64,000 nt of DNA from an uncultured delta proteobacterium (GTDB lineage Bacteria > Myxococcota_A > Polyangia > Fen-1088): the NCBI GenBank assembly GCA_963767925.1, contig CAVYGB010000006.1, positions 224,001 through 288,000 on the forward strand, written 5' to 3'. This document shows, one piece after another, positions 1 to 64,000 of the stretch. Every line of letters starts with the position of its first letter. Positions within the stretch are counted from its first letter, which is position 1. The position numbers and the translations under genes were made by a program. A model generated the notes under the pieces. It was not told where the DNA came from. It saw only the letters and a program-made list of their open reading frames with translations, and ran no database searches.

Positions 1-1068
1 GACGGCGTCGCCCGCGGCGTGGCCCCGCTGGTCGTTGATCTTCTTGAAGTGGTCGACGTCGAGCAGGAGCCCGCACAGCGGGTACCCCTGGCGCTCCGAG
101 CGGCCGATCTCCCGCTCGACCGCCGCGGTGAAGGCCCGTCGGTTCATCAGGCCGGTGAGGGGATCGGTGGCGGCCTGGCGCTGCGACTCCTCCACCAGGG
201 AAGCGATCCGGATGGCCCCCCCCAGCTCGCGGGCGATCACCGCCACCAGCTCGGCGTCCTTGGGGTGGGGCTGCTGGCGCACGGCCAGGACCAGGCGCCC
301 CAGCTTCTCCTGTCCGAGAGTGATGGCCTCGACGATGGGGGGCGCCCCCTCGGCGTCGTCGTAGGCGTCGCGATCCTCGACGGTCAGGGGCAGGATCTCG
401 GGGGCGACGCCGAGGACGGCCTGGGCCTCGGCCAGGGCCCGCTCACGGGCGGCGGGGTGGCAGTGGATGGCCCAGCGGGGCCGCCGATCGATGCAGACGG
501 CCAGCCAGCGGTAGCTGGTCACCCGGGCCACGAACTGCGAGAGCAGGTCGAACAGGCGGGCGAAGGTCTCGCACACGCTGAGGGCCCGCACCTCGGAGGC
601 GATGACCGACTCGAACAGGGCGTTGTCGAGATAGGCGGCGATGCGGTCGCGGATGTCCGGCTCGCCGCCGCTGAGCTGGAAGAACACGTCCTCCTCGGGC
701 GGCCGGGCGGCGATGGCCTCGGCCAGGGCCCGCACCAGCTCGCCCATGCGACCCTGGCCCACGTAGGCCGCGGCCCCCGCCCGCTCGGCCCAGAAGCGGC
801 TGTGCTGGTCGCCGTCGGGCCCGCGCAGGATGGTGGGCACGTGCTGGGTGGCGGGCTCGGCCCGAAGCAGCCGGCAGAGCTGCACGCCCGAGATCCCCTG
901 GGTCCACAGGTCGGCCACCACCGCGGCCGGCGGATCGGCCAGGGCCAGGTTGGCGCCGGCCGCCGGATCGGGCGTGACGGTGACGGAGTAGCCCTGCATG
1001 CGCAGGCGCTCGGCCAGCACATCGCGGTCCTCCGAAGCGTCGACGAGGATGACTGGCTTGCCCGCCAT
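1..1068 (-). CDS. Diguanylate cyclase with atypical N-terminal receiver domain (3' end runs off the window)
   Basis: Not in the ORF track; translated by hand from ATG at 1068 (TGATG overlap with the upstream gene): MAGKPVILVDAS...VVADLWTQGISG (REC-like), then TDPLTGLMNRRAF...LLLDVDHFKKINDQRGHAAGDAV (start of a GGDEF domain). Confidence 0.9.
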   Translation of the reverse strand, partial: MAGKPVILVDASEDRDVLAERLRMQGYSVTVTPDPAAGANLALADPPAAVVADLWTQGISGVQLCRLLRAEPATQHVPTILRGPDGDQHSRFWAERAGAAAYVGQGRMGELVRALAEAIAARPPEEDVFFQLSGGEPDIRDRIAAYLDNALFESVIASEVRALSVCETFARLFDLLSQFVARVTSYRWLAVCIDRRPRWAIHCHPAARERALAEAQAVLGVAPEILPLTVEDRDAYDDAEGAPPIVEAITLGQEKLGRLVLAVRQQPHPKDAELVAVIARELGGAIRIASLVEESQRQAATDPLTGLMNRRAFTAAVEREIGRSERQGYPLCGLLLDVDHFKKINDQRGHAAGDAV

Positions 1069-2003
1069 CACAGAAAGCTCAGCTCCCCGGCGAGCAGGTG
1101 CTCGGTGGTCTCGGTGGGGACGTGGGCGCCCGTCAGGTCCATCGTGGTGAGCGAGAACTCGAGGAACAGGTGGGCGTTGCTGAACACGGCGAAGTCGAAC
1201 ATCAGGGCGGGCGCCGCCCGCCGCGAGCGCAGGATCACCTCCTTGCCCATCACCACCATCGGCAGCCCCAGGTCGATGGGGACGCCGAAGCGGCTGAGCC
1301 GGGCCTTGAGGCGGCCCAGCGTCTGGTTGAGGATCTCGCCCCCCAGATCGCCGAGGGCCTGCGGCGAGGCCTCCTTGCCGGCCAGCACCCGCTCGTGGAT
1401 GCGGCGGAGCTTGCTCTCGGGCGCGTCGAGCACCAGGTGTCCCGACACGCCCGGGCCGGAGAAGGGCAACACCGGGATGATCTCCCCCAGCATGTTGCGA
1501 GTGAGCTTGAGGGAGACGGAGATGAACTGGGCGTCGAGGTGGTAGCCGTCGCGCAGCGTCTCGATGGTGCTCTCGCTGACGGCGTCGACGAGGAAGGCGG
1601 GATAGAAGCGCCGGCTCAGCAGGGCCTCGGCCTTCTCGACGATCTCCAGGCGACCGGCGAAGGCCACCGGGGAGTCGGCGGGGGCCGGGCTCTGGGTCAT
1701 CTCCTCGGGGTGGATCCAGAGGATGGGCAGCTCGGGGTGCTTCTCGTGCACCTTGCGGACCGCCTCGGCGTAGACCGAGTCTTTCATGGTCCCGTCGGCC
1801 ACCAGCAGCGACAGCCAGGGCATGCGGTCGACGGCCCCCACCACCTCCTGGGCGCGGTTTGTCACCGCCACCCGGAAGTCGCTGGCCCGAAGCTTCATGA
1901 CCAGCCAGTGAGGCGGCTGCTGCTCGGGCCGCAGCACGAGGGCGTATTTGCGGGCCATGATCCGCGGGGTGTTCTCGGGGGTCAGGGCCAGCGTCTCGCT
2001 CAT
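1068..2003 (-). CDS. CheX/CheC-like phosphatase with degenerate receiver-like N-terminus
   Basis: C-terminal LGDLGGEILNQTLG carries the E-x-x-N phosphatase motif, followed by IDLGLPMVVMG as in CheX; coupled to the CheY-like gene by an ATGA overlap. Confidence 0.7.
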   Translation of the reverse strand: MSETLALTPENTPRIMARKYALVLRPEQQPPHWLVMKLRASDFRVAVTNRAQEVVGAVDRMPWLSLLVADGTMKDSVYAEAVRKVHEKHPELPILWIHPEEMTQSPAPADSPVAFAGRLEIVEKAEALLSRRFYPAFLVDAVSESTIETLRDGYHLDAQFISVSLKLTRNMLGEIIPVLPFSGPGVSGHLVLDAPESKLRRIHERVLAGKEASPQALGDLGGEILNQTLGRLKARLSRFGVPIDLGLPMVVMGKEVILRSRRAAPALMFDFAVFSNAHLFLEFSLTTMDLTGAHVPTETTEHLLAGELSFL

Positions 2004-2416
2004 GGCTGCAGCACCTTCCGGATGGCCGGGACCAGCACGTCGGCCTTGAAGGGCTTGACCACCCAGGCGGTGGCGCCGGCCGCCTTGCCCTTGCGGACGG
2101 TGTCGCCCGAGGACTCGGTGGTCAGCACGAAGATGGGCGTCTTCTGATAGTCGGGCAGCTTGCGCACGTGGGCGATCATCTCGAGGCCGTTCATGACCGG
2201 CATGTTCACGTCGACCAGGATGAGGTCGAACAGCGCCTTGCTCGCCTCCTCCAGCCCCTCTGCGCCATTGGTAGCCTCGACGATGCGGTAGCCGTGCCCC
2301 TCCAGCAGCACCCGCGTCTGCTGGCGGATGGTCGAGGAATCGTCGACGATCAGAATCGAGCGTGGCGGCTTGGCCTTCTTGCCCACGTCCGCCGGAACCC
2401 GCGCTGGCTCGCTCAC
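2000..2416 (-). CDS. CheY-like single-domain response regulator
   Basis: ILIVDDS, LVDVNMP (phospho-Asp), VLTT and WVVKPF are all intact; GTG start at 2416 preferred over the longer ORF start. Confidence 0.9.
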   Translation of the reverse strand: MSEPARVPADVGKKAKPPRSILIVDDSSTIRQQTRVLLEGHGYRIVEATNGAEGLEEASKALFDLILVDVNMPVMNGLEMIAHVRKLPDYQKTPIFVLTTESSGDTVRKGKAAGATAWVVKPFKADVLVPAIRKVLQP

Positions 2417-2592
2417 CGTTGCACCCCTTGCTTTCTGGCCGCGCCCCCCGCGACCAACGCCGGACGGCGGCATCCGTCCACCCCTCTTTTCGTCAGGCCG
2501 CAGCGGGTCCTGAAGGGGCCCCCGCTCACCGAGGCGCCAGCGCCTATCGGCTAAAGCTCTGCTGCGCAGCGGCCGACTGTCCACGCGAACCC

Positions 2593-5379
2593 ATGTTCGG
2601 CTCCGGGATACGAGCGCTGGCCAATATTTATCGACCTGGCCTGCGCGGTCGCTTGCTGCTGCTCACGCTGCCTGTGGTCAACGTGGTGTTCGCCGTCATA
2701 TGGCTGGTGGTCACCACCACCGCCCGCGACGGGGTGATGTCCCTCTCGCGCAGCAACCTCCAGTCGGCGGCCAGCGCCCTGGCGGAGGCCGTCGACCAGG
2801 GGATCCTCGACGCCCACACCGACGCCACGACCCTGGCCCACCTCGAGGTCACCGCTCAGGCCCTCGCCAGTCGGGACCCGAAGGACCTGGCCCGATTCGC
2901 CGACGAGGTGATTCGATCGAGCAAGAGCTACGCCGCAATCGTTGTGACCGACCTCGGCGGCGTCGTCGTGGCCTCGAACACCTCCGCCCGCGACGGGCGG
3001 GCCCTGCCCGCGCTGGTGGGTCGGCGCCTGCCCGACGCCGGCTGGACACGCGAGCTGCGCGCGGCTCGAGGTGACGGCGCCCCGGTGCGGATCCCGCTCG
3101 GGCGCCCCGAGTTCCTGGCGCCCGCGCTCGAGGAGCACGAGCAGGTGCTGGGGGTGGCCCGCCCGATCAACGGCCCTACCGGCGAGCCGATCGGGGCCCT
3201 GGCCCTCTTTCTCTCGGCGAACCACTTCGGTGACCTGCTCGACACGCAGCTCTCCACCACGGGCGAGGGCGTCGACGCGGTCGCCCTCATCGTCGACGCG
3301 AAGGGCCTGGTCAAGGTGCTGCCCGCCGGGCTGCGGGCCCAGCCGCACTGGGCGGCGGGTGGTCTGAGCCCCGTCACCCTCGGGCAGAAGGAAAAGCAGG
3401 ACGATCTGTGGCGGGGTCCGGACGGGGTGACGTTCCTGCAGCGCAGCCGGGCAGTCCCCAGCGCCCAGCGGGTGTGGGACATGAACGTGGTGGTGCTGCG
3501 CCCGCTGGCCCGGGCCGAGGCCCCCGTCCAGCAGCTCGGCCGGCGCCTGTTCGTGGCCTTCTTCCTCGGCAGCCTCGTCACCAGCGCCATGCTGGTGCTG
3601 GTGGCGACCCGCTTCGTGGGGCCGATCCGCCGCCTGACGGCCGCCGCCTCGCGCACCGAGCGGGCCGCCGACTTCGAGCCCATCCGGGTGGAGAAGATGG
3701 ACGAGGTGGGCCTGCTGACAACCGCCTTCAACCGCATGCTGGCCGATCTGCGCGACTACCAGGAGGGCTTGACCCAGAAGGTGGAGCAGCGGACCCGCGA
3801 GCTGGCCCAGGCCAAGAAGGAGGTCACCGACATCCTGGACAACATGCAGCAGGCAGTGTTCACCGTCGGATCCGACGGGATCATCAGCAAGGAGGTCTCG
3901 GCCCACGCCCGCGAGATCTTCGGCAACGTGGAGATGGCGGGGCGCAGCCTGAGCGATCTCCTCCAGCTCGACCGCCTGACCGACTCGGAGAAGCGGACCC
4001 GCATGCAGTTCTGGCTGAGCAACATCTTCGGGGCCGACGACCTGCAGTGGATGCTCACCGAGACCGATCGGCTGACCGAGGTTGTGTACCGGCGCCCGCT
4101 ATCCGACGGCACCTTCGAGGACCGCCTGCTGAAGGTGGAGTACGCCCCGATCTACAAACACGGGCAGGTGGATCGGGTGATGGTGATCGTGAAAGACGTC
4201 ACCGAGCTGCAGCGCCTGCAGGCCCAGGTCTTGCGCAAGGAGGAGGAGAACCGGCGCAACCTCGAGCGGGCCCTGCAGATCACCGCCCTCGATCCCGAGC
4301 TGTTCGAGACCTTCTCGGCCGAGAGCGAGTTCCTCATCTCGGTGGCCGAGTCGCTGCTGGCCGCCCCCGCCGAGACCGGAGAGCTGCCCCGCGACGTCAT
4401 CGACGAGCTGTTCCGGGTGATGCACACCTTCAAGGGCAACGCCCGGGTGTTCAAGCTGGTCTCCCTGCAGGACGTGGCCCACACCGCGGAGAACGCGCTC
4501 GAGGCGGCCCGCCGCGAGCAGAAGGTTGGCGCCGCCCAGATCGCCGAGATCCAGGGGGAGGTGGCCAAGGTCCGGCAGACCCTCGAGGAGTTCAAGGGCC
4601 TGGCGGGCAAGCTGCTGCGCCGGCCGCTCGAGGGGGCGGGGGCAGCCGCGGGGCCGGCCCTGAAGATCCCGGAGGCCAAGATCATGCAGCTCCGCCAGAG
4701 CTGGAAGGGGGTCACCTCGACCCTCGTCGAGACCGGCACCCACTTGCCCCGGGCGGCCTCCGATCGTCTGGAGGCCCACGGGGCCAGCATCCGCGAGCTG
4801 ACCCAGGTGCGCATCGCCGACATCGTCGTGCCCCTGCAGATGATGGCCCGCGACCTGGCCCGCGAGCTGGGGAAGGCGATCCAGGACGTCGAGGTGATGG
4901 GGGCGGAGCTGCTGGTCGACGCCCGCATGCTCGCCGACATCAAGGAGATCCTCCTGCACGCCCTTCGCAACGCCGTCGACCACGGCCTCGAGCCGCCCGG
5001 CGAGCGCCAGGCCGCCAACAAGCCCAGCGCCGGCCACATCTCCCTGCGGGCCGAGCAGAAGGAGGGGCGGCTGGTGATCACGGTGGAGGACGACGGCCGC
5101 GGCATCGACCGCGACCAGGTGAAGACCCGGGCCGTCGAGCAGCGCCTGGTGTCCCAGCAGCAGGTGGAGAAGCTGGCCGATCAGGACGTGCTGGAGCTGC
5201 TCTTTCGACCCGGCTTCTCCACCGCCGCCAGCGTCAGCGAGACCTCCGGCCGCGGCGTGGGCATGGACGTGATCCGGGCCAAAGCCAGCGAGCTACACGG
5301 CCGCGCCTCCATCGCCTCCATCCCCGGCCGTGGCGCCATCCTCACCCTCGAAATGCCGATGGAACAAGCCCGCTTCTAG
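2593..5379 (+). CDS. Membrane-anchored CheA-like histidine kinase (TM-Cache-like-TM-HAMP-PAS-like-HPt-HATPase), no CheW domain
   Basis: Two hydrophobic helices; HAMP (PIRRLT..DEVGLLTTAFNRM); HPt (LFRVMHTFKGNA); CheA-type HATPase (HALRNAVDHG, EDDGRG, FRPGFST, SGRGVGMDV); protein ends right after the ATPase. Exact start uncertain. Confidence 0.85.
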   Translation: MFGSGIRALANIYRPGLRGRLLLLTLPVVNVVFAVIWLVVTTTARDGVMSLSRSNLQSAASALAEAVDQGILDAHTDATTLAHLEVTAQALASRDPKDLARFADEVIRSSKSYAAIVVTDLGGVVVASNTSARDGRALPALVGRRLPDAGWTRELRAARGDGAPVRIPLGRPEFLAPALEEHEQVLGVARPINGPTGEPIGALALFLSANHFGDLLDTQLSTTGEGVDAVALIVDAKGLVKVLPAGLRAQPHWAAGGLSPVTLGQKEKQDDLWRGPDGVTFLQRSRAVPSAQRVWDMNVVVLRPLARAEAPVQQLGRRLFVAFFLGSLVTSAMLVLVATRFVGPIRRLTAAASRTERAADFEPIRVEKMDEVGLLTTAFNRMLADLRDYQEGLTQKVEQRTRELAQAKKEVTDILDNMQQAVFTVGSDGIISKEVSAHAREIFGNVEMAGRSLSDLLQLDRLTDSEKRTRMQFWLSNIFGADDLQWMLTETDRLTEVVYRRPLSDGTFEDRLLKVEYAPIYKHGQVDRVMVIVKDVTELQRLQAQVLRKEEENRRNLERALQITALDPELFETFSAESEFLISVAESLLAAPAETGELPRDVIDELFRVMHTFKGNARVFKLVSLQDVAHTAENALEAARREQKVGAAQIAEIQGEVAKVRQTLEEFKGLAGKLLRRPLEGAGAAAGPALKIPEAKIMQLRQSWKGVTSTLVETGTHLPRAASDRLEAHGASIRELTQVRIADIVVPLQMMARDLARELGKAIQDVEVMGAELLVDARMLADIKEILLHALRNAVDHGLEPPGERQAANKPSAGHISLRAEQKEGRLVITVEDDGRGIDRDQVKTRAVEQRLVSQQQVEKLADQDVLELLFRPGFSTAASVSETSGRGVGMDVIRAKASELHGRASIASIPGRGAILTLEMPMEQARF

Positions 5380-5404
5380 AACACCGCAAGGTTTGCTCGG
5401 CGCC

Positions 5405-5570
5405 CCCTCGCCCCTCCCTCTCCCCGCTTCGCGGGGCGCGGGCGAACGGGCAACGGGGAGCCTGAATCTCGAGAGAATCTCCCGCTGGAGCGTCCGCTCG
5501 GGTGATGGTCGAGGCATCCGCAATCTGTCCGCCCTCGCCCCGCGGCAGCGAGGAGCGGGCGGGGTGAGGG
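5405..5570. repeat. Inverted pair of REP-like palindromic elements
   Basis: 5405-5442 ccctcgcccctccctctccccgcttcgcggggcgcggg closely matches the reverse complement of 5532-5570 (ccctcaccccgcccgctcctcgctgccgcggggcgaggg); each copy holds an internal hairpin. Confidence 0.65.
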
Positions 5571-5672
5571 TCCGGCGCTCGCAAGGGGGTTTCCGCGACC
5601 AAACCCGGGCATGCAGGAGCCCCCTTAGCGCACTAGCAGCGCCAGGGGGGGCGTGCTAAGCGGAGGCTCAGT

Positions 5673-6419
5673 ATGAAAACCATAGTTTCGGTCAAGAGCG
5701 CCACCAAAGACTATGCCCTCGGCAAGACCGTCGTCCAGGCGTTGCGCGGGGTCACCCTCGACGTGCACGAGGGGGAGTTCCTCTCGATCGCCGGACCGTC
5801 GGGCAGCGGCAAGACCACGCTGCTCAACCTCATCGGCTGCGTCGACGTGCCGACCAGCGGAACCGTGGAGGTGGCGGGCAAGGACACCCGCAAGCTGGCC
5901 GAGCGGGATCTGACCCGCCTGCGGCTGCACACCATCGGCTTCATCTTCCAGAGCTTCAACCTCGTCTCGGTATTGAACGTGCTTCAAAACGTCGAGCTGC
6001 CCCTGCTGCTGCAGGGGGCGCCGTCGGGCGAGCGCAACAAACGGGTGCTGGCCCTGCTCGAGCGGGTGGGGCTGCGCGACCACGCCAAGCACCGCCCCAG
6101 CGAGCTGTCGGGCGGGCAGCGACAGCGGGTGGCCATCGCCCGGGCCCTGGTGAGCCGGCCCCAGCTCGTTTTGGCCGACGAGCCCACCGCCAACCTCGAC
6201 TCGACCACCGGACAGAACATCATCGATCTCATGAAGGAGCTGAACCGCACCGAGAAGACCACCTTCATCTTCTCGACCCACGACGCCCAGGTGATGGCCC
6301 ACGCCAGCTCGGTGGTGCGGCTGGCCGACGGCAAGATGGTCGATCGGGTCTCCGCCGCCGAGGCGGTGAACACCGGCTTTCACGGGCGCCCGCCCGCGCC
6401 CGCCGAAGGAGCGGTCTGA
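5673..6419 (+). CDS. ABC transporter ATP-binding protein (LolD/MacB-like)
   Basis: Walker A GPSGSGKT, signature LSGGQRQRV, LADEPTANLD, H-loop STHD. Confidence 0.95.
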   Translation: MKTIVSVKSATKDYALGKTVVQALRGVTLDVHEGEFLSIAGPSGSGKTTLLNLIGCVDVPTSGTVEVAGKDTRKLAERDLTRLRLHTIGFIFQSFNLVSVLNVLQNVELPLLLQGAPSGERNKRVLALLERVGLRDHAKHRPSELSGGQRQRVAIARALVSRPQLVLADEPTANLDSTTGQNIIDLMKELNRTEKTTFIFSTHDAQVMAHASSVVRLADGKMVDRVSAAEAVNTGFHGRPPAPAEGAV

Positions 6420-8572
6420 TGCTCCGGGAGCGGCTCGCCACCTTCAAGGTCATCGCCCTCATCGCCACCCGCAACCTGCTCGCCAGCCGGCTCAAGACCC
6501 TCATCGTGGGGGGCATCATCTTCTTCGGGGCCCTGCTGGTCGTGCTGGGGACCTCCCTGCTCGATAGCGTCGACCACGCCATGAGCCGCAGCATCATCGG
6601 CAGCGTGGCCGGCAACCTGCAGGTCTATTCGGCCCGCTCCAAGGACGAGCTCGAGGTGATGGGCAGCTTCAACTTCGAGGGGGCCGATCTCGAGCCCATC
6701 GACGACTTCGCCAAGCTGCGCGACACGCTGAAGGCCATCCCCAACGTCAAGGAGGTGGTGCCGATGGGCATCTCGGGGGCCATCGTCACCTCGGGCAACA
6801 CCATCGACGTCGCCCTGGCCGAGCTGCGCGATCTGTACCGCAAGCGCCCGCCCCTGCAGGGCGAGGCGGCGGAGGCCATGGACCGGGCCATCGCCGACAA
6901 GAAGGCCCACGTGCGCCAGATGGTGACCGTGCTGGAGGGCGACCTGGCCAACATCACCCGCCTGCAGGACGAGCGGGCGGTGCCGCCCGAAGACGTCGCC
7001 GCGGTCAAGCAGGCCGCCTCCCCCGAGTTCTGGGCCGGCTTCGACAAGGCGCCCCTCGACGGGCTCGAGTTCCTGGAGAACCGCATCGCCGCCCAGGCCA
7101 CCGACGCCGACATGTTGTTCCTGCGCTACGTGGGGACCGATCCGGCCGCCTTCGCCCGCTCCTTCGACCGCATGAAGATCGTCGACGGGACCGCCATTCC
7201 CCCCGGCGAGCGGGGCTTCCTCTTCGCAAAATACATGTACGAGGAGCAGGCCAAGCTGAAGACGGCCCGCCGGCTCGACAAGATCAAGAGCGCCCTCGAA
7301 AACCGCAAGATCACCATCGCCACCGACCCGACCCTGCAGACCTTCGTGCGGGAGAACAGCCTGCAGGTGCGGGAGCTGCTGCTGCAGCTCGACGGCCGCA
7401 AGACCGAGCTGTTCCGGCGCAAGCTGCAGCAGGAGCTGGCCCCCGCCGAGCGCGCAAACCAGGACGTCGGCAAGCTGCTGGCCGCCTTCTTCAAGATGGA
7501 CGACAGCAACTTCGTCCGGCGCTACAAGTTCTTTTACCAGGAGCTGGCGCCCTCCCTCGATCTGTACCGGGTGCGGGTGGGCGACACCTTGACCATCAAG
7601 GCCTTCACCCGCAGCGGCTACGTCCAGTCGGTCAACCTCAAGGTGTACGGGACCTTCAGCTTCGAGGGGCTCGAGCAGTCCCCCCAGGCCGGTGAGCTCA
7701 ACCTGATGGACATGGTCTCCTTTCGCGAGCTTTACGGCTTTCTCACCGACGACCGCAAGAAGGAGATCGCCGCCCTCAAGGCGGGGGTCTCGGCCAAAGA
7801 TGTCACCCGGGAGAACGCCGAGGCCGAGCTGTTCGGCTCCAAGGAGGCGGTCGACACCGGCCGCACCGTGACCGCCGACGTCACCGGGGGGGTCGACCCC
7901 GACGCGGCCCTCTCCGGGCTGGCCGGGCGACTGCGCCGGGAGGAGCTGGCCAGCCGGGTCTACGATCCCAAGCAGCTCGAGCGGGGGGTGGTGCTCAACG
8001 CCGCCGTCATCTTGCACGACCCGGAGAAGCTCGACGAGGCCATCGCCGCCATCGAGGCGGCCGGCACCGCCATGGGCAACCCGCTGCGGGCCATCTCCTG
8101 GCAGAAGGCCTCGGGCATCATCGGGCAGTTCGTCACCCTGGCCCGCATCGTGCTGAACACGGCGGTGCTGATCATCTTCGTGGTGGCGCTGGTCATCATC
8201 AACAACGCCCTGGTCATGGCCACCCTCGAGCGGGTGCAGGAGATCGGGACCTTGCGGGCGGTGGGGGCCCAGCGGCGCTTCATCGTGGGCATGCTGGTGA
8301 TCGAATCGGTGGTGATCGGGGCCCTGTTCGGGGTGCTGGGGGCGGCGGTGGGGGCGGGCATCGTGACCGCCCTGGGCCGGGTGGGCATCCCGGCGGCCAA
8401 CGACGTCTTCACCTTCTTCTTCTCGGGGCCCCGCCTCCATCCGGAGCTGGGCGCCGCCAGCCTCGTCTCGTCGCTGCTCATCGTCCTGGTGGTCAGCGCG
8501 CTCTCGAGCTTTTATCCAGCCTGGCTGGCCATGCGGGTGACCCCCCGGCAGGCCATGGCGACGGAGGAGTGA
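6419..8572 (+). CDS. FtsX/LolE-type ABC permease with enlarged periplasmic domain
   Basis: N-terminal IATRNLL plus TM; C-terminal ERVQEIGTLRAVGA and three TMs; very long periplasmic region. Confidence 0.9.
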   Translation: MLRERLATFKVIALIATRNLLASRLKTLIVGGIIFFGALLVVLGTSLLDSVDHAMSRSIIGSVAGNLQVYSARSKDELEVMGSFNFEGADLEPIDDFAKLRDTLKAIPNVKEVVPMGISGAIVTSGNTIDVALAELRDLYRKRPPLQGEAAEAMDRAIADKKAHVRQMVTVLEGDLANITRLQDERAVPPEDVAAVKQAASPEFWAGFDKAPLDGLEFLENRIAAQATDADMLFLRYVGTDPAAFARSFDRMKIVDGTAIPPGERGFLFAKYMYEEQAKLKTARRLDKIKSALENRKITIATDPTLQTFVRENSLQVRELLLQLDGRKTELFRRKLQQELAPAERANQDVGKLLAAFFKMDDSNFVRRYKFFYQELAPSLDLYRVRVGDTLTIKAFTRSGYVQSVNLKVYGTFSFEGLEQSPQAGELNLMDMVSFRELYGFLTDDRKKEIAALKAGVSAKDVTRENAEAELFGSKEAVDTGRTVTADVTGGVDPDAALSGLAGRLRREELASRVYDPKQLERGVVLNAAVILHDPEKLDEAIAAIEAAGTAMGNPLRAISWQKASGIIGQFVTLARIVLNTAVLIIFVVALVIINNALVMATLERVQEIGTLRAVGAQRRFIVGMLVIESVVIGALFGVLGAAVGAGIVTALGRVGIPAANDVFTFFFSGPRLHPELGAASLVSSLLIVLVVSALSSFYPAWLAMRVTPRQAMATEE

Positions 8573-8573
8573 C

Positions 8574-9890
8574 ATGACCGGTTTCTTCATCACGTTCCGC
8601 ATCGCCCTCCGCAACCTGCTCCAGCACCGCCGGCGCACGCTCTTTCTCGGGCTGGCCCTGGCCGCCGTGACCGGGCTGCTCATCCTGCTCAACGGGCTGG
8701 CCACCGGCATCCGCAGCACCCTGCTGCACACCGCCACCACGTTGACCAGCGGCCACCTCAACGTGGGCGGCTTCTTCAAGGTGAGCGGCGGCACCTCGGC
8801 CCCGGTGGTGACCCGCTACGCGGAGGTGCTCGAGACCGTGCGCAAGGCGGTCCCCGAGATGCGCTTCGCGGTCCAGCGCGGGCGAGGCTGGGCCAAGGTG
8901 ATCTCCGACCGGGGCTCGATGCAGGCCGGGATCGGAGGCATCGACATCCGCAACGAACCCGAATTCAAGAATGTCCTCACCATCACGAGCGGCAACATCG
9001 AGGACCTGGCCCAGCCCAACACCATCCTTGTGTTCGAGGGCCAGCTCGAGAAACTCGACGTCAAGGTGGGCGACGCCATCACCATCTCCGCCCAGACCAC
9101 CCGGGGCATCGCCAACACCATCGACTGCCGGGTGGCGGCCATCGCCAAGGACGTCGGCCTGCTGAGCAAGTGGAACGTCTACGTCCCCAACGAGACCTTG
9201 CAGTCGCTCTACCAGCTCCGCAGCGACGCCACCGGGGCCATCCACGTCATGCTGGGGCCCGAGCACCTCGATCAGATCAACGCCATCGCCGGCCGCCTGC
9301 GCAAGTCATTGGCCGACGCCGGCAACCGCATGATGGAGCCCAACCCCCAGGCCTTCTGGATGAAGTTCGAGAGCGTCAACCGGGAGGACTGGACCGGCCA
9401 GAAGCTCGACGTCACCACCTGGGAGGACGAGCTGTCCTTCATGATGTGGACCTTGCAAGCGCTGCAAGGGCTCACCATGGTGCTGATGATCATCCTCGTG
9501 GCCATCGTCGTCACCGGCATCATGAACACGATGTGGATCGCCATCCGCGAGCGCACCCGGGAGATAGGCACCTTGCGGGCCATCGGCATGCACCGGCGGG
9601 CGGTGGCCCGCATGTTCTTGCTCGAGTCGCTGCTGCTGGGGATCGTGGGCACGAGCTTCGGCGCCCTGGGGGCGGCGGCCATCGCCGCCGGCATCAACGC
9701 GCTCGACATCGGGGTGCCGATCTCGGTGCAGCTCTTCCTGATGTCCGACTACCTCCGCCTCGACGTCACGCCCCAGGCCGCCATCCAGTCGGTGGTGATG
9801 CTGTCGCTGGTGACGGGGCTGGCCGCGCTGTACCCCTCGATCCGGGCGGCCCGGCTGCGCCCCATCGAGGCCATGGCCCACTTTGGTTGA
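8574..9890 (+). CDS. FtsX/LolE-type ABC permease
   Basis: IALRNLLQHRRRT, ERTREIGTLRAIG, YPSIRAARLRPIEA motifs. Confidence 0.92.
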   Translation: MTGFFITFRIALRNLLQHRRRTLFLGLALAAVTGLLILLNGLATGIRSTLLHTATTLTSGHLNVGGFFKVSGGTSAPVVTRYAEVLETVRKAVPEMRFAVQRGRGWAKVISDRGSMQAGIGGIDIRNEPEFKNVLTITSGNIEDLAQPNTILVFEGQLEKLDVKVGDAITISAQTTRGIANTIDCRVAAIAKDVGLLSKWNVYVPNETLQSLYQLRSDATGAIHVMLGPEHLDQINAIAGRLRKSLADAGNRMMEPNPQAFWMKFESVNREDWTGQKLDVTTWEDELSFMMWTLQALQGLTMVLMIILVAIVVTGIMNTMWIAIRERTREIGTLRAIGMHRRAVARMFLLESLLLGIVGTSFGALGAAAIAAGINALDIGVPISVQLFLMSDYLRLDVTPQAAIQSVVMLSLVTGLAALYPSIRAARLRPIEAMAHFG

Positions 9891-9954
9891 GACCGTGAAT
9901 GACTCCGCTTACGCCGCCGCTAACCCCGCTTATTTCTCAGGCAAGGAGAGCTCG

Positions 9955-10755
9955 ATGAAGTCCAGGACCCTGTCTGTCGCCAAGGCCCCCCTGGGGCTGC
10001 TGCTGGTCATGGCCATGGCCCCCGCCCCGGCGGCGGCCGCCGCGCCCACCCCGCAGGAGATGGTCGACATCCTCAAGGAGGTCGACGACCGGCAGCGCAA
10101 CCAGGGTGACTGGCGCTCGCTCGTCTACATGGAGCAGAAGGAGCGGGACAAGGTCGACGTCATCTACGAGGCGCTGGTCTTCCGGCGCAGCGAAGATCAG
10201 AAGTTCATGATCCTCTTTACCAAGCCGAAGGCCTCCGAGGGCCAGGGCTACCTGCGGATCGACAAGAACCTCTGGTTTTACGCCCCCACCGTCGGCAAGT
10301 GGGAGCGCCGCACCGAGCGCGAGCGCATCGGAGGGACCAACTCCCGCCGCTCGGACTTCGACGAGTCACGCCTGGCCGAGGAGTACGTGCCCGAGTTCCA
10401 GGGCGAGGAGAAGCTGGGTGCCTACACCGCCGAGGTGTTCAACCTCAAAGGCAAACCCGGGCTCGACCTGGCCTTCCCCACCATCAAGCTCTGGCTCGAC
10501 AAGGACACGCGCAACATCCTCAAGCGGCAGGAGTTCGCCCTCTCGGGGCGCCTGCTGCGGACCTCGTATTACCCCAAGTGGAAGAAGCTCTACAGCGAGT
10601 CGAAGAAGGGCGAGATCTGGTACCCCCAGGAGCTGCGCTTCTTCGACGAGGTCGAGAAGGCCAACCAGACCCTCATCCTGATCAAGACGGTCGACCTCAA
10701 GCCACTCGAGCCCAACCTCTTCACGAAGGCCTGGTTGGAAAGCAAATCCCGATGA
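9955..10755 (+). CDS. Periplasmic LolA-like (outer-membrane lipoprotein-sorting family) protein
   Basis: aaggag RBS before ATG 9955; signal peptide; FTKPKASEGQGYL..NLWFY..IGGTNSRRSDF pattern typical of the family; operon context. Confidence 0.75.
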   Translation: MKSRTLSVAKAPLGLLLVMAMAPAPAAAAAPTPQEMVDILKEVDDRQRNQGDWRSLVYMEQKERDKVDVIYEALVFRRSEDQKFMILFTKPKASEGQGYLRIDKNLWFYAPTVGKWERRTERERIGGTNSRRSDFDESRLAEEYVPEFQGEEKLGAYTAEVFNLKGKPGLDLAFPTIKLWLDKDTRNILKRQEFALSGRLLRTSYYPKWKKLYSESKKGEIWYPQELRFFDEVEKANQTLILIKTVDLKPLEPNLFTKAWLESKSR

Positions 10756-12464
10756 AGCGCTGGGCGTGGCTGGCGCTGGCCCTGGTGGCCAGCCCGGCGG
10801 CCTGGGCCCAGCCGCGGCCCAGGGAGTCGGACATCTTCGGCGCCCCCGCCGACCAGAAAAAGCCAGAAGACAGGAAGGAGGACGCGAAGCAGCCCAATCC
10901 GGCGGCCCCCGCCGCGACGGCCGACCCGGCGCCGGCACGCCCTCCGGAGTCGGACATCTTCGGCACCCCGGCCGAGCCGAAGCCCGAGGACAAGCCGGCC
11001 GACGCGACCCCGGCCACGCCCGAAGAGCCGGCCCCGGCCGAGCCGCCGGCCTCCGAGGCCAGCACGCCCGAGGCCCGGCGGCCCGGCACGCCGGAGTCGG
11101 CGCGCGACGACGCCATCCTCGGCGTCTCCGAGGCCGGGCGGCTGGCCACCGACCCGGCCCCCGAAGATCCCCTGCGCATCGGGGGGATGTTCTACCTGCG
11201 CACCCAGACCACCGCCCGCGAGGACGAGTCGCCCCAGGACTGGAGCCTGGGGGCCCCCTCCCTGGTCGACGCCTACCTCGACGCCCGCCCCAACGAGCGG
11301 GTGCGCGGGCTGATCGTCGGGCGGCTGCTGTTCGACCCCACCCTGCCCGCCGAGGCGGGCGGGCCGAGCGCCATGCAGGTGGCCCCCGCCGAGTCGGGCG
11401 CCACCATGGGGTCGAGCGAGCTGTCGAGCCTGTTCGCCGGCCGCTCGCGGGGGCCCACCGCCGCCCTCGATCAGATGTGGCTGCGCTTCGACCTGCAGCA
11501 CCGGCTGTTCGTGACCGCGGGCAAGCAACACGTGCGCTGGGGGACGGCCCGCTTCTGGACGCCGACCGACTTCCTGCACATCCGCAAGCGCAACCCGCTC
11601 GACGTGTTCGACGCCCGCACCGGCACCACCATGGTCAAGCTGCACGCCCCCTGGGAGGCCATGGGCTGGAACTTCTACGGCTACGGCCTGCTCGAGGACG
11701 CCGACGCCACCGCCCGGCTGGGCAACGTGGCCGGCGCCGCCCGGGCCGAGATCGTCCTCGGCACCAACGAGCTGGGCCTGGGGGCCCTGGTCCAGCGCGG
11801 GCGCAAGCCGCGCATCGGGATCGATCTATCGACCGGCATCTGGGACATCGACCTCTACGGAGAGATGGCCCTGCGCTGGGGCAGCGAGATCGATCGGGTG
11901 CGGGTGGCGACCGACCCGTTCGTCTCCGACCTGTCGCTGGGCCTGCCGGCGCTGGTCGAGGCGATGTACCCGGTCGAGCAGCGCATCGGGGTGAAGACCC
12001 AGGTGGTGGGCGGCGCCAGCTACTCCCGCAAGTACAACGACAACGACGTGTTCCACGTCGGGATCGAATACTTCTACAACCCGCTCGGCTACGACGACCA
12101 CGACGTCTACCCCGGCCTGGTCCTGCCCCGCACCGCCCCCCTGCAGAACCCGGCGACCTTCTTCTACCTGGGCCGGCACTACGGGGCCCTCTTCCTCAGC
12201 GTGCCGGCGCCCTTCTCCTGGGACCAGACCACCTTCACCGTCTCGACCCTCGGCAACTTCTCCGACGGGTCGTACATCACCCGCCTCGACTACGCCCTCG
12301 TGCTGCTGACCCACCTGCGGTTCGAGGCCTACGCGGCCGTGCGCTACGGCGACGCCGAGGGGGAGTTTCGCTTCGGCATCCGCAATCTGCAGATCGGCGG
12401 GGTGAGCTTCTCGTCCCCCCCCGCCGTCCTCGACCTGGGCCTCGGCCTGCGCGTCGACCTCTGA
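10752..12464 (+). CDS. Secreted, probable outer-membrane beta-barrel protein with Pro/Ala-rich N-terminal extension
   Basis: ATGA overlap with upstream gene; signal peptide; GKQHVRWGTARFWTPTD motif; alternating beta-strand pattern ending LGLGLRVDL. Confidence 0.7.
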   Translation: MKRWAWLALALVASPAAWAQPRPRESDIFGAPADQKKPEDRKEDAKQPNPAAPAATADPAPARPPESDIFGTPAEPKPEDKPADATPATPEEPAPAEPPASEASTPEARRPGTPESARDDAILGVSEAGRLATDPAPEDPLRIGGMFYLRTQTTAREDESPQDWSLGAPSLVDAYLDARPNERVRGLIVGRLLFDPTLPAEAGGPSAMQVAPAESGATMGSSELSSLFAGRSRGPTAALDQMWLRFDLQHRLFVTAGKQHVRWGTARFWTPTDFLHIRKRNPLDVFDARTGTTMVKLHAPWEAMGWNFYGYGLLEDADATARLGNVAGAARAEIVLGTNELGLGALVQRGRKPRIGIDLSTGIWDIDLYGEMALRWGSEIDRVRVATDPFVSDLSLGLPALVEAMYPVEQRIGVKTQVVGGASYSRKYNDNDVFHVGIEYFYNPLGYDDHDVYPGLVLPRTAPLQNPATFFYLGRHYGALFLSVPAPFSWDQTTFTVSTLGNFSDGSYITRLDYALVLLTHLRFEAYAAVRYGDAEGEFRFGIRNLQIGGVSFSSPPAVLDLGLGLRVDL

Positions 12465-12498
12465 GCCCGCCCGGGCCCCGGCGCCCCTGCGCCCCCGC

Positions 12499-14517
12499 TC
12501 AGGAGTTGGGGCGCAGGTGGTCGCGCAGGAACTGCAGGGTGTGGCCGGCCTGCAGCACCTGGTTGCCGCGCTTGGCGGCGCCGTGCCCCTCGTCGCCGAA
12601 GATGATGAGGGGGCTCTTGATCTTGCGGGCCTCCAGGGCGTCGTGCATCTGGATGGTCTCGCCGGCGGGGACCCGCGGGTCGTTGGCCCCCTGGATCAGC
12701 AGCAGCGGACCCTTGACCCGATCGATGTAGGTGATCGGGGACAGCTCGAGCAGGGCCTTCCGGTCCTTGTCCGGGTCCCCGTATTCGTTGACCCGCAGCG
12801 CCCGCCGGTAGGGCGCCGTGTTGGCCAGGAAGGAGACCAGGTTGGAGGGCGCCACCACCGCCACCCCCACGTCGTAGGCCCCGGCGAACATGGTCATGCC
12901 GATCAGCGACGAATAGCCGCCGTAGCTGCCGCCCACGATGGCCAGGCGGGGCACCCGCCCGTCGCGGGCCCAGTCCTTGCGGATGAAGCGGGCGCAGTCC
13001 TCGATGTCGGTGATGATGGCCAGCCGCTTGGGTCCGTCGTCGGCGTGGAACCAGCGCTTGCCGTAGCCGTCGCTGCCGCGCACGTTGGGCTCGACGAGGA
13101 TGAAGCCGGCGTCGATGTAGAGCTGGTCCCCGGGGGAAAACCCGGGCTGGGCCTGCCCCTCGGGCCCCCCGTGGAAGATCACCACCACCGGGCAGTTGCC
13201 GCCGCCGCCCTTGGGGCAGGCCGCGGGCCGGCGCACGAACATCGGGATCTGGGCGCCGTCGCGCGCCGGGTAGTGCTCGAGGGTCGCGCGCACGAACTTC
13301 GACAGGTCGACCTCCGGCGCGGCGGGGAGCTGCCACTGGGTCAGCTTCCCGGTCCGCCAGTCCAGCACGTAGCTGACCAGGGGGGCCTTGCCGCTGTCGA
13401 CCCCGAGCACGACGTAGCGGCCGTTGGGGCTGAAGGGGCCGTTGAACACGTGGTCCGCCTCGGGCAGGGCCGGCAGGCGCAGGGGCTTGTAGCTGCGGGC
13501 GTCGAGGCCGGAAGTGCGGGTGTAGCCGTCCTGGTTGACGGCGTAGAGCAGGCGGGTGCGCCCCCGATCGAGGGAGAAGTCGGCGACGTCGTGGGTCAGC
13601 TCGGGCGTCACGGGGGTCAGGTTGCCGGCGCGCCAGCGGTACAGGCGCCGGAACTCCCCGAGCTTGGGGGTCAACACCAGCACCTCGCCCTCGGCGGCGG
13701 CGTAGCGGGCGGTGAACTCCTCGCGCTCGCCCTGGCCGATGATCGGCTGCAGCTTCTTGCTCGCCGGGCTCCACTCGTAGATCTCGTTGACCGAGCTGCC
13801 GAGCTCCTTGTTGAGCAGCAGGCGCCCGTCGGGGCGGTGGTCGGCGACCCTCCACAGGCCGGGCTCGGAGAAGACCCGCTCCTTGTTGCCGCTCTTGACG
13901 TCGAAGCGGTAGATGGCGAAGGCGTCGGGCTCGACGTCGTTGGCCCGGAAGTAGACCGCGCGCGAATCGTCGCTGACGAACTCGAGGAAGGTCTGCACCC
14001 GGGGCAGGTGCTGGATGACCCGCAGGGGCCCGCCCTCGGGCGACTGCAGGTACAGGCCGGGGTACTCCTCGCCGTTGCGATCCCGGGCGATGACGAGGAA
14101 GCTGCCGTCGGGGGCCAGCGCGTCGACCCGGGTGATGTCCTCGCCGCCGGTGAGCTGCACGGGGAAGCTCCGGGGCCCGTCGAGCCGCCAGACCTGGCTG
14201 GTGCCGGTCACCCGCCAGCTGAAGAACAGGCGCTTGCCGTCCGGCGAGACAATCCCCAGGCCGGGCGCGCGCACGTCGAGCATGGTCTGGATGCTCCGGC
14301 TGAGATCCGTGGGCAGGGCGGGCGGCGCGTATTTCGCCAGCAGGGCGGGCGACACGCTGCCGGCGCCGTGGCCCGAATAGCCCGTCGTCGACTGCTTCGT
14401 CGACTGCTTCGTGCTCGGCTGTGCCGCCGGCGTCTGCGCCCGGGGGCTCGCGCCCGACCCGACCAGGGCGACCATCCCGAACAGACCGGCCACTGTGACG
14501 GTGAAACGTGGATTCAC
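12499..14517 (-). CDS. Secreted S9 (prolyl oligopeptidase family) peptidase
   Basis: GTG start with aaggagg RBS; propeller region; FHGGP, GGSYGG nucleophile, GANDPRV, DEGHG. Confidence 0.93.
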   Translation of the reverse strand: MNPRFTVTVAGLFGMVALVGSGASPRAQTPAAQPSTKQSTKQSTTGYSGHGAGSVSPALLAKYAPPALPTDLSRSIQTMLDVRAPGLGIVSPDGKRLFFSWRVTGTSQVWRLDGPRSFPVQLTGGEDITRVDALAPDGSFLVIARDRNGEEYPGLYLQSPEGGPLRVIQHLPRVQTFLEFVSDDSRAVYFRANDVEPDAFAIYRFDVKSGNKERVFSEPGLWRVADHRPDGRLLLNKELGSSVNEIYEWSPASKKLQPIIGQGEREEFTARYAAAEGEVLVLTPKLGEFRRLYRWRAGNLTPVTPELTHDVADFSLDRGRTRLLYAVNQDGYTRTSGLDARSYKPLRLPALPEADHVFNGPFSPNGRYVVLGVDSGKAPLVSYVLDWRTGKLTQWQLPAAPEVDLSKFVRATLEHYPARDGAQIPMFVRRPAACPKGGGGNCPVVVIFHGGPEGQAQPGFSPGDQLYIDAGFILVEPNVRGSDGYGKRWFHADDGPKRLAIITDIEDCARFIRKDWARDGRVPRLAIVGGSYGGYSSLIGMTMFAGAYDVGVAVVAPSNLVSFLANTAPYRRALRVNEYGDPDKDRKALLELSPITYIDRVKGPLLLIQGANDPRVPAGETIQMHDALEARKIKSPLIIFGDEGHGAAKRGNQVLQAGHTLQFLRDHLRPNS

Positions 14518-14745
14518 GGCATCCTCCTTTGGGCCCTCGAAACCAGGGGGCAGCTCCGGGCGCCACCATACCCCAGGGTGCTCCCCGGCGCACCGCCGCC
14601 CACCGCCACCCACCCCGCTCCCCGGCCAGACGGGCGGCGTAAGCGCTCCGCTCCTCCCTGCCGGCCACTGTTTCGAGGCCGGCGCTGAATTCCGGACAGC
14701 ACCCGCCGATGAAGGTGTCGGGCGAGCAGGCGCCCGGAGGACGAC

Positions 14746-16224
14746 ATGGCCTTGGGGAGACACCCGACGACAGGAAGAAGAGACTTCGGCTGGCGGCAGC
14801 TCCGCTGGCTGCTGGCGGCGCCCCCGCTGGCGCTGGCGCTGTGGGCCTGCAGCGCCCATCCCCTGGCCCAGCCGAGCCCCGCGCCCGAGTCTCAGATCGA
14901 TCGGATCTACGAGGTAAACCCCGCGCGCCAGCTCGACCTGCTGTTCGTGATCGACAACTCCGGGTCGATGGCCGAGGAGCAGACCAACCTCAAGGCCAAC
15001 TTCCCCGACTTCATGGCCGCCCTGCAGAACATCCCCGGCGGCCTGCCCGACACCCGCATCGCCGTCGTCTCCACCGACTTCGGAGCGGGGCCCAGCGCCG
15101 TGGGGCGCGAGTGCCCGGTCCTCGGCGACCGGGGCGCGTTCCAGGCCCGGGCCGGCTGCGGCCTGGACAGCAGCCGCAACGGCTTTTTCCTCACCGTCGA
15201 TGGCAAGGGCGCCCAGAACTTCACCGGCGCGCTGTCCGACGTGTTCTCCTGCATGGCCAGCCTGGGGACCGAGGGCTGCGGCTTCGAGCACCAGCTCCAG
15301 TCGATGCGGGTAGCGCTGGCCGCCAGCGACCCGGCCTCGGGCCTCGCCCCCGGCAACCGCAACTTCCTGCGCGAGGACGCCTACCTCGGCATCGTCATCC
15401 TCAGCGACGAGGACGACTGCTCGGGTGAGCCGGAGGCCAGCTTCTACCAGGACCAGGTCGCCGGCCAGTCGGGCAGCCTGCGCTGCGCCCTGCTGGGCCA
15501 CGTGTGCGGCGGGCAGGCGATCCCGACCTCCAAGGACTTCCGCAGCACCCTGGGCGCCTGCCAGCCCTACCAGCGCAAGGAGAGCGAGAAGGCGAGCCGT
15601 CTGATCAACGTCGAGGACTTCGTGACCTTCGTCAAGGGGCTCAAGGGCGGCAACGATGACAAGATCATCGTGTCGTCGATCATGGGCTGGAGCGACGATC
15701 CCCAGGCGCCCTACGGCCTGTACGAGCGCGCCCTCGGCGGAGGGGCCAAGGAGCTCGAGCTGTCCCCGGTCTGCTCGCAGAGCGCGACCGGCTCGGCGGC
15801 GCCCGGGCTGCGCCTGCACCGCTTCACCACCAGCTTCAAGCACAACACCGTCCACCGCATCTGCCAGGCCGACCTGCAGCAGGCCATGCAGCAGATCGGG
15901 GAGAAGATGGCCGCCGCCATCGATCCCACCTGCCTCAAGGGCCGCCTCGTCGACACCGACCTCGACCGCGCCGGCGTCCAGCCCGACTGCCAGGTCAGCG
16001 ACCGCTTCCCCCGCACCGGCGGCGGCTTCAACGAGGTGCCGCTGCCGAGCTGCGATCACGGGGCCAGCCCCTGCTGGGAGATGCAGCCCGACGCCATGTG
16101 CGGCGGCTACCGCACCTTCGTCCGCCGCCCCAACGGCGAGATGCCCCCCACCGACACCATCCAGACCGTCCGCTGCCTGGCCTGCACCGAAGCCACCGAC
16201 CCCCGCCGCTGCCAGGGCCAGTAG
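14746..16224 (+). CDS. Cys-rich vWA-domain lipoprotein of myxobacterial type
   Basis: ggagg RBS; lipobox-like LWAC; MIDAS LFVIDNSGSM; ILSDEDDCS; many cysteines. Confidence 0.8.
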   Translation: MALGRHPTTGRRDFGWRQLRWLLAAPPLALALWACSAHPLAQPSPAPESQIDRIYEVNPARQLDLLFVIDNSGSMAEEQTNLKANFPDFMAALQNIPGGLPDTRIAVVSTDFGAGPSAVGRECPVLGDRGAFQARAGCGLDSSRNGFFLTVDGKGAQNFTGALSDVFSCMASLGTEGCGFEHQLQSMRVALAASDPASGLAPGNRNFLREDAYLGIVILSDEDDCSGEPEASFYQDQVAGQSGSLRCALLGHVCGGQAIPTSKDFRSTLGACQPYQRKESEKASRLINVEDFVTFVKGLKGGNDDKIIVSSIMGWSDDPQAPYGLYERALGGGAKELELSPVCSQSATGSAAPGLRLHRFTTSFKHNTVHRICQADLQQAMQQIGEKMAAAIDPTCLKGRLVDTDLDRAGVQPDCQVSDRFPRTGGGFNEVPLPSCDHGASPCWEMQPDAMCGGYRTFVRRPNGEMPPTDTIQTVRCLACTEATDPRRCQGQ

Positions 16225-16236
16225 CGGCTGGGCGGC

Positions 16237-16941
16237 TTAGAGGGCTGCGTGGGCGAATCCGAGCGCCTCGCTGTACGGCGCCTCGGGTGAGAGGCGCTCT
16301 CCTCGGCCGGTGGGTGGCGAGGACAGGAGGCAGATGACGACCGTGAGCAACTCGGCCCGGGTCAACAGGGTGTGGGCGAGCGGCGGTATCACCAGGCGGG
16401 TCTCCACCGGCATGCCCTTGCAGACGGAGCGACCGGAGTAGCCCCCCTGCCGGTCGACTCCATCGAGCCGATAGTGGCAGTAGCCATTGCTGCCAGCATG
16501 TTCAGGCCCGCTCAGCCATCCCCGGTCCGAGCTGTCGGAGACGGTTCCCTGGATGCTCTGCGCAGAGAACTCCAGGCGCACCTGCCTGCCGTTCCAGAGT
16601 CCTTCCACCAAGGTGTGGTCTTCTTCATCTACGAAGTGCAGCGCCACGGAGCCATCCACCCCTTGACCGTGGGCCCCGTCCCTTTCGATGTGAACCCGCA
16701 GGGCTCCCGTCGCAGCGAGCGTGCCCGACGACCACCCCGTCAACTTGCCGCTCTCGAGGCGCAAAGTGAACGACGGCCCGAACAGATACGGCAGCGCCAT
16801 CGCCAGGGACGAGCTGGTCGCTCCCCGGCTCAGTCCCACGTGAGTCATCGAGCGGGACGTCTCGCGCGGTCCCGATGGCAGCGCGCAGGACAGGGCGGAG
16901 CAGGTGAGCAGCAGCAGGGAGCCCCGGGCTGGATTCGTCAT
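16237..16941 (-). CDS. Hypothetical exported protein / lipoprotein
   Basis: MTNPARGSLLLLTCSALSC signal-like start within ORF 16237..17382; protein-like composition; no family recognised. Confidence 0.5.
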   Translation of the reverse strand: MTNPARGSLLLLTCSALSCALPSGPRETSRSMTHVGLSRGATSSSLAMALPYLFGPSFTLRLESGKLTGWSSGTLAATGALRVHIERDGAHGQGVDGSVALHFVDEEDHTLVEGLWNGRQVRLEFSAQSIQGTVSDSSDRGWLSGPEHAGSNGYCHYRLDGVDRQGGYSGRSVCKGMPVETRLVIPPLAHTLLTRAELLTVVICLLSSPPTGRGERLSPEAPYSEALGFAHAAL

Positions 16942-17060
16942 GCCGGCCCACCAAGCAACCAACGGACCAGCCCCGGGCCCCGGCGCTCCGGCGGGATGTC
17001 CGGGCAGGAGACCTCGGCCATGTCCGGCAAAGGGACAGACCGTCCCAGGAGTGGAACGAT

Positions 17061-18089
17061 TCAGGGAGCCCGACAAGGCAGTCGAGAGAGGAGGTGCTCC
17101 TCCACCAAGCGCCAGCTCTGCTCGTGCATGCCTCGGGTGTTGTAATTCACGGTCGTCACGACCGCGACCGCGTCGAGCTCGCGAAACATGACGACGTGGT
17201 TGCCGCCATTGCCGGACATGAACCACCCCGAGGACCGCCCACAGGCCGTCCGGTAGTCCCGCCGCCAGAGTTGATAGCCGTAGTCGAGCTCGCCCTTCGG
17301 GTCGGCCGAGCGGTTCGGCTTGTGACGGCGCGTGAGCATCGCTTCCACCCAGGCCTGGGGTACCACCGTCCGCCCAGCCCATCGTCCCTTGTCCAGCAGG
17401 AGAGTGCCCAGCCTGGCCAGGTCGCGGGTCGTGAGGCTTAGCTGACCGCCCGTCATGACCTCGCCCACCGACGATCGCCGCCAGACGACCCGCCGGATGC
17501 CCAGGGGAGCAAACAGCCGTCGCTCGATGTAACGATCCACCGGCTGACCGGTGGCCTGCTCGAGCACCTGCCCCAGGAGGAACACGCCGGCTGTGCAGTA
17601 GAACCAGGGGCCGCGCCCGCCTGCGTCCCGCCGGTATCCCGGCTGCACGGGCAAATCGAGCGCCCAGCGCAGCCAGACTGGCTGCCGGTTCGTGTGCTCC
17701 TCGTTCCCAGGGCTGTCGGGATCGTCGTCGTTGCAGTCCAGGGCCGAGGACATGGTGAGGAGGTCGGCCACCGTTATGCCCCGCTTGACCTCATCGAGCT
17801 TGGCCGGCGGCACCCGGTCGGCAAAAAACCCGAAGACGGGTGCGTCCACGGACGGGATCTTCCCATCGCTCAATGCCAGGCCCACCGCGAGGCCGGTGAT
17901 CGACTTGCCAACCGAGCGGACGTCACGAAGGGTCCCGGCGTCCGTTCCTGCGAAATAGCGCTCGTGGACGATGCGCCCTCCCTGCTTCAGCAGCACGCTC
18001 GTCGTCCGGGGGAACTCTCCCGCGGACATGGAGGCGTCGAGGCGATCGCCCCCGGCGAGCAGAATGGCCAGCAATCCAATGGGACTCAT
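17061..18089 (-). CDS. Serine hydrolase, beta-lactamase class C-like family
   Basis: SVGK (SxxK), LLTMSS, WFYCT, LFAPLGI, SGNGGN. Confidence 0.88.
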   Translation of the reverse strand: MSPIGLLAILLAGGDRLDASMSAGEFPRTTSVLLKQGGRIVHERYFAGTDAGTLRDVRSVGKSITGLAVGLALSDGKIPSVDAPVFGFFADRVPPAKLDEVKRGITVADLLTMSSALDCNDDDPDSPGNEEHTNRQPVWLRWALDLPVQPGYRRDAGGRGPWFYCTAGVFLLGQVLEQATGQPVDRYIERRLFAPLGIRRVVWRRSSVGEVMTGGQLSLTTRDLARLGTLLLDKGRWAGRTVVPQAWVEAMLTRRHKPNRSADPKGELDYGYQLWRRDYRTACGRSSGWFMSGNGGNHVVMFRELDAVAVVTTVNYNTRGMHEQSWRLVEEHLLSRLPCRAP

Positions 18090-18206
18090 CGGCCCGACAT
18101 CTTCCGAACGCCGGAGCGCCGGGTCAAGGCGGGAGCGCCCTGACATCCGAGACCCCGCGTCGGACCGCGAACCGCCGTAGCTCCGAAGAGGAGGCGGCTC
18201 GACGAG

Positions 18207-18222
18207 TGCCAGGACCATGCCA
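18207..18222 (-). promoter_or_regulatory. Possible sigma54 (-24/-12) promoter for the serine hydrolase
   Basis: Minus strand TGGCATGGTCCTGGCA has GG-N10-GC spacing; the -12 box is imperfect. Confidence 0.3.
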
Positions 18223-18431
18223 GGACGCCAATGGGCGAACCGAGGCGCTCAGGGCCGGCCTTGTCCGTTTACGGGACGATCCTTCCCAGAAGTGGACAGT
18301 GTCGGCGGCGATGCGCTCTCTTCACCTCCGGACCACCACTGTCCCCTCCCCGTCCCGCCTGACGAGCCTCGGGCGTGGCGTGTCCCTGGCTGGTCGCACC
18401 TGCGACGTGAGGGCTCGCTGGGCGCCCGGGA

Positions 18432-18872
18432 TCAGGGCTTCCGAGGCTTCCGCTCCCAGAGGACGTTGACGATGACCCACCGGCCATCGACGCGGGCCAG
18501 GTGGAGGTAGTCGACCCATTCGGAAGCCACGATCTTCACGCTGGCCGCGCTCTCGTAGCGGTCGAGGATCGACACGTCCTTCTGTCGGCTCTCCTTGGGG
18601 GTCTTCCTCCCTCCTCCGGACCGCACGTTCGCCACGAGCTTGGAGGCGCCCATCTGTTCGACCCGGCTGACTCCGTTTTCGGTCATGACAATCCGTTTGG
18701 CGAGCTCGGGGTGGACTGCGCGAGACATCCTTTCGACGTCCCCCTCATACCACCCCTCGATGTAATCGAGGGCCGCCCGCCGGATGGCTTCTTCATGGAG
18801 GTCGGGAGTGGCCGACCTGGCATTCGAGGAAACCCCGGCCAACAGAAATAACAACAAAGCGGTGCTGCGCAT
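18432..18872 (-). CDS. Exported NTF2-like (putative lumazine-binding family) protein
   Basis: Signal peptide, then AIRRAALDYIEGWYEGD..HPELAKR..WVDYLHLARVDGRWVIVNVLW. Confidence 0.85.
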   Translation of the reverse strand: MRSTALLLFLLAGVSSNARSATPDLHEEAIRRAALDYIEGWYEGDVERMSRAVHPELAKRIVMTENGVSRVEQMGASKLVANVRSGGGRKTPKESRQKDVSILDRYESAASVKIVASEWVDYLHLARVDGRWVIVNVLWERKPRKP

Positions 18873-19106
18873 CACTGGCTCCTTGGCTGGGCAGAGTCGC
18901 CCGACGGTTGTTGTGTGTTCAGTCCGACTGACTGATCTCATAGCGATCTCCCGTTCGTCTGTCTCGATCTTCGACAGCGGGCCGTCGTCGCTCCGGGAGC
19001 CGCCCCCGGTCTGTCGCGGCACCGCTGCATCGGACAGGTGGCCCCGTACGTGCAATGTCATTTTCACGCTCTCCTCCGTCAGCCTCCAACAACCCGCGAG
19101 GTGCTC

Positions 19107-20183
19107 ATGTCCCAGTCCCAGTCCCAGTCCCAGTCCCAGTCCCGGTCGACCAGCGATGCCGCTCGTGGTGAGTTGCGTGCTCGACGTCTCGGTCGCACCG
19201 GGCTCAAGGTGAGCGAGATCTGCCTGGGGACGATGACCTTCGGGAACCAGTGCGACGAAGCAACTTCGTTCGCGATCATGGATAGAGCCTTCGACGGCGG
19301 CGTCTTCTTCCTGGACACCGCCGACGTTTACCCCCTCGGCGCCACGAGTGAGATGCGGGGACGAACGGAGGAGATCGTCGGCCGGTGGCTCACGAGCCGG
19401 AAGCGCCGGGACCAGATCGTGCTCGCCACAAAATGTCACGGGCGGATGGGCCCGGGAGCAAACGACGGCGGCCTTTCGCGAAAGCACATCTTCACCACGG
19501 TCAAGGACAGTCTCCGGCGGCTGCAGACCGACTACCTCGATCTCTACCAGGTCCACCAGCCCGACCTGGAGACGCCCATCGAAGAGACGCTGGGCGCCCT
19601 CGACGATCTCGTCCGGGCTGGGCTGGTCCGTTACCTCGGTTGCAGCAACTTCCTTGCCCACCAGCTCGCAAAGGCCCTGTGGGTCAGCGATCGCGCTGGC
19701 CTGGCCCGGTTCGAGAGCGCCCAACCCCGCTACAACATCCTGTACCGAGAGATTGAGAATGAGATCCTGCCGCTTTGTCGGGCGGAGAACCTCGGCGTTC
19801 TGGCCTATAACCCATTGGCCGGCGGATTTCTCACCGGACGCTACCGGGAAGGCCAGGAGCTCGAGCCCGGTTCTCGCTTCACGGTGAATCGAGCAGGCGA
19901 GATGTACCAGCGGCGTTACTGGCAATCGCCGCAATTTGCGGCGGTCGAGGAGCTGAAGAGACATCTCAAAACCAAGAATCACTCTCTCGCACAGATGGCT
20001 ATCGCCTGGGTCCTCAACAAGCCCGGCATCACCTCGGCCATCGTTGGCGCGAGCCGTCCGGAGCAGCTCGACGAGACGCTACGGGCGGCCGGACTGCGCC
20101 TCACGAGCGAAGAGGAAGCCCTTTGTGACGAGGTGTGGTTTCGCCTGCCTCGCCTGCGGGATCCAGCGCTGGCCCTCCGCTGA
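19107..20183 (+). CDS. Aldo/keto reductase
   Basis: LGRTGLKVSEICLGTMTFG, DTADVY, LATK, SLRRLQTDYLDLYQVH, YNPLAGG. Confidence 0.95.
   Translation: MSQSQSQSQSQSRSTSDAARGELRARRLGRTGLKVSEICLGTMTFGNQCDEATSFAIMDRAFDGGVFFLDTADVYPLGATSEMRGRTEEIVGRWLTSRKRRDQIVLATKCHGRMGPGANDGGLSRKHIFTTVKDSLRRLQTDYLDLYQVHQPDLETPIEETLGALDDLVRAGLVRYLGCSNFLAHQLAKALWVSDRAGLARFESAQPRYNILYREIENEILPLCRAENLGVLAYNPLAGGFLTGRYREGQELEPGSRFTVNRAGEMYQRRYWQSPQFAAVEELKRHLKTKNHSLAQMAIAWVLNKPGITSAIVGASRPEQLDETLRAAGLRLTSEEEALCDEVWFRLPRLRDPALALR
19110..19139 (+). repeat. (TCCCAG)5 in-frame microsatellite encoding SQ repeats
   Basis: Read directly after ATG 19107. Confidence 0.9.
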
Positions 20184-20347
20184 CCGATTTGACGGCGGGG
20201 ATCAGGGCGAACCATCGACGACAAGGCGATGTGGCTCACGCGAAATTCCGAAGTTTTTGTCAAACGATCGTTATAATCTACGCGCCCAATAGCGCGTATT
20301 AGAGACTGAACCCGCCAGCGCGGTCACAAGGCCCTTCAATCCGCTTA

Positions 20348-21280
20348 GAACCTATCCCAGTAGACCGCACGCGCGCCACGTGATGATTCCGCACGCGAGG
20401 TGAAGCATTGCGAAAAAGGTATCCTCGCGCTTTTCCCAGCGAACCAGGATCCGGCGGAAGCGATTCATCCAACTGTGAGTCCGCTCGACGACCCAACGAC
20501 GCGCGCGAAACCCGGCCCCCTTCTTGATGGCCTTGGCTTCCTCTCCGCGACAACGAATGTGCAGGGTGAATCCGAATGCGGTACCCAACTCCCGGACCTC
20601 GTCGTAGTCGTAGCCCTTGTCGAGGCACATGCCCTGCCGTCTCGTCGCGGTTGGTCGGGGCCGCGGCACGGGGACGCTGTCGACCGTCTCAGCGAACAGC
20701 TTGAAGTCGTTCCGATTTGCGCCGTCGACCGCGAGGCCGAGCGGGACTCCCGCCGCGTCCGTCAACAGGCTTCTCTTGGTCCCGCCCTTGGCGCGATCGG
20801 TTGGGTTTGGACCGATTTTTTTCCCCGCCCAGCGGCGCCTTGGTCATCGCCCCGTCCATCGAAAGCCAACTCCAGTCGATTCCCTTCACGCGGTCGTAGG
20901 CGAGTAACCCGCGACGCCAGAACTCGTGGAACACCCCTCCCTCCGTCCACTCCAGAAAGCGGCGGTGGGCTGACGAGCTTGAACAGAGCCCCGTCGCGTT
21001 CAGAGCGTTCCACGGGCATCCGGTGCGGAGCACGAAGAGGATCGCGTTCATCGCATCGCGATCAGGCACGCGCGGGTTGTGGCAGCCGAGCGGGTGCTGC
21101 GGCCGCGACGGGAGCAGCGGCTCCATCTTTGCCCACAGCTCGTCCGGCAGGCGCCAGCGGTCGTCCTTGGTGATCAGGCCCATGCGCTCCGGAATCGCCC
21201 CATTCTGCAACGAGCGCCAATTTTCTGCTGTTTTCCCTCCGCTCAGGAAAATTGACCGACCGCCCTACTGGGATAGGCTC
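20348..21280 (-). mobile_element. IS5-family insertion sequence, 933 bp, apparently intact
   Basis: 16-bp terminal inverted repeats gaacctatcccagtag (20348-20363) and ctactgggataggctc (21265-21280), one mismatch; TTA direct repeats at 20345-20347 and 21281-21283; transposase inside. Confidence 0.92.
20352..21184 (-). CDS. IS5-family transposase in two overlapping frames joined at an A7 run (about 20816-20822)
   Basis: orfA: LPDELW..NAILFVLRTGCPW..WSWLSMDG..APLGGEK; orfB: IGPNPTDRAKGGTKRSLLTD..CLDKGYD..RWVVERTHSWMNRFRR. Confidence 0.9.
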
Positions 21281-21311
21281 TTAACCCGCGGACGAGACTT
21301 AGGAAACCAGA

Positions 21312-21737
21312 ATGAAAACGCACGCGCAGTCTTATACGGCCCCCACGCTCGCGACCGGACTGGTCCGTCGTCACATCGTCGAGTTCGCCTATCGCCTGGG
21401 ACTGAGCGTTCGGGAGGCGACGGTCCTGGTCCTCGCCGCGGGCTCCGGGCTCCATCGCAAGGCGGCCGCCGATCGCCTGGGATGTAGCCCGGGAACTGTC
21501 GACACGTACTGGCGCCGCATCCTCCGGAAGAGCGGTCAGAGCTCGCAGCTCGAGCTCCTGGCGGTCCTCCTCTCGTACGTCCTCACGAGAAGAGAGCCGC
21601 CTGACCCTCGCGAGCTCTCGCCACCTCCCGATCAGGCGCCCCTGTTCATCCAGGACTTCGAACGTTATTGCGGGGCCATCAACGCCGCGATGGCGTCGCG
21701 GAGCGAAACCCGCAGTCGCGTATTGCCGCTCGATTGA
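21312..21737 (+). CDS. LuxR-type helix-turn-helix transcriptional regulator
   Basis: LSVREATVLVLAAGSGLHRKAAADRLGCSPGTVDTYWRRILRKSG matches the LuxR HTH pattern. Confidence 0.75.
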   Translation: MKTHAQSYTAPTLATGLVRRHIVEFAYRLGLSVREATVLVLAAGSGLHRKAAADRLGCSPGTVDTYWRRILRKSGQSSQLELLAVLLSYVLTRREPPDPRELSPPPDQAPLFIQDFERYCGAINAAMASRSETRSRVLPLD

Positions 21738-21744
21738 GGCCACA

Positions 21745-23127
21745 TTGACAAACAACGCGTTCGTTCCCGCAAGCCGCGCACAGGAGCTGTGGTGGACCGT
21801 GCATTGCCTGACCAGCACCACGCCCGCCGGAAAGATCCTGGCCGCCCGGCGCCTGCGCGCCCCCATCGATCCTGGAATGATGGAGCAGAGCCTGCGGCTG
21901 GCTGCTGCTCGCCACGAGTCCTTGCGGACCGGACTGGTACGCAAGGGCGACCAGCTCATGCAGACCATCGCCCCGGAGGCCCCGGTCACCCTGCGCGTGG
22001 TGGATCTGGTCGATCTGCCGGTGGAGGAAGGCCTGCTGCGGGTGGACGCCATCACAGCGGAGGAGGTGCAGCGCCCCTTCCAGGTCGAGCATCCGCCGCT
22101 GTTTCACTCGGTCCTGGCCCGCCTGGCATCCGACGACTTCGTCCTCCTCGTGACTCTCCTGCACTCCATCTTCGATGAGTTCTCCCAGCAGTTGCTGGTG
22201 GGTGAGCTGCGCGCGCTTTACGCCAGGGTCGCCGGCGCGCCGCACGCCCGCACCCTCGCTCCGCCGACCCAGTTCCGCCAGCTCAGTGGCTGGCAGCTCG
22301 CATGGGAGCGCGACCCCCGGCTCCGGGGCCAGTACGAGTACTGGTCACGAAAGCTCGAGGGATATCAGGCGAAGATTGACCTTCCGGTGCGAAGGCCTCG
22401 CCCCGAGGTCTCGATCGACACCCGCGCCCTTTTCCGGGCCATCTTGCCCGCCGACCGCTGGAAGGCGGCCCTGGCCCTGGCGCGGAGCGAAGCCGTGACG
22501 CCGTTCGCATTGCTCCTCGCCGCTCTTGCCCTCGTGCTCGCCGATCAGTCCGGCCAGGACGAGATCGTCCTCGGAGCGGTCTACGCGAACCGCAGGCTCC
22601 CCTTCACACAGTCGATCATGGGTCTCGTCATGAACATCCTGCTCCTGCGGGCAAACCTGGCCGGCGACCCCACCCTCCGTCAGTTCTTGAAGCAGGTCAC
22701 CCGCGACTGGCTCGAAGCGCTCGAGAACGGCGAGCTGCCTTTCGAGGAGCTGGCCCGGCGGTTCGGGGTCTCCCGGGTGGTGCGGGGGTCGGCACCGGCC
22801 TACGAGGCCCTCGTGAACTTCAACGTTTCGTCGGCGCTGAGCGACGACGATCGCCCATCCTGGATGCAGCCCTGGGTCCCTACCCGGCAGCCGGAGCCGA
22901 CGCCCTGCGCTTGGGCCGGCTGTCCGCTGTTTCTCACCCTGTTCGTTACCGCCGAGGGCTCGCTGCGGGTGGACTTCCGCTACACCGAGGAGCTCCTGGA
23001 GCGAGCGGTCATCAGCCGGCTGGCCGCCCTATATCTCGACCTGCTCGGAGAGCTGCCGCGCCTTCTCGACACCCCCGTATCACGGCTTGGCGCCGTCTTC
23101 AGCCGGGCAGCCGCAGCGAGCCCATGA
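21745..23127 (+). CDS. Stand-alone NRPS condensation domain protein
   Basis: RHESLRT, active site LHSIFDE (catalytic His position kept), YWSRKL, LPFEEL; no A or T domain; TTG start. Confidence 0.85.
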   Translation: MTNNAFVPASRAQELWWTVHCLTSTTPAGKILAARRLRAPIDPGMMEQSLRLAAARHESLRTGLVRKGDQLMQTIAPEAPVTLRVVDLVDLPVEEGLLRVDAITAEEVQRPFQVEHPPLFHSVLARLASDDFVLLVTLLHSIFDEFSQQLLVGELRALYARVAGAPHARTLAPPTQFRQLSGWQLAWERDPRLRGQYEYWSRKLEGYQAKIDLPVRRPRPEVSIDTRALFRAILPADRWKAALALARSEAVTPFALLLAALALVLADQSGQDEIVLGAVYANRRLPFTQSIMGLVMNILLLRANLAGDPTLRQFLKQVTRDWLEALENGELPFEELARRFGVSRVVRGSAPAYEALVNFNVSSALSDDDRPSWMQPWVPTRQPEPTPCAWAGCPLFLTLFVTAEGSLRVDFRYTEELLERAVISRLAALYLDLLGELPRLLDTPVSRLGAVFSRAAAASP

Positions 23128-24940
23128 CCTCTCCGCCGGCTCGAGCCGGCGCCTTCCCGATGGCTGGCAGGCGCCGGCGGCGCCTCGAGGCCCAGAGGAG
23201 CACGCCCGCGACGATGAGGATGCCCCCCCCTGCGGCGACGAAACAAAGTCGCCCGGAGGTGGGGTTGGGAACCGCTGCCAGCGCCAGGACGAGGCCGCCG
23301 TAGGGGAGCGCCAGCAGCCCCAGGGTCCGGAGCTGCAGGCGATCGAGCGCCCGCGTGATCCAGGGGTTCGAGATCACGGGCTGCTCGAGGCGCCGGAAGA
23401 AGGCGGCGGTCGCCAGGTCGAACTGCGGGCGGTTGTACCGGGCGAACCAGGTGGTCCCCAGGAACCAGAGCGAGGACCCGCCCACGCACAGCAGGAGGCC
23501 GACGAAGAACATGGCGCTGTCGCGTTCGGCCTTGGTGAAGGGGGTCTCCAGCCCCAGCAGCCGGCGCACGGTGTCCAGATCGAGCCCCTTCGAGCACCAC
23601 CAGGAGATCAACAACCCGACGATGACCGTCGACCATCCTGACCAGGGCGGGGTTCGCTTGATCACCATCCCCCAGATGAGAGGGATCAGGAAGGGGATCG
23701 CCACCATGGAGCTGAAGAGCATCATGATCTCGAAGAGGCCGAACCCCTGCAGGCGGTCCAGCAGCAGGGCGGCGCCGATGGCCATGAGGCCGAAGAAGGT
23801 CGAGGCCAGCTTGCCAACGAGGACACACTCCCGGTCGGACGCCGCCGGGCGGAGGATAGGCTTGTAGAAGTTCATCACGAAGATGCCGGCGTTCTTGCTG
23901 AGGCCCGGCTCCATGGAATCCATGGTGGTGGCGAAGATGGCCGCCATCATCAGCCCGATCATGCCAGCGGGCATGGTCTTGAGCCCGATGGCCACGTACG
24001 CCCCTTCGCTGAGATTTTTTCCCAGGGGCTTCAACTCCTGGATCACCGAGAGGTCGGGGTACAAGATCGCGGCCGCCATCGGCGGGATGAACCAGAGGAT
24101 CGGACCGATCACGAAGAGGCCCGCCGCCAGGAGGGCGGCCCGGCGGGCGTTCCGGGAGTCCTTGGCGAACAGAAAGCGGTTGGCGTCATTCAAGTTGTTC
24201 GTCGTGCACACCTGCTTGACGAGGGCCGCCACCACCCACAACACCACCAGCTCTGGCCGCATCATGACCGTCCAGTCGAGGTGCTGCGGCGGCAACCGTT
24301 CGACGAAGGTGCTCATGCCACGAACGAACGAGCCGTCGCCCACGGCCTGGACCGCCAGGACGGCCGCCACCACCGAGACCGCCATCAGTATCAGGGTCTG
24401 CATGAAGGCCGAGGCCACGATGGCCCAGGACCCTCCGAGGGCGGAGACGAAGACCACGACCGCTCCGACCACCAGGACGGTGCTCTCGAAGCCCAGCCCG
24501 AAGACGACCGCTCCGAACTTGCTCACGGCGTTGAGCCAGATGCCGGCGTAGAGCGTTCCTATCGGCAGCCACACCCAGGTGAAGAACTGCTCGTTGCTCC
24601 GTCCGAAGCGGTCTCTGACCCCGTCCATGGGTGTGATGACCCGCAGCTGGCGAAACTTGGCCGCGGACCAGAAATAGGCGATCAGGTACCCCAGGGCGTT
24701 GCCCAGGAACAGCACGGACACCATCAAGCCATCGGTGTAGGCCTTGCTGGCCGCACCGGTGAACGTCCAGGCGCTGAACTGGCACATGAAGGCCGTGCTT
24801 CCCCCCAGCCACCAGAGAACGTTTCCGCCGCTGCGGAAGTAGTCGTTCGAGCTCCTGGTAAATTTCCGAAACACCAGCGCCAGGCTGGCCATGAAGGCGA
24901 AAAACACGATCAGCACGGCATAGTCGTATCCTGTCATCAC
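23099..24940 (-). CDS. Sodium:solute symporter family transporter
   Basis: DYFRSGG..WW..FSAWTFTGAA, many TM helices, GMIGLMMAAIFATTM. Confidence 0.9.
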   Translation of the reverse strand: MMTGYDYAVLIVFFAFMASLALVFRKFTRSSNDYFRSGGNVLWWLGGSTAFMCQFSAWTFTGAASKAYTDGLMVSVLFLGNALGYLIAYFWSAAKFRQLRVITPMDGVRDRFGRSNEQFFTWVWLPIGTLYAGIWLNAVSKFGAVVFGLGFESTVLVVGAVVVFVSALGGSWAIVASAFMQTLILMAVSVVAAVLAVQAVGDGSFVRGMSTFVERLPPQHLDWTVMMRPELVVLWVVAALVKQVCTTNNLNDANRFLFAKDSRNARRAALLAAGLFVIGPILWFIPPMAAAILYPDLSVIQELKPLGKNLSEGAYVAIGLKTMPAGMIGLMMAAIFATTMDSMEPGLSKNAGIFVMNFYKPILRPAASDRECVLVGKLASTFFGLMAIGAALLLDRLQGFGLFEIMMLFSSMVAIPFLIPLIWGMVIKRTPPWSGWSTVIVGLLISWWCSKGLDLDTVRRLLGLETPFTKAERDSAMFFVGLLLCVGGSSLWFLGTTWFARYNRPQFDLATAAFFRRLEQPVISNPWITRALDRLQLRTLGLLALPYGGLVLALAAVPNPTSGRLCFVAAGGGILIVAGVLLWASRRRRRLPAIGKAPARAGGEVMGSLRLPG

Positions 24941-24976
24941 GCCTCTCCGGATGGCGGCGCGGGCCCGGGGGAGCAG

Positions 24977-27262
24977 TCACTCCCCGGGGATCGCGCGAGA
25001 ATCGAAGCGAAAGGTCTGCCGGACCAGTCCGCAGTCGGTGGGCAGCTCCGGCGTTGGAATCAAATGGGCAGGCCGGGCAGGCAACCACGCCTCGAGCGCG
25101 CCGTGCCGGGTGTCGACGACGACCAGCTCGATGGTCCCGGGCCTGGCGAGCGTCAGCGAGATGGGCACGCCGCTGGCGGGTGGGTTGTAATAGACGAGGG
25201 CGAACTTCGAGGCCAGGGGCCCGGGCGCGGGGCGGGCAGCGGGCTCGAGGGGGCGGCCGGCAACCGACACCCCTTCGAGCGCCGCGCTGCTGTGCACGTC
25301 AAGCCTGACGGTGGAGCTGCCTCGCGCCGGCACGAGCCGCAGCTCGACCTCGCGGTTCTTGTCGGAGATCCGTTCGATCCGGGACCCGGGCCAGGCCGGC
25401 AGAGCCGTCCCCGCCGACCAGACCGGGGTGTCACGCCCGCCGAAGAAGGGAGCCAGGTTCCCGCGCTGAGGGTTCTTCAGGAGGCTGGCCGTCCACTCGT
25501 CGGTCCTGGGATCTGTGCTCGCCCAGATCGCGGCGCCCCGATCGTTGTCCACCGCCAGCACCAGATGGTTGGTCGCGGGGTTTTCCCGGTCGATGCGCGC
25601 GGAACGAGCGGCCAGCAGGTAGCTCCCCAGGCTGGCCAGCAGCAAGCCCCCGGTCAGGATCCAGCGGGCCCGGCGCATCAACTCGATGGCCAGCGCCACC
25701 AGCGGCACCATCAGCAGCGCGCTCAGGGCGAGGATCGCCAGGCCGGCCCGGAGACCCAGGCCCATCGCGAGCAGGACGACCACCTGGGCGGTGAGAAATA
25801 CCGCCGGCGTCCAGACCAGGACGCGGAGGCCCACGTTCAGAGGCGCGGTACGCGACCGCCGGCTCACTGCCAGCGCCAGACAGGCCGTCAGGGCCGGGAG
25901 GGCGAAGAGGTAGCTTGCCCCGGGCAGGGCCAGCGCCAGCGCCCCAGCCATCGAGGCGAGCAGCGTGAGGTAGGCGAGCAGGAGCTCCCGGCGGATCGCC
26001 CGCTCGGGCCACCAGGACAGACAGCCAAGGAGGACGCCGGCCACCGCCAGAAGAGAGGCCAGCAGAAAACCGTCGCGCTGCTCCCAGCGCACCAGCGAGG
26101 GACCGAGCCACGCGCTCCACAGCGACTGGACGCCGGTGGCGGCGGCCGCCGCCAGTCCCACTGCCCCGATCACCAGCGCCGCCGAGCGGGCGACCTCTCG
26201 GAGCGACAGATCCCGCCGCCCGCGGAGCGCCAGGGACCAGCCCAGGCCGAGCGCGAGCAGGGCGAGCGGCAGGGCCCAGGTGGTGCGATAGTGCAAGAAA
26301 CCTAGGGGCAGACTGGCGTAGACCGCGTCGGCAGAGCCCTTCAGGGGCCCAAGGGGGGTGGCCCGCAGCTGCACGGTGAGGCGATGAGCCGCCCGCGCCT
26401 GCGCGAGCAGGCTGTTCGGATCGATGGCCTCGACGGAGTCACGGACCGTGTGATAACTGGCCGAACGATCGAAGAAGGCCAGGTTGTACCCGGGCCAGCC
26501 CGCCTCCCGAAATACGGTGAAGTCCGTGTCGTTTCCCGAGCGACGGTAAGCAGCCGGGACGAGCGAGCTGGCCCAGACCGGCGCCTCCGACGCTCGCAGC
26601 ACGTCCAACAGGCTCGCCGCCGCCCCGCTGGTCTCGATCAAGACCGGCGGTCCTCCGCTGCCCCGAGCCTCGAGGTTGATGACGACGCCGATCTCGGCGG
26701 CCAGGGGATCGGCGGAGGCGAACGCCCGCGCACCCAGCAGCCCCCGCTCCTCCCCATCGCTGAACAGCAAGACCACCGGATTTGGCTGGGCTGGGCCCGC
26801 CCGGAGCAAGCGGGCCAGCTCCAGCATGGCAGCCACACCGGCGCCGTCGTCAGCCGCGCCGCGCGAGATGGGGGTCGTGTCGTAGTGGCTGGCCACCAGA
26901 ATGGCCCGGGCCCGGGGGTCGGTGCCCGGAATCCGCGCCAGCACGTTCTGCACGTCGGCGACCCGGACCTGAGCTGGCATCTCCTGGAACATTGTCGCCT
27001 TCTGGATCCGGGGTTCCAGACCGTGGCCTCGCAAGGTGGTGACGATGTAGTCCCGGGTCCGGGCGTGATGGGGCGTCCCTGGCGGGCGCGGCGCCCGGGC
27101 GATGGTCTGGAGGTGTCGCCCCAGCCTCTCCAGGGTAGGCTCGGGCCCCCCCAGCCCACGCCTTCCCACGGTTGGCCGGAGCTGCGCCACGGCGGCCCAG
27201 ACCGCCGCCGCGAGCACCAGAGAGGCCGCGGTCCCCGTCAACTTGACCGACACGGGGATCAC
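24977..27262 (-). CDS. M28 metallopeptidase fused to a multi-pass membrane domain
   Basis: ASHYDT, GAADDGAG, DGEERGL, NLEARG, YHT zinc-ligand motifs, then about eight TMs; GTGA overlap with upstream permease. Confidence 0.88.
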   Translation of the reverse strand: MIPVSVKLTGTAASLVLAAAVWAAVAQLRPTVGRRGLGGPEPTLERLGRHLQTIARAPRPPGTPHHARTRDYIVTTLRGHGLEPRIQKATMFQEMPAQVRVADVQNVLARIPGTDPRARAILVASHYDTTPISRGAADDGAGVAAMLELARLLRAGPAQPNPVVLLFSDGEERGLLGARAFASADPLAAEIGVVINLEARGSGGPPVLIETSGAAASLLDVLRASEAPVWASSLVPAAYRRSGNDTDFTVFREAGWPGYNLAFFDRSASYHTVRDSVEAIDPNSLLAQARAAHRLTVQLRATPLGPLKGSADAVYASLPLGFLHYRTTWALPLALLALGLGWSLALRGRRDLSLREVARSAALVIGAVGLAAAAATGVQSLWSAWLGPSLVRWEQRDGFLLASLLAVAGVLLGCLSWWPERAIRRELLLAYLTLLASMAGALALALPGASYLFALPALTACLALAVSRRSRTAPLNVGLRVLVWTPAVFLTAQVVVLLAMGLGLRAGLAILALSALLMVPLVALAIELMRRARWILTGGLLLASLGSYLLAARSARIDRENPATNHLVLAVDNDRGAAIWASTDPRTDEWTASLLKNPQRGNLAPFFGGRDTPVWSAGTALPAWPGSRIERISDKNREVELRLVPARGSSTVRLDVHSSAALEGVSVAGRPLEPAARPAPGPLASKFALVYYNPPASGVPISLTLARPGTIELVVVDTRHGALEAWLPARPAHLIPTPELPTDCGLVRQTFRFDSRAIPGE

Positions 27263-29667
27263 GCGGCGCGGACGGCCCGGGCAGGCTCTATCGAGGTGGC
27301 CCGCGCTGCCGGGATGAGGCTCGCGACAACGCTCACGCAGATGAGCAGGACAGCCACCACGACGGCTAGCGTCCAGCTCTCGTTCAGGACGTTTCCGAGA
27401 AAGCCAGCGAGGACCCGGCGGGCGGCTACCAGGACCGCGACCCCCGCGAGCACACCCATCCCGGAGACAAGCAGCGCCTCTCTCATCACGAGCGCGAAGA
27501 TGCGAGGCCGGGAGGCCCCGAGTGTGAGCCGAATGCCAAAGTCCTTGGTTCGCTGGACCACGAGGTAACTGATGAGGCCATAAAGACCCACGGCGGCCAT
27601 GACCAAGGCCAGCAGGCAAAACGCCATGAGCATCCCGGTCGTCAGGCTCCGACCCGCGAACTGGAGCTCCGAGAACGTCTCGTAAGTCATGACGTTGCTG
27701 ACCGGCTGCTCGGCGTCGACCTGCCACACCCGGGAGGGGAGGCTGGCGAGCAGGGAGGCGGGATCCCCGGAGGTCTTGATCATGAAGGTCATCGCCAGCC
27801 GGGGACTTTGCGGATGAGGCAGGTAGATCGCCGGTCCGAAGACCGCGGACCGGTCCATGAGAACATCTCCCACCACCCCCACGATCCGGCGAGGCGCATC
27901 GAAGATGAAGATCTGCTTGCCCAGAACGTTCCCGTCGGGAAAGTAGCGTCGAGCGAGGGCCTGGCTGACCACCGCCACGAGGTCAGCGGTGATGCTGTCT
28001 TGCGACTGGAAGGTCCGGCCCTGCAGGATCGGGATCGCCAGCAGCTCGAAGTAGCCCAGGCTCACCGCTCGCCAGCTGGCGAGCGGCGCCTCCCCACCGA
28101 CCGCGGCCCGCTGCTCGGGCAAGGTGAAGCGCACGCGGGGATCCGACTGGCTCCTGGGGAGCTGGGTGGTGTAGGCCGCGCCCGAGACGCCCGGCAACTC
28201 GGCCACCTTGCTCCGGATCCGGTCGAACGTGGGCGTGACCGTCTGGGTCGCCGTGAACTGTTCCTTGGCGAACTTCGCCGTGGGCAGCGAAACCCGCATG
28301 GTGACCAGGCCCTCGGCGTCGAAGCCGCCCTGCTGGTTGCGGAGCTTCAGGAAGCCGACGATCATGTCACCTCCCACGACGAGCAGGGAGAGGGCGAGCA
28401 TCACCTCTCCCGCGACAAGCAGGCGGGCGGCGTGACGATACGTTCGACTCTGGCTGCCCGAACGCCCGCTCTCCTGGAGCATCGGACGCAGATTGATCGC
28501 CGACACCTGCAGGGCGGGGGCCATCCCGAAGGCGATTCCCGACAGCATCGAGACGCCAATCGTGAAGGCAAGCACGCTGCCGTCCAGCCGCAACGGGTTC
28601 CAGTATTGACCGGACCAGGCCGTGGCAGCCAGCACCTCGACAGCGAAGGAGCACAACCCGAGCGCCACCGCTCCCCCGATGAGGGCGAGGATGACACTCT
28701 CCACCAGGGACTGACGCATGAGCGCCCAGCGCGATGCCCCCAGCGCGGAGCGGGTCGCCATCTCGAACGCCCGACCTTTGCCCTTGGCGAGCTGAAGATT
28801 GGCCACGTTCGCGCAGGCGATGAGCAAGACCATGATCACCGCCCCCATCAAGATGGCAGTTAGGCGGCGGTCGCGCTCGCCCGGGAAGACCTTGTCGATC
28901 GCCTTCACCAGGACCCCGAAGCCTCCGTTCTCGCGAGGAAACGTCGCGGCCAGCCCGCGCCCGACCTGGCTCATGTCTGCCTGGGCCTGCTCCGGGGTCA
29001 CGCCCTGTCGCAGGCGGCCCACGACCGTCAGGTAGTGATCATCGCGTTTGAGCGTTTCACCCTGCCAGGCCAGCGGCGCCCAGATGTCGCTGCGGGAGGA
29101 AAGATACCAGCCTGGTCGCATCACCCCGATGATGGCGTGCGGCACGCCGTCGAGCCGCACCTGCTTGCCGATCACCGAGCGGTCGCCGTCGAACCGGCGT
29201 TGCCACAGGGCGTGGGAGATGATCGCGACCGGGGCGGCCTGAGACCTTGCTTCATCGGGGGCGAAGCTGCGCCCGAGGAGCGGCGGCGTCCCCAAGGTCT
29301 CGAAGAATCCAGCGCTGACGCGCGCTCCCTGCATCTCCTCGGGCCCGCCTTGATCGAGCATCACGAACTGCGTGCTCTGGTAGGCGCCAAGGTGCTCGAA
29401 GGAGCGATTCTGGCTCCGCCAGTCCACGAAGTTGGCCGGGGCCACGTCCCCGAAGTCCTCGGGGCTCTGGAGCCGGTTCTGGTAGAGCAACATCACCCGC
29501 TCCGGCTCGCGCAGCGGGAGTGGCTGAAGGACCAGGGCGTTCATCACGCTGAACACGACCGAGTTCACGCTGATGCCGAGGGCCAGAGAGAGCGCGGCCG
29601 CCGCACTCAGGAACGGCGTCCGCCGCAGCGAGCGGAGGCCTACCACGATGTCATGTTTGAGGCTCAT
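27259..29667 (-). CDS. Duplicated MacB/FtsX-type (ADOP-like) ABC permease
   Basis: LRSLRRTP..LALGISVNS, LLIACANVANL, second repeat ending PAARATSIEP. Confidence 0.92.
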   Translation of the reverse strand: MSLKHDIVVGLRSLRRTPFLSAAAALSLALGISVNSVVFSVMNALVLQPLPLREPERVMLLYQNRLQSPEDFGDVAPANFVDWRSQNRSFEHLGAYQSTQFVMLDQGGPEEMQGARVSAGFFETLGTPPLLGRSFAPDEARSQAAPVAIISHALWQRRFDGDRSVIGKQVRLDGVPHAIIGVMRPGWYLSSRSDIWAPLAWQGETLKRDDHYLTVVGRLRQGVTPEQAQADMSQVGRGLAATFPRENGGFGVLVKAIDKVFPGERDRRLTAILMGAVIMVLLIACANVANLQLAKGKGRAFEMATRSALGASRWALMRQSLVESVILALIGGAVALGLCSFAVEVLAATAWSGQYWNPLRLDGSVLAFTIGVSMLSGIAFGMAPALQVSAINLRPMLQESGRSGSQSRTYRHAARLLVAGEVMLALSLLVVGGDMIVGFLKLRNQQGGFDAEGLVTMRVSLPTAKFAKEQFTATQTVTPTFDRIRSKVAELPGVSGAAYTTQLPRSQSDPRVRFTLPEQRAAVGGEAPLASWRAVSLGYFELLAIPILQGRTFQSQDSITADLVAVVSQALARRYFPDGNVLGKQIFIFDAPRRIVGVVGDVLMDRSAVFGPAIYLPHPQSPRLAMTFMIKTSGDPASLLASLPSRVWQVDAEQPVSNVMTYETFSELQFAGRSLTTGMLMAFCLLALVMAAVGLYGLISYLVVQRTKDFGIRLTLGASRPRIFALVMREALLVSGMGVLAGVAVLVAARRVLAGFLGNVLNESWTLAVVVAVLLICVSVVASLIPAARATSIEPARAVRAA

Positions 29668-29674
29668 CGTCCCC

Positions 29675-31642
29675 TCACGATGCCTTGCTGCCGAGAACGT
29701 CGGCCAGCAACGAATCGACCTCCGCTTCGCTCATCTGCTGAACCTTCGCGGGCTGGCTCCCCTCCCCGCCGCCCCTCACCGGCGCGAGATGGGGCTCCTT
29801 GCCGAGGTGTGCGCCCGGGGCCCGGCGTTCCTCGATGTTGCGGGAGAGCTGCTCGACGGTGGGACATTCGAACAGCGTAGCCAGTGGGACGTCCACATCG
29901 AAACGGGCAGCCAGCCGGGAGATGAGCCCCATCGCCAGCAAGGAGTGGCCGCCGAGTTGAAAGAACTCCTCGTTGACCCCGACCTTCTCCAGGCCGAGCA
30001 CCTCGGCGAACAGCCGGGCCACCTCGCCTTCCATCTCGGTCCGGGGCGCGATCGGATCGACGCCCTGGGCTCGAGTCTGTTCCGGTGCCGGCAACGCCTT
30101 GCGATCGATCTTGCCCGTGGATGTCCGGGGTAGTCGGTCGAGCTTGACGAAGGTGGAGGGCACCATGGAATCGGGCAGGACCTCGGCGACCGCCTGACGA
30201 AGCTTCGCGATCGACAGCTCCGGGTCGGACACCACGTACGCACAGAGGTAGCTGTTGCCCAACCGATCAGACCGGCTCACCGCGACCGCCTCTGCCGCCA
30301 GACCGGTGGCCAGGATGGCGCTCTCCACCTCCGCCAGCTCCACCCGGACGCCCCGGATCTTCACCTGTTGATCTTTGCGGCCGAGAAATTCGATGCTGCC
30401 ATCATCCAGCCGTCGTCCCAGATCTCCGGTTCGGTAGACGATGTCCTTGGGATTCCGGGTCATGGGGTTGGCCACGAAGACCTGATCGGTCAGCTGAGGC
30501 TCGTTGTAGTAGCCCAGCGAACGATAGTCGGTGCGGATGTAGATTTCCCCCATCTCCCCCAGCTGCGCGGGCCGTCCAGCCTCGTCCAGGACGAGAGCCT
30601 TGGCTCCGGCCATCGGCCGGCCAACCGGGATGGACCGGCCAGCAGCGTCCTCTGGCTGGACGATATGAAAAAGCTTCACCATGGTGGTCTCGGTGGGCCC
30701 GTAGAGGTTGACCAGACGGATCCGGTCGCCGAAGACCTGCCGCCAGCGCTGCACATCGGCCGGCAAGAGGGGCTCACCGGCCATCAACACATAGCGAAGC
30801 GCCGGAAACAGCTCGGGCTTCAATTCCTCGGCAAGCATGGTTCGGAACAACGAGGGCACGCAATGGACGATCTCGACCCTGGCCTCGTCCAGCCAGCGGA
30901 TGAGTCTCTTGGGATCGAGCACGTCCTCCGGGCTGTCGGGCACGCAAAGCGTGCCTCCCACACATAGGGGCGTGAAGGCATCCCGGAGAAATGCGTCGAA
31001 CACCAGCGACGTGAGCTGGCTGACCCGCGTCCCCGGCTTGACATCGAAGGTCTCGGCCTCCCACCGCACGAAGTGGTCGATGGCCTTCATGCGACCGGCG
31101 ATCGCCTTCGGTCGGCCGGTGGAGCCGGAGGTAAAGTAGATGTAACACATGTCGTCTGGCTCGGAGACCAGCGAGGGCGCTGCGCTCCCGTTCTCGATTC
31201 CGCCCTCCGTGTTGACGGGGGTGAAGGCGGGGAAGCCCTCGCCGGGCTCGTCCTGATCCACCGGAACGACGGGGGCGGAGCCGCCCAGCTTGCTCGCCAG
31301 CAGGGGCAAGACACGCCTCTCTGTCAGGATCGCCGCCGGCGGAACCCGCTCGAGCAGGGCGCGCAGCCTGCCCTCGGGCTGGTGGGGATCGATGGGCACG
31401 AAGATCGCCCCGATCTTGAGGACGCCGAGGATCGAGGGGACGGCGGCGAAACAGGTCTCGGCGGCCACATAGACCTTGGCCTCGGGCTGGATGCCCGACT
31501 GAAGCAAGTAGTTGCCGATGTTGTTGGACCAGGCGTCCAGCTCGGCGTAGCGGATCTGGCGCCCGGCGCTGACCAGCGCCGGAGCGGTCGGCCGCTCCGC
31601 GGCCACTTGTTCAAACATTTCGTGCACGAATGGCTGCCGCAT
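29675..31642 (-). CDS. Stand-alone NRPS A-T didomain, code DARHLALMVK (acidic substrate, Asp-like)
   Basis: YFTSGSTGRPK, NLYGPTE, YRTGD, GGHSL carrier; no C domain; C-terminal MSEAEVDSLLADVL helix. Confidence 0.93.
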   Translation of the reverse strand: MRQPFVHEMFEQVAAERPTAPALVSAGRQIRYAELDAWSNNIGNYLLQSGIQPEAKVYVAAETCFAAVPSILGVLKIGAIFVPIDPHQPEGRLRALLERVPPAAILTERRVLPLLASKLGGSAPVVPVDQDEPGEGFPAFTPVNTEGGIENGSAAPSLVSEPDDMCYIYFTSGSTGRPKAIAGRMKAIDHFVRWEAETFDVKPGTRVSQLTSLVFDAFLRDAFTPLCVGGTLCVPDSPEDVLDPKRLIRWLDEARVEIVHCVPSLFRTMLAEELKPELFPALRYVLMAGEPLLPADVQRWRQVFGDRIRLVNLYGPTETTMVKLFHIVQPEDAAGRSIPVGRPMAGAKALVLDEAGRPAQLGEMGEIYIRTDYRSLGYYNEPQLTDQVFVANPMTRNPKDIVYRTGDLGRRLDDGSIEFLGRKDQQVKIRGVRVELAEVESAILATGLAAEAVAVSRSDRLGNSYLCAYVVSDPELSIAKLRQAVAEVLPDSMVPSTFVKLDRLPRTSTGKIDRKALPAPEQTRAQGVDPIAPRTEMEGEVARLFAEVLGLEKVGVNEEFFQLGGHSLLAMGLISRLAARFDVDVPLATLFECPTVEQLSRNIEERRAPGAHLGKEPHLAPVRGGGEGSQPAKVQQMSEAEVDSLLADVLGSKAS

Positions 31643-31653
31643 GTGTGTTCTCC

Positions 31654-33412
31654 CTATTCCGCTGCCGGCTGCTGGTACGTCTTGACCACATCTATCCGCT
31701 CGACCAGCGTCGAGAGCGGCACATCCGGGTGATCGGCGGCCAGCCTCACGACCCGCTGATAGTCCTCGAGCAGCTCGAGCGCTGTCGCTCGGCTGTAGAG
31801 ATCGGTGTTGTATTCCAGCATCAAGAGCAGCTGCTCTGGCGATTCACTGACGAACAGGGTCAGATCGTACTTCGCCCGCCGGACCGACATGTTCATCGGA
31901 GAGAAGGTGACCCCGTCGAACTCCAGCTTCATCGGCACGTTCAGCAGGTCGAATACCACCTGAAACACCGGGGTACGGCTGGAGTCCCGCGGGGGCCGCA
32001 GCTCTTCCACGAGCCGCTGGAAGGGCAACTCCGCGTGGTTGAAGGCGTCGACCATGGTCCGACGCACGCGCTTTATCACCTCGATGAAAGTCGGATCACC
32101 CGAGAGGTTCGTGCGGAGCACCAGCTCGTTGACGAAGCACCCGATGAGCCGGGCGGTCTCGGAGCGATCCCGATTCGCGAAGTCCGTTCCCACCAGCAAG
32201 TCCCGCCGTCCCGTGCGAACGTGCAGCATGACGTTGAAGGCGGCGAACAGCGTCATGAACAGGGTGGCTTGCTCGGCTCGGGCCAGGTCGCGTACCCGTT
32301 CAAACATCCGGCGGTCGACCAGCACCTTCTCGACCGCACCGTTCGCCGTGCGAATCTTCGGGCGCGGCTTTTCGAGTGAAACCTCGAGGGTGAAAGGAGC
32401 CCCTGCCAGCTTGCGCTTCCAGTATTCGACCTCGGCGGCGACAGCGGCAGGCGTCAGCGTCCGGACCTGCCACTCGGCGTAGTCGGCGTACTGTACCGTC
32501 AAGCCCGGGAGCAGGGAGGTGTCACCCTTGCTCGCGAACAGCACCCCCAGCTCTTCCAGAAAGACACCCACCGACCATTCGTCCCCGATGATGTGATGCA
32601 GGGTGAGCAGAAGAAGCCGCTCGTCCGGCGCGGTACGAAAGCTGTTGATCCGCAGCAGCGGACCGGACGTCAGATCGAAGGGCCGCACCGCCTCGGCCAC
32701 GAGGGCGGCCATCACCGCCTCATCGCGCTCCGACGGCGGTACCTCCTCAAAGCTCCGTTCGGCGATGGCGATCTCCCGGCTCGGGGCGATGATCTGCAGC
32801 GGACCGGCCGGGCCCTCCACGAAATTGGTCCGGAGGATCTCGTGGCGGGCGATGATGGCGTTGACACATGCCTGCAGCCGCTGCAGATCCAGGGGCCCGG
32901 TTGCGCATACGCCGGTGGCGATGTTGTGGGTGCCCGACCCAGGCGCCAGCTTCTCCATGAACCACAGGCCGCGCTGGGCGTACGAGAGCTCGGCGGTCAC
33001 CGCCCCCTCGACCGACGGGGCCAGCAGCCGCTCGAGCAGCAGCCTGCGTTGAGGCCCGGTGAGGACCGGCACACGCTCCCGCAGCCGGGCGAGGCTTGCC
33101 GTCCCGTCCGCCCTGAGGAGGTGACCGAGCTCGGCGGTCACCTGGTCATCCCCGAGCGACGCCACGCGGGCGCGATGCAGGTCTCGTGCGTCTACCCGCG
33201 GGCGGGCCTGGATCTTGGGTCGAGCGCCCCCTGCTCCTCCGTCCAGCTCCTGCAACCGCCGGAGCAGGGTCTCCTTCTGACCGCGCGTCAACCGGGACAG
33301 TCGATTCTTGCAGTCCGGAGAGCTGGGGGAGGTCGACGAGGATCTGGGCGATCCGGACGTCGAGATCCCCGTCCTTCGGCGGCCCGGCGACGGCTTCGCT
33401 CGAAGCACTCAT
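31654..33412 (-). CDS. Stand-alone condensation domain with extended docking-like N-terminus (probable 1-nt frameshift near 33305-33330)
   Basis: LSYAQRGLWF, RHEILRT, HHIIGDEWS, AKYDLTL. ATG at 33412 overlaps the upstream stop but is out of frame with the main ORF, which opens at GTG 33408. Confidence 0.85.
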
Positions 33413-35322
33413 CCCGCCGCCTTGGCGCTGAGCACGTCGGCCAGCAAGGAGTCGACGTCGGCGTCTGTCATCTGGTTGCCCTTGTCGGTCGCCCCACCCG
33501 GTGCTCCTGGCTGGAGCGGCTGGGCGCCGTCGTTCGCCGGCTCGGCCCGACGCCTCTCCTCTATCACGCGAACCACCTGCTCCACGGCGGGAAACTCGAA
33601 CAAGGTTGCCAGCGGCAGCTCCACCTCGAAATGAGTGGAGAGGCGGGCGAGGAGGCTCATCGCCAGCAAGGAGTGTCCCCCCATGCGGAAGAAGTCCTCG
33701 TTCACGCCTATCGAGTCCCGCCCCAGCACCTCGGCGAAGATGCGGGCCGCGTCCGCTTCAGCCCGGTTGCGGGGGCTGATGGGATCGACGTTGCTGCTCG
33801 TCTGCTCTGGCGCGGGGAGGGACTTCCGGTCGATCTTCCCCGTCGCGGTGCGAGGCAGCCAGTCGAGCTCGACGAAGGCGGAGGGGACGAGGTGGTCGGG
33901 CAAGCTGGCCGAGATGGCCTGGCGTACCTTCTCGATCGACCCCTCCTCGCTGGGCACGAGGTAGGCGCACAGGAAGGCGCTGCCCTGGCGGTCGGCGCGT
34001 CCCACCGCCGCCACCTCCTTCACCAGCCCCGTCGCGAGAATGGCGCTCTCGATCTCGCCGAGCTCCACCCGCACGCCGCGGATCTTGACTTGCTGGTCGC
34101 GGCGTCCGATGAACTCCAGGCTGCCATCTTCGAGCACCCGCCCGAGATCGCCCGTCCGGTAGACGATGTCGTCGGGTTCGTCGCCCAAGGGATTGGGCAC
34201 GAACACCTGTTCGGTCAACTCGGGGTTGTTGAAGTACCCCAGGGTGGCAAAGTCGGTCTTGATGTAGATCTCACCTACCGTCCCCTGCTCGGCGGGACCT
34301 CCCGCATCGTCCAGGACGAGCACGCTGGCTCCCGGCATGGCTCGACCGATCGGGACCGAACGGCGAACCCCGTCCTCGGGCCGGACCCGATGAAACAGCT
34401 TCACCATGGTGGTTTCGGTTGGCCCGTAGAGGTTCACGAGCCGGACGCGATCTCCGAACACCTGCGTCCAGCGCTGGACGTCGCTGGGCAGCAGGGGCTC
34501 GCCTGCCAGGGCGACGTGGCGAAGGGCCGGAAACAGGTCCGGGCGGAGAGGCTCCGCCAGGATGGTGCGAAAGAGCGAGGGAACCGCGTGCACGATCTCG
34601 ATCCGGGTCCCGTCGAGCCAGGCGACGAGGCGCCTGGGATCGAGTACGGTTTCGCGGCTCTCCGGAACGCACATGGTCCCACCGGCACACAGCGCCGTGA
34701 AGGTGTCGCGCAGGAATGCGTCGAACACGAAGGAGGTGAGCTGGGATACCCGGGTCCCTGGCCCCACGGCGAGCGCCTCCATCTCCCAGCGGACGAAGTG
34801 GTCGATGCTCTTGAGCCGGCCAGCGATCGCCTTCGGCCGGCCAGTAGAACCCGAGGTAAAGTAGACGTAACACATGTCCTCCGGCTCCGAGACGCCGGGA
34901 GGCGACTGCTCCGACCCGCGGGCGGCGCTCAGCTCGATGCCAACCACGGGCACGTCGCTCCTCCCCACCTTCTCGTGGACCGCTGCCCGCAGAGGCTCAG
35001 CGGCCAGAACGAAGGCGGGGGCGACCTGGGCGGTGAGGGCCCGGATCCGTGCCGCTGGTTGCTGGAGGTCGACGGGAACGAACACCGCGCCGATCTTGAG
35101 CGTGGCGAGCATCGAGGCCACCGCCGAGGGCGTGTTTGCCGCGGCCACGTATACGAGGGCGCCTTTGCGGGCTCCTCGGTCCAGGAGATCGTTTCCCAGC
35201 TGGTTCGACCACAGGTCGAGCTGCCGGTAGCTGAGCTCCTGCTGTCCGCTCAGGATGGCCGCCCGGTCGGGGTGGGCGAGGGCCGCCCGCTGGAACATCT
35301 CATGCACAAATGGTAGCCGCAT
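33409..35322 (-). CDS. Stand-alone NRPS A-T didomain, code DARHAALMVK; paralog of 29675-31642
   Basis: Same core motifs; shared DMCYxYFTSGSTGRPKAIAGR and NLYGPTETTMVKLFH; C-terminal MTDADVDSLLADVL. Confidence 0.93.
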   Translation of the reverse strand: MRLPFVHEMFQRAALAHPDRAAILSGQQELSYRQLDLWSNQLGNDLLDRGARKGALVYVAAANTPSAVASMLATLKIGAVFVPVDLQQPAARIRALTAQVAPAFVLAAEPLRAAVHEKVGRSDVPVVGIELSAARGSEQSPPGVSEPEDMCYVYFTSGSTGRPKAIAGRLKSIDHFVRWEMEALAVGPGTRVSQLTSFVFDAFLRDTFTALCAGGTMCVPESRETVLDPRRLVAWLDGTRIEIVHAVPSLFRTILAEPLRPDLFPALRHVALAGEPLLPSDVQRWTQVFGDRVRLVNLYGPTETTMVKLFHRVRPEDGVRRSVPIGRAMPGASVLVLDDAGGPAEQGTVGEIYIKTDFATLGYFNNPELTEQVFVPNPLGDEPDDIVYRTGDLGRVLEDGSLEFIGRRDQQVKIRGVRVELGEIESAILATGLVKEVAAVGRADRQGSAFLCAYLVPSEEGSIEKVRQAISASLPDHLVPSAFVELDWLPRTATGKIDRKSLPAPEQTSSNVDPISPRNRAEADAARIFAEVLGRDSIGVNEDFFRMGGHSLLAMSLLARLSTHFEVELPLATLFEFPAVEQVVRVIEERRRAEPANDGAQPLQPGAPGGATDKGNQMTDADVDSLLADVLSAKAAG

Positions 35323-36031
35323 TCTCTTCCTCCGCGGTTCGCCGAGCTATGGCAGACAAAGGATCGATGACCTCGAACTGCTGATTGAGGGCCGTCAGAC
35401 CGGCGCTCTCCCGAGAGAGCAGGTGAAGCTCCGTGCAGCCGGCGATGATTCCTCGCACCTGGTGCCGCACCGCAAGCTCCTGCACGACCCGTTCGAGCAC
35501 CTCCGTCTGGTGCTCGCGCTTGACCCGATAGATGGCCTGGTGCAGGCGCTCCTGCTCTTCCTCCGAGAGCTCGGCGATCCGCTCGCGGGAGCGGCGCCAG
35601 GCCGGATGATCGTGGAACAACCTCAGCTTCCTGGCGCCCGTGGTGCAAGCCAGCAGCACCCGCTGGTCGAACCGCAGCAACTCTTCGAAGACTGTGTCGA
35701 CCAGGGAGACCACCCGCCGGCGCAGGTCCGCCCTCACCAGGGGCAACAGGTGGTGCATGGTGACGCAGCAGATCACGACCTGTTCGGCCCCCTGGGCGAG
35801 CAGGCTTCCGATGCCTCCCTCCAGATCACGAAGCAGCGGCCGGTGATCGCCTCCGTTGAGGAACGTCGCCGTGCGATCCCCGATCTTGGGGTTCGAGTTG
35901 AGCAAGACGATCGGCGAGTCCTGCTCGATGCGGCCCCGGTACATCCCGTAGATGGTTCGTACGAACGCGGCCGACGCCAGCGGCCCCATGCCGCCGAGCA
36001 CGCCTATGGGCGACACCTGTGATTGCCTCAT
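35300..36031 (-). CDS. Aspartate/glutamate racemase
   Basis: IGVLGGMGPLAS, DRT, both catalytic Cys motifs (ICCVT, AGCTE), VIDP. Confidence 0.9.
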   Translation of the reverse strand: MRQSQVSPIGVLGGMGPLASAAFVRTIYGMYRGRIEQDSPIVLLNSNPKIGDRTATFLNGGDHRPLLRDLEGGIGSLLAQGAEQVVICCVTMHHLLPLVRADLRRRVVSLVDTVFEELLRFDQRVLLACTTGARKLRLFHDHPAWRRSRERIAELSEEEQERLHQAIYRVKREHQTEVLERVVQELAVRHQVRGIIAGCTELHLLSRESAGLTALNQQFEVIDPLSAIARRTAEEENAATICA

Positions 36032-36049
36032 TTTGCCCTCTCCTCCTGT

Positions 36050-37030
36050 CTACTGGCCGGTCATCGCCACGAGCACCTTGCGGTCGCCCTTGAAAGGCAT
36101 CCGACCGTGGGCCACCAGCATGTTGTCCACCATCAGAAAGTCTCCGGGGCGCCAGGGGAAGCGAGTCATCTGCGCGCGGGTGGTCTCGCGGATGGCGGCC
36201 AGGTCCTCGATCGGTATCTTGCCGCCGTCACCAAAGAAGGCGTTCTGGGGAAAGAGCTCCTCCCGTCCCTGGTAAAGAACGAGCATCGACTCGTAGATCG
36301 CCCGAGGGTGGGTCGACGGATGAAATTGATCGGCCTGGTTGAACCAGACCTCCTCCCCGGTCAGCGGATGAAGTGCGGTAGCCGGACGGACAGAGGACAG
36401 GCGAACCGCCCCTTCGGCCAGCCACTCGAGCGTCATCCCAGAGGCCCGGGCGTAATGCTCGATGTCCGACCGCGCTTCTGTCTGGAAGGTCTTCTGCCAG
36501 GAGGGTCCGAACCCCTTGCCCCCATGCATGTGACGGACGTAGCGGACACCTCTGCTCCGGAACCTCTCGAGGAGCGGCGCCGGCAGCGCCTTCAGCAAAC
36601 CCCGGCTGTCCACCAGCGGCGTCTCTCCGCCCTCTGGCGGCGCCTGGACGCAGCAGAAGAACAGCCGGCGGGGCCAGGAGCCCGAGTAGGAGAGCTCGTT
36701 GTGCAGAGAGATGAAGTAGCTGGCGGGGTATTCGGTCGACGTGTAGACGCCGGCCCCCACCTTGGTGCGGGGCGAGTTGCCGTCGACGTAGTCCAGGGTC
36801 TCCCGCTTGAGGTCAGCCATCACCTGCCCGAAGACCTCCGCCTCGCCCACCTGGAAGCCCCGGAACAGGATCGCCCCGTGCTGGTACAGACACGGGTCGA
36901 GACGCTCATCCTCCCGGAACAGTCGCAGGAGACTCTCGCGACCGTCAGGACGGTTGGCGCCGTCCAGCTCGATGACGAAGGGAAGTGCGCGCGCTGGCGT
37001 CGCCTGCTTCGCCGCCTGGAGCATCGTCAT
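36050..37030 (-). CDS. Stand-alone TauD/SyrP-like Fe(II)/2-oxoglutarate dioxygenase
   Basis: GAILFRGF, VYTSTEYP, HNE iron ligands, GGETP, DNMLVAHGR. Confidence 0.93.
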   Translation of the reverse strand: MTMLQAAKQATPARALPFVIELDGANRPDGRESLLRLFREDERLDPCLYQHGAILFRGFQVGEAEVFGQVMADLKRETLDYVDGNSPRTKVGAGVYTSTEYPASYFISLHNELSYSGSWPRRLFFCCVQAPPEGGETPLVDSRGLLKALPAPLLERFRSRGVRYVRHMHGGKGFGPSWQKTFQTEARSDIEHYARASGMTLEWLAEGAVRLSSVRPATALHPLTGEEVWFNQADQFHPSTHPRAIYESMLVLYQGREELFPQNAFFGDGGKIPIEDLAAIRETTRAQMTRFPWRPGDFLMVDNMLVAHGRMPFKGDRKVLVAMTGQ

Positions 37031-37033
37031 GAC

Positions 37034-38902
37034 CTAGGCGAGCTCCGGCATGGAGAAGATCTCCTGAAAGAGCCCGAAGGTCGCGACCACCATCAGCCAG
37101 TCGCTCTCGAAGGGCTGCTTCAGCCGGAAGTTTGGCGCGGAGTACTGGCGCTTGAGCGTCTCGATGAAACCAGGGTCGAAGTAGCCCTGCCGACGGATGG
37201 TGGCCGGCGACAACATGTCATGGATCCACTCGACTCCCTGTTGCAGCATCTCCGGGCTTCCGGGGGCGTACCAGCCGAACTTCTCCCGGCGCTGGATGGC
37301 CTCGGGGAGCACGTCCTTGCCCATCCGCCGCAGGAGATACTTCTCGGTATAGCCACGCAGCTTCAGGTTCGGAGGAATCTTCCGGGCGTATTCGATGAAT
37401 CCGATGTCGAGGAAGGGGTATCGAGCTTCGACGGAGTTTGCCAGTGCCATCGCGTCCCCGTGATCCATGAGGAGGTGGTCGGCCATCCTGAGCTTGAAGT
37501 CGAGGTAGGATCGCTGGTGCACCGGGTGGCGGCCCACGATCCGATCCTTCCGGACCAGGGGGTGTTGCAGGCAGTTGAACTGAGGAAAGGCGCCTTGCAC
37601 CTCCCGGGAGTAGAGCAGTGGCCGCCGCTGCTGGTCGTCGTAGTAGTCGAGCTCGTAGTGGACGTTGGCGTCACCCCAGAGCGCCTCCCGCATCCTCTCC
37701 TCGACCAGCTCGCCGGGTTGGGCGTTGCCCAGGGCCCGTTCGGTCCGGGCCCGGTCGAATCGATAGCCAACGTAGCCGGCGAAGAGCTCATCTGCCCCTT
37801 CTCCGGTCAAGATGACCTTTATCCCCTCCGCCCGGGCGGCCCGCGAGAGCTCCATGGAGCAGGTGTTGTAGGTCTCCTTTACCGGACACTCGGCGTGATA
37901 GATCATGGGTCGCATCAGACTGGCCGCCCGGTTCCAGTCGAAGCGCGCGCTGTGCAACTGGCAACCCACCTGGTCGGCCATGAGCTGCTGGAATCGCTGC
38001 TCGTCGGCGCGCTGGTCGGCGAAGGTGATCGAGAAGGCGTGGCGGCCAAGGCCTGGCTCGATCTGGCTGATGAAGGCGGCCGTGAGCGATGAGTCCAGCC
38101 CCCCGCTAAGATAGAAGCCGACCGGCACGTCGGCCTGCAGGCGATAACGAACCGAGCGGGTGAATGCCTCGGTCAAGCCCTCGAGATACTTCTCCTCGGG
38201 TTCATCGGGCTGATCGGCCGCCGCGGGGTAGTCCAGGTCCCAGTACTCGTGATCCTGGACTCCCTGGGCGTCGACAAGCAGGTAGTGTCCGGGAGCGAGC
38301 CGCTGAATCCCCTTGAAGACGGTGCGCGGGCTGACCAGCCCCGGAAAGGTCAGGATCTGGTCGAGGCCGGTCAGGTCCACCTCCCGCGAAACCGCGGGGT
38401 GCTTCAAGATGGCCTTTATCTCCGAGCCGAACACGAAGGTCCCCTTGGCGGTCGTGAAATGCAGGGGCGCGATGCCGACGTGATCGCGGGCCAACATCAA
38501 CCGCCGCCGGGTGCGATCCAGCAGGGCAAAAGCGAACTGTCCGTTGAGCTTTCGCACCATCTCGGGTCCGTGCTCTTCATAGAGATGGACCAGCACCTCC
38601 ACGTCGCACTGGCTGCGGAACCTGTGACCGCGGGCCTCCAGCTCCGCGCGCAGCTCCTTGTAGTTGTAGATCTCGCCGTTACAGACCACGGCCACCGACT
38701 CGTCTTCATTGAACAGCGGCTGGTCGCCGGTGGTCAGGTCGATGATGGCCAGACGACGAAAGCCCAGGGCCACGTAGGTGTCCTGAAAGGACCCGTCCGC
38801 GTCAGGCCCGCGATGTCGGAGGGTCTCGGCCATCCGTCCGATCAAGGAGGGGTCGGATCGAGCACCGGTGCCCATATCGAAGTATCCAGCAATTCCGCAC
38901 AT
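37034..38902 (-). CDS. asnB: Asparagine synthase (glutamine-hydrolysing) / amidotransferase
   Basis: N-terminal MCGIAG, HRGPD, RRLAIID, NGEIYN, LSGGLDSS, TGEGADELFAGY. Confidence 0.95.
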   Translation of the reverse strand: MCGIAGYFDMGTGARSDPSLIGRMAETLRHRGPDADGSFQDTYVALGFRRLAIIDLTTGDQPLFNEDESVAVVCNGEIYNYKELRAELEARGHRFRSQCDVEVLVHLYEEHGPEMVRKLNGQFAFALLDRTRRRLMLARDHVGIAPLHFTTAKGTFVFGSEIKAILKHPAVSREVDLTGLDQILTFPGLVSPRTVFKGIQRLAPGHYLLVDAQGVQDHEYWDLDYPAAADQPDEPEEKYLEGLTEAFTRSVRYRLQADVPVGFYLSGGLDSSLTAAFISQIEPGLGRHAFSITFADQRADEQRFQQLMADQVGCQLHSARFDWNRAASLMRPMIYHAECPVKETYNTCSMELSRAARAEGIKVILTGEGADELFAGYVGYRFDRARTERALGNAQPGELVEERMREALWGDANVHYELDYYDDQQRRPLLYSREVQGAFPQFNCLQHPLVRKDRIVGRHPVHQRSYLDFKLRMADHLLMDHGDAMALANSVEARYPFLDIGFIEYARKIPPNLKLRGYTEKYLLRRMGKDVLPEAIQRREKFGWYAPGSPEMLQQGVEWIHDMLSPATIRRQGYFDPGFIETLKRQYSAPNFRLKQPFESDWLMVVATFGLFQEIFSMPELA

Positions 38903-38919
38903 GACTTCTCCTGACTCCG

Positions 38920-39471
38920 TCAGACGGCGATGGCCCGGCGGAGCTCCGCCCCTTGCCGGCAGAGGTCGGGGAGCAGCTCGAGTTGCTCCGCTTTCACTTC
39001 CGCTGCCACCGCCCGCTGAAGCATGGTCACCGAAACGATCACCCGGAGCCGCTCCCGAGTCGCGAGCAGGACCCCCTCGAGACCGGCGAGCGGGCCGGCG
39101 ATCACCCGCACCCGCTGGCCGACCCGCAGGGAGGCGGGCTCGGCGGGTACGCCCAGCTCGACGATCCGGCGAACCGCCTCCACCTCCGCCTCGGGGACGG
39201 CGAGGGGAGCATTGTTGACGCCCAGCAAGCGAATAACGCCGTTGACCTGGATTATCCGGTGAGGGTTGTCTTTGGCGTAACGGCAGAACAGATATCCCGG
39301 AAACAGCGGCAGGCGGGCTCGCTCGTTCCCGAGGGCGCCGCGCGGGCGGTACAGCGGCAGGAACTGTTCGTAGCCATGGCGGCTGAGCTGTGTGGCGACG
39401 ACCCTTTCGTAGTTGGTGCGGACCAGAACCGCTATCCAATCACCTTCGCGGCAGCTACGTGAATTCAGCAT
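38920..39471 (-). CDS. NusG paralog (RfaH/UpxY/LoaP/TaA-like antiterminator)
   Basis: NGN domain WIAVLVRTNYE..FLP..PLFPGYLF; KOW GQRVRVIAGPLAGLEG. Confidence 0.9.
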   Translation of the reverse strand: MLNSRSCREGDWIAVLVRTNYERVVATQLSRHGYEQFLPLYRPRGALGNERARLPLFPGYLFCRYAKDNPHRIIQVNGVIRLLGVNNAPLAVPEAEVEAVRRIVELGVPAEPASLRVGQRVRVIAGPLAGLEGVLLATRERLRVIVSVTMLQRAVAAEVKAEQLELLPDLCRQGAELRRAIAV

Positions 39472-39536
39472 GTCTTTCCCCACTGTTTCTCCGAGGAGTC
39501 TCGCCGCAGCCCTCTCCTCCGCCTGAGTCAGGAAGG

Positions 39537-39548
39537 CAGGCTGCCGCC
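39537..39548 (-). promoter_or_regulatory. ops-like pause element in the leader of the NusG paralog
   Basis: Minus strand GGCGGCAGCCTG versus RfaH ops consensus GGCGGTAGnnTG (one mismatch), about 65 nt before the start codon. Confidence 0.3.
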
Positions 39549-39721
39549 ACATCGAGCGACCGCGCGAGTGCCGCTGACATCGCAGCACCGATTCGCCGAG
39601 AGGCTCGCGGCGGCCTCGCTGACGTCCAGTCGCTTCGGAGACAATGGCAGAGGGGAAAGAAGCGAGCACGTCTGCATTTTCGATACGCGGTTTACCGAAG
39701 CGCCCGAGCGCAAGCCCGACC

Positions 39722-40456
39722 TCACAGGCTGAGGGCGGGCGGCTCCAACTCGGTTGCGGCCGCCCCGGACGTCGCTCCGGCGAGCTGACCGTCGAACAGT
39801 TGCACGTTGCGCGTCGCCAGGCGGGCGTAGTCCGGGTTGTGCGTCACCATGCAGATGGTGGAGCCCGAGACGTGGAGCTCCCGCAGCAGATCCATGACCG
39901 CGTCGCCGTTCTTCGAGTCGAGGTTTCCGGTGGGCTCGTCGGCGAGGAGGACGAGCGGGTCGCCCGCCACCGCTCGTGCCACCGCGACCCGCTGCTGCTG
40001 TCCACCGGAGAGCTGACCAGGCATGTGCCGGCCCCGGTGGGTCATGGCCACCCGATCGAGGGCCATATGTACGCGCTCGCGCCGCTCCGCTGCCGGCAGC
40101 CCCCGGTAGGTGAGCGGCAGCTCGACGTTCTCGAAGACGGTCAGATCGCCGAGGAGATTGAAGGACTGGAAGATGAAGCCCAGGTGGCGGTTGCGGATGA
40201 GGGCCCGCCGCCGTGGGCGCAGATCGTTGACCCGGTCCCCACCCAGGTGGTAGGTGCCGGCGCTGGGCGTATCGAGGAGACCCAGGATCGAAAGCAAGGT
40301 CGTCTTCCCGGAGCCGGAGGGACCCTCGATCGACACGAACTCTCCCCGGGTGATACGCATATCGATGCCTTGGAGCGCGTACGTCTCCATCTCCGCCGTC
40401 GAGAAGACCTTCTCCACGCCCGCGAGCTCGATGAGCACTTCTTGTGACCCACTCAT
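39722..40456 (-). CDS. MacB/LolD-type ABC ATP-binding protein
   Basis: [31 protein letters not shown]; aaggag RBS. Confidence 0.95.
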
Positions 40457-40513
40457 GGACTCTCCTTACGATGTGGCCGAAGTAGGAATCCTCGCGATGG
40501 CCAGCCTCGAGGA

Positions 40514-40529
40514 AGCGAGCTTCGTGCCA
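40514..40529 (-). promoter_or_regulatory. Probable sigma54 promoter
   Basis: Minus strand TGGCACGAAGCTCGCT: perfect TGGCACG -24 box and GG-N10-GC spacing, in the intergenic gap before the ABC ATPase. Confidence 0.55.
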
Positions 40530-40616
40530 GCCCTGGTACCGCGCGGGATTGGGGTCAGCCGGGCTGCTTTGACCGGTTCTGGGACTTCGCGTCCCAGAAC
40601 CGGTCAGCGGGGGCGC

Positions 40617-43600
40617 TCAACCCCCGGTCCGGGCCGCGGCGGCCAGAACCGGAGACAGCTCTGTCGTCTCGTCAGCCCCGGCCAGCGACGCGAGACTGCT
40701 GGCCAGGGCGGCTACGGTCTGGTGCTGGAAGAGCTCCTGGGCGGTCAGTCCGTAACCCATCTCGTTGAGCTGGGACACGATCTGGATGGCCTGGATGGAG
40801 TCGCCCCCGAGATCGAAGAAGTTGTCATTCAGACCGACGTCTTCGACCCCCAGCACGCGCTGCCAGACCTCGATCAGCTTCTGCTCGAGCTCACCGACCG
40901 AAGCGACGATCGGCGGGGCCGAAACGGCCTGCCCCGCCTCCGGGGAGGGTGCGGTCGCCTGGGCGGCGGCAACGGCCACCTGTCGTTCCGACGGGCGCTC
41001 CAGGGCCAGGCGCAAGGAGGCGTGCAGGTCGCGCGCCGAGACCACGACCTGAGGATGACCTTTCAGGAAGGCGAGCCGGCGGAAGGCCTCCGCCCCCTCG
41101 GCCGGGCTGATCCCCTGGGCGAGCTGATCGGCGTAGACCCGGTCGAGGGTCTTCTTCATCGGGCGTCGGGCGGCGGTGTCTTCCCAGCGGCCATACTGGC
41201 GATTGGCGAACGCGCGCACCTGCCCCGTGACGTCGTTGATCCGCTTCTGGGCGAAGGCCTCGATGTCCACCAGCTCGTCGCCCTCGCCGTTCATGAACAC
41301 CACGTCGAAGGTGATGGTCTGACCGGTCGGGTCGACCTCCTCCCGGAACCTCACGTGGACGAAGATCTTCCGCGTGAGCGGGCGGTGGAGCGTCAGTCGG
41401 CGGTAGCCCATCGGCAGGTAGATCCCGCTTCTGATCAGGAACTCCTTGCCTGTCCCGGTCGCCCGATCGAGCAGCGAGGGATGCAGCTTCATCGTGGCGA
41501 GCTCGGCGTTGAACATCTCCGGCAACTCGAGGATCGCCAGGTGCTCGTTCTTTCCCACGTGGGCCTCGCGCAGCGCCTGCCAGCGCGGTCCGAGATCCTC
41601 GTCGCGAGACGAATCGTCGGTGATGACCACGTGCCGGTCGGAGCAGCGGCGCATGAGAGCCTTCAGATCGTGGCGTCGCGGCGCAGTGGCGGGCACGAGG
41701 CGGATCTTCCCGCTGGCATAGTCCTTCCACTCGCGCCCACCCTGCCCGTTGACGCCCTCCCCTTGACCCTCGCTGGCCTGGCTACTGACACGGAAGCTGA
41801 AGCCGCCGGGATCATCTCTCTTGATGGTGGTCCGGACCTCACGTTGCTCGTCGTCCCTCAGCCCGAGGGGCGCCAGGAAGAAGGCGTCCCGGATCTCCAG
41901 GGCGGCGCCGCCGGCATGGCGCTCGACGGCGGCGCGAGCCATCTCCAGGTAGGCCGTGCCCGGCATCACGGCGCTACCGACGATCCGGTGTTCGTCGAGC
42001 ACCCAGTGCGTGCGGGGGCTCACCCGGGTCAGATAGACCTCGGTCCCGTCCGGCCCCTGGCTGTAATGGTCGAGCAAGGGGTGGTCGGACGTCGTCGTCG
42101 TCCCGGGCAGAGACGCGTGTCGGGCCGCCTTGTCCGCGAGCATGCCAACGCCTTTCCAGGCGTCCCAGTTCAGCGAGAGGATCGGGTTCATCGAGTCCCG
42201 GGTGGACGCAGCGAAGACATCGAGGAACGCATTCGCCGCACAGTAGTCGGACTGCCCGAAGCCGCCGAGGATCGCGCTGCGCGATGAGCACGCCACGAAG
42301 AAGTCGAGCGGTGTGTCGCCCAGCAGCGAGGCGAGAAGCCTCGTGCCGGTAACCTTGGGCGCCAGCACGGCCCGTATCGCCTCGCGCGTCTTGAGCTGGA
42401 TCATGCCCCCCCCGGCCACTCCGGCCGCGTGGATCACCCCGTGGATCTCGCCGAACCTCTCCCGGGCTCGGTCGAGCGCGCCGCTCAGCGAGGAGGCATC
42501 GCTCACGTCTGCGCTGAGGACGAGCACTTCCGCGCCCTTCGCCTCCAGCTCGCGCAGCCCCCGGATGCGCGTTGAGGTAACGTCTCCCTCCGGGTGGCCG
42601 TCGAGCCAGGACTGCCAGGTCTCGGGCGAAGGTAGCTCGGACCGACCGATCAGCACGAGCTTGACCGGTCCGGATTCAACCAGGCAACCTGCCAGGGTGA
42701 GCCCGATTCCCCCGAGCCCGCCGCTGATCAGGTAGACCCCGCCCGGCCGGACCCGGAACGAATCGGTCGAAGGCGATGCCAGGGAGGTGTAGGTCGGCTG
42801 CCAGCGATGACGGCCGTAGAGCGCGACTCTCTGCTGCGTGCCGTGCTCGCACTCGGTGACGAGCTGCTCGACCCTGCCTCCCGTCCAGGGTCGGCCCACC
42901 TCGAGGTCGAGGTCGATGTGGCGGCAGGTGAGGGTCGGATACTCCTGGGGGATGACCTGGCAGGCGCCAAACAGGGTAGCGCGCTCGGGCCCAAGCACCC
43001 GATTGCCGATGACGTCGTGGAGCTGGTTTGTCACGAACACGAGGTCGGTGGTCGTGGAATCGGGCAGACGACCGAGCGCCTGGGCCAGGTAGATGGCCGA
43101 CAGCAGGCTCGCGCCCGTCTCTCGCTCGGCCTCACCCTCGGCGGCGACATTGCCGAGGTGAAGAATCCGCGAGGGCCAGCGCCCCTCGGCGCGAAGACCG
43201 TTGAGCAGCCGCTCGTAGCCCTCCGGTCCGGAGGGGTGCAGGGCCAGCTCGCCGTCGACTCGCATCACCTCGATCCCGCGCCGGCTCAGCTCGGCGCCGA
43301 CCGCGTCGGCCAGCCCGTGCGCGTCGGCGAGCAGCAACCAGGGCCCCCGGTCGCTGGCCGTCCTGGACGTCACGAGTGGGCTTCGCTGCCAGGTCGGGAC
43401 ATAGAACCATTGATCGAGATCCGGGCGCTTCTCCAGGGTCTCGAGGGCGGTGTCGGTGGCCGAGGTGGACCCCGGGTCGACCCAGCAACGCTGCCGTTCG
43501 AAAGGATAGCCGGGCAACGTCACGCGCGAGCGCGCTTCGTGCCGGTGAAACCCGCTCCACTCGATGCTCCCTCCCACCATCCACAGCCGACCGAGGGTGG

Positions 43601-46130
43601 TGAGCAGGAAGGCCTCATCGGAGGTAGCCTCGCTGGGGTGTCGCAGGGTGCTCAGGACCACCTGCGCCGCTGCGCGGGCCGGATGGAGGCGGGCGAACGT
43701 GCTGAGGCTGCGCCCGGGGCCGACCTCCAGGAGGACCGAATCGGCCTGGCGGACCAGCTCGGCGAGGCCATCGGCGAACCGGACGGTGTGCCGCAGGTGG
43801 CGTACCCAGTACCCGGGGTCCGTGGCCTCGGCGGCGGTGATCCAGGTCCCGGTGAGGTTGGACAGGTAGGGGCGCTGAGGGGCGTGAAAGCGGGCTCCCG
43901 CGCAGATCTCCCCGAACTCGGCAAGGATCGGGTCGAGCATATGCGAGTGAAAAGCGTGTGAGGTGTGCAGGCGCCGAACCGCCACGCCTCCGGCTCCGAG
44001 CTCACGCTCCAGGCCTTCGATGGCCAGGAGGGGCCCGGACAGCACGCATGATTCGGGGCCATTCACGGCTGCCAGCGAGAGCTGCTTGGACGCCGCCAGC
44101 TCGCGGCAAGCGGCCTCTGTCTGGGGCACCACCAGCATGCCGCCCGGCGGAGCCTTCTGCACGACCCGGCCGCGCAGAGCTACGAGGCGGAGCGCGTCTT
44201 CCAGCGAGAAGACGCCGGCCAGGCAGGCGGCCACGTATTCGCCGATGCTGTGGCCGATCATCGCGCTCGGCTCCAGCCCCCACTCGCGGCACAGCGCCGC
44301 CAGGGCGTATTCGATCACGAACAGCGCGGGTTGAGCCAGCTCGGTCTGGCGCAGCCGCGCGCTGGCCCGGGCCTCATCGACGCCTGCCGCGGGGAAGATC
44401 ACCTCGAGGAGATCGACCCCCAGGATCGGCCGAAGTTGCCGGGTGCAGGCCTCGACCTCACGTCGAAACGTCGGTTCGTGCCGGTACAGATCGAGGCCCA
44501 TGCCGATGTACTGGGCCCCCTGGCCGGGGAACATGAACACGAGGTCCCGTTGCCGGGGCTCGTGAAACCCAGTCCGGCCCAGCGTCGGATCCAGGCTGCG
44601 AAGAGCGCGGCTCGCCTCGTCGCGATCCCGGCAGACGACCATGCGCCGGTGGGGCAGCTGCGCGCGCCCGACCTGGAGGGTGTAGGCGACGTCCGGCAGC
44701 TCCAGGGACTGATCCTGGTCCAGCCGCTCCGCCAGACGGCGCGTGCTCTCCTCGAGAGCCGAGCTCGTCCCGGCCGAGAGAAGGAGCAGTTGCTGGGGGC
44801 GGCTGGCCGACCCCGCCGGGCTGGGCGGGGCTTCCTCGAGCACGAGGTGGGCGTTGGTGCCACCGATCCCGAACGAGCTGACACCAGCACGCAGCGGCCG
44901 GGGACCCTGCCACTCCTTCAGGCTGTCGTTGACCCGGAAAGGGCCTGCCGCGAACGGGATCTCGGGGTTGGCCCGAGAGAAGTGCAAGCTGGGCGGCACC
45001 TGCCGGTGTTGCAGGGCGAGCACGGTCTTGATCAAGCTCGCGACACCGGCAGCCGCGTCGAGGTGCCCCAGGTTGCTCTTCACCGAACCGACGAGACAAG
45101 CGCCGGGGGCGGCGTTTCGGAAGGCTTCATTGAGGGCGGCGATCTCTATCGGATCGCCCATCCGTGTCCCCGTCCCGTGGGCTTCGAGGAAACTGATCGA
45201 GGCGGGATCGACGCCGGAGACGGCGTGCGCCTCGCAGACGACGCGGGCCTGTCCCTCGACGCTGGGCGCGGTGTAGCCGACCTTGCCCGACCCGTCGTTG
45301 CCGATGGCCGAGCCCCGGATGACCGCGTAGATCCGATCGCGATCGGCGAGGGCGTCGGCCAGGCGCTTGAGGACCACAACTCCCGCGCCGTTGCCGCTCA
45401 CCGTGCCCTGGGCCTCGGCGTCGAATGGCCGGCAGTGGCCATCGGGCGACATGATGCCGCCTTCCTCCGCCAGGTATCCGCTGCGCTGAGGTACCGTGAC
45501 CGACGCTCCCCCGGCCATCGCCAGATCACATTCGTGCTGCAAGAGGCTCTGGCAGGCCAGGTGGACCGCGACAAGCGACGTGGAGCAAGCGGTCTGCACC
45601 GTCACCGCCGGCCCCTTGAGGTTCAGGCGGTAGGCCACGTTGGTGGCGACGTGGTCGCCCCGGTTGCGGATCGAGGTCTGCAAGAACCCGCTCGCCTCCA
45701 CGACCTTGCGGTTGCTCAGCAGGTTGTTGAGGAGGTAGTGGTTGAAGCCGACGCCTCCGAAGACGCCGACCGTCTGCTTGCACCTGGCCGGGTCGTATCC
45801 GGCGTTCTCGAGGGCCTCCCAGGCACACTCCAGGAACAGGCGCTGCTGGGGATCGGTGAGCTCCGCCTCCCGGCGGGAGTAGCCGAAGAAGGCGGGGTCG
45901 AAGCCCTCCACGTCCTCCACGATCCCCCGTCGCCGCACGTAGCGGGGGTCGCGCGCCGCGCGCGTCTCCCCCTCTGGCAGCTCCAGTTCCTCGGGGGCGA
46001 AGGTCGCGATGCACTCCACGCCGTCGCGCAGGTTGCGCCAGAAAGTCTCCAGGTCCGGAGACCCGGGGAACCGTCCCGACATGCCGACGACGGCCACCCT
46101 CGGAAGCGAGTCGTCCGGAGCGTTACTCAT
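40617..46130 (-). CDS. Type I PKS module KS-AT(malonyl)-KR with inserted DH-ACP; no TE
   Basis: KS TACSTS/EAHGTGT/NLGHL; AT GHSIG and HAFH; KR GGLGGIG, GQSDYCAAN; DH EHRIVGSAVMP and LHPSLLD; carrier GGDSI. Confidence 0.95.
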   Translation of the reverse strand: MSNAPDDSLPRVAVVGMSGRFPGSPDLETFWRNLRDGVECIATFAPEELELPEGETRAARDPRYVRRRGIVEDVEGFDPAFFGYSRREAELTDPQQRLFLECAWEALENAGYDPARCKQTVGVFGGVGFNHYLLNNLLSNRKVVEASGFLQTSIRNRGDHVATNVAYRLNLKGPAVTVQTACSTSLVAVHLACQSLLQHECDLAMAGGASVTVPQRSGYLAEEGGIMSPDGHCRPFDAEAQGTVSGNGAGVVVLKRLADALADRDRIYAVIRGSAIGNDGSGKVGYTAPSVEGQARVVCEAHAVSGVDPASISFLEAHGTGTRMGDPIEIAALNEAFRNAAPGACLVGSVKSNLGHLDAAAGVASLIKTVLALQHRQVPPSLHFSRANPEIPFAAGPFRVNDSLKEWQGPRPLRAGVSSFGIGGTNAHLVLEEAPPSPAGSASRPQQLLLLSAGTSSALEESTRRLAERLDQDQSLELPDVAYTLQVGRAQLPHRRMVVCRDRDEASRALRSLDPTLGRTGFHEPRQRDLVFMFPGQGAQYIGMGLDLYRHEPTFRREVEACTRQLRPILGVDLLEVIFPAAGVDEARASARLRQTELAQPALFVIEYALAALCREWGLEPSAMIGHSIGEYVAACLAGVFSLEDALRLVALRGRVVQKAPPGGMLVVPQTEAACRELAASKQLSLAAVNGPESCVLSGPLLAIEGLERELGAGGVAVRRLHTSHAFHSHMLDPILAEFGEICAGARFHAPQRPYLSNLTGTWITAAEATDPGYWVRHLRHTVRFADGLAELVRQADSVLLEVGPGRSLSTFARLHPARAAAQVVLSTLRHPSEATSDEAFLLTTLGRLWMVGGSIEWSGFHRHEARSRVTLPGYPFERQRCWVDPGSTSATDTALETLEKRPDLDQWFYVPTWQRSPLVTSRTASDRGPWLLLADAHGLADAVGAELSRRGIEVMRVDGELALHPSGPEGYERLLNGLRAEGRWPSRILHLGNVAAEGEAERETGASLLSAIYLAQALGRLPDSTTTDLVFVTNQLHDVIGNRVLGPERATLFGACQVIPQEYPTLTCRHIDLDLEVGRPWTGGRVEQLVTECEHGTQQRVALYGRHRWQPTYTSLASPSTDSFRVRPGGVYLISGGLGGIGLTLAGCLVESGPVKLVLIGRSELPSPETWQSWLDGHPEGDVTSTRIRGLRELEAKGAEVLVLSADVSDASSLSGALDRARERFGEIHGVIHAAGVAGGGMIQLKTREAIRAVLAPKVTGTRLLASLLGDTPLDFFVACSSRSAILGGFGQSDYCAANAFLDVFAASTRDSMNPILSLNWDAWKGVGMLADKAARHASLPGTTTTSDHPLLDHYSQGPDGTEVYLTRVSPRTHWVLDEHRIVGSAVMPGTAYLEMARAAVERHAGGAALEIRDAFFLAPLGLRDDEQREVRTTIKRDDPGGFSFRVSSQASEGQGEGVNGQGGREWKDYASGKIRLVPATAPRRHDLKALMRRCSDRHVVITDDSSRDEDLGPRWQALREAHVGKNEHLAILELPEMFNAELATMKLHPSLLDRATGTGKEFLIRSGIYLPMGYRRLTLHRPLTRKIFVHVRFREEVDPTGQTITFDVVFMNGEGDELVDIEAFAQKRINDVTGQVRAFANRQYGRWEDTAARRPMKKTLDRVYADQLAQGISPAEGAEAFRRLAFLKGHPQVVVSARDLHASLRLALERPSERQVAVAAAQATAPSPEAGQAVSAPPIVASVGELEQKLIEVWQRVLGVEDVGLNDNFFDLGGDSIQAIQIVSQLNEMGYGLTAQELFQHQTVAALASSLASLAGADETTELSPVLAAAARTGG

Positions 46131-49100
46131 GATCTTCTTCCCTGCCTTTCCTGTTGCGTGCAGATCTGGCTGCGGCGATGCGCTGGTGCGCCCGGCTGGA
46201 GGCGGCCAGGGCCGGCGCCGCGGTGGCCTCCCTTCCGTCCAGGTAGCGGGCCAGCGCCGAGATTGTCGGATTGCGGAACAGCTCCACCATGGGGACATCG
46301 CGGCCGAGCGCCGCCCGGAGCCGGGCGTGAACCTTCACCATGCGAAGCGAATGCCCACCCACGTCGAAGAAGTTCTCCTCGAACCCCACCGTCGGCAGGT
46401 CCAGCACCTCCCGCCAGATCGCCGCGACGGTCTGCTGGGTCGGGGTGCCGCCGGGCTCGCCACCCTCGCCCTGCCCGGGGTGCGGATCGGCGGCGGGCAG
46501 CGTCGCCACATCGAGCTTGCCGTTCGTCGTGAGGGGGAACCGTTCCAGCACCACGAAGGCGCCGGGGACCATGTAGTCCGGGAGCCTCAGGCGGAGGTGG
46601 GCCCGCAGCCGCTCCCTGTTGATCTTGATGCCTGGCCTGGGCACGACGTACGCCACCAGCAGTGCCTCTCCGCTGTCGCGACCGCCTGCCCCGCCGCGCA
46701 CCAGCGCGAGCGCGTCGCGGACCTCGGGCGACCCGCGCAGCGCCGAGGCGATCTCGTCGAGCTCGATCCGGTTGCCGCGAAGCTTGACCTGATTGTCGAG
46801 CCGGCCAAGATAGCGGAGGGCGCCGCTGGCCAGTCGACAGGCGCGGTCTCCGGTCCGGTACATGCGGCTTCCCGGCACGGTCGAGAAGGGATCGACCAGG
46901 AAACGTTCCGCGCTCAGGCCGGGCTGGCCGCGGTAGCCACGGGCCACCCCTGCCCCTCCGATGAAGACTTCACCGGGGGCGCCGAGCGGCTGGGGCGAGA
47001 GGGACCCGTCCAGCACGTAGGTTTGGCAGCCTTCGATGTCGACTCCGATGTTCGACAGCGGGCCGGCCACGCGGGCCGCTGTCGCATCCACCGTGCATTC
47101 GGTCGGGCCGTAGACGTTGAAGAAGGTGGTGGCGTTCCAGCCAGCGAGGGTCGTCCACAGCTCATCGTCGATCGACTCCCCTCCCACCAGCACCGCCCGC
47201 AGACCACGTTCGGTCGAGCGGGTCCAGGCCTCGCAGTCGACGAGGGCCTTGAGCTGGGAGGGCGTGCAATCGAGGACGTCGAGCCGGCGCTCGCGGGCAA
47301 ACCGCCAGAGCGCCTCGGGATCGAGGCGAGCCTCCTCGGGGACCACGTGCAGGGTGTGGCCATCGAGGACCTGGATCCATTGCTTGACCGAAGCGTCGAA
47401 GACGGTGGGGGCGTTCAGGCTCACCTGGCAGGGTCCACCCAGAGGGGCGTACACAAGCCCCCGCAGGGCCTGCAGGAGGTTGACCACCGAGCGATGGCTC
47501 ACCTCCACCCCCTTGGGAGCGCCGCTCGAGCCCGAGGTGTAGATGACGTATGCCAGGTTGTCCGCCGAGCTTCGCGTATCGCAGTTGCTCTCGACGGACG
47601 AGAGGACGTCATCAGGCCCGTCGAGGCAGACCGTGACCAGGCCCGCGAGGGCCGATGATGCCGCCAGGGAGGTCTCGGTCAACACAACCCGGGCTCCCGT
47701 GTCCGCCAGGATGCCGCGCACGCGCCCGGAGGGATGGGCCGGAGAGAGCGGAACGTAGGCCCCTCCAGCCTTGAGCACGCCCAGGATCGCCGCAAGCACC
47801 TGGCTCGATCGGTCGAGAAAGAGCCCGACCGGGGTCTCGGGGCCCACGCCCATCGCGACCAGCGTGTGCGCGATGCGGTTGGCCCAGGCGTTGAGCTGAG
47901 CGAAGCTGAACGAGCGGCGGTGACACGAGGCCGCTGTCCGCGAGGGGGTTCGGGCCGCCTGGATCTCGAACAGCCGATGGAGCGTCGGCACGGGAGACGT
48001 CCGGACCGAAGGGGTCGATCCCGGATCCGCCGCCGGCAGCGGCGTCGCCGCCTGCTGGGGACCCGCCCCGAGGGCCGACGCCATCGCGTCGACGAGCGCG
48101 TGGATATAGGGCTCCTCCGCCGTGCAGGACTGGTAGCTGGCCCGGATCACGAGCTGCTCGGGACAGACCAGGCAGCACAGCTCCAGCCGGGCCGGGCCAG
48201 GATCGATGTAGAGGTCCTCCAGGGAGAAGGTGACGCCGCCCTGCTTTCGCGGTGACGGCCGCTCCAGGTAGCGAAACCCGACCCGCAGCTCGCTGCAGGC
48301 CTGCTCCGGATCGCGGTCGGGCCGAAAATACGGCAGCATCTGGCCGGCTTGCGCCAGGTCCTCCTGCACGTGCGCGGCCCGGCGGGACCGGTCCAGATCA
48401 CGCTCCCCCGAGATCAGCGGCACGGTGGTGGCGAGCGCGCCACAGAGCGCGTCCAGGGCTCCGTCGAACCGTCCCGGGAGGGTGACCCAGGTGGCAACCC
48501 CTGCGCCCTCGGAGAAGCGGAACAGGACCTCCTGCCAGGCCGCCAGCAACCAGGCCTCGACCGAGACACCAGCCTGGCTGGCCCTGTCGCGCAGCCCTTG
48601 CAGAGCGTGAGCGCCGACTCGCCGGTGGAACGTTCCGCCCGGCAAGGAAGGTTGCCCGCTGCTGCCACGGCCCTCGAAGGCGAACTTGACCGCCTGGCTG
48701 CCGGCCCGCTCGCTCCGCTCTTGCCAGTAGCGCCGCCCGGCCTCGCCCTCCTCGGCCACGATCAGGCCTTCTTGCCAGTCGAAGAGCTGGAGCTGCTGCA
48801 ACTCCGCCTCGCCTGGCGAGAACTCCCCGCCAGCACCGACCAACTGGCCGTATGCCGCCGTCATCTCGGCGAACACGATCTTCATGGTCTCGAGGTCGGC
48901 ACAGAGCGCCGGCAGGGTGAGCACGAGGACGTGTCGGCCGGGCCCCCCGGAGATGGAGCGGGCCCGGACGGCCGCGCCCGCCCCGGCTGTCGCCGCCTGA
49001 CGGCGTTCTTCCCGGGCCAGCTCCTCGGGATTCAGCGAGCAAGCGGGCGGCGTCTCGTCCCAGATCGGGGCGGCCAGCGGGGCCACGGTCTGCAGGGGGA

Positions 49101-49329
49101 ACCGCAAGCCAGCCACCGGGTGAAAGCTGGTCCGCAAGGCCGTGTGTCGGGCCATGACGAGCGCGAGGGCAGACCGGAGGGCGTCGGGATCCACCGGGCC
49201 TTCCAGGGAGACGACGGCCTGAGCCAGCGGCGCTTGCCCTGACTCGGTCGCAGCCCACAGGCGCCGCTGCTGCGCCGACAGGGGAAATCCGGCGAGAGGC
49301 CGGGACGGCGCGGCCCCGGGTGTGCTCAC
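46123..49329 (-). CDS. NRPS I(interface, inactive C)-A(Glu)-T
   Basis: C-like domain with LPALCAD in place of HHxxxD; A-domain code read as DAKDLGVVDK; GGHSL carrier. Confidence 0.9.
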   Translation of the reverse strand: MSTPGAAPSRPLAGFPLSAQQRRLWAATESGQAPLAQAVVSLEGPVDPDALRSALALVMARHTALRTSFHPVAGLRFPLQTVAPLAAPIWDETPPACSLNPEELAREERRQAATAGAGAAVRARSISGGPGRHVLVLTLPALCADLETMKIVFAEMTAAYGQLVGAGGEFSPGEAELQQLQLFDWQEGLIVAEEGEAGRRYWQERSERAGSQAVKFAFEGRGSSGQPSLPGGTFHRRVGAHALQGLRDRASQAGVSVEAWLLAAWQEVLFRFSEGAGVATWVTLPGRFDGALDALCGALATTVPLISGERDLDRSRRAAHVQEDLAQAGQMLPYFRPDRDPEQACSELRVGFRYLERPSPRKQGGVTFSLEDLYIDPGPARLELCCLVCPEQLVIRASYQSCTAEEPYIHALVDAMASALGAGPQQAATPLPAADPGSTPSVRTSPVPTLHRLFEIQAARTPSRTAASCHRRSFSFAQLNAWANRIAHTLVAMGVGPETPVGLFLDRSSQVLAAILGVLKAGGAYVPLSPAHPSGRVRGILADTGARVVLTETSLAASSALAGLVTVCLDGPDDVLSSVESNCDTRSSADNLAYVIYTSGSSGAPKGVEVSHRSVVNLLQALRGLVYAPLGGPCQVSLNAPTVFDASVKQWIQVLDGHTLHVVPEEARLDPEALWRFARERRLDVLDCTPSQLKALVDCEAWTRSTERGLRAVLVGGESIDDELWTTLAGWNATTFFNVYGPTECTVDATAARVAGPLSNIGVDIEGCQTYVLDGSLSPQPLGAPGEVFIGGAGVARGYRGQPGLSAERFLVDPFSTVPGSRMYRTGDRACRLASGALRYLGRLDNQVKLRGNRIELDEIASALRGSPEVRDALALVRGGAGGRDSGEALLVAYVVPRPGIKINRERLRAHLRLRLPDYMVPGAFVVLERFPLTTNGKLDVATLPAADPHPGQGEGGEPGGTPTQQTVAAIWREVLDLPTVGFEENFFDVGGHSLRMVKVHARLRAALGRDVPMVELFRNPTISALARYLDGREATAAPALAASSRAHQRIAAARSARNRKGREEDHE

Positions 49330-52300
49330 GGTGCGCCCTCCCGGGGAGCCAGCGCGTCGTGGGGATCGGTCATCGCCACCGCGATCCGCCGGGGCCCGAC
49401 GAACGGGTCGCGCCCGTGGGCTACCAGCATGTTGTCGAGGGCGAGGATGTCGCCCTGCTGCCAGGGAAAGCCCCGGGTCTCGGCCAGGTAGGCGGCGCGG
49501 ATCTCAGCCAGCACCTCCGGCTCGATCTGGCCACCATCGCCGTAGAAGGTGTTGAACGGCAAATCGTGTTCCGTCAGCCCGGAGGCCATCGCTGAAAGCA
49601 CGCGTTCGGGCAGGCTGCTGACGTGAAAGAACAGCAGGTGGTTGAACCAAGTGGCCTCGCCGGTCTCGGGATGGGTTCGCAGCGCCGGGCGGACCTGCCG
49701 GGTGTGCAGGCGCCCGTCGGCGGACCATTGCAACTGGATGTGCGCCCGGCGGCAGTGCTCGGCCACCTTCTCGCGATCGGTGGTCTGGAAAGCTTCGACC
49801 CAGGAGAGGCCGAAATTTTCGCCGTAGTTTCTTACGTAGAGCACCTGCCGCTCGCGGAAACGCGCGATCGTGGCGGGCGTCAGCCGCTTCAGGATCCGCC
49901 GGCTGTCGGCGATCGGCGTGGCGCCGCCTCTCAGCGCCGGCTGCAGGCAGCAGAACCAGATCCGGCGCGGCCACTCGAGGGTGTAGGACTGCTCGTTGTG
50001 CAGGAGGATCGGCTCATCTTCGGGATGGTCCGTCGAGGTGTAGATCCCTGCCGAGATCTCGCTGCGCGGTGAAGACCGCTCGCCGTAGGGAATCAGGGCA
50101 GGAGAGATCCGCTGGACGGCCTTTCGGAAGTCCTCTGCCCCGCCGATGGCGAAGCCGCGAAACAGCAGGGCTCCCTCCCGGGCCAGCCTCTGGCGAATGT
50201 CGTCGACCTGATCGGCCAACCAGGCGGCCAGATCGACGTCGGGCCGCCGCGCCTCGACCAGCAGGGGAAGGGGGTGCTCTGCCTCGAGGCGCCGCATGGC
50301 CACCAGCTCGGAGGGGACAATGGTGGTCGGCCGCGGCCGGGTAGCCCTCAGCCCCTCCAGGAGAGCGGACACACGGGAGCCGGCAGGCTGCCCGGGGGGG
50401 ACGCGGTTGTCATCTTCTCGCATCGAGCGGTTTACCTCCGAGGTCGTGGGGCAGGCATCGGGATCCGTCACGACCGCCTCGAGAACCGAACGCAGATCGG
50501 TGAGGAGCTGTTCGGCGAAGCGACGTTCGAAGATGGAGGCGTAGCGCAGGGAAGCGACGAGGCCCCCCGCACGCGGCACGAACGCCAGGCTGAGATCGAA
50601 GACCGCGCCCTCTGCGTCCATCTCTACCGGCGAGAGGTCGAGCCCGGGCAGGTTCAAGGTCGCTGGCGCGCTCTGCAAGATGACCATCACCTGGAACAGG
50701 GGGTTGCGACCCAGCTCCCGGGGCGGACGCAGGTGCTCGACCACGGCCCCGAAGGGCACGTCCTGGTGTTCCCAGGCCTGCAGCACCACCCTCTTCACCC
50801 GGCCCAGGAGCTCGCGGAAGCTGGGAGCGCCACCGAGGTCAGTGCGAAGCACCACCTGGTTGACCATCAGACCGATGAGCGGCTCGAGCGCGGGGTGATT
50901 TCGACTGGCAAAATCGGTCCCCACGACGATGTCGTACGTCCCCGAGGTTCGGGCCAGCAGCGCCTCCCAGGCTGCCAGCAGGGTCATGAACAGTGTGGCC
51001 CCCTCGCGCCGGCCCAGGGCCTCGATCTCCCGAACCAGCCCCGCGGGCAACTCGATCTTCGCTGTCCCACCCTCGTAGCTGGCGATGCTCCCGTTGCCCT
51101 CGCGCGTGCGGGCCTGGGGCAAGGTGAGCCCGGCCGGCGCGCCCCGAAGCTGGTCCAGCCAGTAGGCCAGACTGCCCGCGAACGCGCCGCTCGTGAGCTG
51201 CTGCCGCTGCCAGGCCACGTAGTCGGGGTATTGCACCTCGAGGGGGGCCAATCCGGGCGCCTGACCCTGGCGGTGCGCGCGGTAGCGCTCGACGAGCTCG
51301 GCGAGGAGGATCCCGATCGACCAGCCGTCGGCCACGATGTGGTGCAGGACCAGAAGGAAGACGTGCTCATCGTCTCCGATCTGGTAGAGGCGGCAGCGGA
51401 GCAACGGCGGCACACCGAGGTCGAAACAGCGGTTCACCTCCGCCCTGAGCAGGGCGGAGAGCTCGCTCGACCCGGGTTCCACTCCCGACTGGCGAAGGTC
51501 GCTGAAAGACAGGGTGGCGCGGACGCCTTCTTCGAGCTGCTGATAGGGGACCCCGCCCTCCTCGCGAACGCTCGTCCGCAAGACCTCGTGCCGGGCGACG
51601 ATGCCCTCCAGGCTGCGCGCGAGAGCGTCGCGATCCAGCGGGCCGCGGAGCCGGACTGCGCCCGCGATGTGGTAGGCGGCGCGGCTGCCGGTGAAGCGGT
51701 CGAGGAACCAGAGGCGCTCCTGCCCGGAGGAGAGCGGCAGCCGGCTCGTCCGCAGCGTCGCATCGAGGCGCGCCGAGGGTGGGCTGGCCCCCGTCTGCCC
51801 CAGCCGGCCGACCTGGGCCACCAGGTCGCGCAGGACCGGATAGTCGAAGGCCCAGCGCAGCGGCACCTCCTTTCCGAAGGCTTCCCGTAGACGGACGATC
51901 ATCTGAGCGGCGGAGAGCGAGTGCCCGCCCAGCTCGAAGAAGCTGGCCTCCGGGCAGATGTCTTCGCGGACTAGCAAGCTGGACCAGACCTGGGCGACCA
52001 CCTCCTCGGCGGGGGACGACAGCGGCGACCGGCGCTGGCCCTGGACCGGTGGCGAGAGCTGCTCCAGCGCCTGCCGGTCGATCTTCCCGTTGGCGGTGAG
52101 CGGCAGCGCGGCCACCGGCAGGAGCAAGGAAGGGATCATGTATTCGGGGAGGTGCCGGCGGAGGTGCTGGCGCAACCTCGCCTCATCGGCCTGCTGGGCC
52201 GGGCGAAACACGACGTAGGCAGCCAGCAAGGGCTCCGCGCCGTCCGGTGAACGCCGGAGATCGACGAAAGCGTCGGCTACCGAGGGTTCGCGCTTGAGCG

Positions 52301-54971
52301 AGGCCGCCACCTCATCGGGCTCGATGCGGTGACCCCGCAGCTTGATCTGCTGATCGGTGCGCCCCAGGAACATCAAGTCGCCGTCTTCGGTATGGCTGCC
52401 CAGATCGCCGGTCCGGTACAGGCGGGCGCCCGGCGCCCGGGAGAAGGGGTCGGGCAAGAAGCGTTCGGCGGTCAAGGCCGGCCTCCCCCGATAGCCGCGC
52501 GCGACACCCACCCCGGCGACGTGCAACTCCCCCGGCACGCCGGTCGGCACCAGCTCGAGCTGGTCGTCCAGCAGGTAGACCGCGGCGCTGGCGATCGGGC
52601 GTCCGATAGACGGCGCCGAGGCGGACGGCTCGGGCGACACCGGTTGCGAGGTGGCCACCACCGAGGCTTCAGTGGGGCCGTAGTTGTTCACCAGCTGGAA
52701 GGGAAGACCCGCGCGCGGGCGGCTGCGCAGGCGATCCCCGCCGGTCAGGAGTAGACGCAGGGGCGCATGGGCCGGCCAATCGAGCGCGAGCACGGCCTCG
52801 GCCAGCGGAGTGGGCAGGAAGCAGGAGGTGATGCCCCGGCTGAGAATCCAGTCCCGGAGGCCAGCGGGCAGGAGGCGGACCTCGGCGCTCGGAAAGAAGA
52901 GCGCCGCGCCGCTGGTCAGCGCCGACCAGATCTCCCATACCGAGGCATCGAAGCTCTGGCTAGCGACCTGCCCCGTCCGATCGCCGGGACCGAGCGAGAA
53001 GGCTTGCCGGTGCCAGCGAACCAGGTTGGCGAGCCCTCGATGCGTCACCTCCACGCCCTTGGGCTGCCCGCTGGATCCCGAGGTGTAGATGACGTAAGCG
53101 AGGTTCTCGAGACCGGGCGGCGAGCCCTCGACCTCGGCGGCTTGCAGCGGCGGTGAGTTCAGCTCGTCATCGGTGACGACGAGGGCCGGACCCTCGCCCG
53201 ATGAGAACCGCCGGCGCAGGCGGGGCTCGGTGAAGATGGCCAGGCAGCCCGCGTCGCGGATCATGAAATGCAGCCGCTCGTCCGGGTAGGCCGGGTCCAG
53301 GGGGAGATAGGCGCTGCCGCACTTGAGGATGGCCAGCATGGCGACCACGGCATCGGGCCCGGGTTCACAGAAGACGCCGATCAACGACTCCTGGCGGGCA
53401 CCGAGGCGACGCAGCCGGGCCGCCAGGCGCTCGGATCGACGATCCAGGTCCAGATAGGTCAGGCATTCGTCTCGGCGCTGGAGCGCGATGGCCTGCGGCG
53501 CATCGGCCAGCCGGCGCCCGAACAGCTCCAGCACGGTGTCGTCGGCCCGGTCGCCGAGGGCCGGGCCCCGGGACCTGCCCAGCACACGTTTTCGCTCGCC
53601 GGCATCGAGCAGGCCGAGCCGGGCAACGCCGAGGTCGGGGTCGGCCACCGCCGACCCGAGCAACTGGACGAACTGGCCGCAGAATCGGTCAATCGTTTCG
53701 GCGGAGTACCGATCGGAGCGGTACTCCACCGGGCCAGCGATCTCGGGGCCCAGGTCATCCAGGTTCAGCGTCAGGTCGAACTTGGCCGTACCGGTATGGA
53801 TCGGTTCTCCCCGCCCCCGCACATCACCGAGCATCAGCTCACTGTTCAGGCCAGCCTGCCAGGCCAGCACGCAAGTCAGGGGCGAATCGCTCGACCGGGA
53901 ACGGGCCAGCTCGGGGGCGGCCGCCTCGAAGGGCACGTCCTCGTGGGCCTGGGCGTCGAGCACCGTCGCCCGCACTCCGCGCAGGAGCTCGCGAAAGCTG
54001 GCCCGGCCATCCACCAGGGTGCGCAGGCCGACCATGTTGACGAAGAGGCCGACCACCCCGTGGGTCTGGCGCTCACGGCGACCGCTCACCGGGCTGCCCA
54101 CGAGGATGTCCTTCTGCCGAGTGAGGCGGGAGAGAAGCAGCTGGAGGGCCGTCAACAGCGTGGTAAAGACGGTGACGCCCTCGCGCCGGCTGAACTCGCG
54201 CACAGCCTGGGTGAGGGCCTGCCCCAGGCTGAGAGGCCACAGCTTGCCGGGGTACCCCTGCTCGGCGCGAGAGGGGCGGCAGGCGGGCAGCGGCAGGCCC
54301 GGCGTCGCGCCGCCGAGTTGACCACGCCAGTAGCTCAGGCTCGCGTCCAGGGCCCCCCCGGTCAGCCGTTCGCGCTGCCAGGCGGCGTAGTCGGCGTACT
54401 GGATCTCCGGCTCGGCCAGTGACGGCGGCCGTCCGGCGCGGTGGTCCCGGTACAGCACCTGCAGCTCCCGCAGCAGCACCCCGATGGACCAGCCATCGGC
54501 GACGAGATGATGGAGAACGAGGATCAGCACCTGCTCGCCGCCGGGCCGCCGGATCAATCGGGCACGCGGCACCAGCGGGGCCCCCAGATCGAAGGGACGT
54601 GTGGCCTCCTGTCGCATGACGCCGGCGAGATCGCGCTCGCTGACCGGCTCGCCATTCCCCGGAATCGTTCCGACCTCGAAGCTCAGCTCCGCGTCCGGGT
54701 GGATCCGCTGATAGACCCCGTCTCCGACCGTGAGAAAGCTGGTCCGGAGGGCTTCATGGCGGCGCACCAGCTCTTGCAAACTGGCCCGCAGCGCCACCGG
54801 ATCCACGTCGCCACGCAACCGGACGGCGCCGGCGATGTGAAAGAGAGGCCCACCCGGCGCCAGTTGCTCGCGCAACCAAATCCGCTCCTGGGCGAGGCCC
54901 AGGGGAAAGCAGCCGTACTCCGATCCTCGAGAGTCGAGCAGTGCCTTGGCCTGGTTGGTCACGGAGGTCAT
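49326..54971 (-). CDS. NRPS C-A(Leu)-T-C-TauD
   Basis: HHLVADG and HHIVADG C domains; A code DAWFLGNVVK; GGHSL; C-terminal dioxygenase with HNE and VAHGR. Confidence 0.93.
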   Translation of the reverse strand: MTSVTNQAKALLDSRGSEYGCFPLGLAQERIWLREQLAPGGPLFHIAGAVRLRGDVDPVALRASLQELVRRHEALRTSFLTVGDGVYQRIHPDAELSFEVGTIPGNGEPVSERDLAGVMRQEATRPFDLGAPLVPRARLIRRPGGEQVLILVLHHLVADGWSIGVLLRELQVLYRDHRAGRPPSLAEPEIQYADYAAWQRERLTGGALDASLSYWRGQLGGATPGLPLPACRPSRAEQGYPGKLWPLSLGQALTQAVREFSRREGVTVFTTLLTALQLLLSRLTRQKDILVGSPVSGRRERQTHGVVGLFVNMVGLRTLVDGRASFRELLRGVRATVLDAQAHEDVPFEAAAPELARSRSSDSPLTCVLAWQAGLNSELMLGDVRGRGEPIHTGTAKFDLTLNLDDLGPEIAGPVEYRSDRYSAETIDRFCGQFVQLLGSAVADPDLGVARLGLLDAGERKRVLGRSRGPALGDRADDTVLELFGRRLADAPQAIALQRRDECLTYLDLDRRSERLAARLRRLGARQESLIGVFCEPGPDAVVAMLAILKCGSAYLPLDPAYPDERLHFMIRDAGCLAIFTEPRLRRRFSSGEGPALVVTDDELNSPPLQAAEVEGSPPGLENLAYVIYTSGSSGQPKGVEVTHRGLANLVRWHRQAFSLGPGDRTGQVASQSFDASVWEIWSALTSGAALFFPSAEVRLLPAGLRDWILSRGITSCFLPTPLAEAVLALDWPAHAPLRLLLTGGDRLRSRPRAGLPFQLVNNYGPTEASVVATSQPVSPEPSASAPSIGRPIASAAVYLLDDQLELVPTGVPGELHVAGVGVARGYRGRPALTAERFLPDPFSRAPGARLYRTGDLGSHTEDGDLMFLGRTDQQIKLRGHRIEPDEVAASLKREPSVADAFVDLRRSPDGAEPLLAAYVVFRPAQQADEARLRQHLRRHLPEYMIPSLLLPVAALPLTANGKIDRQALEQLSPPVQGQRRSPLSSPAEEVVAQVWSSLLVREDICPEASFFELGGHSLSAAQMIVRLREAFGKEVPLRWAFDYPVLRDLVAQVGRLGQTGASPPSARLDATLRTSRLPLSSGQERLWFLDRFTGSRAAYHIAGAVRLRGPLDRDALARSLEGIVARHEVLRTSVREEGGVPYQQLEEGVRATLSFSDLRQSGVEPGSSELSALLRAEVNRCFDLGVPPLLRCRLYQIGDDEHVFLLVLHHIVADGWSIGILLAELVERYRAHRQGQAPGLAPLEVQYPDYVAWQRQQLTSGAFAGSLAYWLDQLRGAPAGLTLPQARTREGNGSIASYEGGTAKIELPAGLVREIEALGRREGATLFMTLLAAWEALLARTSGTYDIVVGTDFASRNHPALEPLIGLMVNQVVLRTDLGGAPSFRELLGRVKRVVLQAWEHQDVPFGAVVEHLRPPRELGRNPLFQVMVILQSAPATLNLPGLDLSPVEMDAEGAVFDLSLAFVPRAGGLVASLRYASIFERRFAEQLLTDLRSVLEAVVTDPDACPTTSEVNRSMREDDNRVPPGQPAGSRVSALLEGLRATRPRPTTIVPSELVAMRRLEAEHPLPLLVEARRPDVDLAAWLADQVDDIRQRLAREGALLFRGFAIGGAEDFRKAVQRISPALIPYGERSSPRSEISAGIYTSTDHPEDEPILLHNEQSYTLEWPRRIWFCCLQPALRGGATPIADSRRILKRLTPATIARFRERQVLYVRNYGENFGLSWVEAFQTTDREKVAEHCRRAHIQLQWSADGRLHTRQVRPALRTHPETGEATWFNHLLFFHVSSLPERVLSAMASGLTEHDLPFNTFYGDGGQIEPEVLAEIRAAYLAETRGFPWQQGDILALDNMLVAHGRDPFVGPRRIAVAMTDPHDALAPREGAP

Positions 54972-57900
54972 GGCTTGCTCTCGCGCAAGAGCCGCCGCAC
55001 GTCCCCGTCGCCGCGGGTCAACCGGCGGATGCTGCCCAGGGGCGCCGCCTGACCGGCGCTCGCTTCGATCGCCTCGGCGACCGCCGCCACCGTCGGGGAG
55101 TCGAACAGCTGCCGCAAGGGCAGATCCACGCCGAAGCGGGCCTCGAGGCGCGCGCGGACCGTGACCATCAGCAGCGAGTGCGCGCCGAGAGTGAAGAGGT
55201 CCTCGTCGGGGCCAACCGCGGCTATGCCCAGGGCGTCGGCCCAGATGCGACCCACCTCGGCCTCGGTCGCGTTGCGGGCCGGTCGACGCGTGTCCAGCTC
55301 CCCGGTCGGCGCCGGCAAGGCGGCGCGATCGACCTTCCCGTTGGGCGTGCGGGGCAAACGCTCCAGCACCACGATCCGGGCCGGCTCCATGTGGCGGGGC
55401 AGCCGGGCCCTGAGATGACTCTGCAGATCCTGGGGGGAGACAGACTGGTCCGGTCGGAGGGCCACGTAGGCCACCAGCCGGCGATCCGCGGCGCCGCCAG
55501 CCAGGACAGCCACGCTCTCCCCGACCGCCGGGTGGGCGGCCAGCACCGAGGAGACCTCCCTGAGCTCGATCCGGAAGCCCCGGATCTTGACCTGGTCGTC
55601 CTCGCGACCGAGGAACTCGAGCCGGCCATCCCGGCGCCAGCGCACGCGGTCTCCAGTCCGGTATACCCGCTCGCCCGGCTCCTGGGCGAGCGGGTCGGGG
55701 ACGTAGCTCGCCGCCGTCAGGCCGGGCCGGCGCCAGTAGCCCCGCGAGACGCCGGGGCCTCCGATGTAGAGCTCACCCGCCACACCGACTGGCACGAGCT
55801 GCTGTCCTGGATCGAGCACCCGCAGGGTGGTGGCGCCAAGCCCCACTCCGATCGTGACGGGCTCGCCTCGCCGGAGGGTGGTCCAGGTCGAATAGGTGGT
55901 GGTTTCAGTGGGCCCATAGAGGTTGTTGACCCGCAGCTCGGACGATCCGGCCCGATACAGGCCTTCGACAAGGGTCGCGTCCAGGGGCTCGCCGGCCAGA
56001 TTGATGGCTCTCAGGTCAGGCGGCAGCCAGCCGGCGCTCGCCACCGCCGCCATCGCCGAAGGGACTGTGTTGATCAGGCGCACCGCCTCGACCGAACCTC
56101 CCTCGCGCTGCCCCTCCCACCATTGCAGCAGGTTCTCGGCGAGGACCACCGCGCCGCCGCTGCAAAGTGGCGCCCACAGCTCGAAGATGGACAGGTCGAA
56201 GCAGGCCGAGGTGGAGGCGAGGACACGCTCGAGCTCGGCCGGCCCGAACGCTCCCGTCGCCCACTGCACGAAGGCGTCAGCCTGACGGTGCTCGATCATC
56301 ACGCCCTTCGGGACACCGGTCGAGCCAGAGGTGTAGATCAGATAGGCAACGTTCGCCGGGCCGACCGACGACTCGGCTGCCTCTTCAGATTCGCCCGGCG
56401 CGACGCCGACGAGGCCCTCGGCGTCCAGGGTGATGACCCGACTGGCACCGCCGTCGAACCGTCCCGTCCAGCGTGGCTCGGTGATGATGGCGAGCGCCGC
56501 GGCGTCGCTGGCCATGAAACGCAGCCGCTCTTCCGGATAGTCCGGGTCCAGGGGCAGGTAGGCAGCCCCCGCCTTCCAGACCGCCAGCATCGCCTCTACC
56601 ATCCGCCCGGACCGGGAGAGGCAGATCCCGACCCGCTCTTCCGGACCCACGCCAAGGGCCCGGAGCTGGCGGGCGAGGCGGTTGGCCCGACGATCCAGCT
56701 CTCGATAGCTGATCGACTCTCTGCCGTCGAGCAGGGCCGGACGTTCGGGCGTCTCCCGGGCCTGTCGTTCGAAGCGGTGATGCAGGCACACGCAGGCCGG
56801 AGGACGAGCGGCGGGCGCCTGGAAGCTCAGGATCGTGGCCCGGGCGGCTTCGGACAGGATGGGAAGATCGAGGATCGGCCGGTGGGGATCTTCGGCGATC
56901 GACCGGAGCAGGACCTGAAGACATTCCGCCCAGCCGGCCACGGTTTCGGGCGCGAGCAGATCGCTGCGATAACGCAGGCGTCCTCCCAGGCCTTCCTCCA
57001 CCTCGCCGAGGGCGAGGCTGAGGTCGAACTGGGCAGTCCGCTCGGGCAGAGCGACCGACTCGAGCGCCAGCTCTCCCACCTGGAGCTTCGCGCCGCCCAT
57101 CCCCAGAGCCAGCCGGGCCATCCCCCAGCCGTCGCGCTCCGCCTGCTGGGCCTTGTGAAAGGTGAAGCTGGCCTGGATGGGAGCACGGTTACTCGCCCCG
57201 CGTGAGAGCTGGCTGGCCTTCACCATCAGCGGGAAGGGGTAGGCGGCGTGTTCCATCCCGCTCAGCACCCGTGCCCGGACCTGCCCGAGGAGCTCGTTGA
57301 AGGTCGTCACCCCCGCGAAATCGACCCCCAGCGGCAACATGTTCACGAAGTAGCCGATCACGTCGGCAAACTCCGCCCGCGGTCGGCCGGAGCTAGGCGT
57401 GCCCACGACGAAGCGCGCCTGGCCGGTCAGGCGGTGCAGCAGGGCCAGCCAGGCCGCCGCTGTCACCATGAACAGCGTGGCCCCGTTCTTCGTGGCCACC
57501 TCCTGCAGGCGCTCCCGGACCTCCAGGTCGACGATGAAGTCCAGGCTGGCCCCGGCAGCGGCCTCCTCCCGGGAACGCGGGTTGTCGAGCGGCAAATCGA
57601 GCTGTGGCCACTCCTGGCCCAGCTCGCCCTTCCAGTAGGTCGCCAGACGGTCGCCCTCGCTGCCGGCCAGCAGGTCCTCCTGCCAGGCCACGAACTCGGC
57701 GTAGCCGTCCCGGGCCGCCTCGACGTCCAGGCGCAGGTTCAGCCCGAGCGCGGTGTAGATCGTGCCCAGCTCCCGCAGCAGCAGCACCAGCGACCAGAGG
57801 TCGGCGACGATGTGGTGGATCACGAACAGCAGGAGGTGTTCCTCCTCGGAGCGACGGTAATGCGTCACCTGCAACAGCGGCCCCTCCGCCAGGTCGATCG

Positions 57901-60181
57901 GCCGATGGGCGTCCTCTTCGAGGGTCCGGGCCAGCTCCACCTCGCTCAGCGCCTCGACGGGAAGGAAACGCACGACCCGGGGGTCGTTGCGCCGAAGCAC
58001 CCTGACCGCCTCCCCGCGGGCGACGGGGAAGCTGCTGCGCAAGGCAGGATGGCGCTCGAGCAGCAGCTCCAGGGCCCTCCGCAGGCGATCGCGATCGAGC
58101 ACACCTCGCAGGCGCACGACCCGCGCGATGTTGTTGCTCGCTCCTTCCGGATCGAGTTGCTGCAGGAACCACAGGGCTCGCTGGCCGTGCGAGAGCCCGC
58201 CACCGCCCGAAGAACTGGGCGGCGGGCGCCCCGCGCCGATCCGCCGGGCGGTGTCGGCCAGGCTCAAGCGTTCGAACAGCAGCGAGGGCTCGATCGCCAG
58301 GCCAAACTGCTTCTCGAGCCCGTGGGCGATCTCGATGGCCGCCAGGGAGTCGAGGCCGTAAGCCGTGATGGGCTGCTGGGGGTCCACCGACGCCGGCGGC
58401 AGACCCGCTCGCCGAGCCACCTCCGCCCGCAGCCAGGCGCCGACGGCGTCCTGGTCCCCCGGCGAGGGGGTGGCAGTCGAACGGCCAACGACCGAGAGCG
58501 TCCCGTCGAGGAAGGCTCGCCGGCACTGACTCCGCTGGATCTTTCCACTCGAGGTCTTCGGGATCGACCCCTTGCGGATGAGCACGACCTCGTGGGCCGC
58601 CAGCTCGTGGCTCGCGGCCAGGGCCTGCCGGATCGCGGCCTCGATCTCGTTGCCGTCGACCCCGCTCCCTCGGTCCACCTCCGCCACCACGACCAGCCGT
58701 TCCTCCCGCTCGATCTCGACTGACACCGCCGCCACGCAGCCCGGTCGCAACAGGGGATGGCTCCGCTCGACGCTGACCTCGATGTCCTGCGGGTAGTGGT
58801 TCTGGCCACGCAAGACGAGGAGATCTTTGCAGCGGCCCGTGATGACGAGCGATCCGTCTTCGAGGAAGCCGAGGTCGCCGGTCCGCAGGAAGGGGCCCCT
58901 GCCGCTCCCCGAGAGAAAGGACTGAAAGGTGAGGGCCGACTCCTCTGGCCGGTTCCAGTAGCCGACGGCCACGCTGCCCCCCTTCACCCAGATCTCGCCC
59001 ACCTCACCCGGGCCACGCTCCGACCCGGTCTCCGGATCGACGATGACCACCTCCTGCTCGCCGAGAGGTCGCCCACAGCCCACGAGGCTGGCGGCGTCCG
59101 CCGCCGCCTCTCGCCGCACCAGCCGGTGCTCCCCGAGCGCGTGCTTGTCGACGTGCAGGACGAGCGGGGATCGGGCTTTGTGGCTCCCCGTGACCATGAG
59201 GGTGGCCTCGGCCAGGCCGTAGCAGGGGTAGAAGGCCTCGGCGCGAAAGCCACAATCGGCGAAGACCTCGGCAAAACGGGTCAGGGTGTGCGCGCGCACC
59301 GGCTCGGCCCCGTTGAAGGCGACCGTCCAGCTCGACAGATCGAGCCCCGCCCGCTCGGCCGGGGAGATCTTCTCCAGGCAGAGCTCGTAGGCGAAGTTGG
59401 GCCCGCCGCTGGTGGTGGCCCGATAGCGGGAGATAGCCTGCAACCAGCGGAGGGGCCGCTTGAGGAAGGCGGAGGGCGCGATCTGGACACAGGGGATGCC
59501 AGCAAAGAGCGGCTGCAGCAGACCGGCCATGAAGCCCATGTCGTGGAAGGTGGGCAGCCAGGACACGTAGCTGTCGCCCGCGCCATGCTCCACCGCCGCG
59601 TGGACCAGGGCCGCGTTGTGCAAGAGGTTGGCGTGGGTGAGCATCACCCCTTTCGGGGTGCCGGTTGAGCCCGAGGTGTACTGCAGGAAGGCTACTTCGT
59701 CCGGCGGCCCGCCCGGCAGGCGCTCCTGGGCCTCGGGCACGACATCGGTGGCGATCCAGGTGAAGCGTCCAAGATCGAGCCCCTGCTCCATGAACCCCGC
59801 CTGGATCCGCTCGACCAGCGCGGCGGTGGTGAGCACGCAGGTGGGCTGGGCGTCGGCCATGATCGCGACGAGGCGGCTCAGCGTGCGGGTGCTGGTAGGC
59901 GGATAGGCGGGCACGGCGATGACTCTGGCGTGCAGGCAGCCGAAGAAGCCGACCAGGAAGTCGAGCCCCGCAGGGTAGAGCAACACCGCGCGGGCGCCGG
60001 GGTTTGCCCGATCTCGCAAAGCTGCCGCCACCGAGAGGGCGCGGCGGCGCAGCAGGGCGTAGTCGAGGCTCATCTCCTCGCGATCGCCGTCGGGCAAGAA
60101 GGTGAAGGCCTCCCCGACCGGGGACGTCTCGGCCCGGAGATCGAGCAGGTCGGTCAGGGTATCTGGCTGAGATGAACGCAT
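54968..60181 (-). CDS. Lipo-initiating NRPS FAAL-ACP-C-A(Ala)-T
   Basis: FAAL AFLQYTSGSTG, SWLPTFHDMG, YPCYGLAEAT, PKTSSGKIQR; ACP GLDSL; C HHIVAD; A code DLFNNALTYK; GAHSL carrier. Confidence 0.95.
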   Translation of the reverse strand: MRSSQPDTLTDLLDLRAETSPVGEAFTFLPDGDREEMSLDYALLRRRALSVAAALRDRANPGARAVLLYPAGLDFLVGFFGCLHARVIAVPAYPPTSTRTLSRLVAIMADAQPTCVLTTAALVERIQAGFMEQGLDLGRFTWIATDVVPEAQERLPGGPPDEVAFLQYTSGSTGTPKGVMLTHANLLHNAALVHAAVEHGAGDSYVSWLPTFHDMGFMAGLLQPLFAGIPCVQIAPSAFLKRPLRWLQAISRYRATTSGGPNFAYELCLEKISPAERAGLDLSSWTVAFNGAEPVRAHTLTRFAEVFADCGFRAEAFYPCYGLAEATLMVTGSHKARSPLVLHVDKHALGEHRLVRREAAADAASLVGCGRPLGEQEVVIVDPETGSERGPGEVGEIWVKGGSVAVGYWNRPEESALTFQSFLSGSGRGPFLRTGDLGFLEDGSLVITGRCKDLLVLRGQNHYPQDIEVSVERSHPLLRPGCVAAVSVEIEREERLVVVAEVDRGSGVDGNEIEAAIRQALAASHELAAHEVVLIRKGSIPKTSSGKIQRSQCRRAFLDGTLSVVGRSTATPSPGDQDAVGAWLRAEVARRAGLPPASVDPQQPITAYGLDSLAAIEIAHGLEKQFGLAIEPSLLFERLSLADTARRIGAGRPPPSSSGGGGLSHGQRALWFLQQLDPEGASNNIARVVRLRGVLDRDRLRRALELLLERHPALRSSFPVARGEAVRVLRRNDPRVVRFLPVEALSEVELARTLEEDAHRPIDLAEGPLLQVTHYRRSEEEHLLLFVIHHIVADLWSLVLLLRELGTIYTALGLNLRLDVEAARDGYAEFVAWQEDLLAGSEGDRLATYWKGELGQEWPQLDLPLDNPRSREEAAAGASLDFIVDLEVRERLQEVATKNGATLFMVTAAAWLALLHRLTGQARFVVGTPSSGRPRAEFADVIGYFVNMLPLGVDFAGVTTFNELLGQVRARVLSGMEHAAYPFPLMVKASQLSRGASNRAPIQASFTFHKAQQAERDGWGMARLALGMGGAKLQVGELALESVALPERTAQFDLSLALGEVEEGLGGRLRYRSDLLAPETVAGWAECLQVLLRSIAEDPHRPILDLPILSEAARATILSFQAPAARPPACVCLHHRFERQARETPERPALLDGRESISYRELDRRANRLARQLRALGVGPEERVGICLSRSGRMVEAMLAVWKAGAAYLPLDPDYPEERLRFMASDAAALAIITEPRWTGRFDGGASRVITLDAEGLVGVAPGESEEAAESSVGPANVAYLIYTSGSTGVPKGVMIEHRQADAFVQWATGAFGPAELERVLASTSACFDLSIFELWAPLCSGGAVVLAENLLQWWEGQREGGSVEAVRLINTVPSAMAAVASAGWLPPDLRAINLAGEPLDATLVEGLYRAGSSELRVNNLYGPTETTTYSTWTTLRRGEPVTIGVGLGATTLRVLDPGQQLVPVGVAGELYIGGPGVSRGYWRRPGLTAASYVPDPLAQEPGERVYRTGDRVRWRRDGRLEFLGREDDQVKIRGFRIELREVSSVLAAHPAVGESVAVLAGGAADRRLVAYVALRPDQSVSPQDLQSHLRARLPRHMEPARIVVLERLPRTPNGKVDRAALPAPTGELDTRRPARNATEAEVGRIWADALGIAAVGPDEDLFTLGAHSLLMVTVRARLEARFGVDLPLRQLFDSPTVAAVAEAIEASAGQAAPLGSIRRLTRGDGDVRRLLRESKP

Positions 60182-60990
60182 CGCTCTTCTTCCTCGGGGC
60201 GGGCGCCACGTTGACTGCCGATGGCCGCGCGCAACTCGGCCGCTACCAACGCCAGCAGCTCGGTCCGACTCGTGTTGACGAAGAAATGGCCACCGGGCAA
60301 AAGGTGCAGACGGAAGGCACCGTTGCCGTGTTCCCGCCACGCCTCGAGCTCGGGGGGGTCGATCCCCCCGTCCGAGAGCCCGCCAAAGGCGGTGATGGGG
60401 CAGCTCAAGGGGGCCTCCTCGAGATAGGCGTAGCGCTCGACCGCCTGGAGGTCTGCTCGTAGCAGCGGCGTCATCACCTCCATGAGCGCGGCGTTCTGCA
60501 GCACCTCGGCCGGCGTGCCCTGCATGCTCGCCAGGGCAGCGACAAAGTCCGCCTCGGGGAGCAGGTGAAGCTCCGGGCGCCGGCGGGGCCGGTGCGGCGC
60601 CCGGTGGCCCGACACCATGACCTGGACCGGTGCTTTCCCTTCCTCACGCCGCCAGCGCCTGGCCAGTTCGAAGGCGACGATCGCCCCCATGCTGTGGCCA
60701 AAGAAGGCGACTGGCCCCGACAGGAACGGTCGCAATCCAACCCACAGATCGTCGATCAAGGCTCCGATGTCCCGGTGAGCCGGCTCGCGAAGGCGCGCAC
60801 CCCGCCCGGCCAGCTCGACGGCCAGGACGTCGACGCCCGCCGATAGCCCGGCGGACCAGGCTCGAAACAGGTGGGCCATGCCCCCGGCGTGAGGAAAGCA
60901 GAAGAGCCGCAGGCGTCCGGCAGGCGCGGTCGCCATCGGATCGATCCTCGTCTGGGGCAGATATCGGGAGAAGAACCGGGGGAGGGTCAT
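60154..60990 (-). CDS. Type II thioesterase
   Basis: LFCFPHAGG, FFGHSMG, LRAD, GGHFF. Confidence 0.93.
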   Translation of the reverse strand: MTLPRFFSRYLPQTRIDPMATAPAGRLRLFCFPHAGGMAHLFRAWSAGLSAGVDVLAVELAGRGARLREPAHRDIGALIDDLWVGLRPFLSGPVAFFGHSMGAIVAFELARRWRREEGKAPVQVMVSGHRAPHRPRRRPELHLLPEADFVAALASMQGTPAEVLQNAALMEVMTPLLRADLQAVERYAYLEEAPLSCPITAFGGLSDGGIDPPELEAWREHGNGAFRLHLLPGGHFFVNTSRTELLALVAAELRAAIGSQRGARPEEEERCVHLSQIP

Positions 60991-61038
60991 GGGTGCACCA
61001 TCAGGGAGGTCAAGGCGATGGGCCGGAGGGCGACCTGG

Positions 61039-62766
61039 TCAGACGCTGTTGAGGGCGGGGGCCCGCACCAGCTCGTCCCACTCGACGCGTCCGCGTTCCA
61101 GCTTGATCACCCGATCCGCGACGTCGAAGTAGCGATCGTCGTGGGTGATCACGAGGACGGTCTTGTTTCGGTCGCGAAGCTCGGGGAGCAACTTGTGGTA
61201 AAAAACCTGGCGGAAGCTGGGATCCTGGTCCGCGGCCCACTCGTCGAACACGTAGATCGGACGATCCTCGAGGGTGGCCAGCACGAGGGCCAGCCGCTTG
61301 CGCTGGCCCTGTGACACCTCGAGGGTAGAGAAGCGGCGGTTGACGAGCTTCACCTTTTCCCCGAGCTGCAAACGATCGAGCTGGGCCCGGCCATCGACCT
61401 CGAGTCGCTCCTCGACTGGACCCACCAGCCGGTTGAACAGATGGTAGTCGGCGAAGATGCCGGAGAAGTGCTGACGGTACTCATCACGGTTGGCGCTCGT
61501 GACCGGGACACCGTCGAGGCGGATCTCCCCCGCGTGAGGCTCGTAGAGGCCGGTCAGGAGCTTGGCGAGGGTGGTCTTTCCGCTGCCGTTGCCGCCGACG
61601 ATGAACACCATCTGTCCAGCGTAGAAGCTCAGGTCCAGCGGGCCGACGGCGAAGCTCTCGCTGCTGGGCTCACTCTGATAGACGTGTCGGACACCGAGGA
61701 GCTGAAGCTGACGCCAGGGACGCGGCGATCGGGCTCGGGCGGACGGCTCCAGGGGCGAGCTCGTCAGCGACAGACCCAGGGCACGTACCTTCTCTGCCGC
61801 CACGAACGCCCGGCTGAAGCTGGGCAGGTTGTTGAGGATGATGGTGAGCGGCGTGATCATGAACAAGATGGTCAGGGCGTAGCCGGTTATGGATGCTCGA
61901 TCGATGGCCAGGACCGCGGGGGAGGCGAAGAGGATTAACCCGATGAAGAGGAAGAAAAGGATCTGCCCCCAATTGCCCGCGGCCAGGGCGTAGGTGTTGG
62001 CCAGGACCGCCCTTCGCCGGATGGCCTCGACGGGCGGCTCCAGCTCCTCTTGCAAGAACAGCCGGCGGCGCTCTCGGTTGAGCTTGAGCTCCTTGGCCCC
62101 CTCGGTCAGGCCACGAAAGGCCGCAAACATCCGATCCCACTCCTCGCGCAGTCGCCGGAAGTGGCCGAGCGACTTCCGCGCCGGGACGGCGTGGGTGAGG
62201 ATGCCGAAGGCCATGAAGGCGAGCACCGCCAGCAGCAGAGGGCGAGACAACCAGCCCAGGTAGGCGAGACAGCCGGCCATGATCCCGAGCTGCATGAGCA
62301 CCACGGGCAGGGCGGTTATCGCCGACGTGACGCTTCCGATGTCGTCGGTGAAGGTGGCCAGTAGCCGGGCCGCCCCGATGTCCTCGAGCAAGCGATACGG
62401 CGCGTCCAGGACCTGTCGAGCCATCCGCAACCGGAGCTCCTTGGCCGCCCGCGAGGTCAGCCGGACCAGCAGGACTTGCGAGCCGAACCCGGCCAGGGGA
62501 ACGAGCAGGCAGAGGACGGCGAACATCCCGGCCAGCGGGTGATGGCGCGAGCTGTCCAGGCCGGCCCCCAGGACGGCGTTGATCACGGCCACCAGCGCCG
62601 TGCTGCCCAGCCCCGCGAGGAGCCCGCTCAGGGTGGCCAGGATCACCGTGAGACGGGCGAACCGGGTCCCCTGCGACCAGCGCAACAGCACCGAGATGAG
62701 GCGACCTAGGCTTTGCAAGGACGACTCCTTGTTCGCGCTGGACGAACGTTCCACAGCATGTTCCAA
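61039..62766 (-). CDS. Cyclic peptide export ABC transporter (SyrD/PvdE family)
   Basis: Six TMs, GAKELKLN, GGNGSGKTT, SQGQRKRLAL, FDEWAADQDP, ITHDDRYF. Confidence 0.93.
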   Translation of the reverse strand: MEHAVERSSSANKESSLQSLGRLISVLLRWSQGTRFARLTVILATLSGLLAGLGSTALVAVINAVLGAGLDSSRHHPLAGMFAVLCLLVPLAGFGSQVLLVRLTSRAAKELRLRMARQVLDAPYRLLEDIGAARLLATFTDDIGSVTSAITALPVVLMQLGIMAGCLAYLGWLSRPLLLAVLAFMAFGILTHAVPARKSLGHFRRLREEWDRMFAAFRGLTEGAKELKLNRERRRLFLQEELEPPVEAIRRRAVLANTYALAAGNWGQILFFLFIGLILFASPAVLAIDRASITGYALTILFMITPLTIILNNLPSFSRAFVAAEKVRALGLSLTSSPLEPSARARSPRPWRQLQLLGVRHVYQSEPSSESFAVGPLDLSFYAGQMVFIVGGNGSGKTTLAKLLTGLYEPHAGEIRLDGVPVTSANRDEYRQHFSGIFADYHLFNRLVGPVEERLEVDGRAQLDRLQLGEKVKLVNRRFSTLEVSQGQRKRLALVLATLEDRPIYVFDEWAADQDPSFRQVFYHKLLPELRDRNKTVLVITHDDRYFDVADRVIKLERGRVEWDELVRAPALNSV

Positions 62767-62779
62767 GCGACGGCCATCC

Positions 62780-63007
62780 TCAGCGGTCGAGGCCTGTCTT
62801 CTCCTCGACGAGCTGGCGGCGCACGCTGAGCGGCCGCATGTCGGTCCAGGTCTCTTCGATGAAGGCCAGGCACTCGGATCTCGTTCCCGTCTTGCCAGCG
62901 GGTCGCCAGCCCAGGGGCAGCGGCCGGGCGGCCGGCCAGATCGAATATTGCTCTTCCAGGTTCATCACGGCCTGGTAGGGGGTCGTTTCGTCGTCAGGCT
63001 GGCTCAT
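62780..63007 (-). CDS. mbtH: MbtH-like protein
   Basis: [30 protein letters not shown]. Confidence 0.95.
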
Positions 63008-63021
63008 CGTGCTCTCGTCCT

Positions 63022-64000
63022 TCATTGGCTGGCGCGCAGCTCCCGGCTGGCTCGGATGGCTCCCCTCCGGACGGCGACGATGGTCTGCTTCTCGTCGGCG
63101 AGGACGGAGGCGATCACGTCGCGGAAACGCTGGATCAGCCGGCTGACCGTCGCTGCCTCGAAGACCCGGCTGTCGTAAACCGAGCGAAGCAGCAACCTCG
63201 GCCCGGGCTCGATGACCAGCATCAGCGGATAGCTGTTCCGCTCGATCGAGCTGGCGGCGACGATGCGGGGCGACCCCATGCTGGCCAGGGCCGCGTTCAC
63301 TGGATAGTTCTGGAAGACGACCACGCTGGAAAAAAGCGGCGTGCCCCGGGGAACCTCGCTGCTCTGCTGGATGTCCGGCAGCGACATGTATTCGTAGCGA
63401 CGGGCCTCGGCCTGCTGGACTTGCAGCTCCTGCAGCCAGGGCACCACCGGGGCATCCATCTCGATGCGCGCGCGAACCGGCAAGTTGTTGATGAACAGGC
63501 CCACCATGCTCTCCATCCCAGGCAGCTCCACGGGGCGTCCGGCGACGACATTCCCGAAGACGACGTCATCGACTCCGCTCTGCTGGGCCAGATGGAGGGC
63601 CCAGGCACCGAGAATCACTGTATGAGTGGTCACCCGGTGCTTGCGCGCGAAGGCCTTCAGCGCGGCCGTCTCGCCCTCCTGCAGCGATACCTCCTGCTGG
63701 CGGTACACGTCCTCGGTAGGGGTGGCCGGGACAACCTGGTCCTCTCCGATGGAGGTCGGCGCGACGAACCCCTGCAGCGTCTTGCGCCAGTACTCACGAC
63801 CCCGCACCCGGTCCTGACGTTCGAGCCAGTCGATGTACCGTCTGAACGGCAGGGGCTGCTTGAGCCGGAGCGCCTGGCCCCGGGCCAACGCCCCGTAGAT
63901 GGCGATGACCTCGGCGAGGACGACCGCCACCGACCAGCCGTCGAGCAGGGTGAGGTGGTAACGCCAGATGAACTGGTAACGGTCGGGCCCGCACTTGATG
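63022..64000 (-). CDS. C-terminal part of an NRPS ending in a DCL-like condensation domain (5' end outside window)
   Basis: [48 protein letters not shown]; stop follows with no A domain. Confidence 0.88.

What the first reader, a model, noticed from the sequence alone, without database searches (positions are those of the whole stretch)
29675..39471. Dissociated mini-NRPS predicted to build iso-linked D-Asp/Asn units: AsnB + TauD + racemase + A-T + C + A-T
Seen: a contiguous sub-operon with an amidotransferase, a dioxygenase, a two-Cys Asp/Glu racemase, two paralogous A-T didomains and one free C domain. Both A pockets have Arg at position 239 and His at 278 (DARHAALMVK, DARHLALMVK). Known, from memory: microcystin uses the Asp racemase McyF and DARH/DPRH-type A domains (McyB-A2, McyE) to install D-MeAsp and D-Glu through side-chain carboxyls. 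Inference: D-Asp is made, activated at the beta-carboxyl, optionally hydroxylated and amidated (iso-Asn), and joined in trans as a dipeptide, oligomer or branch on the lipopeptide. The single pocket difference (Ala/Leu at 299) may split substrates. I do not recognise this cassette from a characterised pathway.
Basis: partly seen in the sequence, partly recalled or inferred. Interest (0 to 1): 0.85.

Follow-up and report, generated by a model that had tools for sequence, protein, structure and literature searches.

The report
Conserved D-aspartate-type NRPS building-block cassette
Six neighbouring genes form a small peptide-building unit that most likely adds two modified D-aspartate-like residues to a lipopeptide, and the same uncharacterised gene set recurs in many uncultured soil bacteria.

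Summary
On the minus strand lie a NusG-like gene, AsnB (37034-38902), TauD (36050-37030), a two-Cys racemase (35300-36031), A-T (33409-35322), a free C domain (31654-33408) and a paralogous A-T (29675-31642).

New here:
- The racemase's best solved relative is McyF.
- 103 of the 120 best homologues of the A-T share D-A-R-H. Most are free-standing and come from metagenomes.
- TauD, racemase and AsnB recur beside such A domains elsewhere. One contig has the same TauD-racemase-A-T order. Many contig-length coincidences point the same way.
- The cassette sits at the end of a FAAL-NRPS-PKS line, with two further free C domains, an MbtH-like gene and exporters.

Best reading: racemase-made D-Asp, or a close derivative, is loaded on both carriers. 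It is hydroxylated and amidated there, the free C joins the two residues, and they form the last two modules of the lipopeptide line.

Open: whether the beta-carboxyl is activated (iso-linkage) could not be tested. The microcystin pocket codes are recalled, not checked. My literature searches found no characterised pathway with this gene set. MIBiG could not be searched.

The parts
38920..39471 (-). NusG/UpxY/LoaP-like antiterminator heading the sub-operon (183 aa)
   Evidence: Pfam NusG 2.4e-13 plus a weak KOW hit. NCBIfam UpxY 81.6 bits, RfaH and LoaP, all below their cut-offs. Start read.
37034..38902 (-). AsnB-type glutamine-dependent amidotransferase (622 aa)
   Evidence: Pfam Asn_synthase and GATase_7. 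TIGR01536 scores 466.8 against a cut-off of 267.1. MCGIAGY start and SGGLDS loop. 54% identical to the AsnB next to a related A-T-C in L024. Other AsnB paralogues in the same genome are 41% identical or less.
36050..37030 (-). TauD/TfdA-family Fe(II)/2-oxoglutarate hydroxylase (326 aa)
   Evidence: Pfam TauD 1.5e-41. Best solved relatives are At3g21360 and 9yut, and only these two chains matched at E 0.001 or better. 42% identical to the TauD domain fused to the NRPS at 49326-54971. 50-55% identical to the TauDs beside related A domains in L001 and L023, and 60% over the 90 aa available in L015.
35300..36031 (-). Two-Cys aspartate-type racemase, McyF-like (243 aa)
   Evidence: Pfam Asp_Glu_race. 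TIGR00035 scores 93.4 against a cut-off of 93.1. CuyB scores 118.3, below its cut-off of 190. Best PDB hit is McyF at 114.8 bits. Only one strong copy in the genome.
33409..35322 (-). AT1: free-standing adenylation-carrier protein, pocket DARHAALMVK (637 aa)
   Evidence: Domains. Pocket. GGHS carrier motif. Conserved C-terminal tail ...MTDADVDSLLADVL....
31654..33408 (-). C2free: free-standing condensation domain, LCL-like by its solved relatives, HHIIGDEWS. Start uncertain: GTG at 33408, or an in-frame TTG about 100 nt downstream.
   Evidence: Pfam Condensation 4.1e-89. Best solved relatives are Txo2, Txo1, 5u89 and TycC6. SrfA-C, TycB1 and McyB1 score far lower. Motif. The N-terminal region holds two LSxxQxxLLxRL-like stretches.
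29675..31642 (-). AT2: paralogous free-standing adenylation-carrier protein, pocket DARHLALMVK (655 aa)
   Evidence: Domains. Pocket. GGHS motif. Tail ...MSEAEVDSLLADVL....
27259..29667 (-). MacB-type ABC permease, 7 nt downstream of AT2 (context)
   Evidence: Pfam MacB_PCD and FtsX.
24977..27262 (-). M28 metallopeptidase with an N-terminal hydrophobic anchor (context)
   Evidence: Pfam Peptidase_M28 4.4e-42. N-terminus read.
21745..23127 (+). C3free: divergent free C domain with motif LHSIFDE (second His kept). Candidate for hand-over or release (context).
   Evidence: Pfam Condensation 4.3e-50. Weak LCL-like PDB hits. Motif.
40617..46298 (-). PKS module KS-AT-KR-DH-ACP, upstream line (context)
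   Evidence: Pfam. 42% identical over 1745 aa to the PKS that follows the related A-T-C-A-T in L001.
46123..60340 (-). Main NRPS line: FAAL-ACP-C-A-T (54968-60340), C-A-T-C-TauD (49326-54971), His-less C-like domain-A-T (46123-49329) (context)
   Evidence: Pfam. Motifs. Pocket regions.
62780..63025 (-). MbtH-like protein (81 aa) (context)
   Evidence: 74 bits, cut-off 27.
63022..64000 (-). C1free: free DCL-like C domain with motif [10 protein letters not shown] (second His replaced by Leu). It runs off the window to about 64644 (context).
   Evidence: Best PDB hit is the McyB1 C domain, 354.6 bits. Motif. The HL form occurs 0 times among about 700 such motifs in the 150 best-scoring proteins.

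Best explanation
The six genes are a building-block cassette plus two trans-acting extension modules of a hybrid lipopeptide-polyketide assembly line.

Proposed steps:
1. The McyF-like racemase makes D-aspartate, or a close 3-substituted derivative.
2. Each of the two free A-T proteins selects this acidic amino acid with an Arg239/His278 pocket and loads it on its own carrier domain. The MbtH-like protein at 62780-63025 may help.
3. The TauD enzyme hydroxylates the carrier-bound residue.
4. The AsnB enzyme uses glutamine and ATP to turn the residue's remaining free carboxylate into an amide.
5. The free C domain (C2free) joins the AT1-bound residue to the AT2-bound residue.
6. One of the two other free C domains of the cluster hands the upstream acyl chain (FAAL-NRPS-PKS) to AT1. 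The other free C domain, or the free thioesterase, releases the product.

Shown: the gene families, intact catalytic motifs, pocket residues, McyF-likeness, and recurrence of the gene set elsewhere.

Inferred: the substrate identity, that tailoring happens on the carrier, the order of steps, and the link to the main line.

Open: whether the thioester is made at the beta-carboxyl (iso-linked D-isoAsn-type units) or at the alpha-carboxyl. I lean slightly to the beta-carboxyl.
For: Families and motifs:
- Pfam and NCBIfam assignments.
- Motif reads.
- Pocket codes.

Racemase:
- Best solved relative is McyF at 114.8 bits. The next distinct aspartate racemase scores 63.2.
- It is the only strong copy in the genome.

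The A-T family:
- Of the 120 best homologues, the two window proteins included, 103 read D-A-R-H, 9 D-G-R-H and 5 D-G-K-H. One each reads D-G-K-Q and D-G-R-Q, and one has a gap at these columns.
- 84 are free A-T proteins under 700 aa.

Direct synteny elsewhere:
- L015 has TauD (60% identical), racemase (55%) and A-T (52%) in the window's order.
- L001 and L023 have TauD followed by A-T-C-A-T.
- L024 has AsnB (54% identical) followed by A-T-C.

Indirect co-location, by identical longest-contig lengths across three independent homologue tables of 120 rows each:
- A-T and racemase share 10 values.
- A-T and AsnB share 13.
- Racemase and AsnB share 11.
- All three share 7.

Other support:
- The TauD is 42% identical to an NRPS-fused TauD domain in the same cluster. 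Only At3g21360 and 9yut matched among solved structures. This favours a carrier-bound substrate.
- C2free has an intact HHxxxD motif.
- The carrier and condensation count fits an in-line reading: 7 carriers, 3 in-line active C domains, 1 KS and 3 free C domains.

Precedents from papers:
- In Lactococcus peptidoglycan, RacD makes D-Asp, AslA ligates it through beta-aspartyl phosphate, and the asparagine synthase AsnH then amidates its alpha-carboxyl (PMC4155827, passages read).
- CysJ hydroxylates Asn bound to the stand-alone module CysH (PMC7966384, abstract).
- An aspartate racemase is proposed to supply D-Asp to an NRPS that has no E domain in speirobactin (PMC12406682, passage).
Against: - No assay and no product is known.
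- C2free groups with LCL-type C domains by its solved relatives. That is not what an alpha-linked D-donor on AT1 would predict. It is neutral for a beta-linked donor.
- The racemase is not universal beside this A family. No homologue was found in G798, G436 or G412 at E 1e-5 or better. G412 is 86% complete; no completeness figure was given for G798 or G436. In G801 it lies on another contig. The A domains of G798 and G436 read DGKH and DPRH, but G412's reads DARH.
- Contig-length coincidences are indirect, and on long contigs they do not show adjacency.
- In L001 and L023 the related A-T stands at the start of a protein with no C domain before it, like a starter. An in-line role here is therefore not guaranteed.
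- C1free lacks the second His of the active-site motif, so one of the three free C domains the in-line model needs may be inactive.
- The AsnB passes NCBI's general asparagine-synthase model. It could simply make free Asn.
Confidence: 0.5

Rival explanations
1. Conventional linkage. The Arg239/His278 pocket binds the side-chain carboxylate of D- or L-Asp. The alpha-carboxyl is activated as usual, TauD makes 3-hydroxy-Asp on the carrier, and AsnB amidates the beta-carboxylate. The result is (3-hydroxy-)asparagine residues with normal peptide bonds.
For: - In the one characterised case read here, CysJ hydroxylates L-asparagine bound to the stand-alone module CysH (abstract of PMC7966384). SyrP acting on Asp is my recollection.
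- The TauD here resembles an NRPS-fused TauD.
- AsnB enzymes normally adenylate the beta-carboxylate of Asp, and this one passes TIGR01536.
- C2free is an ordinary LCL-like C domain.
Against: - Known alpha-activating Asp pockets use Lys278 and His322 (recalled), not Arg239 and His278.
- A dedicated McyF-like racemase together with an LCL-type downstream C fits an alpha-linked D-donor poorly.
- The AsnH precedent shows an AsnB-type enzyme amidating the alpha-carboxyl of a beta-linked D-Asp.
Confidence: 0.3
2. Off-line precursor factory. The free A-T proteins are tailoring platforms only. The residue or dipeptide made on them is released or shuttled, rather than extending the lipopeptide chain in line. 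It could be a separate small product or a branch added later.
For: - Relatives of the A-T occur as A-T-TE single modules: 4 of 120 lie in the 700-950 aa class. Three of those four carry the thioesterase family PF00975 in the precomputed Pfam column, and L022 is a further A-T-TE.
- Relatives also occur as apparent starters (L001, L023).
- The NusG-like gene and a 250-nt gap set the cassette apart from the main line.
- GC is 0.64-0.68 across 28-42 kb, against about 0.70 in the main NRPS genes.
- No orthologue appears in 40 relatives. Their best identity is 37%, against 63% for the in-genome paralogue.
Against: - The cluster has no fused terminal TE and would otherwise end at a PKS ACP.
- Three free C domains and two free A-T proteins complete the line without leftovers.
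- No shuttling acyltransferase was seen.
Confidence: 0.12
3. Different substrate. The pocket selects another anionic amino acid, such as D-Glu through its gamma-carboxyl, cysteate, or 3-methyl-Asp, and the racemase acts on that compound.
For: - The racemase's best NCBIfam score is to cysteate racemase CuyB (118.3 bits).
Against: - The CuyB score is below its cut-off of 190, while the general Asp-racemase model is passed.
- The best solved relative is the aspartate racemase McyF.
- An AsnB partner fits Asp chemistry best.
Confidence: 0.08

Closest known systems
Microcystin D-MeAsp/D-Asp supply and loading (McyF racemase with the McyB second module; McyE for D-Glu)
   Same: - A McyF-like two-Cys racemase is the best solved relative.
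- There is no E domain for the residue.
- The A-domain pocket has Arg at 239 and His at 278.
   Different: - Here the A-T proteins are free-standing and duplicated.
- TauD and AsnB are added, and no methyl-aspartate genes were seen.
- The host is not a cyanobacterium, going by the names on its homologues.
- Kinship of the A domains to McyB-A2 or McyE was not tested, because no reference sequence was available. The solved McyB fragment is module 1, which activates Leu.
Peptidoglycan D-Asp cross-bridge pathway of Lactococcus and lactobacilli (RacD, AslA, AsnH)
   Same: The chemical logic matches the iso reading: a racemase makes D-Asp, the beta-carboxyl is activated and ligated, then an asparagine-synthase homologue amidates the free alpha-carboxyl to give D-isoAsn (PMC4155827, passages).
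   Different: - Activation there is by an ATP-grasp ligase through beta-aspartyl phosphate on a lipid-linked precursor.
- Here it is an NRPS adenylation-carrier protein, and no ATP-grasp gene is present.
- Sequence kinship of this AsnB to AsnH was not tested.
Cystobactamid linker module (stand-alone CysH, hydroxylase CysJ, methyltransferase CysQ, shuttle CysB)
   Same: A stand-alone NRPS module carries an Asn-type residue that is hydroxylated while on the carrier, giving (iso)asparagine-type linkers (abstract of PMC7966384).
   Different: - CysH contains an AMDH domain that makes the iso form from Asn.
- AT1 and AT2 show only AMP-binding, AMP-binding_C and PP-binding.
- Here an AsnB and a racemase are present instead, and no methyltransferase or CysB-like shuttle was seen.
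Dissociated NRPS systems with free A-T and free C proteins (for example pacidamycin, vibriobactin; recalled)
   Same: Single-domain and didomain proteins work in trans.
   Different: This is a general architecture only. No shared building block was tested. The comparison is from memory.

Membership tests
NRPS amino-acid adenylation domain with carrier (A-T) | AMP-binding, AMP-binding_C and PP-binding domains; TIGR01733 above its cut-off; carrier Ser motif | tested here: met
   Pfam. TIGR01733 scores 375.8 and 375.1 against a cut-off of 317.4. GGHS is present in both proteins.
Microcystin-type side-chain-activating A domains (McyB-A2, McyE) | Arg at pocket position 239 and His at 278 | tested here: inconclusive
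   The window residues are Arg and His. The reference codes are recalled only, and text searches for them found 0 papers.
Microcystin-type side-chain-activating A domains (McyB-A2, McyE) | Thioester formed at the beta- or gamma-carboxyl (iso-linkage) | not testable with these tools
   This needs unloading chemistry or a product structure.
Microcystin-type side-chain-activating A domains (McyB-A2, McyE) | Phylogenetic grouping with McyB-A2, McyE or Nda domains | not tested
   No reference sequences could be fetched. PDB 8hlk is McyB module 1, which activates Leu.
McyF-type aspartate racemase | Two catalytic Cys motifs and the Asp/Glu racemase fold family | tested here: met
   Both Cys motifs align with those of McyF. 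The Cys changed to Ser in entry 5xnk aligns with a Cys here. TIGR00035 scores 93.4 against 93.1.
McyF-type aspartate racemase | Racemises Asp (and 3-methyl-Asp) | not testable with these tools
   Needs an enzyme assay.
Carrier-dependent TauD-type amino-acid beta-hydroxylases (SyrP-like, recalled; CysJ) | TauD fold with an Fe-binding H-x-D/E ... H and a 2-oxoglutarate-binding Arg | tested here: met
   Pfam TauD. LHNE and AHGR align to the At3g21360 motifs.
Carrier-dependent TauD-type amino-acid beta-hydroxylases (SyrP-like, recalled; CysJ) | Acts on the carrier-bound, not the free, amino acid | not testable with these tools
   Indirect only: 42% identity to an NRPS-fused TauD domain, and only At3g21360 and 9yut matched in the PDB at E 0.001 or better.
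Class II glutamine amidotransferase / asparagine synthetase B | N-terminal nucleophile Cys, PP-loop SGGxDS, family model above its cut-off | tested here: met
   MCGIAGY. SGGLDS. TIGR01536 scores 466.8 against 267.1, but E. coli-type AsnB NF006949 scores 321, below its cut-off of 499.
LCL-type condensation domain | HHxxxDG-type motif and closest kinship to L-donor C domains | tested here: met
   HHIIGDEWS. The top solved relatives are Txo2, Txo1, 5u89 and TycC6. SrfA-C, TycB1 and McyB1 score 78-101 bits. The L/D typing of those entries is from my knowledge.
Cystobactamid CysH-type AMDH module | AMDH domain between A and T | tested here: not met
   Only AMP-binding, AMP-binding_C and PP-binding were found in proteins of 637 and 655 aa.
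Peptidoglycan D-Asp ligase system (RacD/AslA/AsnH) | ATP-grasp D-aspartate ligase | tested here: not met
   No ATP-grasp family appears among the Pfam hits of the ORFs I scanned across about 21.7-64.6 kb. Small ORFs were not all scanned.

The most novel reading that the evidence does not exclude
A widespread, undescribed four-enzyme cassette of uncultured soil bacteria: a McyF-like racemase, an Arg239/His278 A-T, TauD and AsnB. It would install iso-linked D-(3-hydroxy)isoasparagine units by activating the beta-carboxyl of D-Asp and amidating the alpha-carboxyl on the carrier. That would make it an NRPS counterpart of the peptidoglycan RacD/AslA/AsnH route. In this genome it is duplicated, so that two consecutive iso-peptide bonds end a lipopeptide-polyketide.
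Probability: 0.3. Interest if true: 0.75.

Novelty: new variant of a known kind. Interest (0 to 1): 0.6.

Why it matters
If the reading holds, a single conserved pocket (D-A-R-H-L-A-L-M-V/T-K) and its three helper enzymes define a building block that current specificity predictors would not name. The pocket is present in most of the 120 best homologues, drawn from a database hit list of thousands, chiefly from Acidobacteriota-labelled metagenome bins.

Assigning it once by experiment would annotate many orphan clusters at a stroke.

It would also show whether side-chain (iso) activation of acidic D-amino acids, so far tied to cyanobacterial toxins, is a general NRPS strategy. Iso-linked, amidated D-residues would make peptides resistant to ordinary proteases, which matters for natural-product discovery from uncultured soil bacteria.

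Tried and rejected
Collection and genome scans:
- Genome and metagenome scans with AT1 gave few loci: 2 and 1. The single-protein patterns were too specific.
- Searching 40 relatives found no orthologue. The best identity was 37%.
- In the window's phylum, 2 of 401 genomes matched at E 1e-130 or better: the window's own genome and G412.
- In the phylum of L001, 3 of 401 matched. In both phylum runs only the top 3 candidates per genome were scored.

Look-ups that gave nothing useful:
- Cluster look-up gave no organism names.
- The ESM Atlas returned only generic AMP-binding clusters.
- Earlier-findings look-ups returned nothing.

Literature:
- Text searches for the recalled microcystin pocket strings found 0 papers.
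- Two microcystin papers did not give the McyB-A2 or McyE pockets.
- Searches combining aspartate racemase, asparagine synthetase or synthase, TauD and NRPS terms found no characterised cluster with this gene set.

Predictions and scans:
- Complex prediction of the AT1 C-terminal tail with the N-terminal region of C2free gave no verdict (score 0.16, mark 0.32).
- The promoter and terminator scan of 22900-40700 found nothing above shuffles.
- The exhaustive search with C1free returned giant multi-module NRPSs ranked by summed score. I used it only for a motif count.

Rejected ideas:
- An AMDH (CysH-like) route: no such domain.
- An AsnO-like free-Asn hydroxylase: only At3g21360 and 9yut matched in the PDB search.
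- Ala/Leu at 299 as a clean substrate split.

Full report
**1. What is there**

The window is GC-rich: 0.64-0.72 in 2-kb steps. The finding lies on the minus strand.

Pfam and NCBIfam give the following, in transcription order:

| Gene | Coordinates | Notes |
|---|---|---|
| NusG/UpxY-like antiterminator | 38920-39471 | |
| AsnB | 37034-38902 | true start MCGIAGY, |
| TauD | 36050-37030 | |
| Asp/Glu-family racemase | 35300-36031 | |
| AT1 (A-T) | 33409-35322 | |
| C2free (free C domain) | 31654-33408 | |
| AT2 (A-T) | 29675-31642 | |

- Gaps between these genes are 3-18 nt or overlaps.
- Catalytic motifs are intact:
  - both racemase Cys motifs;
  - H-x-E...H-x-R in TauD;
  - N-terminal Cys and SGGLDS in AsnB;
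  - GGHS in both carriers;
  - HHIIGDEWS in C2free.
- The pocket residues read DARHAALMVK for AT1 and DARHLALMVK for AT2. I read them from the motif context and from a 120-sequence alignment.

**2. The cluster around it**

Upstream on the same strand:
- a free C domain, C1free (63022 to about 64644, running off the window);
- an MbtH-like gene (62780-63025);
- an ABC exporter and a free thioesterase;
- FAAL-ACP-C-A-T (54968-60340);
- C-A-T-C-TauD (49326-54971);
- a C-like domain without any active-site His, followed by A-T (46123-49329);
- a PKS module KS-AT-KR-DH-ACP (40617-46298);
- an ABC ATPase.

Downstream of AT2:
- a MacB-type permease;
- an M28 peptidase with a hydrophobic N-terminus;
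- a sodium:solute symporter;
- on the other strand, a third free C domain, C3free (21745-23127).

Beyond 64644 the genes look unrelated to biosynthesis. The cluster therefore has:
- seven carrier domains;
- three in-line active C domains and one KS;
- three free C domains;
- no fused terminal TE.

**3. Typing the C domains**

- C2free's best solved relatives are Txo2, Txo1, 5u89 and TycC6 (202-244 bits). SrfA-C, TycB1 and McyB1 score 78-101 bits. By my knowledge of those entries this makes it LCL-like.
- C1free is the opposite. McyB1's C domain scores 354.6 bits, followed by bacitracin synthase 3, PvdL, SrfA-C and TycB1. That makes it DCL-like.
- C1free's motif reads [10 protein letters not shown]. 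The second His, usually taken as catalytic, is Leu.
- The only close relative among the C domains I compared is the C domain just upstream of AsnB and a related A-T-C in locus L024. It scores 376 bits and has the same HL form.
- In the 150 best-scoring proteins of an exhaustive search, about 700 motifs of this shape were 659 HH, 10 HQ, 1 HM and 0 HL.
- C3free keeps the second His (LHSIFDE).

**4. The racemase, TauD and AsnB**

- Racemase:
  - Its best solved relative is McyF at 114.8 bits. The next different protein, a Pyrococcus-type aspartate racemase, scores 63.2.
  - It just passes NCBI's aspartate-racemase model and fails the cysteate-racemase model.
  - The genome holds no second strong copy.
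- TauD:
  - Only two solved chains match at E 0.001 or better, At3g21360 and 9yut.
  - It is 42% identical to the TauD domain fused to the cluster's own NRPS. A fused domain must act on a tethered residue.
- AsnB:
  - It passes the general glutamine-dependent asparagine-synthase model but not the E. coli AsnB model.
  - The genome has at least four other AsnB-like regions, at 41% identity or less.

**5. The A-T proteins belong to a large, unnamed family**

- The word-indexed search gave 6871 proteins at E 1e-50 or better among 8000 scored candidates.
- In the 120 best, the two window proteins included:
  - 103 read D-A-R-H at positions 235, 236, 239 and 278;
  - 9 read D-G-R-H and 5 D-G-K-H;
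  - one each reads D-G-K-Q and D-G-R-Q, and one has a gap;
  - the commonest full code is AT2's, at 40 of 120.
- By length, 84 are under 700 aa (free A-T), 32 are 950 aa or more (A-T-C by their Pfam lists) and 4 lie between. Three of those four carry a thioesterase family.
- Source names, where given, are Thermoanaerobaculia and Pyrinomonadaceae bins. For the partner enzymes they also include Terracidiphilus, Acidobacteria and one Longimicrobiaceae bin.
- Free members share a C-terminal tail like LSxAEVDSLLADVL.
- A tree of 20 members puts AT2 with P0003 and P0007, and AT1 with P0004, P0005 and P0006. The two groups are sisters, with support 99/98. P0003 and P0005 share a longest-contig length, as do P0007 and a member of the P0006 cluster. 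The AT1/AT2 pair is therefore probably older than this genome.
- Residue 299 is Leu in P0004 inside the AT1 group, and Ala in another clade. It is not a stable split.

**6. The gene set recurs**

Direct evidence:
- L015 is a 1963-bp metagenome contig. It carries the end of a TauD (60% identical over 90 aa), a racemase (55%) and the start of an A-T (52%), in the window's order.
- L001, an Acidobacteriaceae bin, has TauD, then A(D-P-R-H)-T-C-A(Gly-like)-T, then a PKS. That PKS is 42% identical to the window's and has the same KS-AT-KR-DH order.
- L023 has TauD followed by A(DGKH)-T-C-A-T.
- L024 has a protein ending in T-C (HL form), then AsnB (54% identical, same 622 aa), then A(DGKH)-T-C.

Indirect evidence: the three homologue tables list the longest contig on which each protein was seen.
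- A-T and racemase share 10 identical lengths. One more comes through a cluster member, and L015's own length matches too.
- A-T and AsnB share 13.
- Racemase and AsnB share 11.
- All three share 7: 19250, 23618, 63915, 15495, 15041, 10024 and 136143.
- Six of the ten best foreign AsnB hits share a length with a racemase hit.

Limits and evidence against:
- On long contigs a shared length shows co-residence, not adjacency.
- No racemase homologue was found in G798, G436 or G412 at E 1e-5 or better. G412 is 86% complete; no completeness figure was given for G798 or G436. In G801 the racemase lies on another contig.
- Two of those racemase-less genomes carry the DGKH or DPRH variants, but G412 carries DARH.

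The cassette also looks foreign to its host lineage:
- There is no orthologue in 40 relatives.
- 2 of 401 genomes of its phylum matched at E 1e-130 or better, one of them the window's own genome.
- GC is about 4-5 points lower than in the main NRPS genes.

**7. How it most likely works**

- The racemase supplies a D-acidic amino acid, most likely D-Asp.
- Both A-T proteins load it.
- TauD and AsnB tailor it on or near the carrier.
- C2free joins AT1's residue to AT2's.
- The simplest wiring is in line: PKS ACP to AT1 by one free C domain, AT1 to AT2 by C2free, then release by the remaining free C domain or the free thioesterase.

This part is inference from domain counts. The starter-like position of relatives in L001 and L023, and the His-less C1free, keep an off-line or branching role alive.

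**8. Which carboxyl?**

For the iso reading:
- the McyF-like racemase;
- the Arg/His pocket;
- the absence of E domains;
- the peptidoglycan precedent. There, D-Asp made by RacD is activated at the beta-carboxyl and then amidated at the alpha-carboxyl by the asparagine synthase AsnH (PMC4155827, passages read);
- an LCL-type downstream C domain, which is no obstacle if the stereocentre is beta to the thioester.

For the conventional reading:
- carrier-dependent TauD hydroxylases act on alpha-linked residues in the characterised case read here (CysJ on CysH-bound Asn; abstract of PMC7966384);
- AsnB enzymes normally adenylate the beta-carboxylate.

I put the iso reading at about 0.3 overall and the conventional one at about the same.

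**9. Known or new**

- Eight literature searches were run.
- None found a characterised pathway with racemase, AsnB, TauD and such A-T proteins together.
- The nearest in logic are microcystin, the Lactococcus cross-bridge route, cystobactamid and speirobactin's racemase-fed NRPS (passage).
- The library lacks most subscription journals, and MIBiG could not be searched. 'Not in print' is therefore only as strong as those searches.

I rate it a new variant of a known kind: a trans-acting NRPS building-block cassette. The pocket is unassigned and the distribution is wide but unstudied.

Noticed in passing
window 63022-64000 (continues to about 64644 = L011:22-1644) and L024:5406-7520: A free DCL-like C domain whose active-site motif reads HLxxxDG, with the second His replaced by Leu. 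Its only close relative among the C domains compared (376 bits, same HL form) sits just upstream of AsnB and a related A-T-C in another genome. The HL form occurred 0 times among about 700 motifs in the 150 best database hits. It could be a non-condensing scaffold or an unusual catalyst tied to this cassette.
   Followed up: partly
window 46123-49329 and 49326-54971: One NRPS protein ends in C-TauD. The next begins with a C-like domain lacking both active-site His residues (LPALCAD), followed by an A domain whose hand-read pocket (about DAKDVVVVDK) looks Glu-like. This resembles the integrated hydroxylase plus 'interface' domain layout of siderophore NRPSs (recalled), and suggests a 3-hydroxy acidic residue in the main chain.
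   Followed up: partly
window 40617-46298 and L001:11073-16235: The PKS module has the unusual Pfam order KS-AT-KR-DH-ACP. It is shared, at 42% identity over 1745 aa, with the PKS that follows the related A-T-C-A-T in an Acidobacteriaceae bin.
   Followed up: partly
window 38920-39471, 39722-40456 and 27259-29667: A NusG/UpxY/LoaP-like antiterminator heads the sub-operon after a gap of about 250 nt. The cassette separates an ABC ATPase from a MacB-type permease, as if it had been inserted between the halves of an exporter. No promoter or terminator stood out above shuffles.
   Followed up: partly
window 24977-27262 and 23099-24940: An M28 metallopeptidase with an N-terminal hydrophobic anchor and about 460 C-terminal residues without a Pfam hit, followed by a sodium:solute symporter, lies directly downstream of the permease. 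Possibly export-coupled trimming or uptake.
   Followed up: no
window 32990-33408; 33409-33470; 29675-29740: The N-terminal extension of C2free holds two LSxxQxxLLxRL-like stretches. Both A-T proteins end in a conserved ...EVDSLLADVL... tail that is shared across the free A-T family. This may be a docking pair. The true start of C2free is uncertain, because the first 30 codons after the GTG at 33408 are low-complexity.
   Followed up: partly
window 28000-42000: GC is 0.64-0.68 here against about 0.70 in the main NRPS genes at 44-56 kb. Together with the lack of orthologues in 40 relatives, this hints at separate acquisition of the cassette.
   Followed up: no
G000:C8:2942508-2946014 (outside the window): A second AsnB-like gene (40% identical) lies next to an AMP-ligase-like gene. 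It recalls the exosortase-associated amidotransferase and ligase pair that both window proteins hit weakly in NCBIfam.
   Followed up: no
window 54968-60340: The first amino-acid module after the FAAL-ACP has a hand-read pocket DLFNNALTYK, which I recall as Ala-type. The longest ORFs of this protein and of the PKS have arginine-rich 5' extensions that are probably not translated.
   Followed up: no

Follow-up and report, generated by a model that had tools for sequence, protein, structure and literature searches.

The window, that is, the whole 64,000-nucleotide stretch of DNA analysed here, carries on its minus strand a polyketide synthase (PKS) gene (40617..46130) which, judged from the list of open reading frames (ORFs), the translation, and Pfam, encodes one extension module of the layout KS-AT-KR(DH nested)-ACP. 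Counted from the likely start M57 (46130) of ORF 40617-46298 (P0001), the product has 1837 aa, as does the database entry for the protein (P0002). The ORF is a single uninterrupted frame of 1893 codons, and the start of the gene and the stop of the NRPS gene located upstream (46123-49329) overlap. Pfam, with all matches well over the curated cut-offs, returned the domains in the order KS-AT-KR-DH-ACP: the ketosynthase (KS; residues 67-440, 44979..46100; PF00109, 2.4e-77; PF02801, 2.8e-41), the acyltransferase (AT; residues 587-861, 43716..44540; PF00698, 1e-50), the ketoreductase (KR; match at residues 1187-1382), the dehydratase (DH; PKS_DH_N at 1406-1507 and PS-DH at 1565-1688), and the acyl carrier protein (ACP; PP-binding at 1806-1867, 40698..40883; PF00550, 1.8e-16; GGDS at residue 1831), all on the minus strand. 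KS, AT, and ACP thus reside in one polypeptide, as in type I modular (cis-AT) extension modules, and the signature motifs of that class (TACSTSL, EAHGTGT, NLGHL, GHSIGE, GGDS) are found in the translation. The AT also contains HAFH, which we take to mark a malonyl-specific enzyme in a PKS module. Neither ADH_N nor ADH_zinc_N, the Pfam families looked for as indicators of an ER, matched P0001. Among 27 SDR matches in the source genome, only the one at this locus lies in a long PKS frame, and no second PKS-type KR was found.

The preliminary description had placed a complete DH between the bulk of the KR and a segment closing the KR ahead of the ACP, and all the motifs it had quoted were located in the single minus-strand frame, at the positions it had given. 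The structural subdomain of the KR (residues ∼965-1172; 42783..43406) was delimited by strands and helices 26-233 of a structural model (see below), with solved KRs aligning from model residues 19-24 on. It is followed by the N-terminal part of the catalytic subdomain (residues 1187-1395, 42114..42740; PF08659, 5.1e-50, profile positions 1-179 of 180), which comprises strands 1-6, GGLGGIG (residues 1193-1199; 42722-42702), HAAGV at residue 1290, K1315, S1338/S1339, GQSDYCAAN at residue 1348, Y1352, the NWDAWKGVGM turn (residues 1377-1386; 42170-42141), and a short helix (1386-1395). With its NADPH-binding GGxGxxG and the catalytic Lys/Ser/Tyr, this KR has the attributes of an SDR. The DH, a double hotdog (residues ∼1403-1694, 41217..42092; PF21089, 3.5e-23; PF14765, 2.3e-17; supported by alignment with DH structures), contains HPLL at residue 1406 (42083), EHRIVGSAVMP at residue 1436, and LHPSLLD at residues 1605-1611 (41486-41466). 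A return linker from DH to KR (residues 1695-1718, 41145..41216), predicted to be flexible (model residues 756-779, pLDDT <50), leads to the closing segment (residues 1719-1770, 40989..41144), which was assigned from the model, the alignment with KR chains, and a hidden Markov model of the segment (tail HMM). It consists of the lid helix RVYADQLAQ, GISP, the helix AEGAEAFRRL, the seventh strand QVVV, and another helix, and includes GISPAEGAEAFRRL at residues 1729-1742 (41114-41073) and PQVVVS at residues 1749-1754 (41054-41037).

We consider it highly probable that the gene encodes an extension module of a hybrid NRPS-PKS with the order KS-AT-KRstructural-KRcatalytic(strands 1-6)-[linker-DH-linker]-KRcatalytic(lid helix, last helix, strand 7)-ACP. 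The polypeptide chain would leave the KR after the WxxWxxxGM turn behind strand 6, fold the DH, and return to complete the Rossmann fold. As for the chemistry, which is likely to lead to an enoyl product, the C-A-PCP protein encoded upstream would pass an aminoacyl or peptidyl chain to the KS, and the AT would add a malonyl unit; the KR would then reduce the β-keto group and the tethered DH dehydrate it, leaving an enoyl unit (vinylogous amino acid type) on the ACP. We infer that both KR and DH are active because their catalytic residues, K1315, S1338/S1339, and Y1352 of the KR (K376, S399, S400, and Y413 in alignment numbering) and H1437 and D1611 of the DH (H498 and D672), are invariant in an alignment of 36 sequences. 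H1406 of HPLL (H467 in alignment numbering) and G790 and G796 of the closing segment (alignment numbering) are invariant in the same set.

Whether the nested DH is still a dehydratase deserves consideration, since it might be dead or repurposed (as a structural spacer, as an isomerase, or in the manner of a product-template domain), in which case the module would yield a β-hydroxy product or one with a shifted double bond. The catalytic His and Asp had been claimed present, and are (H1437 in HxxxGxxxxP and D1611 in HPSLLD), whereas the Gln/His usually following the Asp had been claimed missing, and the D+4 residue is indeed Gly. This holds beyond the window: among the 119 motif-matching of 121 proteins, 101 have G at D+4, and the others have F (12), A (5), or E (1). 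Moreover, the GYxYGPxF motif is shrunk to LGPRW, and the isomerizing DH1 of GphF (6mbf, Z 30.7) is among the structural neighbours. Because Gln/His is missing at D+4, DH activity may be altered or reduced. Against a dead or repurposed domain stand the invariance of His1437, Asp1611, and His1406 and the retention of the His motif in 117/120 and of the Asp motif in 118/120 close relatives (regular-expression search). The double-hotdog fold is matched (Z 30-34, rmsd 2.2-2.8, 260-277 residues) by CurF/J/K, DH1 of PksJ, and the Brevibacillus and MAS-like DHs, and for the active enzymes CurF, CurK, and PksJ DH1 no fewer than 262 residues are aligned (Z 32-33). In addition, those relatives that have an ER after the DH need an enoyl product as the substrate of that ER. 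We therefore regard a DH without its ordinary function as unlikely, if worth keeping in mind.

The interrupted KR fold itself is seen in an AlphaFold2 model of residues 940-1790, computed from the 36-sequence alignment (pLDDT 82.9, pTM 0.65). Six strands of the catalytic subdomain (model residues 249-253, 274-279, 318-323, 348-351, 394-400, and 435-439) precede the DH, which occupies model residues 464-755, whereas the last KR helix (793-803) and the seventh strand (811-814) come after it, at a pLDDT of ∼90; the subdomain is thus not one continuous stretch. The closing segment contains a further helix (776-788), successive blocks across 791-820 have pLDDT values of 93, 89, and 93, and the confident helix and strand behind the DH are flanked by linkers of low confidence. 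The placement of the DH relative to the KR is a tentative prediction of the model (pTM 0.65). When the model was compared with 999 PDB chains using VIA-align, stand-alone solved KRs aligned near full length and across the DH (model 19/20..824-832): the two-subdomain fold was matched whole-chain at Z 33-35, with 433-445 residues aligned for KR chains of 452-485, for instance 5d2e (Z 35.1, 433/485 residues), 5ktk (Z 33.9, 438/452), and 2fr0 (Z 34.5, 444/468; chain residues 1448..1903). DH structures were confined to the insert (model 464..751/759), with 7zmf_B (Z 33.8, 270/279 residues) and CurF (3kg6; Z 32.4, 264/274) as examples. Judged from the pLDDT pattern, the end residues and aligned counts in VIA-align, and homology, the closing segment is predicted to pack on the KR.

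The opposite view would be that the KR fold is already finished when the DH begins, the domains being arranged like beads on a string, and that GISPAEG...PQVVVS is merely a post-DH linker or a docking or dimerization element. It can draw on the nearly full-length PF08659 match ahead of the DH, on the KR-ER entry 3slk_A, which aligned to model 24..458 only, and on the closing segment by itself: in a phmmer search of PDB sequences up to an E value of 10, residues 1690-1790 gave three matches, none of them a KR and none convincing, so sequence alone cannot place the segment. However, the Pfam match stops at residue 1382, short of model strand 7, and in canonical KRs, too, the PF08659 profile generally ends at the GM turn. 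Just the six strands are modelled ahead of the DH, and for the alignment of a stand-alone KR crystal chain to run to the C-terminus of that chain, the model range has to extend to 824-832. Together with the relatives that lack the DH, in which the same segment lies 1-19 residues behind the KR core (see below), these observations make a KR completed before the DH very improbable. The check proposed in the preliminary description, HMM boundaries combined with an AlphaFold model, hence came out in favour of nesting, with six strands before the DH and completion of the fold after it; neither a complete KR ahead of the DH nor a fold other than the double hotdog was found.

The relatives without a DH are informative as to where the insertion took place. 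WP_017291696.1 from plasmid pLBX of Leptolyngbya boryana (P0122), the gene of which adjoins NRPS genes, has the Pfam order KS-AT-KR-ACP and no DH. In BLASTP, it is 49% identical to the PKS over residues 57-1389 of the latter; a second HSP resumes at PKS residue 1695 and P0122 residue 1384 (E 8e-22). The Pfam KR match of P0122 ends at residue 1396, and the tail HMM matches 12 residues later (1408-1450, E 2.7e-17), where the sequence reads QGILPQEGIEAFCRIL..PQVLVS. The closing segment here follows right after the KR and therefore marks the insertion site, at which the PKS module has ∼320 extra residues compared with the Leptolyngbya KR. Similarly, representatives of multimodular PKSs gave 14 tail matches, and 9 of these lay 1-19 residues past a KR-core match. 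The claim that the DH sits within the lid region of the KR and that the KR is closed by GISPAEGAEAFRRL..PQVVVS thus has three independent lines of support, namely the strand order in the AlphaFold2 model, the alignment of solved KRs across the DH, and the closing segment of DH-less relatives; at the level of modelling and alignment, they confirm that ∼320 residues (roughly 1390-1709), comprising the DH plus two linkers, are inserted where the KR lid begins.

The preliminary description had also suggested looking for the same nesting elsewhere, and it proved to be widespread among relatives. Of 120 close relatives, all had the KR core and the DH, and 119 had the closing segment; in these 119, which derive from many independent contigs, KR core, DH, and closing segment were collinear (median distance from the end of the KR core to the segment, 324 aa). 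Because 119/120 database relatives share this order, it cannot be due to chance. In a library of representatives, 72 of 146 newly listed proteins covered the KR-to-DH junction in a single match; in 63 of these, the protein continued for at least another 330 aa, and the closing segment was present there in 60, at a distance of 207-281 aa in 55 and of 546-620 aa in 5. Four of the five proteins with long spacing were scanned, and all four (P0150, P0180, P0197, and P0253) have an ER between the DH and the closing segment, the tail HMM matching past the ER in such DH-ER relatives. The same KR site thus holds nothing, a DH, or a DH-ER across relatives. Among named organisms, the segment was detected in Ruegeria (E 7.6e-11), Streptomyces sp. 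NBC_01592 (E 3.3e-9), and Acaryochloris (E 1e-14). A query consisting of DH plus closing segment was covered to at least 80% in 35 plasmid records, cyanobacterial plasmids included, and the nested order was found in finished plasmid and chromosome records as well. A pattern search of genome contigs for DH plus closing segment gave 368 matches, only one of which was confirmed, and this was a stretch of 67 residues in Aggregatibacter that is unrelated. The sequence comparisons indicate that the nested layout is a heritable design of the family and not a local accident; that the domain order is an artefact of mis-assembly or of a chimeric contig fusing two PKS modules is scarcely conceivable, given the uninterrupted frame and the recurrence of the order in 119 relatives on independent contigs and in finished records.

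Canonical modules have the DH ahead of the entire KR and an ER, if present, between the structural and catalytic subdomains of the KR. Compared with canonical cis-AT or mycocerosic-acid-synthase-like PKSs, the DH of the PKS described here lies inside the catalytic subdomain, after strand 6. The parts themselves are alike: KR1 of DEBS (2fr0), MAS-like 5bp4, and the modPKS reducing region 8g7w have the same two-subdomain KR fold (Z 31-35), MAS-like 5bp2 has the same double-hotdog DH (Z 30.2), and the catalytic residues are common to canonical modules and the PKS. For the KR part, the best PDB sequence matches (E 9e-34 to 1e-29) were KRs of trans-AT systems, namely those of bacillaene PksJ (5ktk, 4j1q) and macrolactin MlnE (5d2e), which also ranked among its best matches by structure; those KRs, however, are stand-alone and continuous and belong to modules without an in-line AT, whereas in the PKS module the KR is interrupted and an AT is included. 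In a phmmer search with the whole KR-DH region, the C-terminus of the PksJ KR was aligned onto the start of the DH, which was treated as spurious. Enediyne PKSEs are iterative, have the ACP between AT and KR, and carry a C-terminal phosphopantetheinyl transferase. The PKS module resembles them in that the KR is ahead of the DH in linear order, but its sole PP-binding match is C-terminal (1806-1867) and Pfam detected no transferase domain. In a passage of PMC9967187, the KR-DH pair is called specific to enediyne PKSE. The KR-DH order in PMC13126156 is a loose listing of canonical modules.

Among the closest known systems is ClbB of the colibactin pathway of E. coli, for which a passage of PMC5490422 gives the domain order KS-AT-KR-DH-ER-T, the order also seen in the DH-ER relatives. 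By Pfam, the KR (2194-2365) of ClbB is located immediately ahead of its DH (2401-2653), and BLASTP aligned PKS residues 1186-1672 with ClbB 2190-2645 in a single HSP (29% identity, E 4e-37); both proteins belong to a hybrid NRPS-PKS setting and are homologous and collinear across the KR-DH junction. Unlike the PKS module, which is without ER, ClbB carries one behind its DH; in addition, an NRPS module is fused to it on the upstream side. From KR through ACP, ClbB is collinear with P0197 (C-A-T-KS-AT-KR-DH-ER-tail-ACP; 31.6% identity, E 6e-144). Although neither the tail HMM nor a widened version of it matched a closing segment in ClbB, its DH-ER is probably nested, too. That the architecture is atypical, as had been proposed, is therefore true with respect to the textbook order, but not with respect to databases, in which the nested layout is already common; moreover, its linear order is in print for ClbB. 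In the openly searchable literature covered by the analysis, KS-AT-KR-DH(-ER) was found only as a listed order, and DH-in-KR nesting was not described.

For the window alone, the significance of these findings is modest, as the module is an ordinary one for β-keto processing with a likely enoyl product. The effect on stereochemistry or regiochemistry that the preliminary description had thought possible is conjectural. More speculatively, and with somewhat more doubt than conviction on our part, the family may represent a second topology of PKS reducing regions, so far undescribed, in which the KR catalytic subdomain is a scaffold that accepts an optional cassette (nothing, DH, or DH-ER) where its lid begins, and which would span Acidobacteria-type metagenome genomes, cyanobacteria, Streptomyces, alphaproteobacteria, and probably ClbB. 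With the DH tethered to the mobile lid of the KR, reduction and dehydration could become coupled, or ACP access could be gated. The annotation, cutting, and recombination of PKS modules all depend on domain boundaries; if the KR ends after the DH or DH-ER, any construct, domain swap, or "reductive loop" exchange planned according to the textbook would truncate the KR of this family. Conversely, the occurrence of none, DH, or DH-ER at one and the same KR site would offer a natural set of junctions for engineering. In Acaryochloris, the KR fold appears to be split over two polypeptides, which, if true, would be an unusual Rossmann fold built from two proteins.

The PKS gene forms a single open frame on the minus strand (window 40617–46298; ORF list and translation). 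Its start is likely Met57 at 46130, in overlap with the upstream NRPS gene's stop; the database entry for the protein (P0002, 1837 aa) agrees with this start. The ORF as called mechanically starts 56 codons earlier; those codons (46131–46298, minus strand) share sequence with the end of the NRPS gene and probably do not contribute to the translated PKS. In the translation of the whole ORF (P0001, whose residue numbers are used here), Pfam placed KS at 67–440, AT at 587–861, KR at 1187–1382, PKS_DH_N at 1406–1507, PS-DH at 1565–1688, and PP-binding at 1806–1867. All motifs quoted for the PKS in the preliminary description were found where it had placed them.

The fold of residues 940–1790 was predicted from an alignment with 35 relatives (40–58% identity), yielding a model with pLDDT 82.9 and pTM 0.65, in which model residue i is protein residue i+939. 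The names of KR elements (strands, lid helix) follow solved KR structures. Six strands of the KR catalytic subdomain (model 249–253, 274–279, 318–323, 348–351, 394–400, and 435–439) and a short helix (447–456) precede the DH, which was predicted with good quality at 464–755. It is followed by a stretch with pLDDT below 50 (756–779), and then by helices at 776–788 and 793–803 and a strand at 811–814; block pLDDT across the post-DH helix and strand (791–820) was 93/89/93. When the model was compared with 999 PDB chains by VIA-align, the ranges of which mark the outermost aligned residues alone, stand-alone KR structures aligned near-completely, but only by crossing the DH: 5d2e (Z 35.1, 433/485 residues, model 19..824), DEBS KR1 2fr0 (Z 34.5, 444/468, model 20..831, chain 1448..1903), and 5ktk (Z 33.9, 438/452, model 19..827). 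One KR-ER entry, 3slk_A, was aligned over 24..458 only. Solved DHs matched the insert alone (7zmf_B, Z 33.8, 270/279, model 464..751; CurF 3kg6, Z 32.4, 264/274, model 465..755).

The site of insertion was delimited by relatives lacking the DH. WP_017291696.1 of Leptolyngbya boryana pLBX, reached by searching plasmids with the KR core (tblastn), is KS-AT-KR-ACP by Pfam and is 49% identical to the window PKS across residues 57–1389 of the latter (BLASTP); a second HSP (E 8e-22) pairs residue 1695 onward with its residue 1384 onward. Its Pfam KR ends at 1396, and the profile of the KR closing segment (the tail), built from the relatives, begins to match 12 residues later (1408–1450, E 2.7e-17). 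In representatives of multimodular PKSs, nine of the 14 tail matches sit 1–19 residues past a KR-core match. Because the tail follows the KR this closely, GISPAEGAEAFRRL..PQVVVS is the C-terminus normal for this KR subfamily, and ∼320 residues (roughly 1390–1709) have been inserted where the WxxWxxxGM turn that follows strand 6 would otherwise lead into the lid helix. Thus, the earlier proposal that the DH is inserted in the KR, which closes only after the DH, was borne out by model, structure comparison, and DH-less relatives alike. The short helix ahead of the DH (MLADKAARHA; window 42114–42143, residues 1386–1395), which phmmer placed on the lid of MlnE KR, resembles the lid-helix motif RVYADQLAQG after it (window 41118–41150, residues about 1717–1727); the two copies flanking the DH may represent a duplication from the insertion event.

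The same nesting, when sought in other PKS proteins, was found widely. Of 8000 candidates scored in a word-indexed search with residues 1180–1790, 2881 proteins had E up to 0.001. In the best 120 of these, the window's own entry included, coverage of the query was 86–100%, and the 119 database relatives were 44–62% identical; BLAST detected the KR core and the DH in 120/120 and the tail in 119/120, collinear in that order in 119. Several relatives carry Acidobacteria-type metagenome genome names (Candidatus Angelobacter, Pyrinomonadaceae, Blastocatellia). A second query, 151 residues bridging the KR-to-DH junction, matched 18542 proteins of a representatives library at E up to 0.001, 4623 at up to 1e-10, and 199 at up to 1e-30. 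The best 150 matches comprised 146 further proteins, 72 of which bridge the junction in a single match; most of the remaining 74 are giant PKSs with several matches to the KR part. At least 330 residues lie downstream in 63 of the 72, and 60 of these 63 have the tail, 55 at a distance of 207–281 residues and five at 546–620. An ER lies between DH and tail in all four of the latter that were scanned (P0150, P0180, P0197, and P0253; P0193 was left out). The nested order also occurs in Ruegeria sp. SCSIO 43209, Streptomyces sp. NBC_01592, and Acaryochloris marina, and 35 plasmid records matched a DH-plus-tail query over at least 80% of its length.

On A. marina pREB1, the PKS CDS (L034:2966-7963) stops directly after the DH; the overlapping next CDS (L034:7947-9752), annotated as "zinc-binding dehydrogenase," encodes ER, KR closing segment (residues 420–451, tail HMM E 1e-14), and ACP. 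Unless the 17-base overlap conceals a frameshift, this second polypeptide would finish the KR fold. In many of the relatives P0003–P0121, the ACP is followed by a luciferase-like monooxygenase (PF00296, named MupA/Atu3671 family), a condensation domain, or both, where the window module has neither; in Ruegeria, the monooxygenase-bearing protein is encoded by a neighboring gene (L035:10408-15078).

The layout had initially been regarded as atypical. Its order is indeed non-canonical, but the DH within the KR characterizes a whole family and is no peculiarity of this locus, and the linear order has already been published for ClbB: one report gives this PKS module as KS-AT-KR-DH-ER-T (PMC5490422). 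Another describes the KR-DH pair as specific for enediyne PksE (PMC9967187). The clbB gene was found in an E. coli record (Pfam KR 2194–2365, DH 2401–2653, and ER 2704–2996), and one HSP relates window PKS 1186–1672 to ClbB 2190–2645 (29% identity, E 4e-37). P0197 shares the ClbB architecture and aligns collinearly with ClbB over the stretch between KR and ACP, both included (31.6% identity, E 6e-144), but its tail is detectable after the ER, whereas the tail profile detected none in ClbB, for which reason nesting in ClbB is only likely. In the open literature searched, beyond which much of the PKS structural literature lies, no passage was found on a DH nested in a KR; the fold topology made explicit here, and the presence of nothing, DH, or DH-ER as a series at one KR site, may be previously undescribed.

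Lys1315, Ser1338/Ser1339, Tyr1352, His1406, His1437, Asp1611, Gly1729, and Gly1735 are invariant across the 36 aligned sequences. His1437 and Asp1611 of the DH are thus present and, as already remarked in the preliminary description, the usual Gln or His past the Asp is not: the fourth place holds Gly. Where the motif matched (119/121 proteins), this position was G in 101, F in 12, A in 5, and E in 1. The AT contains HAFH in translation, which we take to be malonyl-specific. The KS would use malonate to extend the aminoacyl or peptidyl chain coming from upstream, and reduction and dehydration would then give an enoyl unit. The effect of the layout on stereochemistry or regiochemistry proposed in the preliminary description is hypothetical.

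By Pfam annotation of the window, the PKS gene belongs to a hybrid NRPS-PKS cluster with NRPS genes at 46123–49329, 49326–54971 (minus strand), and 54968–60340, and a thioesterase at 60154–60990. Downstream lie an ABC ATPase, an asparagine-synthase-like gene, a racemase, two A-PCP proteins, a stand-alone C domain, and a MacB-type exporter. The asparagine-synthase-like ORF (37034–39439, minus strand, 801 aa) has no Pfam match before residue 212; either it bears an N-terminal extension that is unexplained, or the call, made from a TTG start, is over-long. The NRPS at 49326–54971 ends in a C-terminal TauD/TfdA-type dioxygenase domain (residues 1567–1864, E 2.9e-44), which suggests hydroxylation of a tethered amino acid.

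What the first reader, a model, noticed from the sequence alone, without database searches (positions are those of the whole stretch)
40617..60181. Predicted lipopeptide-ketide: fatty acyl-Ala-Leu-(3-OH)Glu extended to a vinylogous residue, with no terminal TE
Seen: collinear FAAL-ACP, A codes for Ala, Leu and Glu, then a malonyl PKS with KR and DH ending at a GGDS carrier. Known: amino acid plus KR/DH ketide extension gives alpha,beta-unsaturated gamma-amino acids, the Michael-acceptor warhead of syringolin and glidobactin. Inference: a vinylogous hydroxy-Glu (or Gln if AsnB acts on it) protease-inhibitor-like scaffold, passed on in trans to NRPS genes beyond the right edge or to the free C domains. 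I cannot match it to a known compound.
Basis: partly seen in the sequence, partly recalled or inferred. Interest (0 to 1): 0.8.

Follow-up and report, generated by a model that had tools for sequence, protein, structure and literature searches.

The report
Orphan lipopeptide-polyketide assembly line
An environmental bacterium carries an uncharacterised gene cluster for a fatty-acid-capped peptide in which a hydroxylated glutamate is extended into a reactive unsaturated unit, probably a new relative of known enzyme-blocking natural-product warheads.

Summary
On the minus strand, 60181 to 40617, four translationally coupled genes encode FAAL-ACP-C-A(Ala)-T, C-A(Leu)-T-C-TauD, a dead C-like "interface" domain-A(Glu)-T, and KS-AT(malonyl)-KR-DH-ACP.

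- 3-OH-Glu is well supported. The C-TauD | interface-A-T layout is the one known from lipid siderophores, here with a Glu code.
In print that order marks the NRPS(Ser)-PKS bimodule that makes the 4-amido-2,4-pentadienoate warhead by double dehydration.
- The product unit is therefore either a vinylogous hydroxy-Glu or a Glu-derived 2,4-dienoate.
- All three other interface-A(Glu)-T proteins found share contig length and source with a KR-DH PKS, so the pairing looks conserved.
- No NRPS lies beyond the right edge, only one free C-domain gene.
- Onward steps probably use three free C domains and two stand-alone A-T proteins with an Asp-type DARH code.
- AsnB belongs to a conserved AsnB-racemase-A-T cassette, so it is unlikely to act on Glu.
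- The only thioesterase is type II-like.

No close characterised relative was found; MIBiG could not be searched. I rate it a new variant of a known kind, of moderate interest.

The parts
63022..64000 (-). Free-standing C-domain protein 'Cup'. It runs off the window and is complete in L001:1022-2644, at most 540 aa, with a probable start at Met74.
   Evidence: Pfam Condensation 4.4e-88. The C1 motif is IEDVYVVTPLQEGMLF, which is DCL-like (a recalled rule), and the active site is [10 protein letters not shown]. Upstream genes are unrelated.
61039..62766 (-). Fused ABC exporter
   Evidence: NCBIfam TIGR01194, cyclic peptide export ABC transporter, 449.7 bits against a cut-off of 286.2.
60154..60990 (-). 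Discrete thioesterase, type II-like; its 3' end overlaps the g1 start by 28 nt
   Evidence: Pfam Thioesterase 2.7e-45. The best solved relatives are the stand-alone TEs 6vap, RifR (3.4e-44), 3qmw/3qmv, surfactin TE subunit and YbtT.
54968..60181 (-). g1: FAAL (58421-60181), ACP (58226-58423), starter C (56831-58195), A code DLFNNALTYK (55334-56773), T (55067-55255)
49326..54971 (-). g2: C (53577-54914), A code DAWFLGNVVK (52083-53516), T (51816-52001), C (50454-51740), TauD (49380-50273)
   Evidence: Both C domains have HHxxxDG. The TauD matches At3g21360-type dioxygenases at 9.1e-33.
46123..49329 (-). g3: interface-like dead C domain (48010-49284, LPALCAD in place of HHxxxDG), A code DAKDLGVVDK (46516-47970), T (46240-46434), basic C-terminal tail
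40617..46130 (-). g4: KS (44979-46100), AT with HAFH (43716-44540), KR (42153-42740), DH (41235-42083), ACP with LGGDSI (40698-40883). KR lies before DH.
39722..40456 (-). ABC ATPase of the MacB/DarD type
   Evidence: Pfam ABC_tran 6.5e-30. NCBIfam DarD 242.5 bits, below the cut-off.
38920..39471 (-). NusG/RfaH/LoaP-like paralogue inside the operon
   Evidence: Pfam NusG 4.4e-13. UpxY family 81.6 bits, below the cut-off of 100. Start located.
37034..38902 (-). Glutamine-dependent asparagine synthase (AsnB), starting MCGIAG
   Evidence: TIGR01536 466.8 bits against a cut-off of 267.1..
36050..37030 (-). Free-standing TauD-family hydroxylase
   Evidence: Pfam TauD 1.5e-41. 42% identical to the fused TauD.
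35300..36031 (-). Asp/Glu-family amino acid racemase
   Evidence: Pfam 1.4e-25. TIGR00035 93.4 bits against a cut-off of 93.1.
33409..35322 (-). Stand-alone A-T, code DARHAALMVK, with a C-terminal docking-like tail
31654..33408 (-). Free-standing C domain 'C_b' (LCL-like, HHIIGDE) with an N-terminal extension of about 130 aa
29675..31642 (-). Stand-alone A-T, code DARHLALMVK, with the same C-terminal tail
27259..29667 (-). ADOP-family duplicated (MacB-like) permease
   Evidence: TIGR03434 766.9 bits against a cut-off of 622.3.
21745..23127 (+). Free-standing C domain 'Cfree' (LHSIFDE), on the opposite strand at the left border; membership of the cluster is uncertain
   Evidence: Pfam Condensation 4.3e-50. 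Motif.

Best explanation
This is an orphan, FAAL-primed hybrid NRPS-PKS cluster spanning about window 21.7 kb to 64.6 kb on the minus strand.

Shown by domain content:
- A fatty acid is adenylated and loaded on an ACP.
- It is condensed with Ala, then with Leu.
- The chain is then condensed with Glu held on the T domain of g3.

Inferred by analogy with integrated beta-hydroxylases of lipid siderophores: the TauD fused to the end of g2, positioned by the dead C-like domain at the start of g3, hydroxylates that Glu at C3.

Shown by motifs, inferred as chemistry: g4 adds one malonyl unit. Its KR reduces the ketone and its DH, which lies after the KR, dehydrates. The result is an ACP-bound gamma-acylamino-alpha,beta-enoyl thioester that carries the former Glu C3-OH at the delta position. 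Whether that hydroxyl stays (vinylogous 3-OH-Glu) or is also eliminated is open; I lean slightly to retention.

Inferred from here on:
- The chain does not end at g4. Free-standing C domains pass it to two stand-alone A-T proteins.
- Their DARH code and conserved racemase/AsnB/TauD neighbours point to an Asp-type residue, probably D, possibly side-chain linked, then amidated and/or hydroxylated.
- Release needs no type I TE. A third free C domain or the type II-like TE would do it.
- Export runs through the ABC and ADOP transporters.
For: Core line:
- Domain order and E-values.
- Exact coupling of g1-g4.
- FAAL relatives.
- Specificity codes.

Hydroxylation of Glu:
- Potashchelin has FAAL-ACP-C-TauD-C-A(Asp)-PCP, with the TauD at a protein's C-terminus acting on the adjacent module (passages).
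- A same-class genome, G276, has A-MT-T-C-TauD followed by X-A-T with the code DSALIAEVWK, which I recall as a His code.
- Of 54 relatives of the g3 N-terminal domain that lack HHxxxD, 44 are followed by Asp-, Asn-, Gln-, Glu- or His-type codes. The 15 hits that keep HHxxxD have Gly, Ser or hydrophobic-type codes (14) or gave no code (1).

DH likely active:
- It matches CurF, PksJ, CurH and CurK DH domains at 1.5e-17 to 4.8e-14, with His and Asp aligned.
- Among 120 listed family members, 118 keep HPxLLD and 115 keep the KR Tyr motif.

Pairing of Glu with the KR-DH module:
- All 3 other proteins with an interface domain and the code DAKDLGVVDK share contig length and source with a KS-AT-KR-DH-ACP protein. 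These are P0276/P0036, P0265/P0110 and P0269/P0136.
- g4 is 50% and 49% identical over its full length to P0036 and P0110.

Onward path:
- 11 of 13 examined A-T relatives carry DARH or DPRH codes.
- AsnB occurs in 4 of 5 long loci and the racemase in 4 of 5. One locus has methylaspartate mutase instead.
- One relative is fused as A-T-TE.
- Both window A-T proteins share one C-terminal tail.
Against: - Nothing here is biochemical.
- The KR lacks the LDD motif (VAGGG instead) and the Trp of A-type KRs, so the alcohol configuration and olefin geometry cannot be predicted.
- The YGP motif of the DH is degenerate (LGPRW).
- Which free C domain serves which step could not be resolved. Similarity to C domains of the PKS family was uninformative.
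- Cfree lies on the other strand and may not belong to the cluster.
- The DARH substrate rests on gene context and on a recalled rule. NRPSpredictor called a DPRH code 2-aminoadipate in the zeamine paper.
- Co-location of P0276/P0036 and the other pairs rests on equal contig lengths, not on seen contigs.
- The genome is 83.8% complete with 5% contamination.
Confidence: 0.55

Rival explanations
1. Double dehydration. The KR-DH didomain removes both the new beta-hydroxyl and the TauD-installed delta-hydroxyl. This gives a 4-acylamino-2,4-dienoate bearing a carboxymethyl group, a Glu-derived analogue of the 4-amido-2,4-pentadienoate (APD) warhead. On this reading the fused TauD exists to supply the leaving group that serine has by nature.
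For: - In APD cyclolipodepsipeptides the warhead comes from an NRPS(Ser)-PKS bimodule. Its PKS has the same unusual KR-DH order (PMC13110770 passages; bioRxiv 10.64898/2026.09.17.752105 sections 5 and 7).
- That PKS module alone sufficed, the His-Asp dyad was essential, and no singly dehydrated product was ever seen.
- Those assembly lines also start with a FAAL and release through a terminal C domain.
- In the window a beta-hydroxy amino acid module directly precedes a KR-DH module.
- This pairing recurs in 3 of 3 other Glu-coded cases.
Against: - The A domain is not Ser-specific, and PMC13110770 places non-Ser systems in clades II-VII, whose products are unknown.
- No DH-like Pfam match lies between AT and KR, whereas APD modules carry a DHt domain there.
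- The extra His five residues after the catalytic His is Ser here, although that His was dispensable.
- More distant KR-DH modules follow A domains with other codes. Of 15 aligned, 12 are D(A/F)EQLG(L/M)IWK and none is Ser or Glu. The domain order alone therefore does not imply a second elimination.
- I could not obtain a clade I sequence to compare.
Confidence: 0.3
2. The chain ends at g4. The 5-hydroxy-2-enoyl thioester is released by hydrolysis (type II-like TE) or by attack of the delta-hydroxyl to give an unsaturated delta-lactone. The A-T/C/A-T cassette then makes a separate small peptide or decorates the product elsewhere.
For: - g4 ends at the ACP and no C domain is fused to it.
- A discrete TE is translationally linked to g1.
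- The preprint notes that a vinylogous serine survives only when trapped in a macrolactone, in thalassospiramide.
- The AsnB-racemase-A-T cassette occurs in loci without this PKS.
Against: - Three free C domains and two A-T proteins lie in the same cluster, all but one on the same strand and tightly spaced.
- In the metagenome loci the cassette is embedded in line between NRPS genes.
- C_b is most similar (41%) to the terminal C domains that precede such A-T proteins.
- The TE resembles editing TEs.
Confidence: 0.12
3. The product is an amphiphilic lipopeptide siderophore. Its beta-hydroxy acid residues, from two TauD enzymes, would bind iron, as in cupriachelin or potashchelin.
For: - The same FAAL-ACP-C start and the same C-TauD | C-like-A-T layout as potashchelin.
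- Two TauD enzymes.
- A SyrD/PvdE-family exporter.
- A Peripla_BP_2 gene about 8 kb beyond the cluster, at L001:10783-12222.
Against: - The hydroxylated residue is Glu, which gives a beta-hydroxy acid rather than an alpha-hydroxy acid.
- No TonB-dependent receptor, hydroxamate or catechol genes appeared in the ORFs I scanned.
- A KR-DH ketide unit is not a known siderophore feature (my knowledge).
- The antiSMASH metallophore models could not be run.
Confidence: 0.1
4. The DH is inactive in this context and the module gives a statine-like gamma-amino-beta-hydroxy acid.
For: The YGP motif is degenerate (LGPRW) and the KR type is atypical.
Against: The catalytic His and Asp motifs are intact and are conserved across the family, with HPxLLD in 118 of 120.
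Confidence: 0.05

Closest known systems
APD-forming NRPS(Ser)-PKS(KR-DH) bimodule of rakicidin, BE-43547 and microtermolide cyclolipodepsipeptides
   Same: A beta-hydroxy amino acid module is followed directly by a KS-AT-...-KR-DH-ACP module with KR before DH. The DH His-Asp dyad is intact. The line starts with a FAAL and release does not depend on a type I TE.
   Different: The amino acid is Glu, hydroxylated on-line by a fused TauD, not Ser. No DHt domain lies before the KR. The downstream modules are dissociated proteins. Clade membership was not testable, and the published non-Ser clades have unknown products.
Integrated beta-hydroxylase with interface-type C domain of lipid siderophores (potashchelin seen; cupriachelin, taiwachelin and Reitz et al. 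2019 recalled or seen only as citations)
   Same: FAAL-ACP-C start. The TauD is fused after a C domain at a protein's C-terminus. The next protein begins with a C-like domain without HHxxxDG, followed by A-T.
   Different: The A-domain code is the Glu type, not Asp or His. A PKS module follows. No receptor genes were seen.
Barnesin A (brn cluster)
   Same: A lipopeptide whose last amino acid is extended by KS, KR and DH into a vinylogous amino acid; it inhibits cysteine proteases (abstract and section 2.1 read).
   Different: Barnesin uses a trans-AT PKS with a terminal TE, a vinylogous Arg, a C-starter rather than a FAAL, and no hydroxylase.
Syrbactins (syringolin, glidobactin); recalled, not tested
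   Same: An amino acid plus malonyl extension with KR and DH gives an alpha,beta-unsaturated gamma-amino acid that acts as a Michael acceptor.
   Different: There is no macrolactam-closing TE, no Lys module and no ureido or 12-membered ring logic here.
Kutzneride KtzO/KtzP
   Same: TauD-family hydroxylation of carrier-bound Glu to 3-OH-Glu. Seen only as a citation; otherwise recalled.
   Different: Those are stand-alone enzymes. Here the hydroxylase is fused and paired with an interface-type domain.
Microcystin-type supply of D-Asp or D-MeAsp (McyF racemase with a side-chain-activating A domain); recalled
   Same: An Asp/Glu-family racemase lies next to an A domain whose code begins D-x-R-H. 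One related locus adds methylaspartate mutase.
   Different: The A-T proteins are stand-alone and are joined by AsnB and TauD. The substrate and the regiochemistry are untested.

Membership tests
FAAL-primed lipopeptide assembly line | N-terminal fatty acyl-AMP ligase followed by an ACP and a starter C domain | tested here: met
   Pfam order. The best solved relatives are FAALs.
Integrated beta-hydroxylase / interface-domain architecture | TauD-family domain fused at the C-terminus of an NRPS protein, after a C domain | tested here: met
   g2 residues 1567-1864, TauD 2.9e-44.
Integrated beta-hydroxylase / interface-domain architecture | The next protein begins with a C-like domain that lacks HHxxxDG | tested here: met
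   LPALCAD at the motif position. 54 of 69 hits, the window's own protein included, also lack the motif.
Integrated beta-hydroxylase / interface-domain architecture | Hydroxylated residue is Asp or His, as the family was defined (recalled, and named) | tested here: not met
   The code is DAKDLGVVDK, a Glu type. Three further proteins have the same code after such a domain.
APD-type NRPS-PKS bimodule | KR-DH order within the PKS module | tested here: met
   KR at 1187-1382 and DH at 1406-1688 of the ORF. The strict motif order holds in 85 of 120 listed relatives.
APD-type NRPS-PKS bimodule | DH catalytic His (HxxxGxxxxP) and Asp (HPxLLD) | tested here: met
   HRIVGSAVMP and HPSLLD.
APD-type NRPS-PKS bimodule | Ser-specific A domain in the preceding module | tested here: not met
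   The code is a Glu type. A beta-hydroxyl would come from the TauD instead, which is an inference.
APD-type NRPS-PKS bimodule | Membership of clade I in the KR-DH didomain tree of PMC13110770 | not testable with these tools
   No clade I sequence could be fetched. Named hits were Acidobacteriota and Myxococcota MAGs and isolates.
APD-type NRPS-PKS bimodule | DHt domain directly upstream of the KR | tested here: not met
   No DH-like Pfam match between AT and KR at E<=1e-5.
Syrbactins | Terminal TE closing a 12-membered macrolactam that contains the vinylogous residue and a Lys-derived residue | tested here: not met
   No TE domain on g4 and no Lys-type code. The feature list itself is recalled.
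Type II thioesterase | Discrete protein of about 250-280 aa, most similar to editing TEs | tested here: met
   278 aa. RifR 3.4e-44, also 3qmw/3qmv, surfactin TE subunit and YbtT.
Side-chain-activating acidic amino acid A domains (D-x-R-H codes) | Code beginning D-(A/P)-R-H | tested here: met
   DARHAALMVK and DARHLALMVK. 11 of 13 relatives share it.
Side-chain-activating acidic amino acid A domains (D-x-R-H codes) | Activation of the omega-carboxyl of Asp, MeAsp, Glu or Aad | not testable with these tools
   Only context is available: a racemase in 4 of 5 loci and methylaspartate mutase in L022. A DPRH code was predicted as Aad in PMC3547906.
NRP metallophore | Chelator-forming enzymes together with siderophore uptake genes | tested here: inconclusive
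   Two TauD enzymes are present. No TonB-dependent receptor appeared in the scanned ORFs. One Peripla_BP_2 gene lies about 8 kb away.

The most novel reading that the evidence does not exclude
The window holds a Glu-based counterpart of the APD warhead bimodule. A fused TauD installs a hydroxyl on carrier-bound Glu solely as a leaving group. The KR-before-DH module then performs two eliminations, giving a 4-acylamino-2,4-dienoate with a free carboxymethyl arm. Because the interface-A(Glu)-T plus KS-AT-KR-DH-ACP pair recurs on at least three other contigs, this would assign a chemistry to one of the KR-DH hybrid clades whose products are reported as unknown.
Probability: 0.3. Interest if true: 0.75.

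Novelty: new variant of a known kind. Interest (0 to 1): 0.5.

Why it matters
Vinylogous and dienoate amino acid units are rare, electrophilic pharmacophores found in protease, proteasome and hypoxia-selective inhibitors.

A 2026 survey counted 10,327 KR-DH against 186,303 DH-KR configurations. It stated that the products of the non-serine hybrid clades are unknown and of considerable interest.

This cluster offers a concrete, testable case: an on-line hydroxylase feeding a KR-DH module, conserved in several environmental contigs. It comes from a lineage with acidobacterial hallmarks, whose chemistry is almost unexplored.

It also extends the fused-hydroxylase/interface-domain architecture from Asp and His to Glu, and outside siderophores. 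It further exposes a recurrent AsnB-racemase-A-T cassette of unknown product.

Tried and rejected
- An apparently very strong match of the stand-alone A-T to linear gramicidin synthase (574 bits) was the sum of two ordinary A-T matches and means nothing special.
- I tried to assign the free C domains by similarity to C domains of the KR-DH PKS family. Cup, Cfree, g1 C and the g3 domain had no hits at E<=1e-10, and the others only weak ones.
- The window TE against the fused TE of L015 gave 24% identity at E 8e-5, which is uninformative.
- Genome relatives of g4 in representative genomes were KS-AT-KR-ACP without a DH in 3 of 3 loci scanned (L002, L004, L005; L003 was not scanned). They say nothing on the DH.
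- The region upstream of the G096 PKS was not collinear. The G078 contig ends inside the PKS.
- Literature searches:
  - For the literal strings KS-AT-KR-DH(-ACP) I found only nominal domain lists.
  - The search for the codes found only the Leu code and one DPRH code.
  - The supplement of PMC12283262 held none of the codes.
  - Reitz et al. 2019 (PMC6778253) is not held, so the definition of the interface domain is recalled.
  - The rhabdobranin paper has no passage on domain order.
- The search of earlier findings gave nothing relevant.
- One search failed on the machine side and was repeated once.
- Not attempted: a tree of KR-DH didomains, structure prediction, complex prediction and sequencing-run look-ups.
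Full report
**What is there**

The window is about 69% G+C. It lies at G000:C6:224001-288000 in a 9.3 Mb genome of 13 contigs, 83.8% complete with 5% contamination. The finding spans four minus-strand genes.
- The genes overlap as ATGA (g1/g2), GTGA (g2/g3) and ATGAGTAA (g3/g4). They are therefore one translationally coupled unit.

Pfam gives these architectures:
- g1: FAAL-type AMP-binding with a DIP2-like C-terminal domain, ACP, C, A, T.
- g2: C, A, T, C, TauD.
- g3: a weak Condensation match (2.2e-16), A, T.
- g4: KS, AT, KR, DH, ACP.

The loading domain's best solved relatives are fatty acyl-AMP ligases (7r7g at 3.6e-166, 3kxw, FadD32, FadD23, FadD28).

**Specificity and active sites**

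I read the ten-residue codes by hand and checked nine of ten positions by alignment. They are DLFNNALTYK, DAWFLGNVVK and DAKDLGVVDK.
- The second is named the commonest Leu code in PMC12283262 (passage).
- The third differs at one position from DAQDLGVVDK, which that paper gives for Glu and Gln (section 12 read).
- That the first is an Ala code and the third the classical Glu code is my recollection.

The C domains of g1 and g2 keep HHxxxD. Both C domains of g2 have LCL-type N-terminal motifs, and no E domain is present. I therefore expect L residues.

In g4 the motifs are as follows:
- The KS has its Cys.
- The AT has GHSIG and HAFH, which indicates malonyl by a recalled rule.
- The KR has YCAAN.
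- The DH has HRIVGSAVMP and HPSLLD.
- The ACP has LGGDSI.

The DH aligns over about 265 residues with CurF DH (1.5e-17), PksJ DH, CurH and CurK.

**The hydroxy-Glu**

The N-terminal domain of g3 has LPALCAD where HHxxxDG should be. Its best solved relatives are an ordinary C domain (Txo1) and the P450-recruiting X domain of teicoplanin synthetase.

The same layout is described for potashchelin: a C domain, a fused TauD at a protein's end, then a C-like domain before A-T. There it reads FAAL-ACP-C-TauD-C-A(Asp)-PCP, and the TauD is said to act on the adjacent module (passages). The concept of an interface domain (Reitz et al. 2019) I know only from memory and from citations, because the paper is not held.

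Two tests made here support the reading.
- First, a same-class genome, G276, encodes A-MT-T-C-TauD, with a TauD 46% identical to the window's. It is followed by a protein with a non-matching N-terminal region and an A domain of code DSALIAEVWK, which I recall as a His code, and then by C-A-T-TE.
- Second, a database search with the g3 N-terminal domain gave 69 hits, the window's own protein included.

After alignment, 54 of those 69 lack HHxxxD. Their A-domain codes are:
- 25 Asp type (DLTK.GH.GK).
- 7 DLTK/DATK..GEVGK.
- 6 Gln type (DAWQ.GLI.K).
- 4 DAKDLGVVDK (the window, P0265, P0269, P0276), plus 2 near variants.
- 2 His type.
- 6 other.
- 2 with no code.

The 15 hits that keep HHxxxD have Gly, Ser or hydrophobic-type codes (14) or gave no code (1). 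The dead domain is thus tied to residues that are known hydroxylation targets. The Glu version is recurrent but, as far as my searches went, not described.

**The PKS module**

KR precedes DH.
- Whole-protein relatives in representative genomes are only 41-46% identical. In the 3 of 4 loci I scanned they are KS-AT-KR-ACP without a DH.
- A search with the DH region found 416 proteins of near length with E<=0.001. The best are 64-66% identical.
- The named ones are MAGs of Pyrinomonadaceae, Blastocatellia, Candidatus Angelobacter and Polyangiaceae, and Pendulispora.
- Of the 120 listed, 118 keep HPxLLD, 115 keep the KR Tyr motif, 93 match a strict His motif, and 85 show the strict order KR, DH, ACP.
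- Many carry a luciferase-like monooxygenase and a C domain after the ACP.
- In place of the LDD motif nearly all have V(A/P)GG. Only 1 of 120 has an Asp in those three residues.
- The KR's best solved relatives are trans-AT KRs (MlnE at 9e-36, PksJ). The stereochemistry therefore cannot be called.
- In a sample of 401 genomes of the phylum, 29 have a DH match at E<=1e-30. The best non-self identity is 41%.

**What the KR-DH order means**

Two 2026 papers bear on this.

PMC13110770 (passages read) makes these points:
- APD cyclolipodepsipeptides are built by a FAAL-primed line.
- The NRPS(Ser)-PKS bimodule of that line contains an atypical KR-DH didomain.
- Of 220,645 DH sequences, 186,303 are in the DH-KR configuration and 10,327 in KR-DH.
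- 2,354 of the KR-DH cases lie in hybrid systems that form seven clades.
- Clade I is the APD group. Clades II-VII use other amino acids and have unknown products.

The preprint 10.64898/2026.09.17.752105 (abstract, introduction and sections 5 and 7 read) shows the following:
- The module alone installs both double bonds.
- The His and Asp dyad is essential.
- No singly dehydrated product was seen.
- Release is by a terminal C domain, with the TE dispensable.
- It also mentions a case where the same order is linked to epimerisation.

The window has the same logic with a different amino acid: a beta-hydroxy amino acid module directly before a KR-DH module.

**Is the pairing conserved?**

All three other proteins with a dead C-like domain and the code DAKDLGVVDK have the same printed contig length and source as a KS-AT-KR-DH-ACP protein from my other searches:
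- P0276 with P0036 (43,853; jgi).
- P0265 with P0110 (18,906; lgn).
- P0269 with P0136 (5,832,828; ncbi and ena).
- An Asp-coded one, P0286, pairs likewise with P0010 (39,728; lgn).

g4 is 50%, 49%, 57% and 62% identical over its full length to P0036, P0110, P0010 and P0003. The Glu-coded proteins all end in similar basic tails.

I did not see the contigs, so adjacency is inferred. P0136 itself has another A domain fused upstream of its KS, so that pair may not be adjacent.

Against a general link to hydroxy amino acids: of 18 more distant KR-DH modules with a fused upstream A domain, 15 could be aligned. Of these, 12 have D(A/F)EQLG(L/M)IWK, 2 have DTELAGLVV(K) and 1 has DSEWIGGVLK. None is Ser or Glu.

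I conclude that the module certainly makes the alpha,beta double bond. Loss of the delta-hydroxyl is a live possibility, which I put near 0.3.

**Beyond g4**

- The gene running off the right edge is a free-standing C protein of at most 540 aa (Condensation 4.4e-88).
- The next genes are a gluconolactonase-like gene on the other strand, an AsmA-like gene, a LigD primase and others.

Downstream of g4 on the same strand lie, in order:
- An ABC ATPase.
- A NusG-like gene.
- AsnB, which passes TIGR01536 and starts MCGIAG.
- A second TauD, 42% identical to the first.
- An Asp/Glu-family racemase.
- A-T, C, A-T.
- An ADOP permease, an M28 peptidase and a solute symporter.

A further free C gene lies on the plus strand.

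The two A-T proteins have the codes DARHAALMVK and DARHLALMVK and share one C-terminal tail.

A metagenome scan gave 20 loci, of which I examined 13.
- 11 have DARH or DPRH codes. The other two, at 35-38% identity, have other codes.
- In the 5 long loci, AsnB occurs in 4, the racemase in 4 and a luciferase-like monooxygenase in 4.
- L022 instead has PhyH, a racemase and methylaspartate mutase E before the A-T.
- L015 has A-T-TE.
- L013 adds a free C, a free TauD and an NRPS that begins with a motif-less C-like domain.

The code DPRHLALLAK of L021 equals that of zeamine Zmn16 A1, which was predicted as 2-aminoadipate (Table 2 passage). From memory, D-x-R-H codes belong to modules that activate the side-chain carboxyl of D-MeAsp, D-Glu or Aad.

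I therefore read the cassette as supplying an Asp-type, probably D, residue that AsnB amidates. This makes AsnB acting on the Glu unlikely.

On the free C domains: C_b is LCL-like and closest (41%) to the terminal C domains that precede such A-T proteins. Cup has a DCL-like N-terminal motif. The exact order of the three free C domains is unresolved.

**Release**

The only thioesterase, at 60154-60990, most resembles stand-alone type II TEs (RifR at 3.4e-44, 3qmw/3qmv, the surfactin TE subunit, YbtT). 'No terminal TE' thus holds for the whole cluster. Release by a free C domain, as reported for APD lines, is my inference.

**Organism**

- The permease is an ADOP-family protein. Seven such genes pass the cut-off in this genome, against none in 14 control genomes.
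- The closest named homologues are Acidobacteriota and Myxococcota.

This suggests, but does not show, an acidobacterium.

**Novelty**

In what I searched I found no close characterised relative.
- Domain identity is at most 66%. Whole-gene identity is at most 62% to unnamed metagenome proteins, and at most 46% in representative genomes.
- For g3, the best full-length matches in 40 related genomes reach 37%, and A-T-only matches 42%.
- MIBiG was not available.

The kind is known: a hybrid NRPS-PKS lipopeptide cluster. The variant is new to me in three ways: a fused hydroxylase and interface domain used for Glu, feeding a KR-before-DH module, with dissociated downstream modules.

Supplements of the bioRxiv preprint are closed and those of PMC13110770 were not opened. 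They may hold the clade assignments that bear on the dienoate reading.

Noticed in passing
window 38920-39471 (-): A NusG/RfaH/LoaP/UpxY-like paralogue sits in the middle of the biosynthetic operon, between the ABC ATPase and AsnB. It may be an operon-specific antiterminator. It scores below every NCBIfam cut-off.
   Followed up: partly
window 29675-38902 (-); L013, L015, L016, L018, L022: A recurrent cassette of (luciferase-like monooxygenase)-AsnB-racemase-stand-alone A-T with a DARH code occurs in unrelated soil metagenome NRPS loci. L022 replaces AsnB by PhyH plus methylaspartate mutase. Its product is unknown.
   Followed up: partly
proteins P0002-P0120 and P0121-P0240: There is a large family of KS-AT-KR-DH-ACP modules: 416 near-length and 221 longer hits at E<=0.001. 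Many are fused to a MupA/Atu3671-type monooxygenase and a C domain, mostly from Acidobacteriota MAGs. A more distant subgroup follows A domains of the unassigned code D(A/F)EQLG(L/M)IWK.
   Followed up: partly
G276:C1:5327815-5341027 (L049:3815-17027, -): A small three-gene NRPS in a complete same-class genome: A(code DVWHISLVDK)-MT-T-C-TauD, then X-A(code DSALIAEVWK)-T, then C-A-T-TE. It predicts a beta-hydroxy-His tripeptide. The Ser and His assignments of these codes are recalled.
   Followed up: partly
window 24977-27727 (-) and 23099-24940 (-): An M28 peptidase with a long multi-pass membrane region and a sodium:solute symporter follow the ADOP permease on the same strand. They may belong to the operon, for maturation or uptake.
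   Followed up: no
window 27259-29667 and 39722-40456 (-); whole genome: The MacB-type permease (ADOP family) and its likely ATPase are separated by 10 kb of biosynthetic genes. Seven ADOP genes pass the cut-off in the genome.
   Followed up: partly
window 1-20200: The left third of the window is unrelated: a GGDEF fragment, a CheX-like gene, a Cache-HAMP-Hpt histidine kinase, an ABC/FtsX/LolA-like set, an S9 peptidase with PD40 repeats, a beta-lactamase-family gene (17061-18218) and an aldo/keto reductase.
   Followed up: no
L013:9352-19271: In L013, a free C domain, a free TauD and an NRPS starting with a motif-less C-like domain form a split version of the fused C-TauD | interface-A-T layout.
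   Followed up: partly
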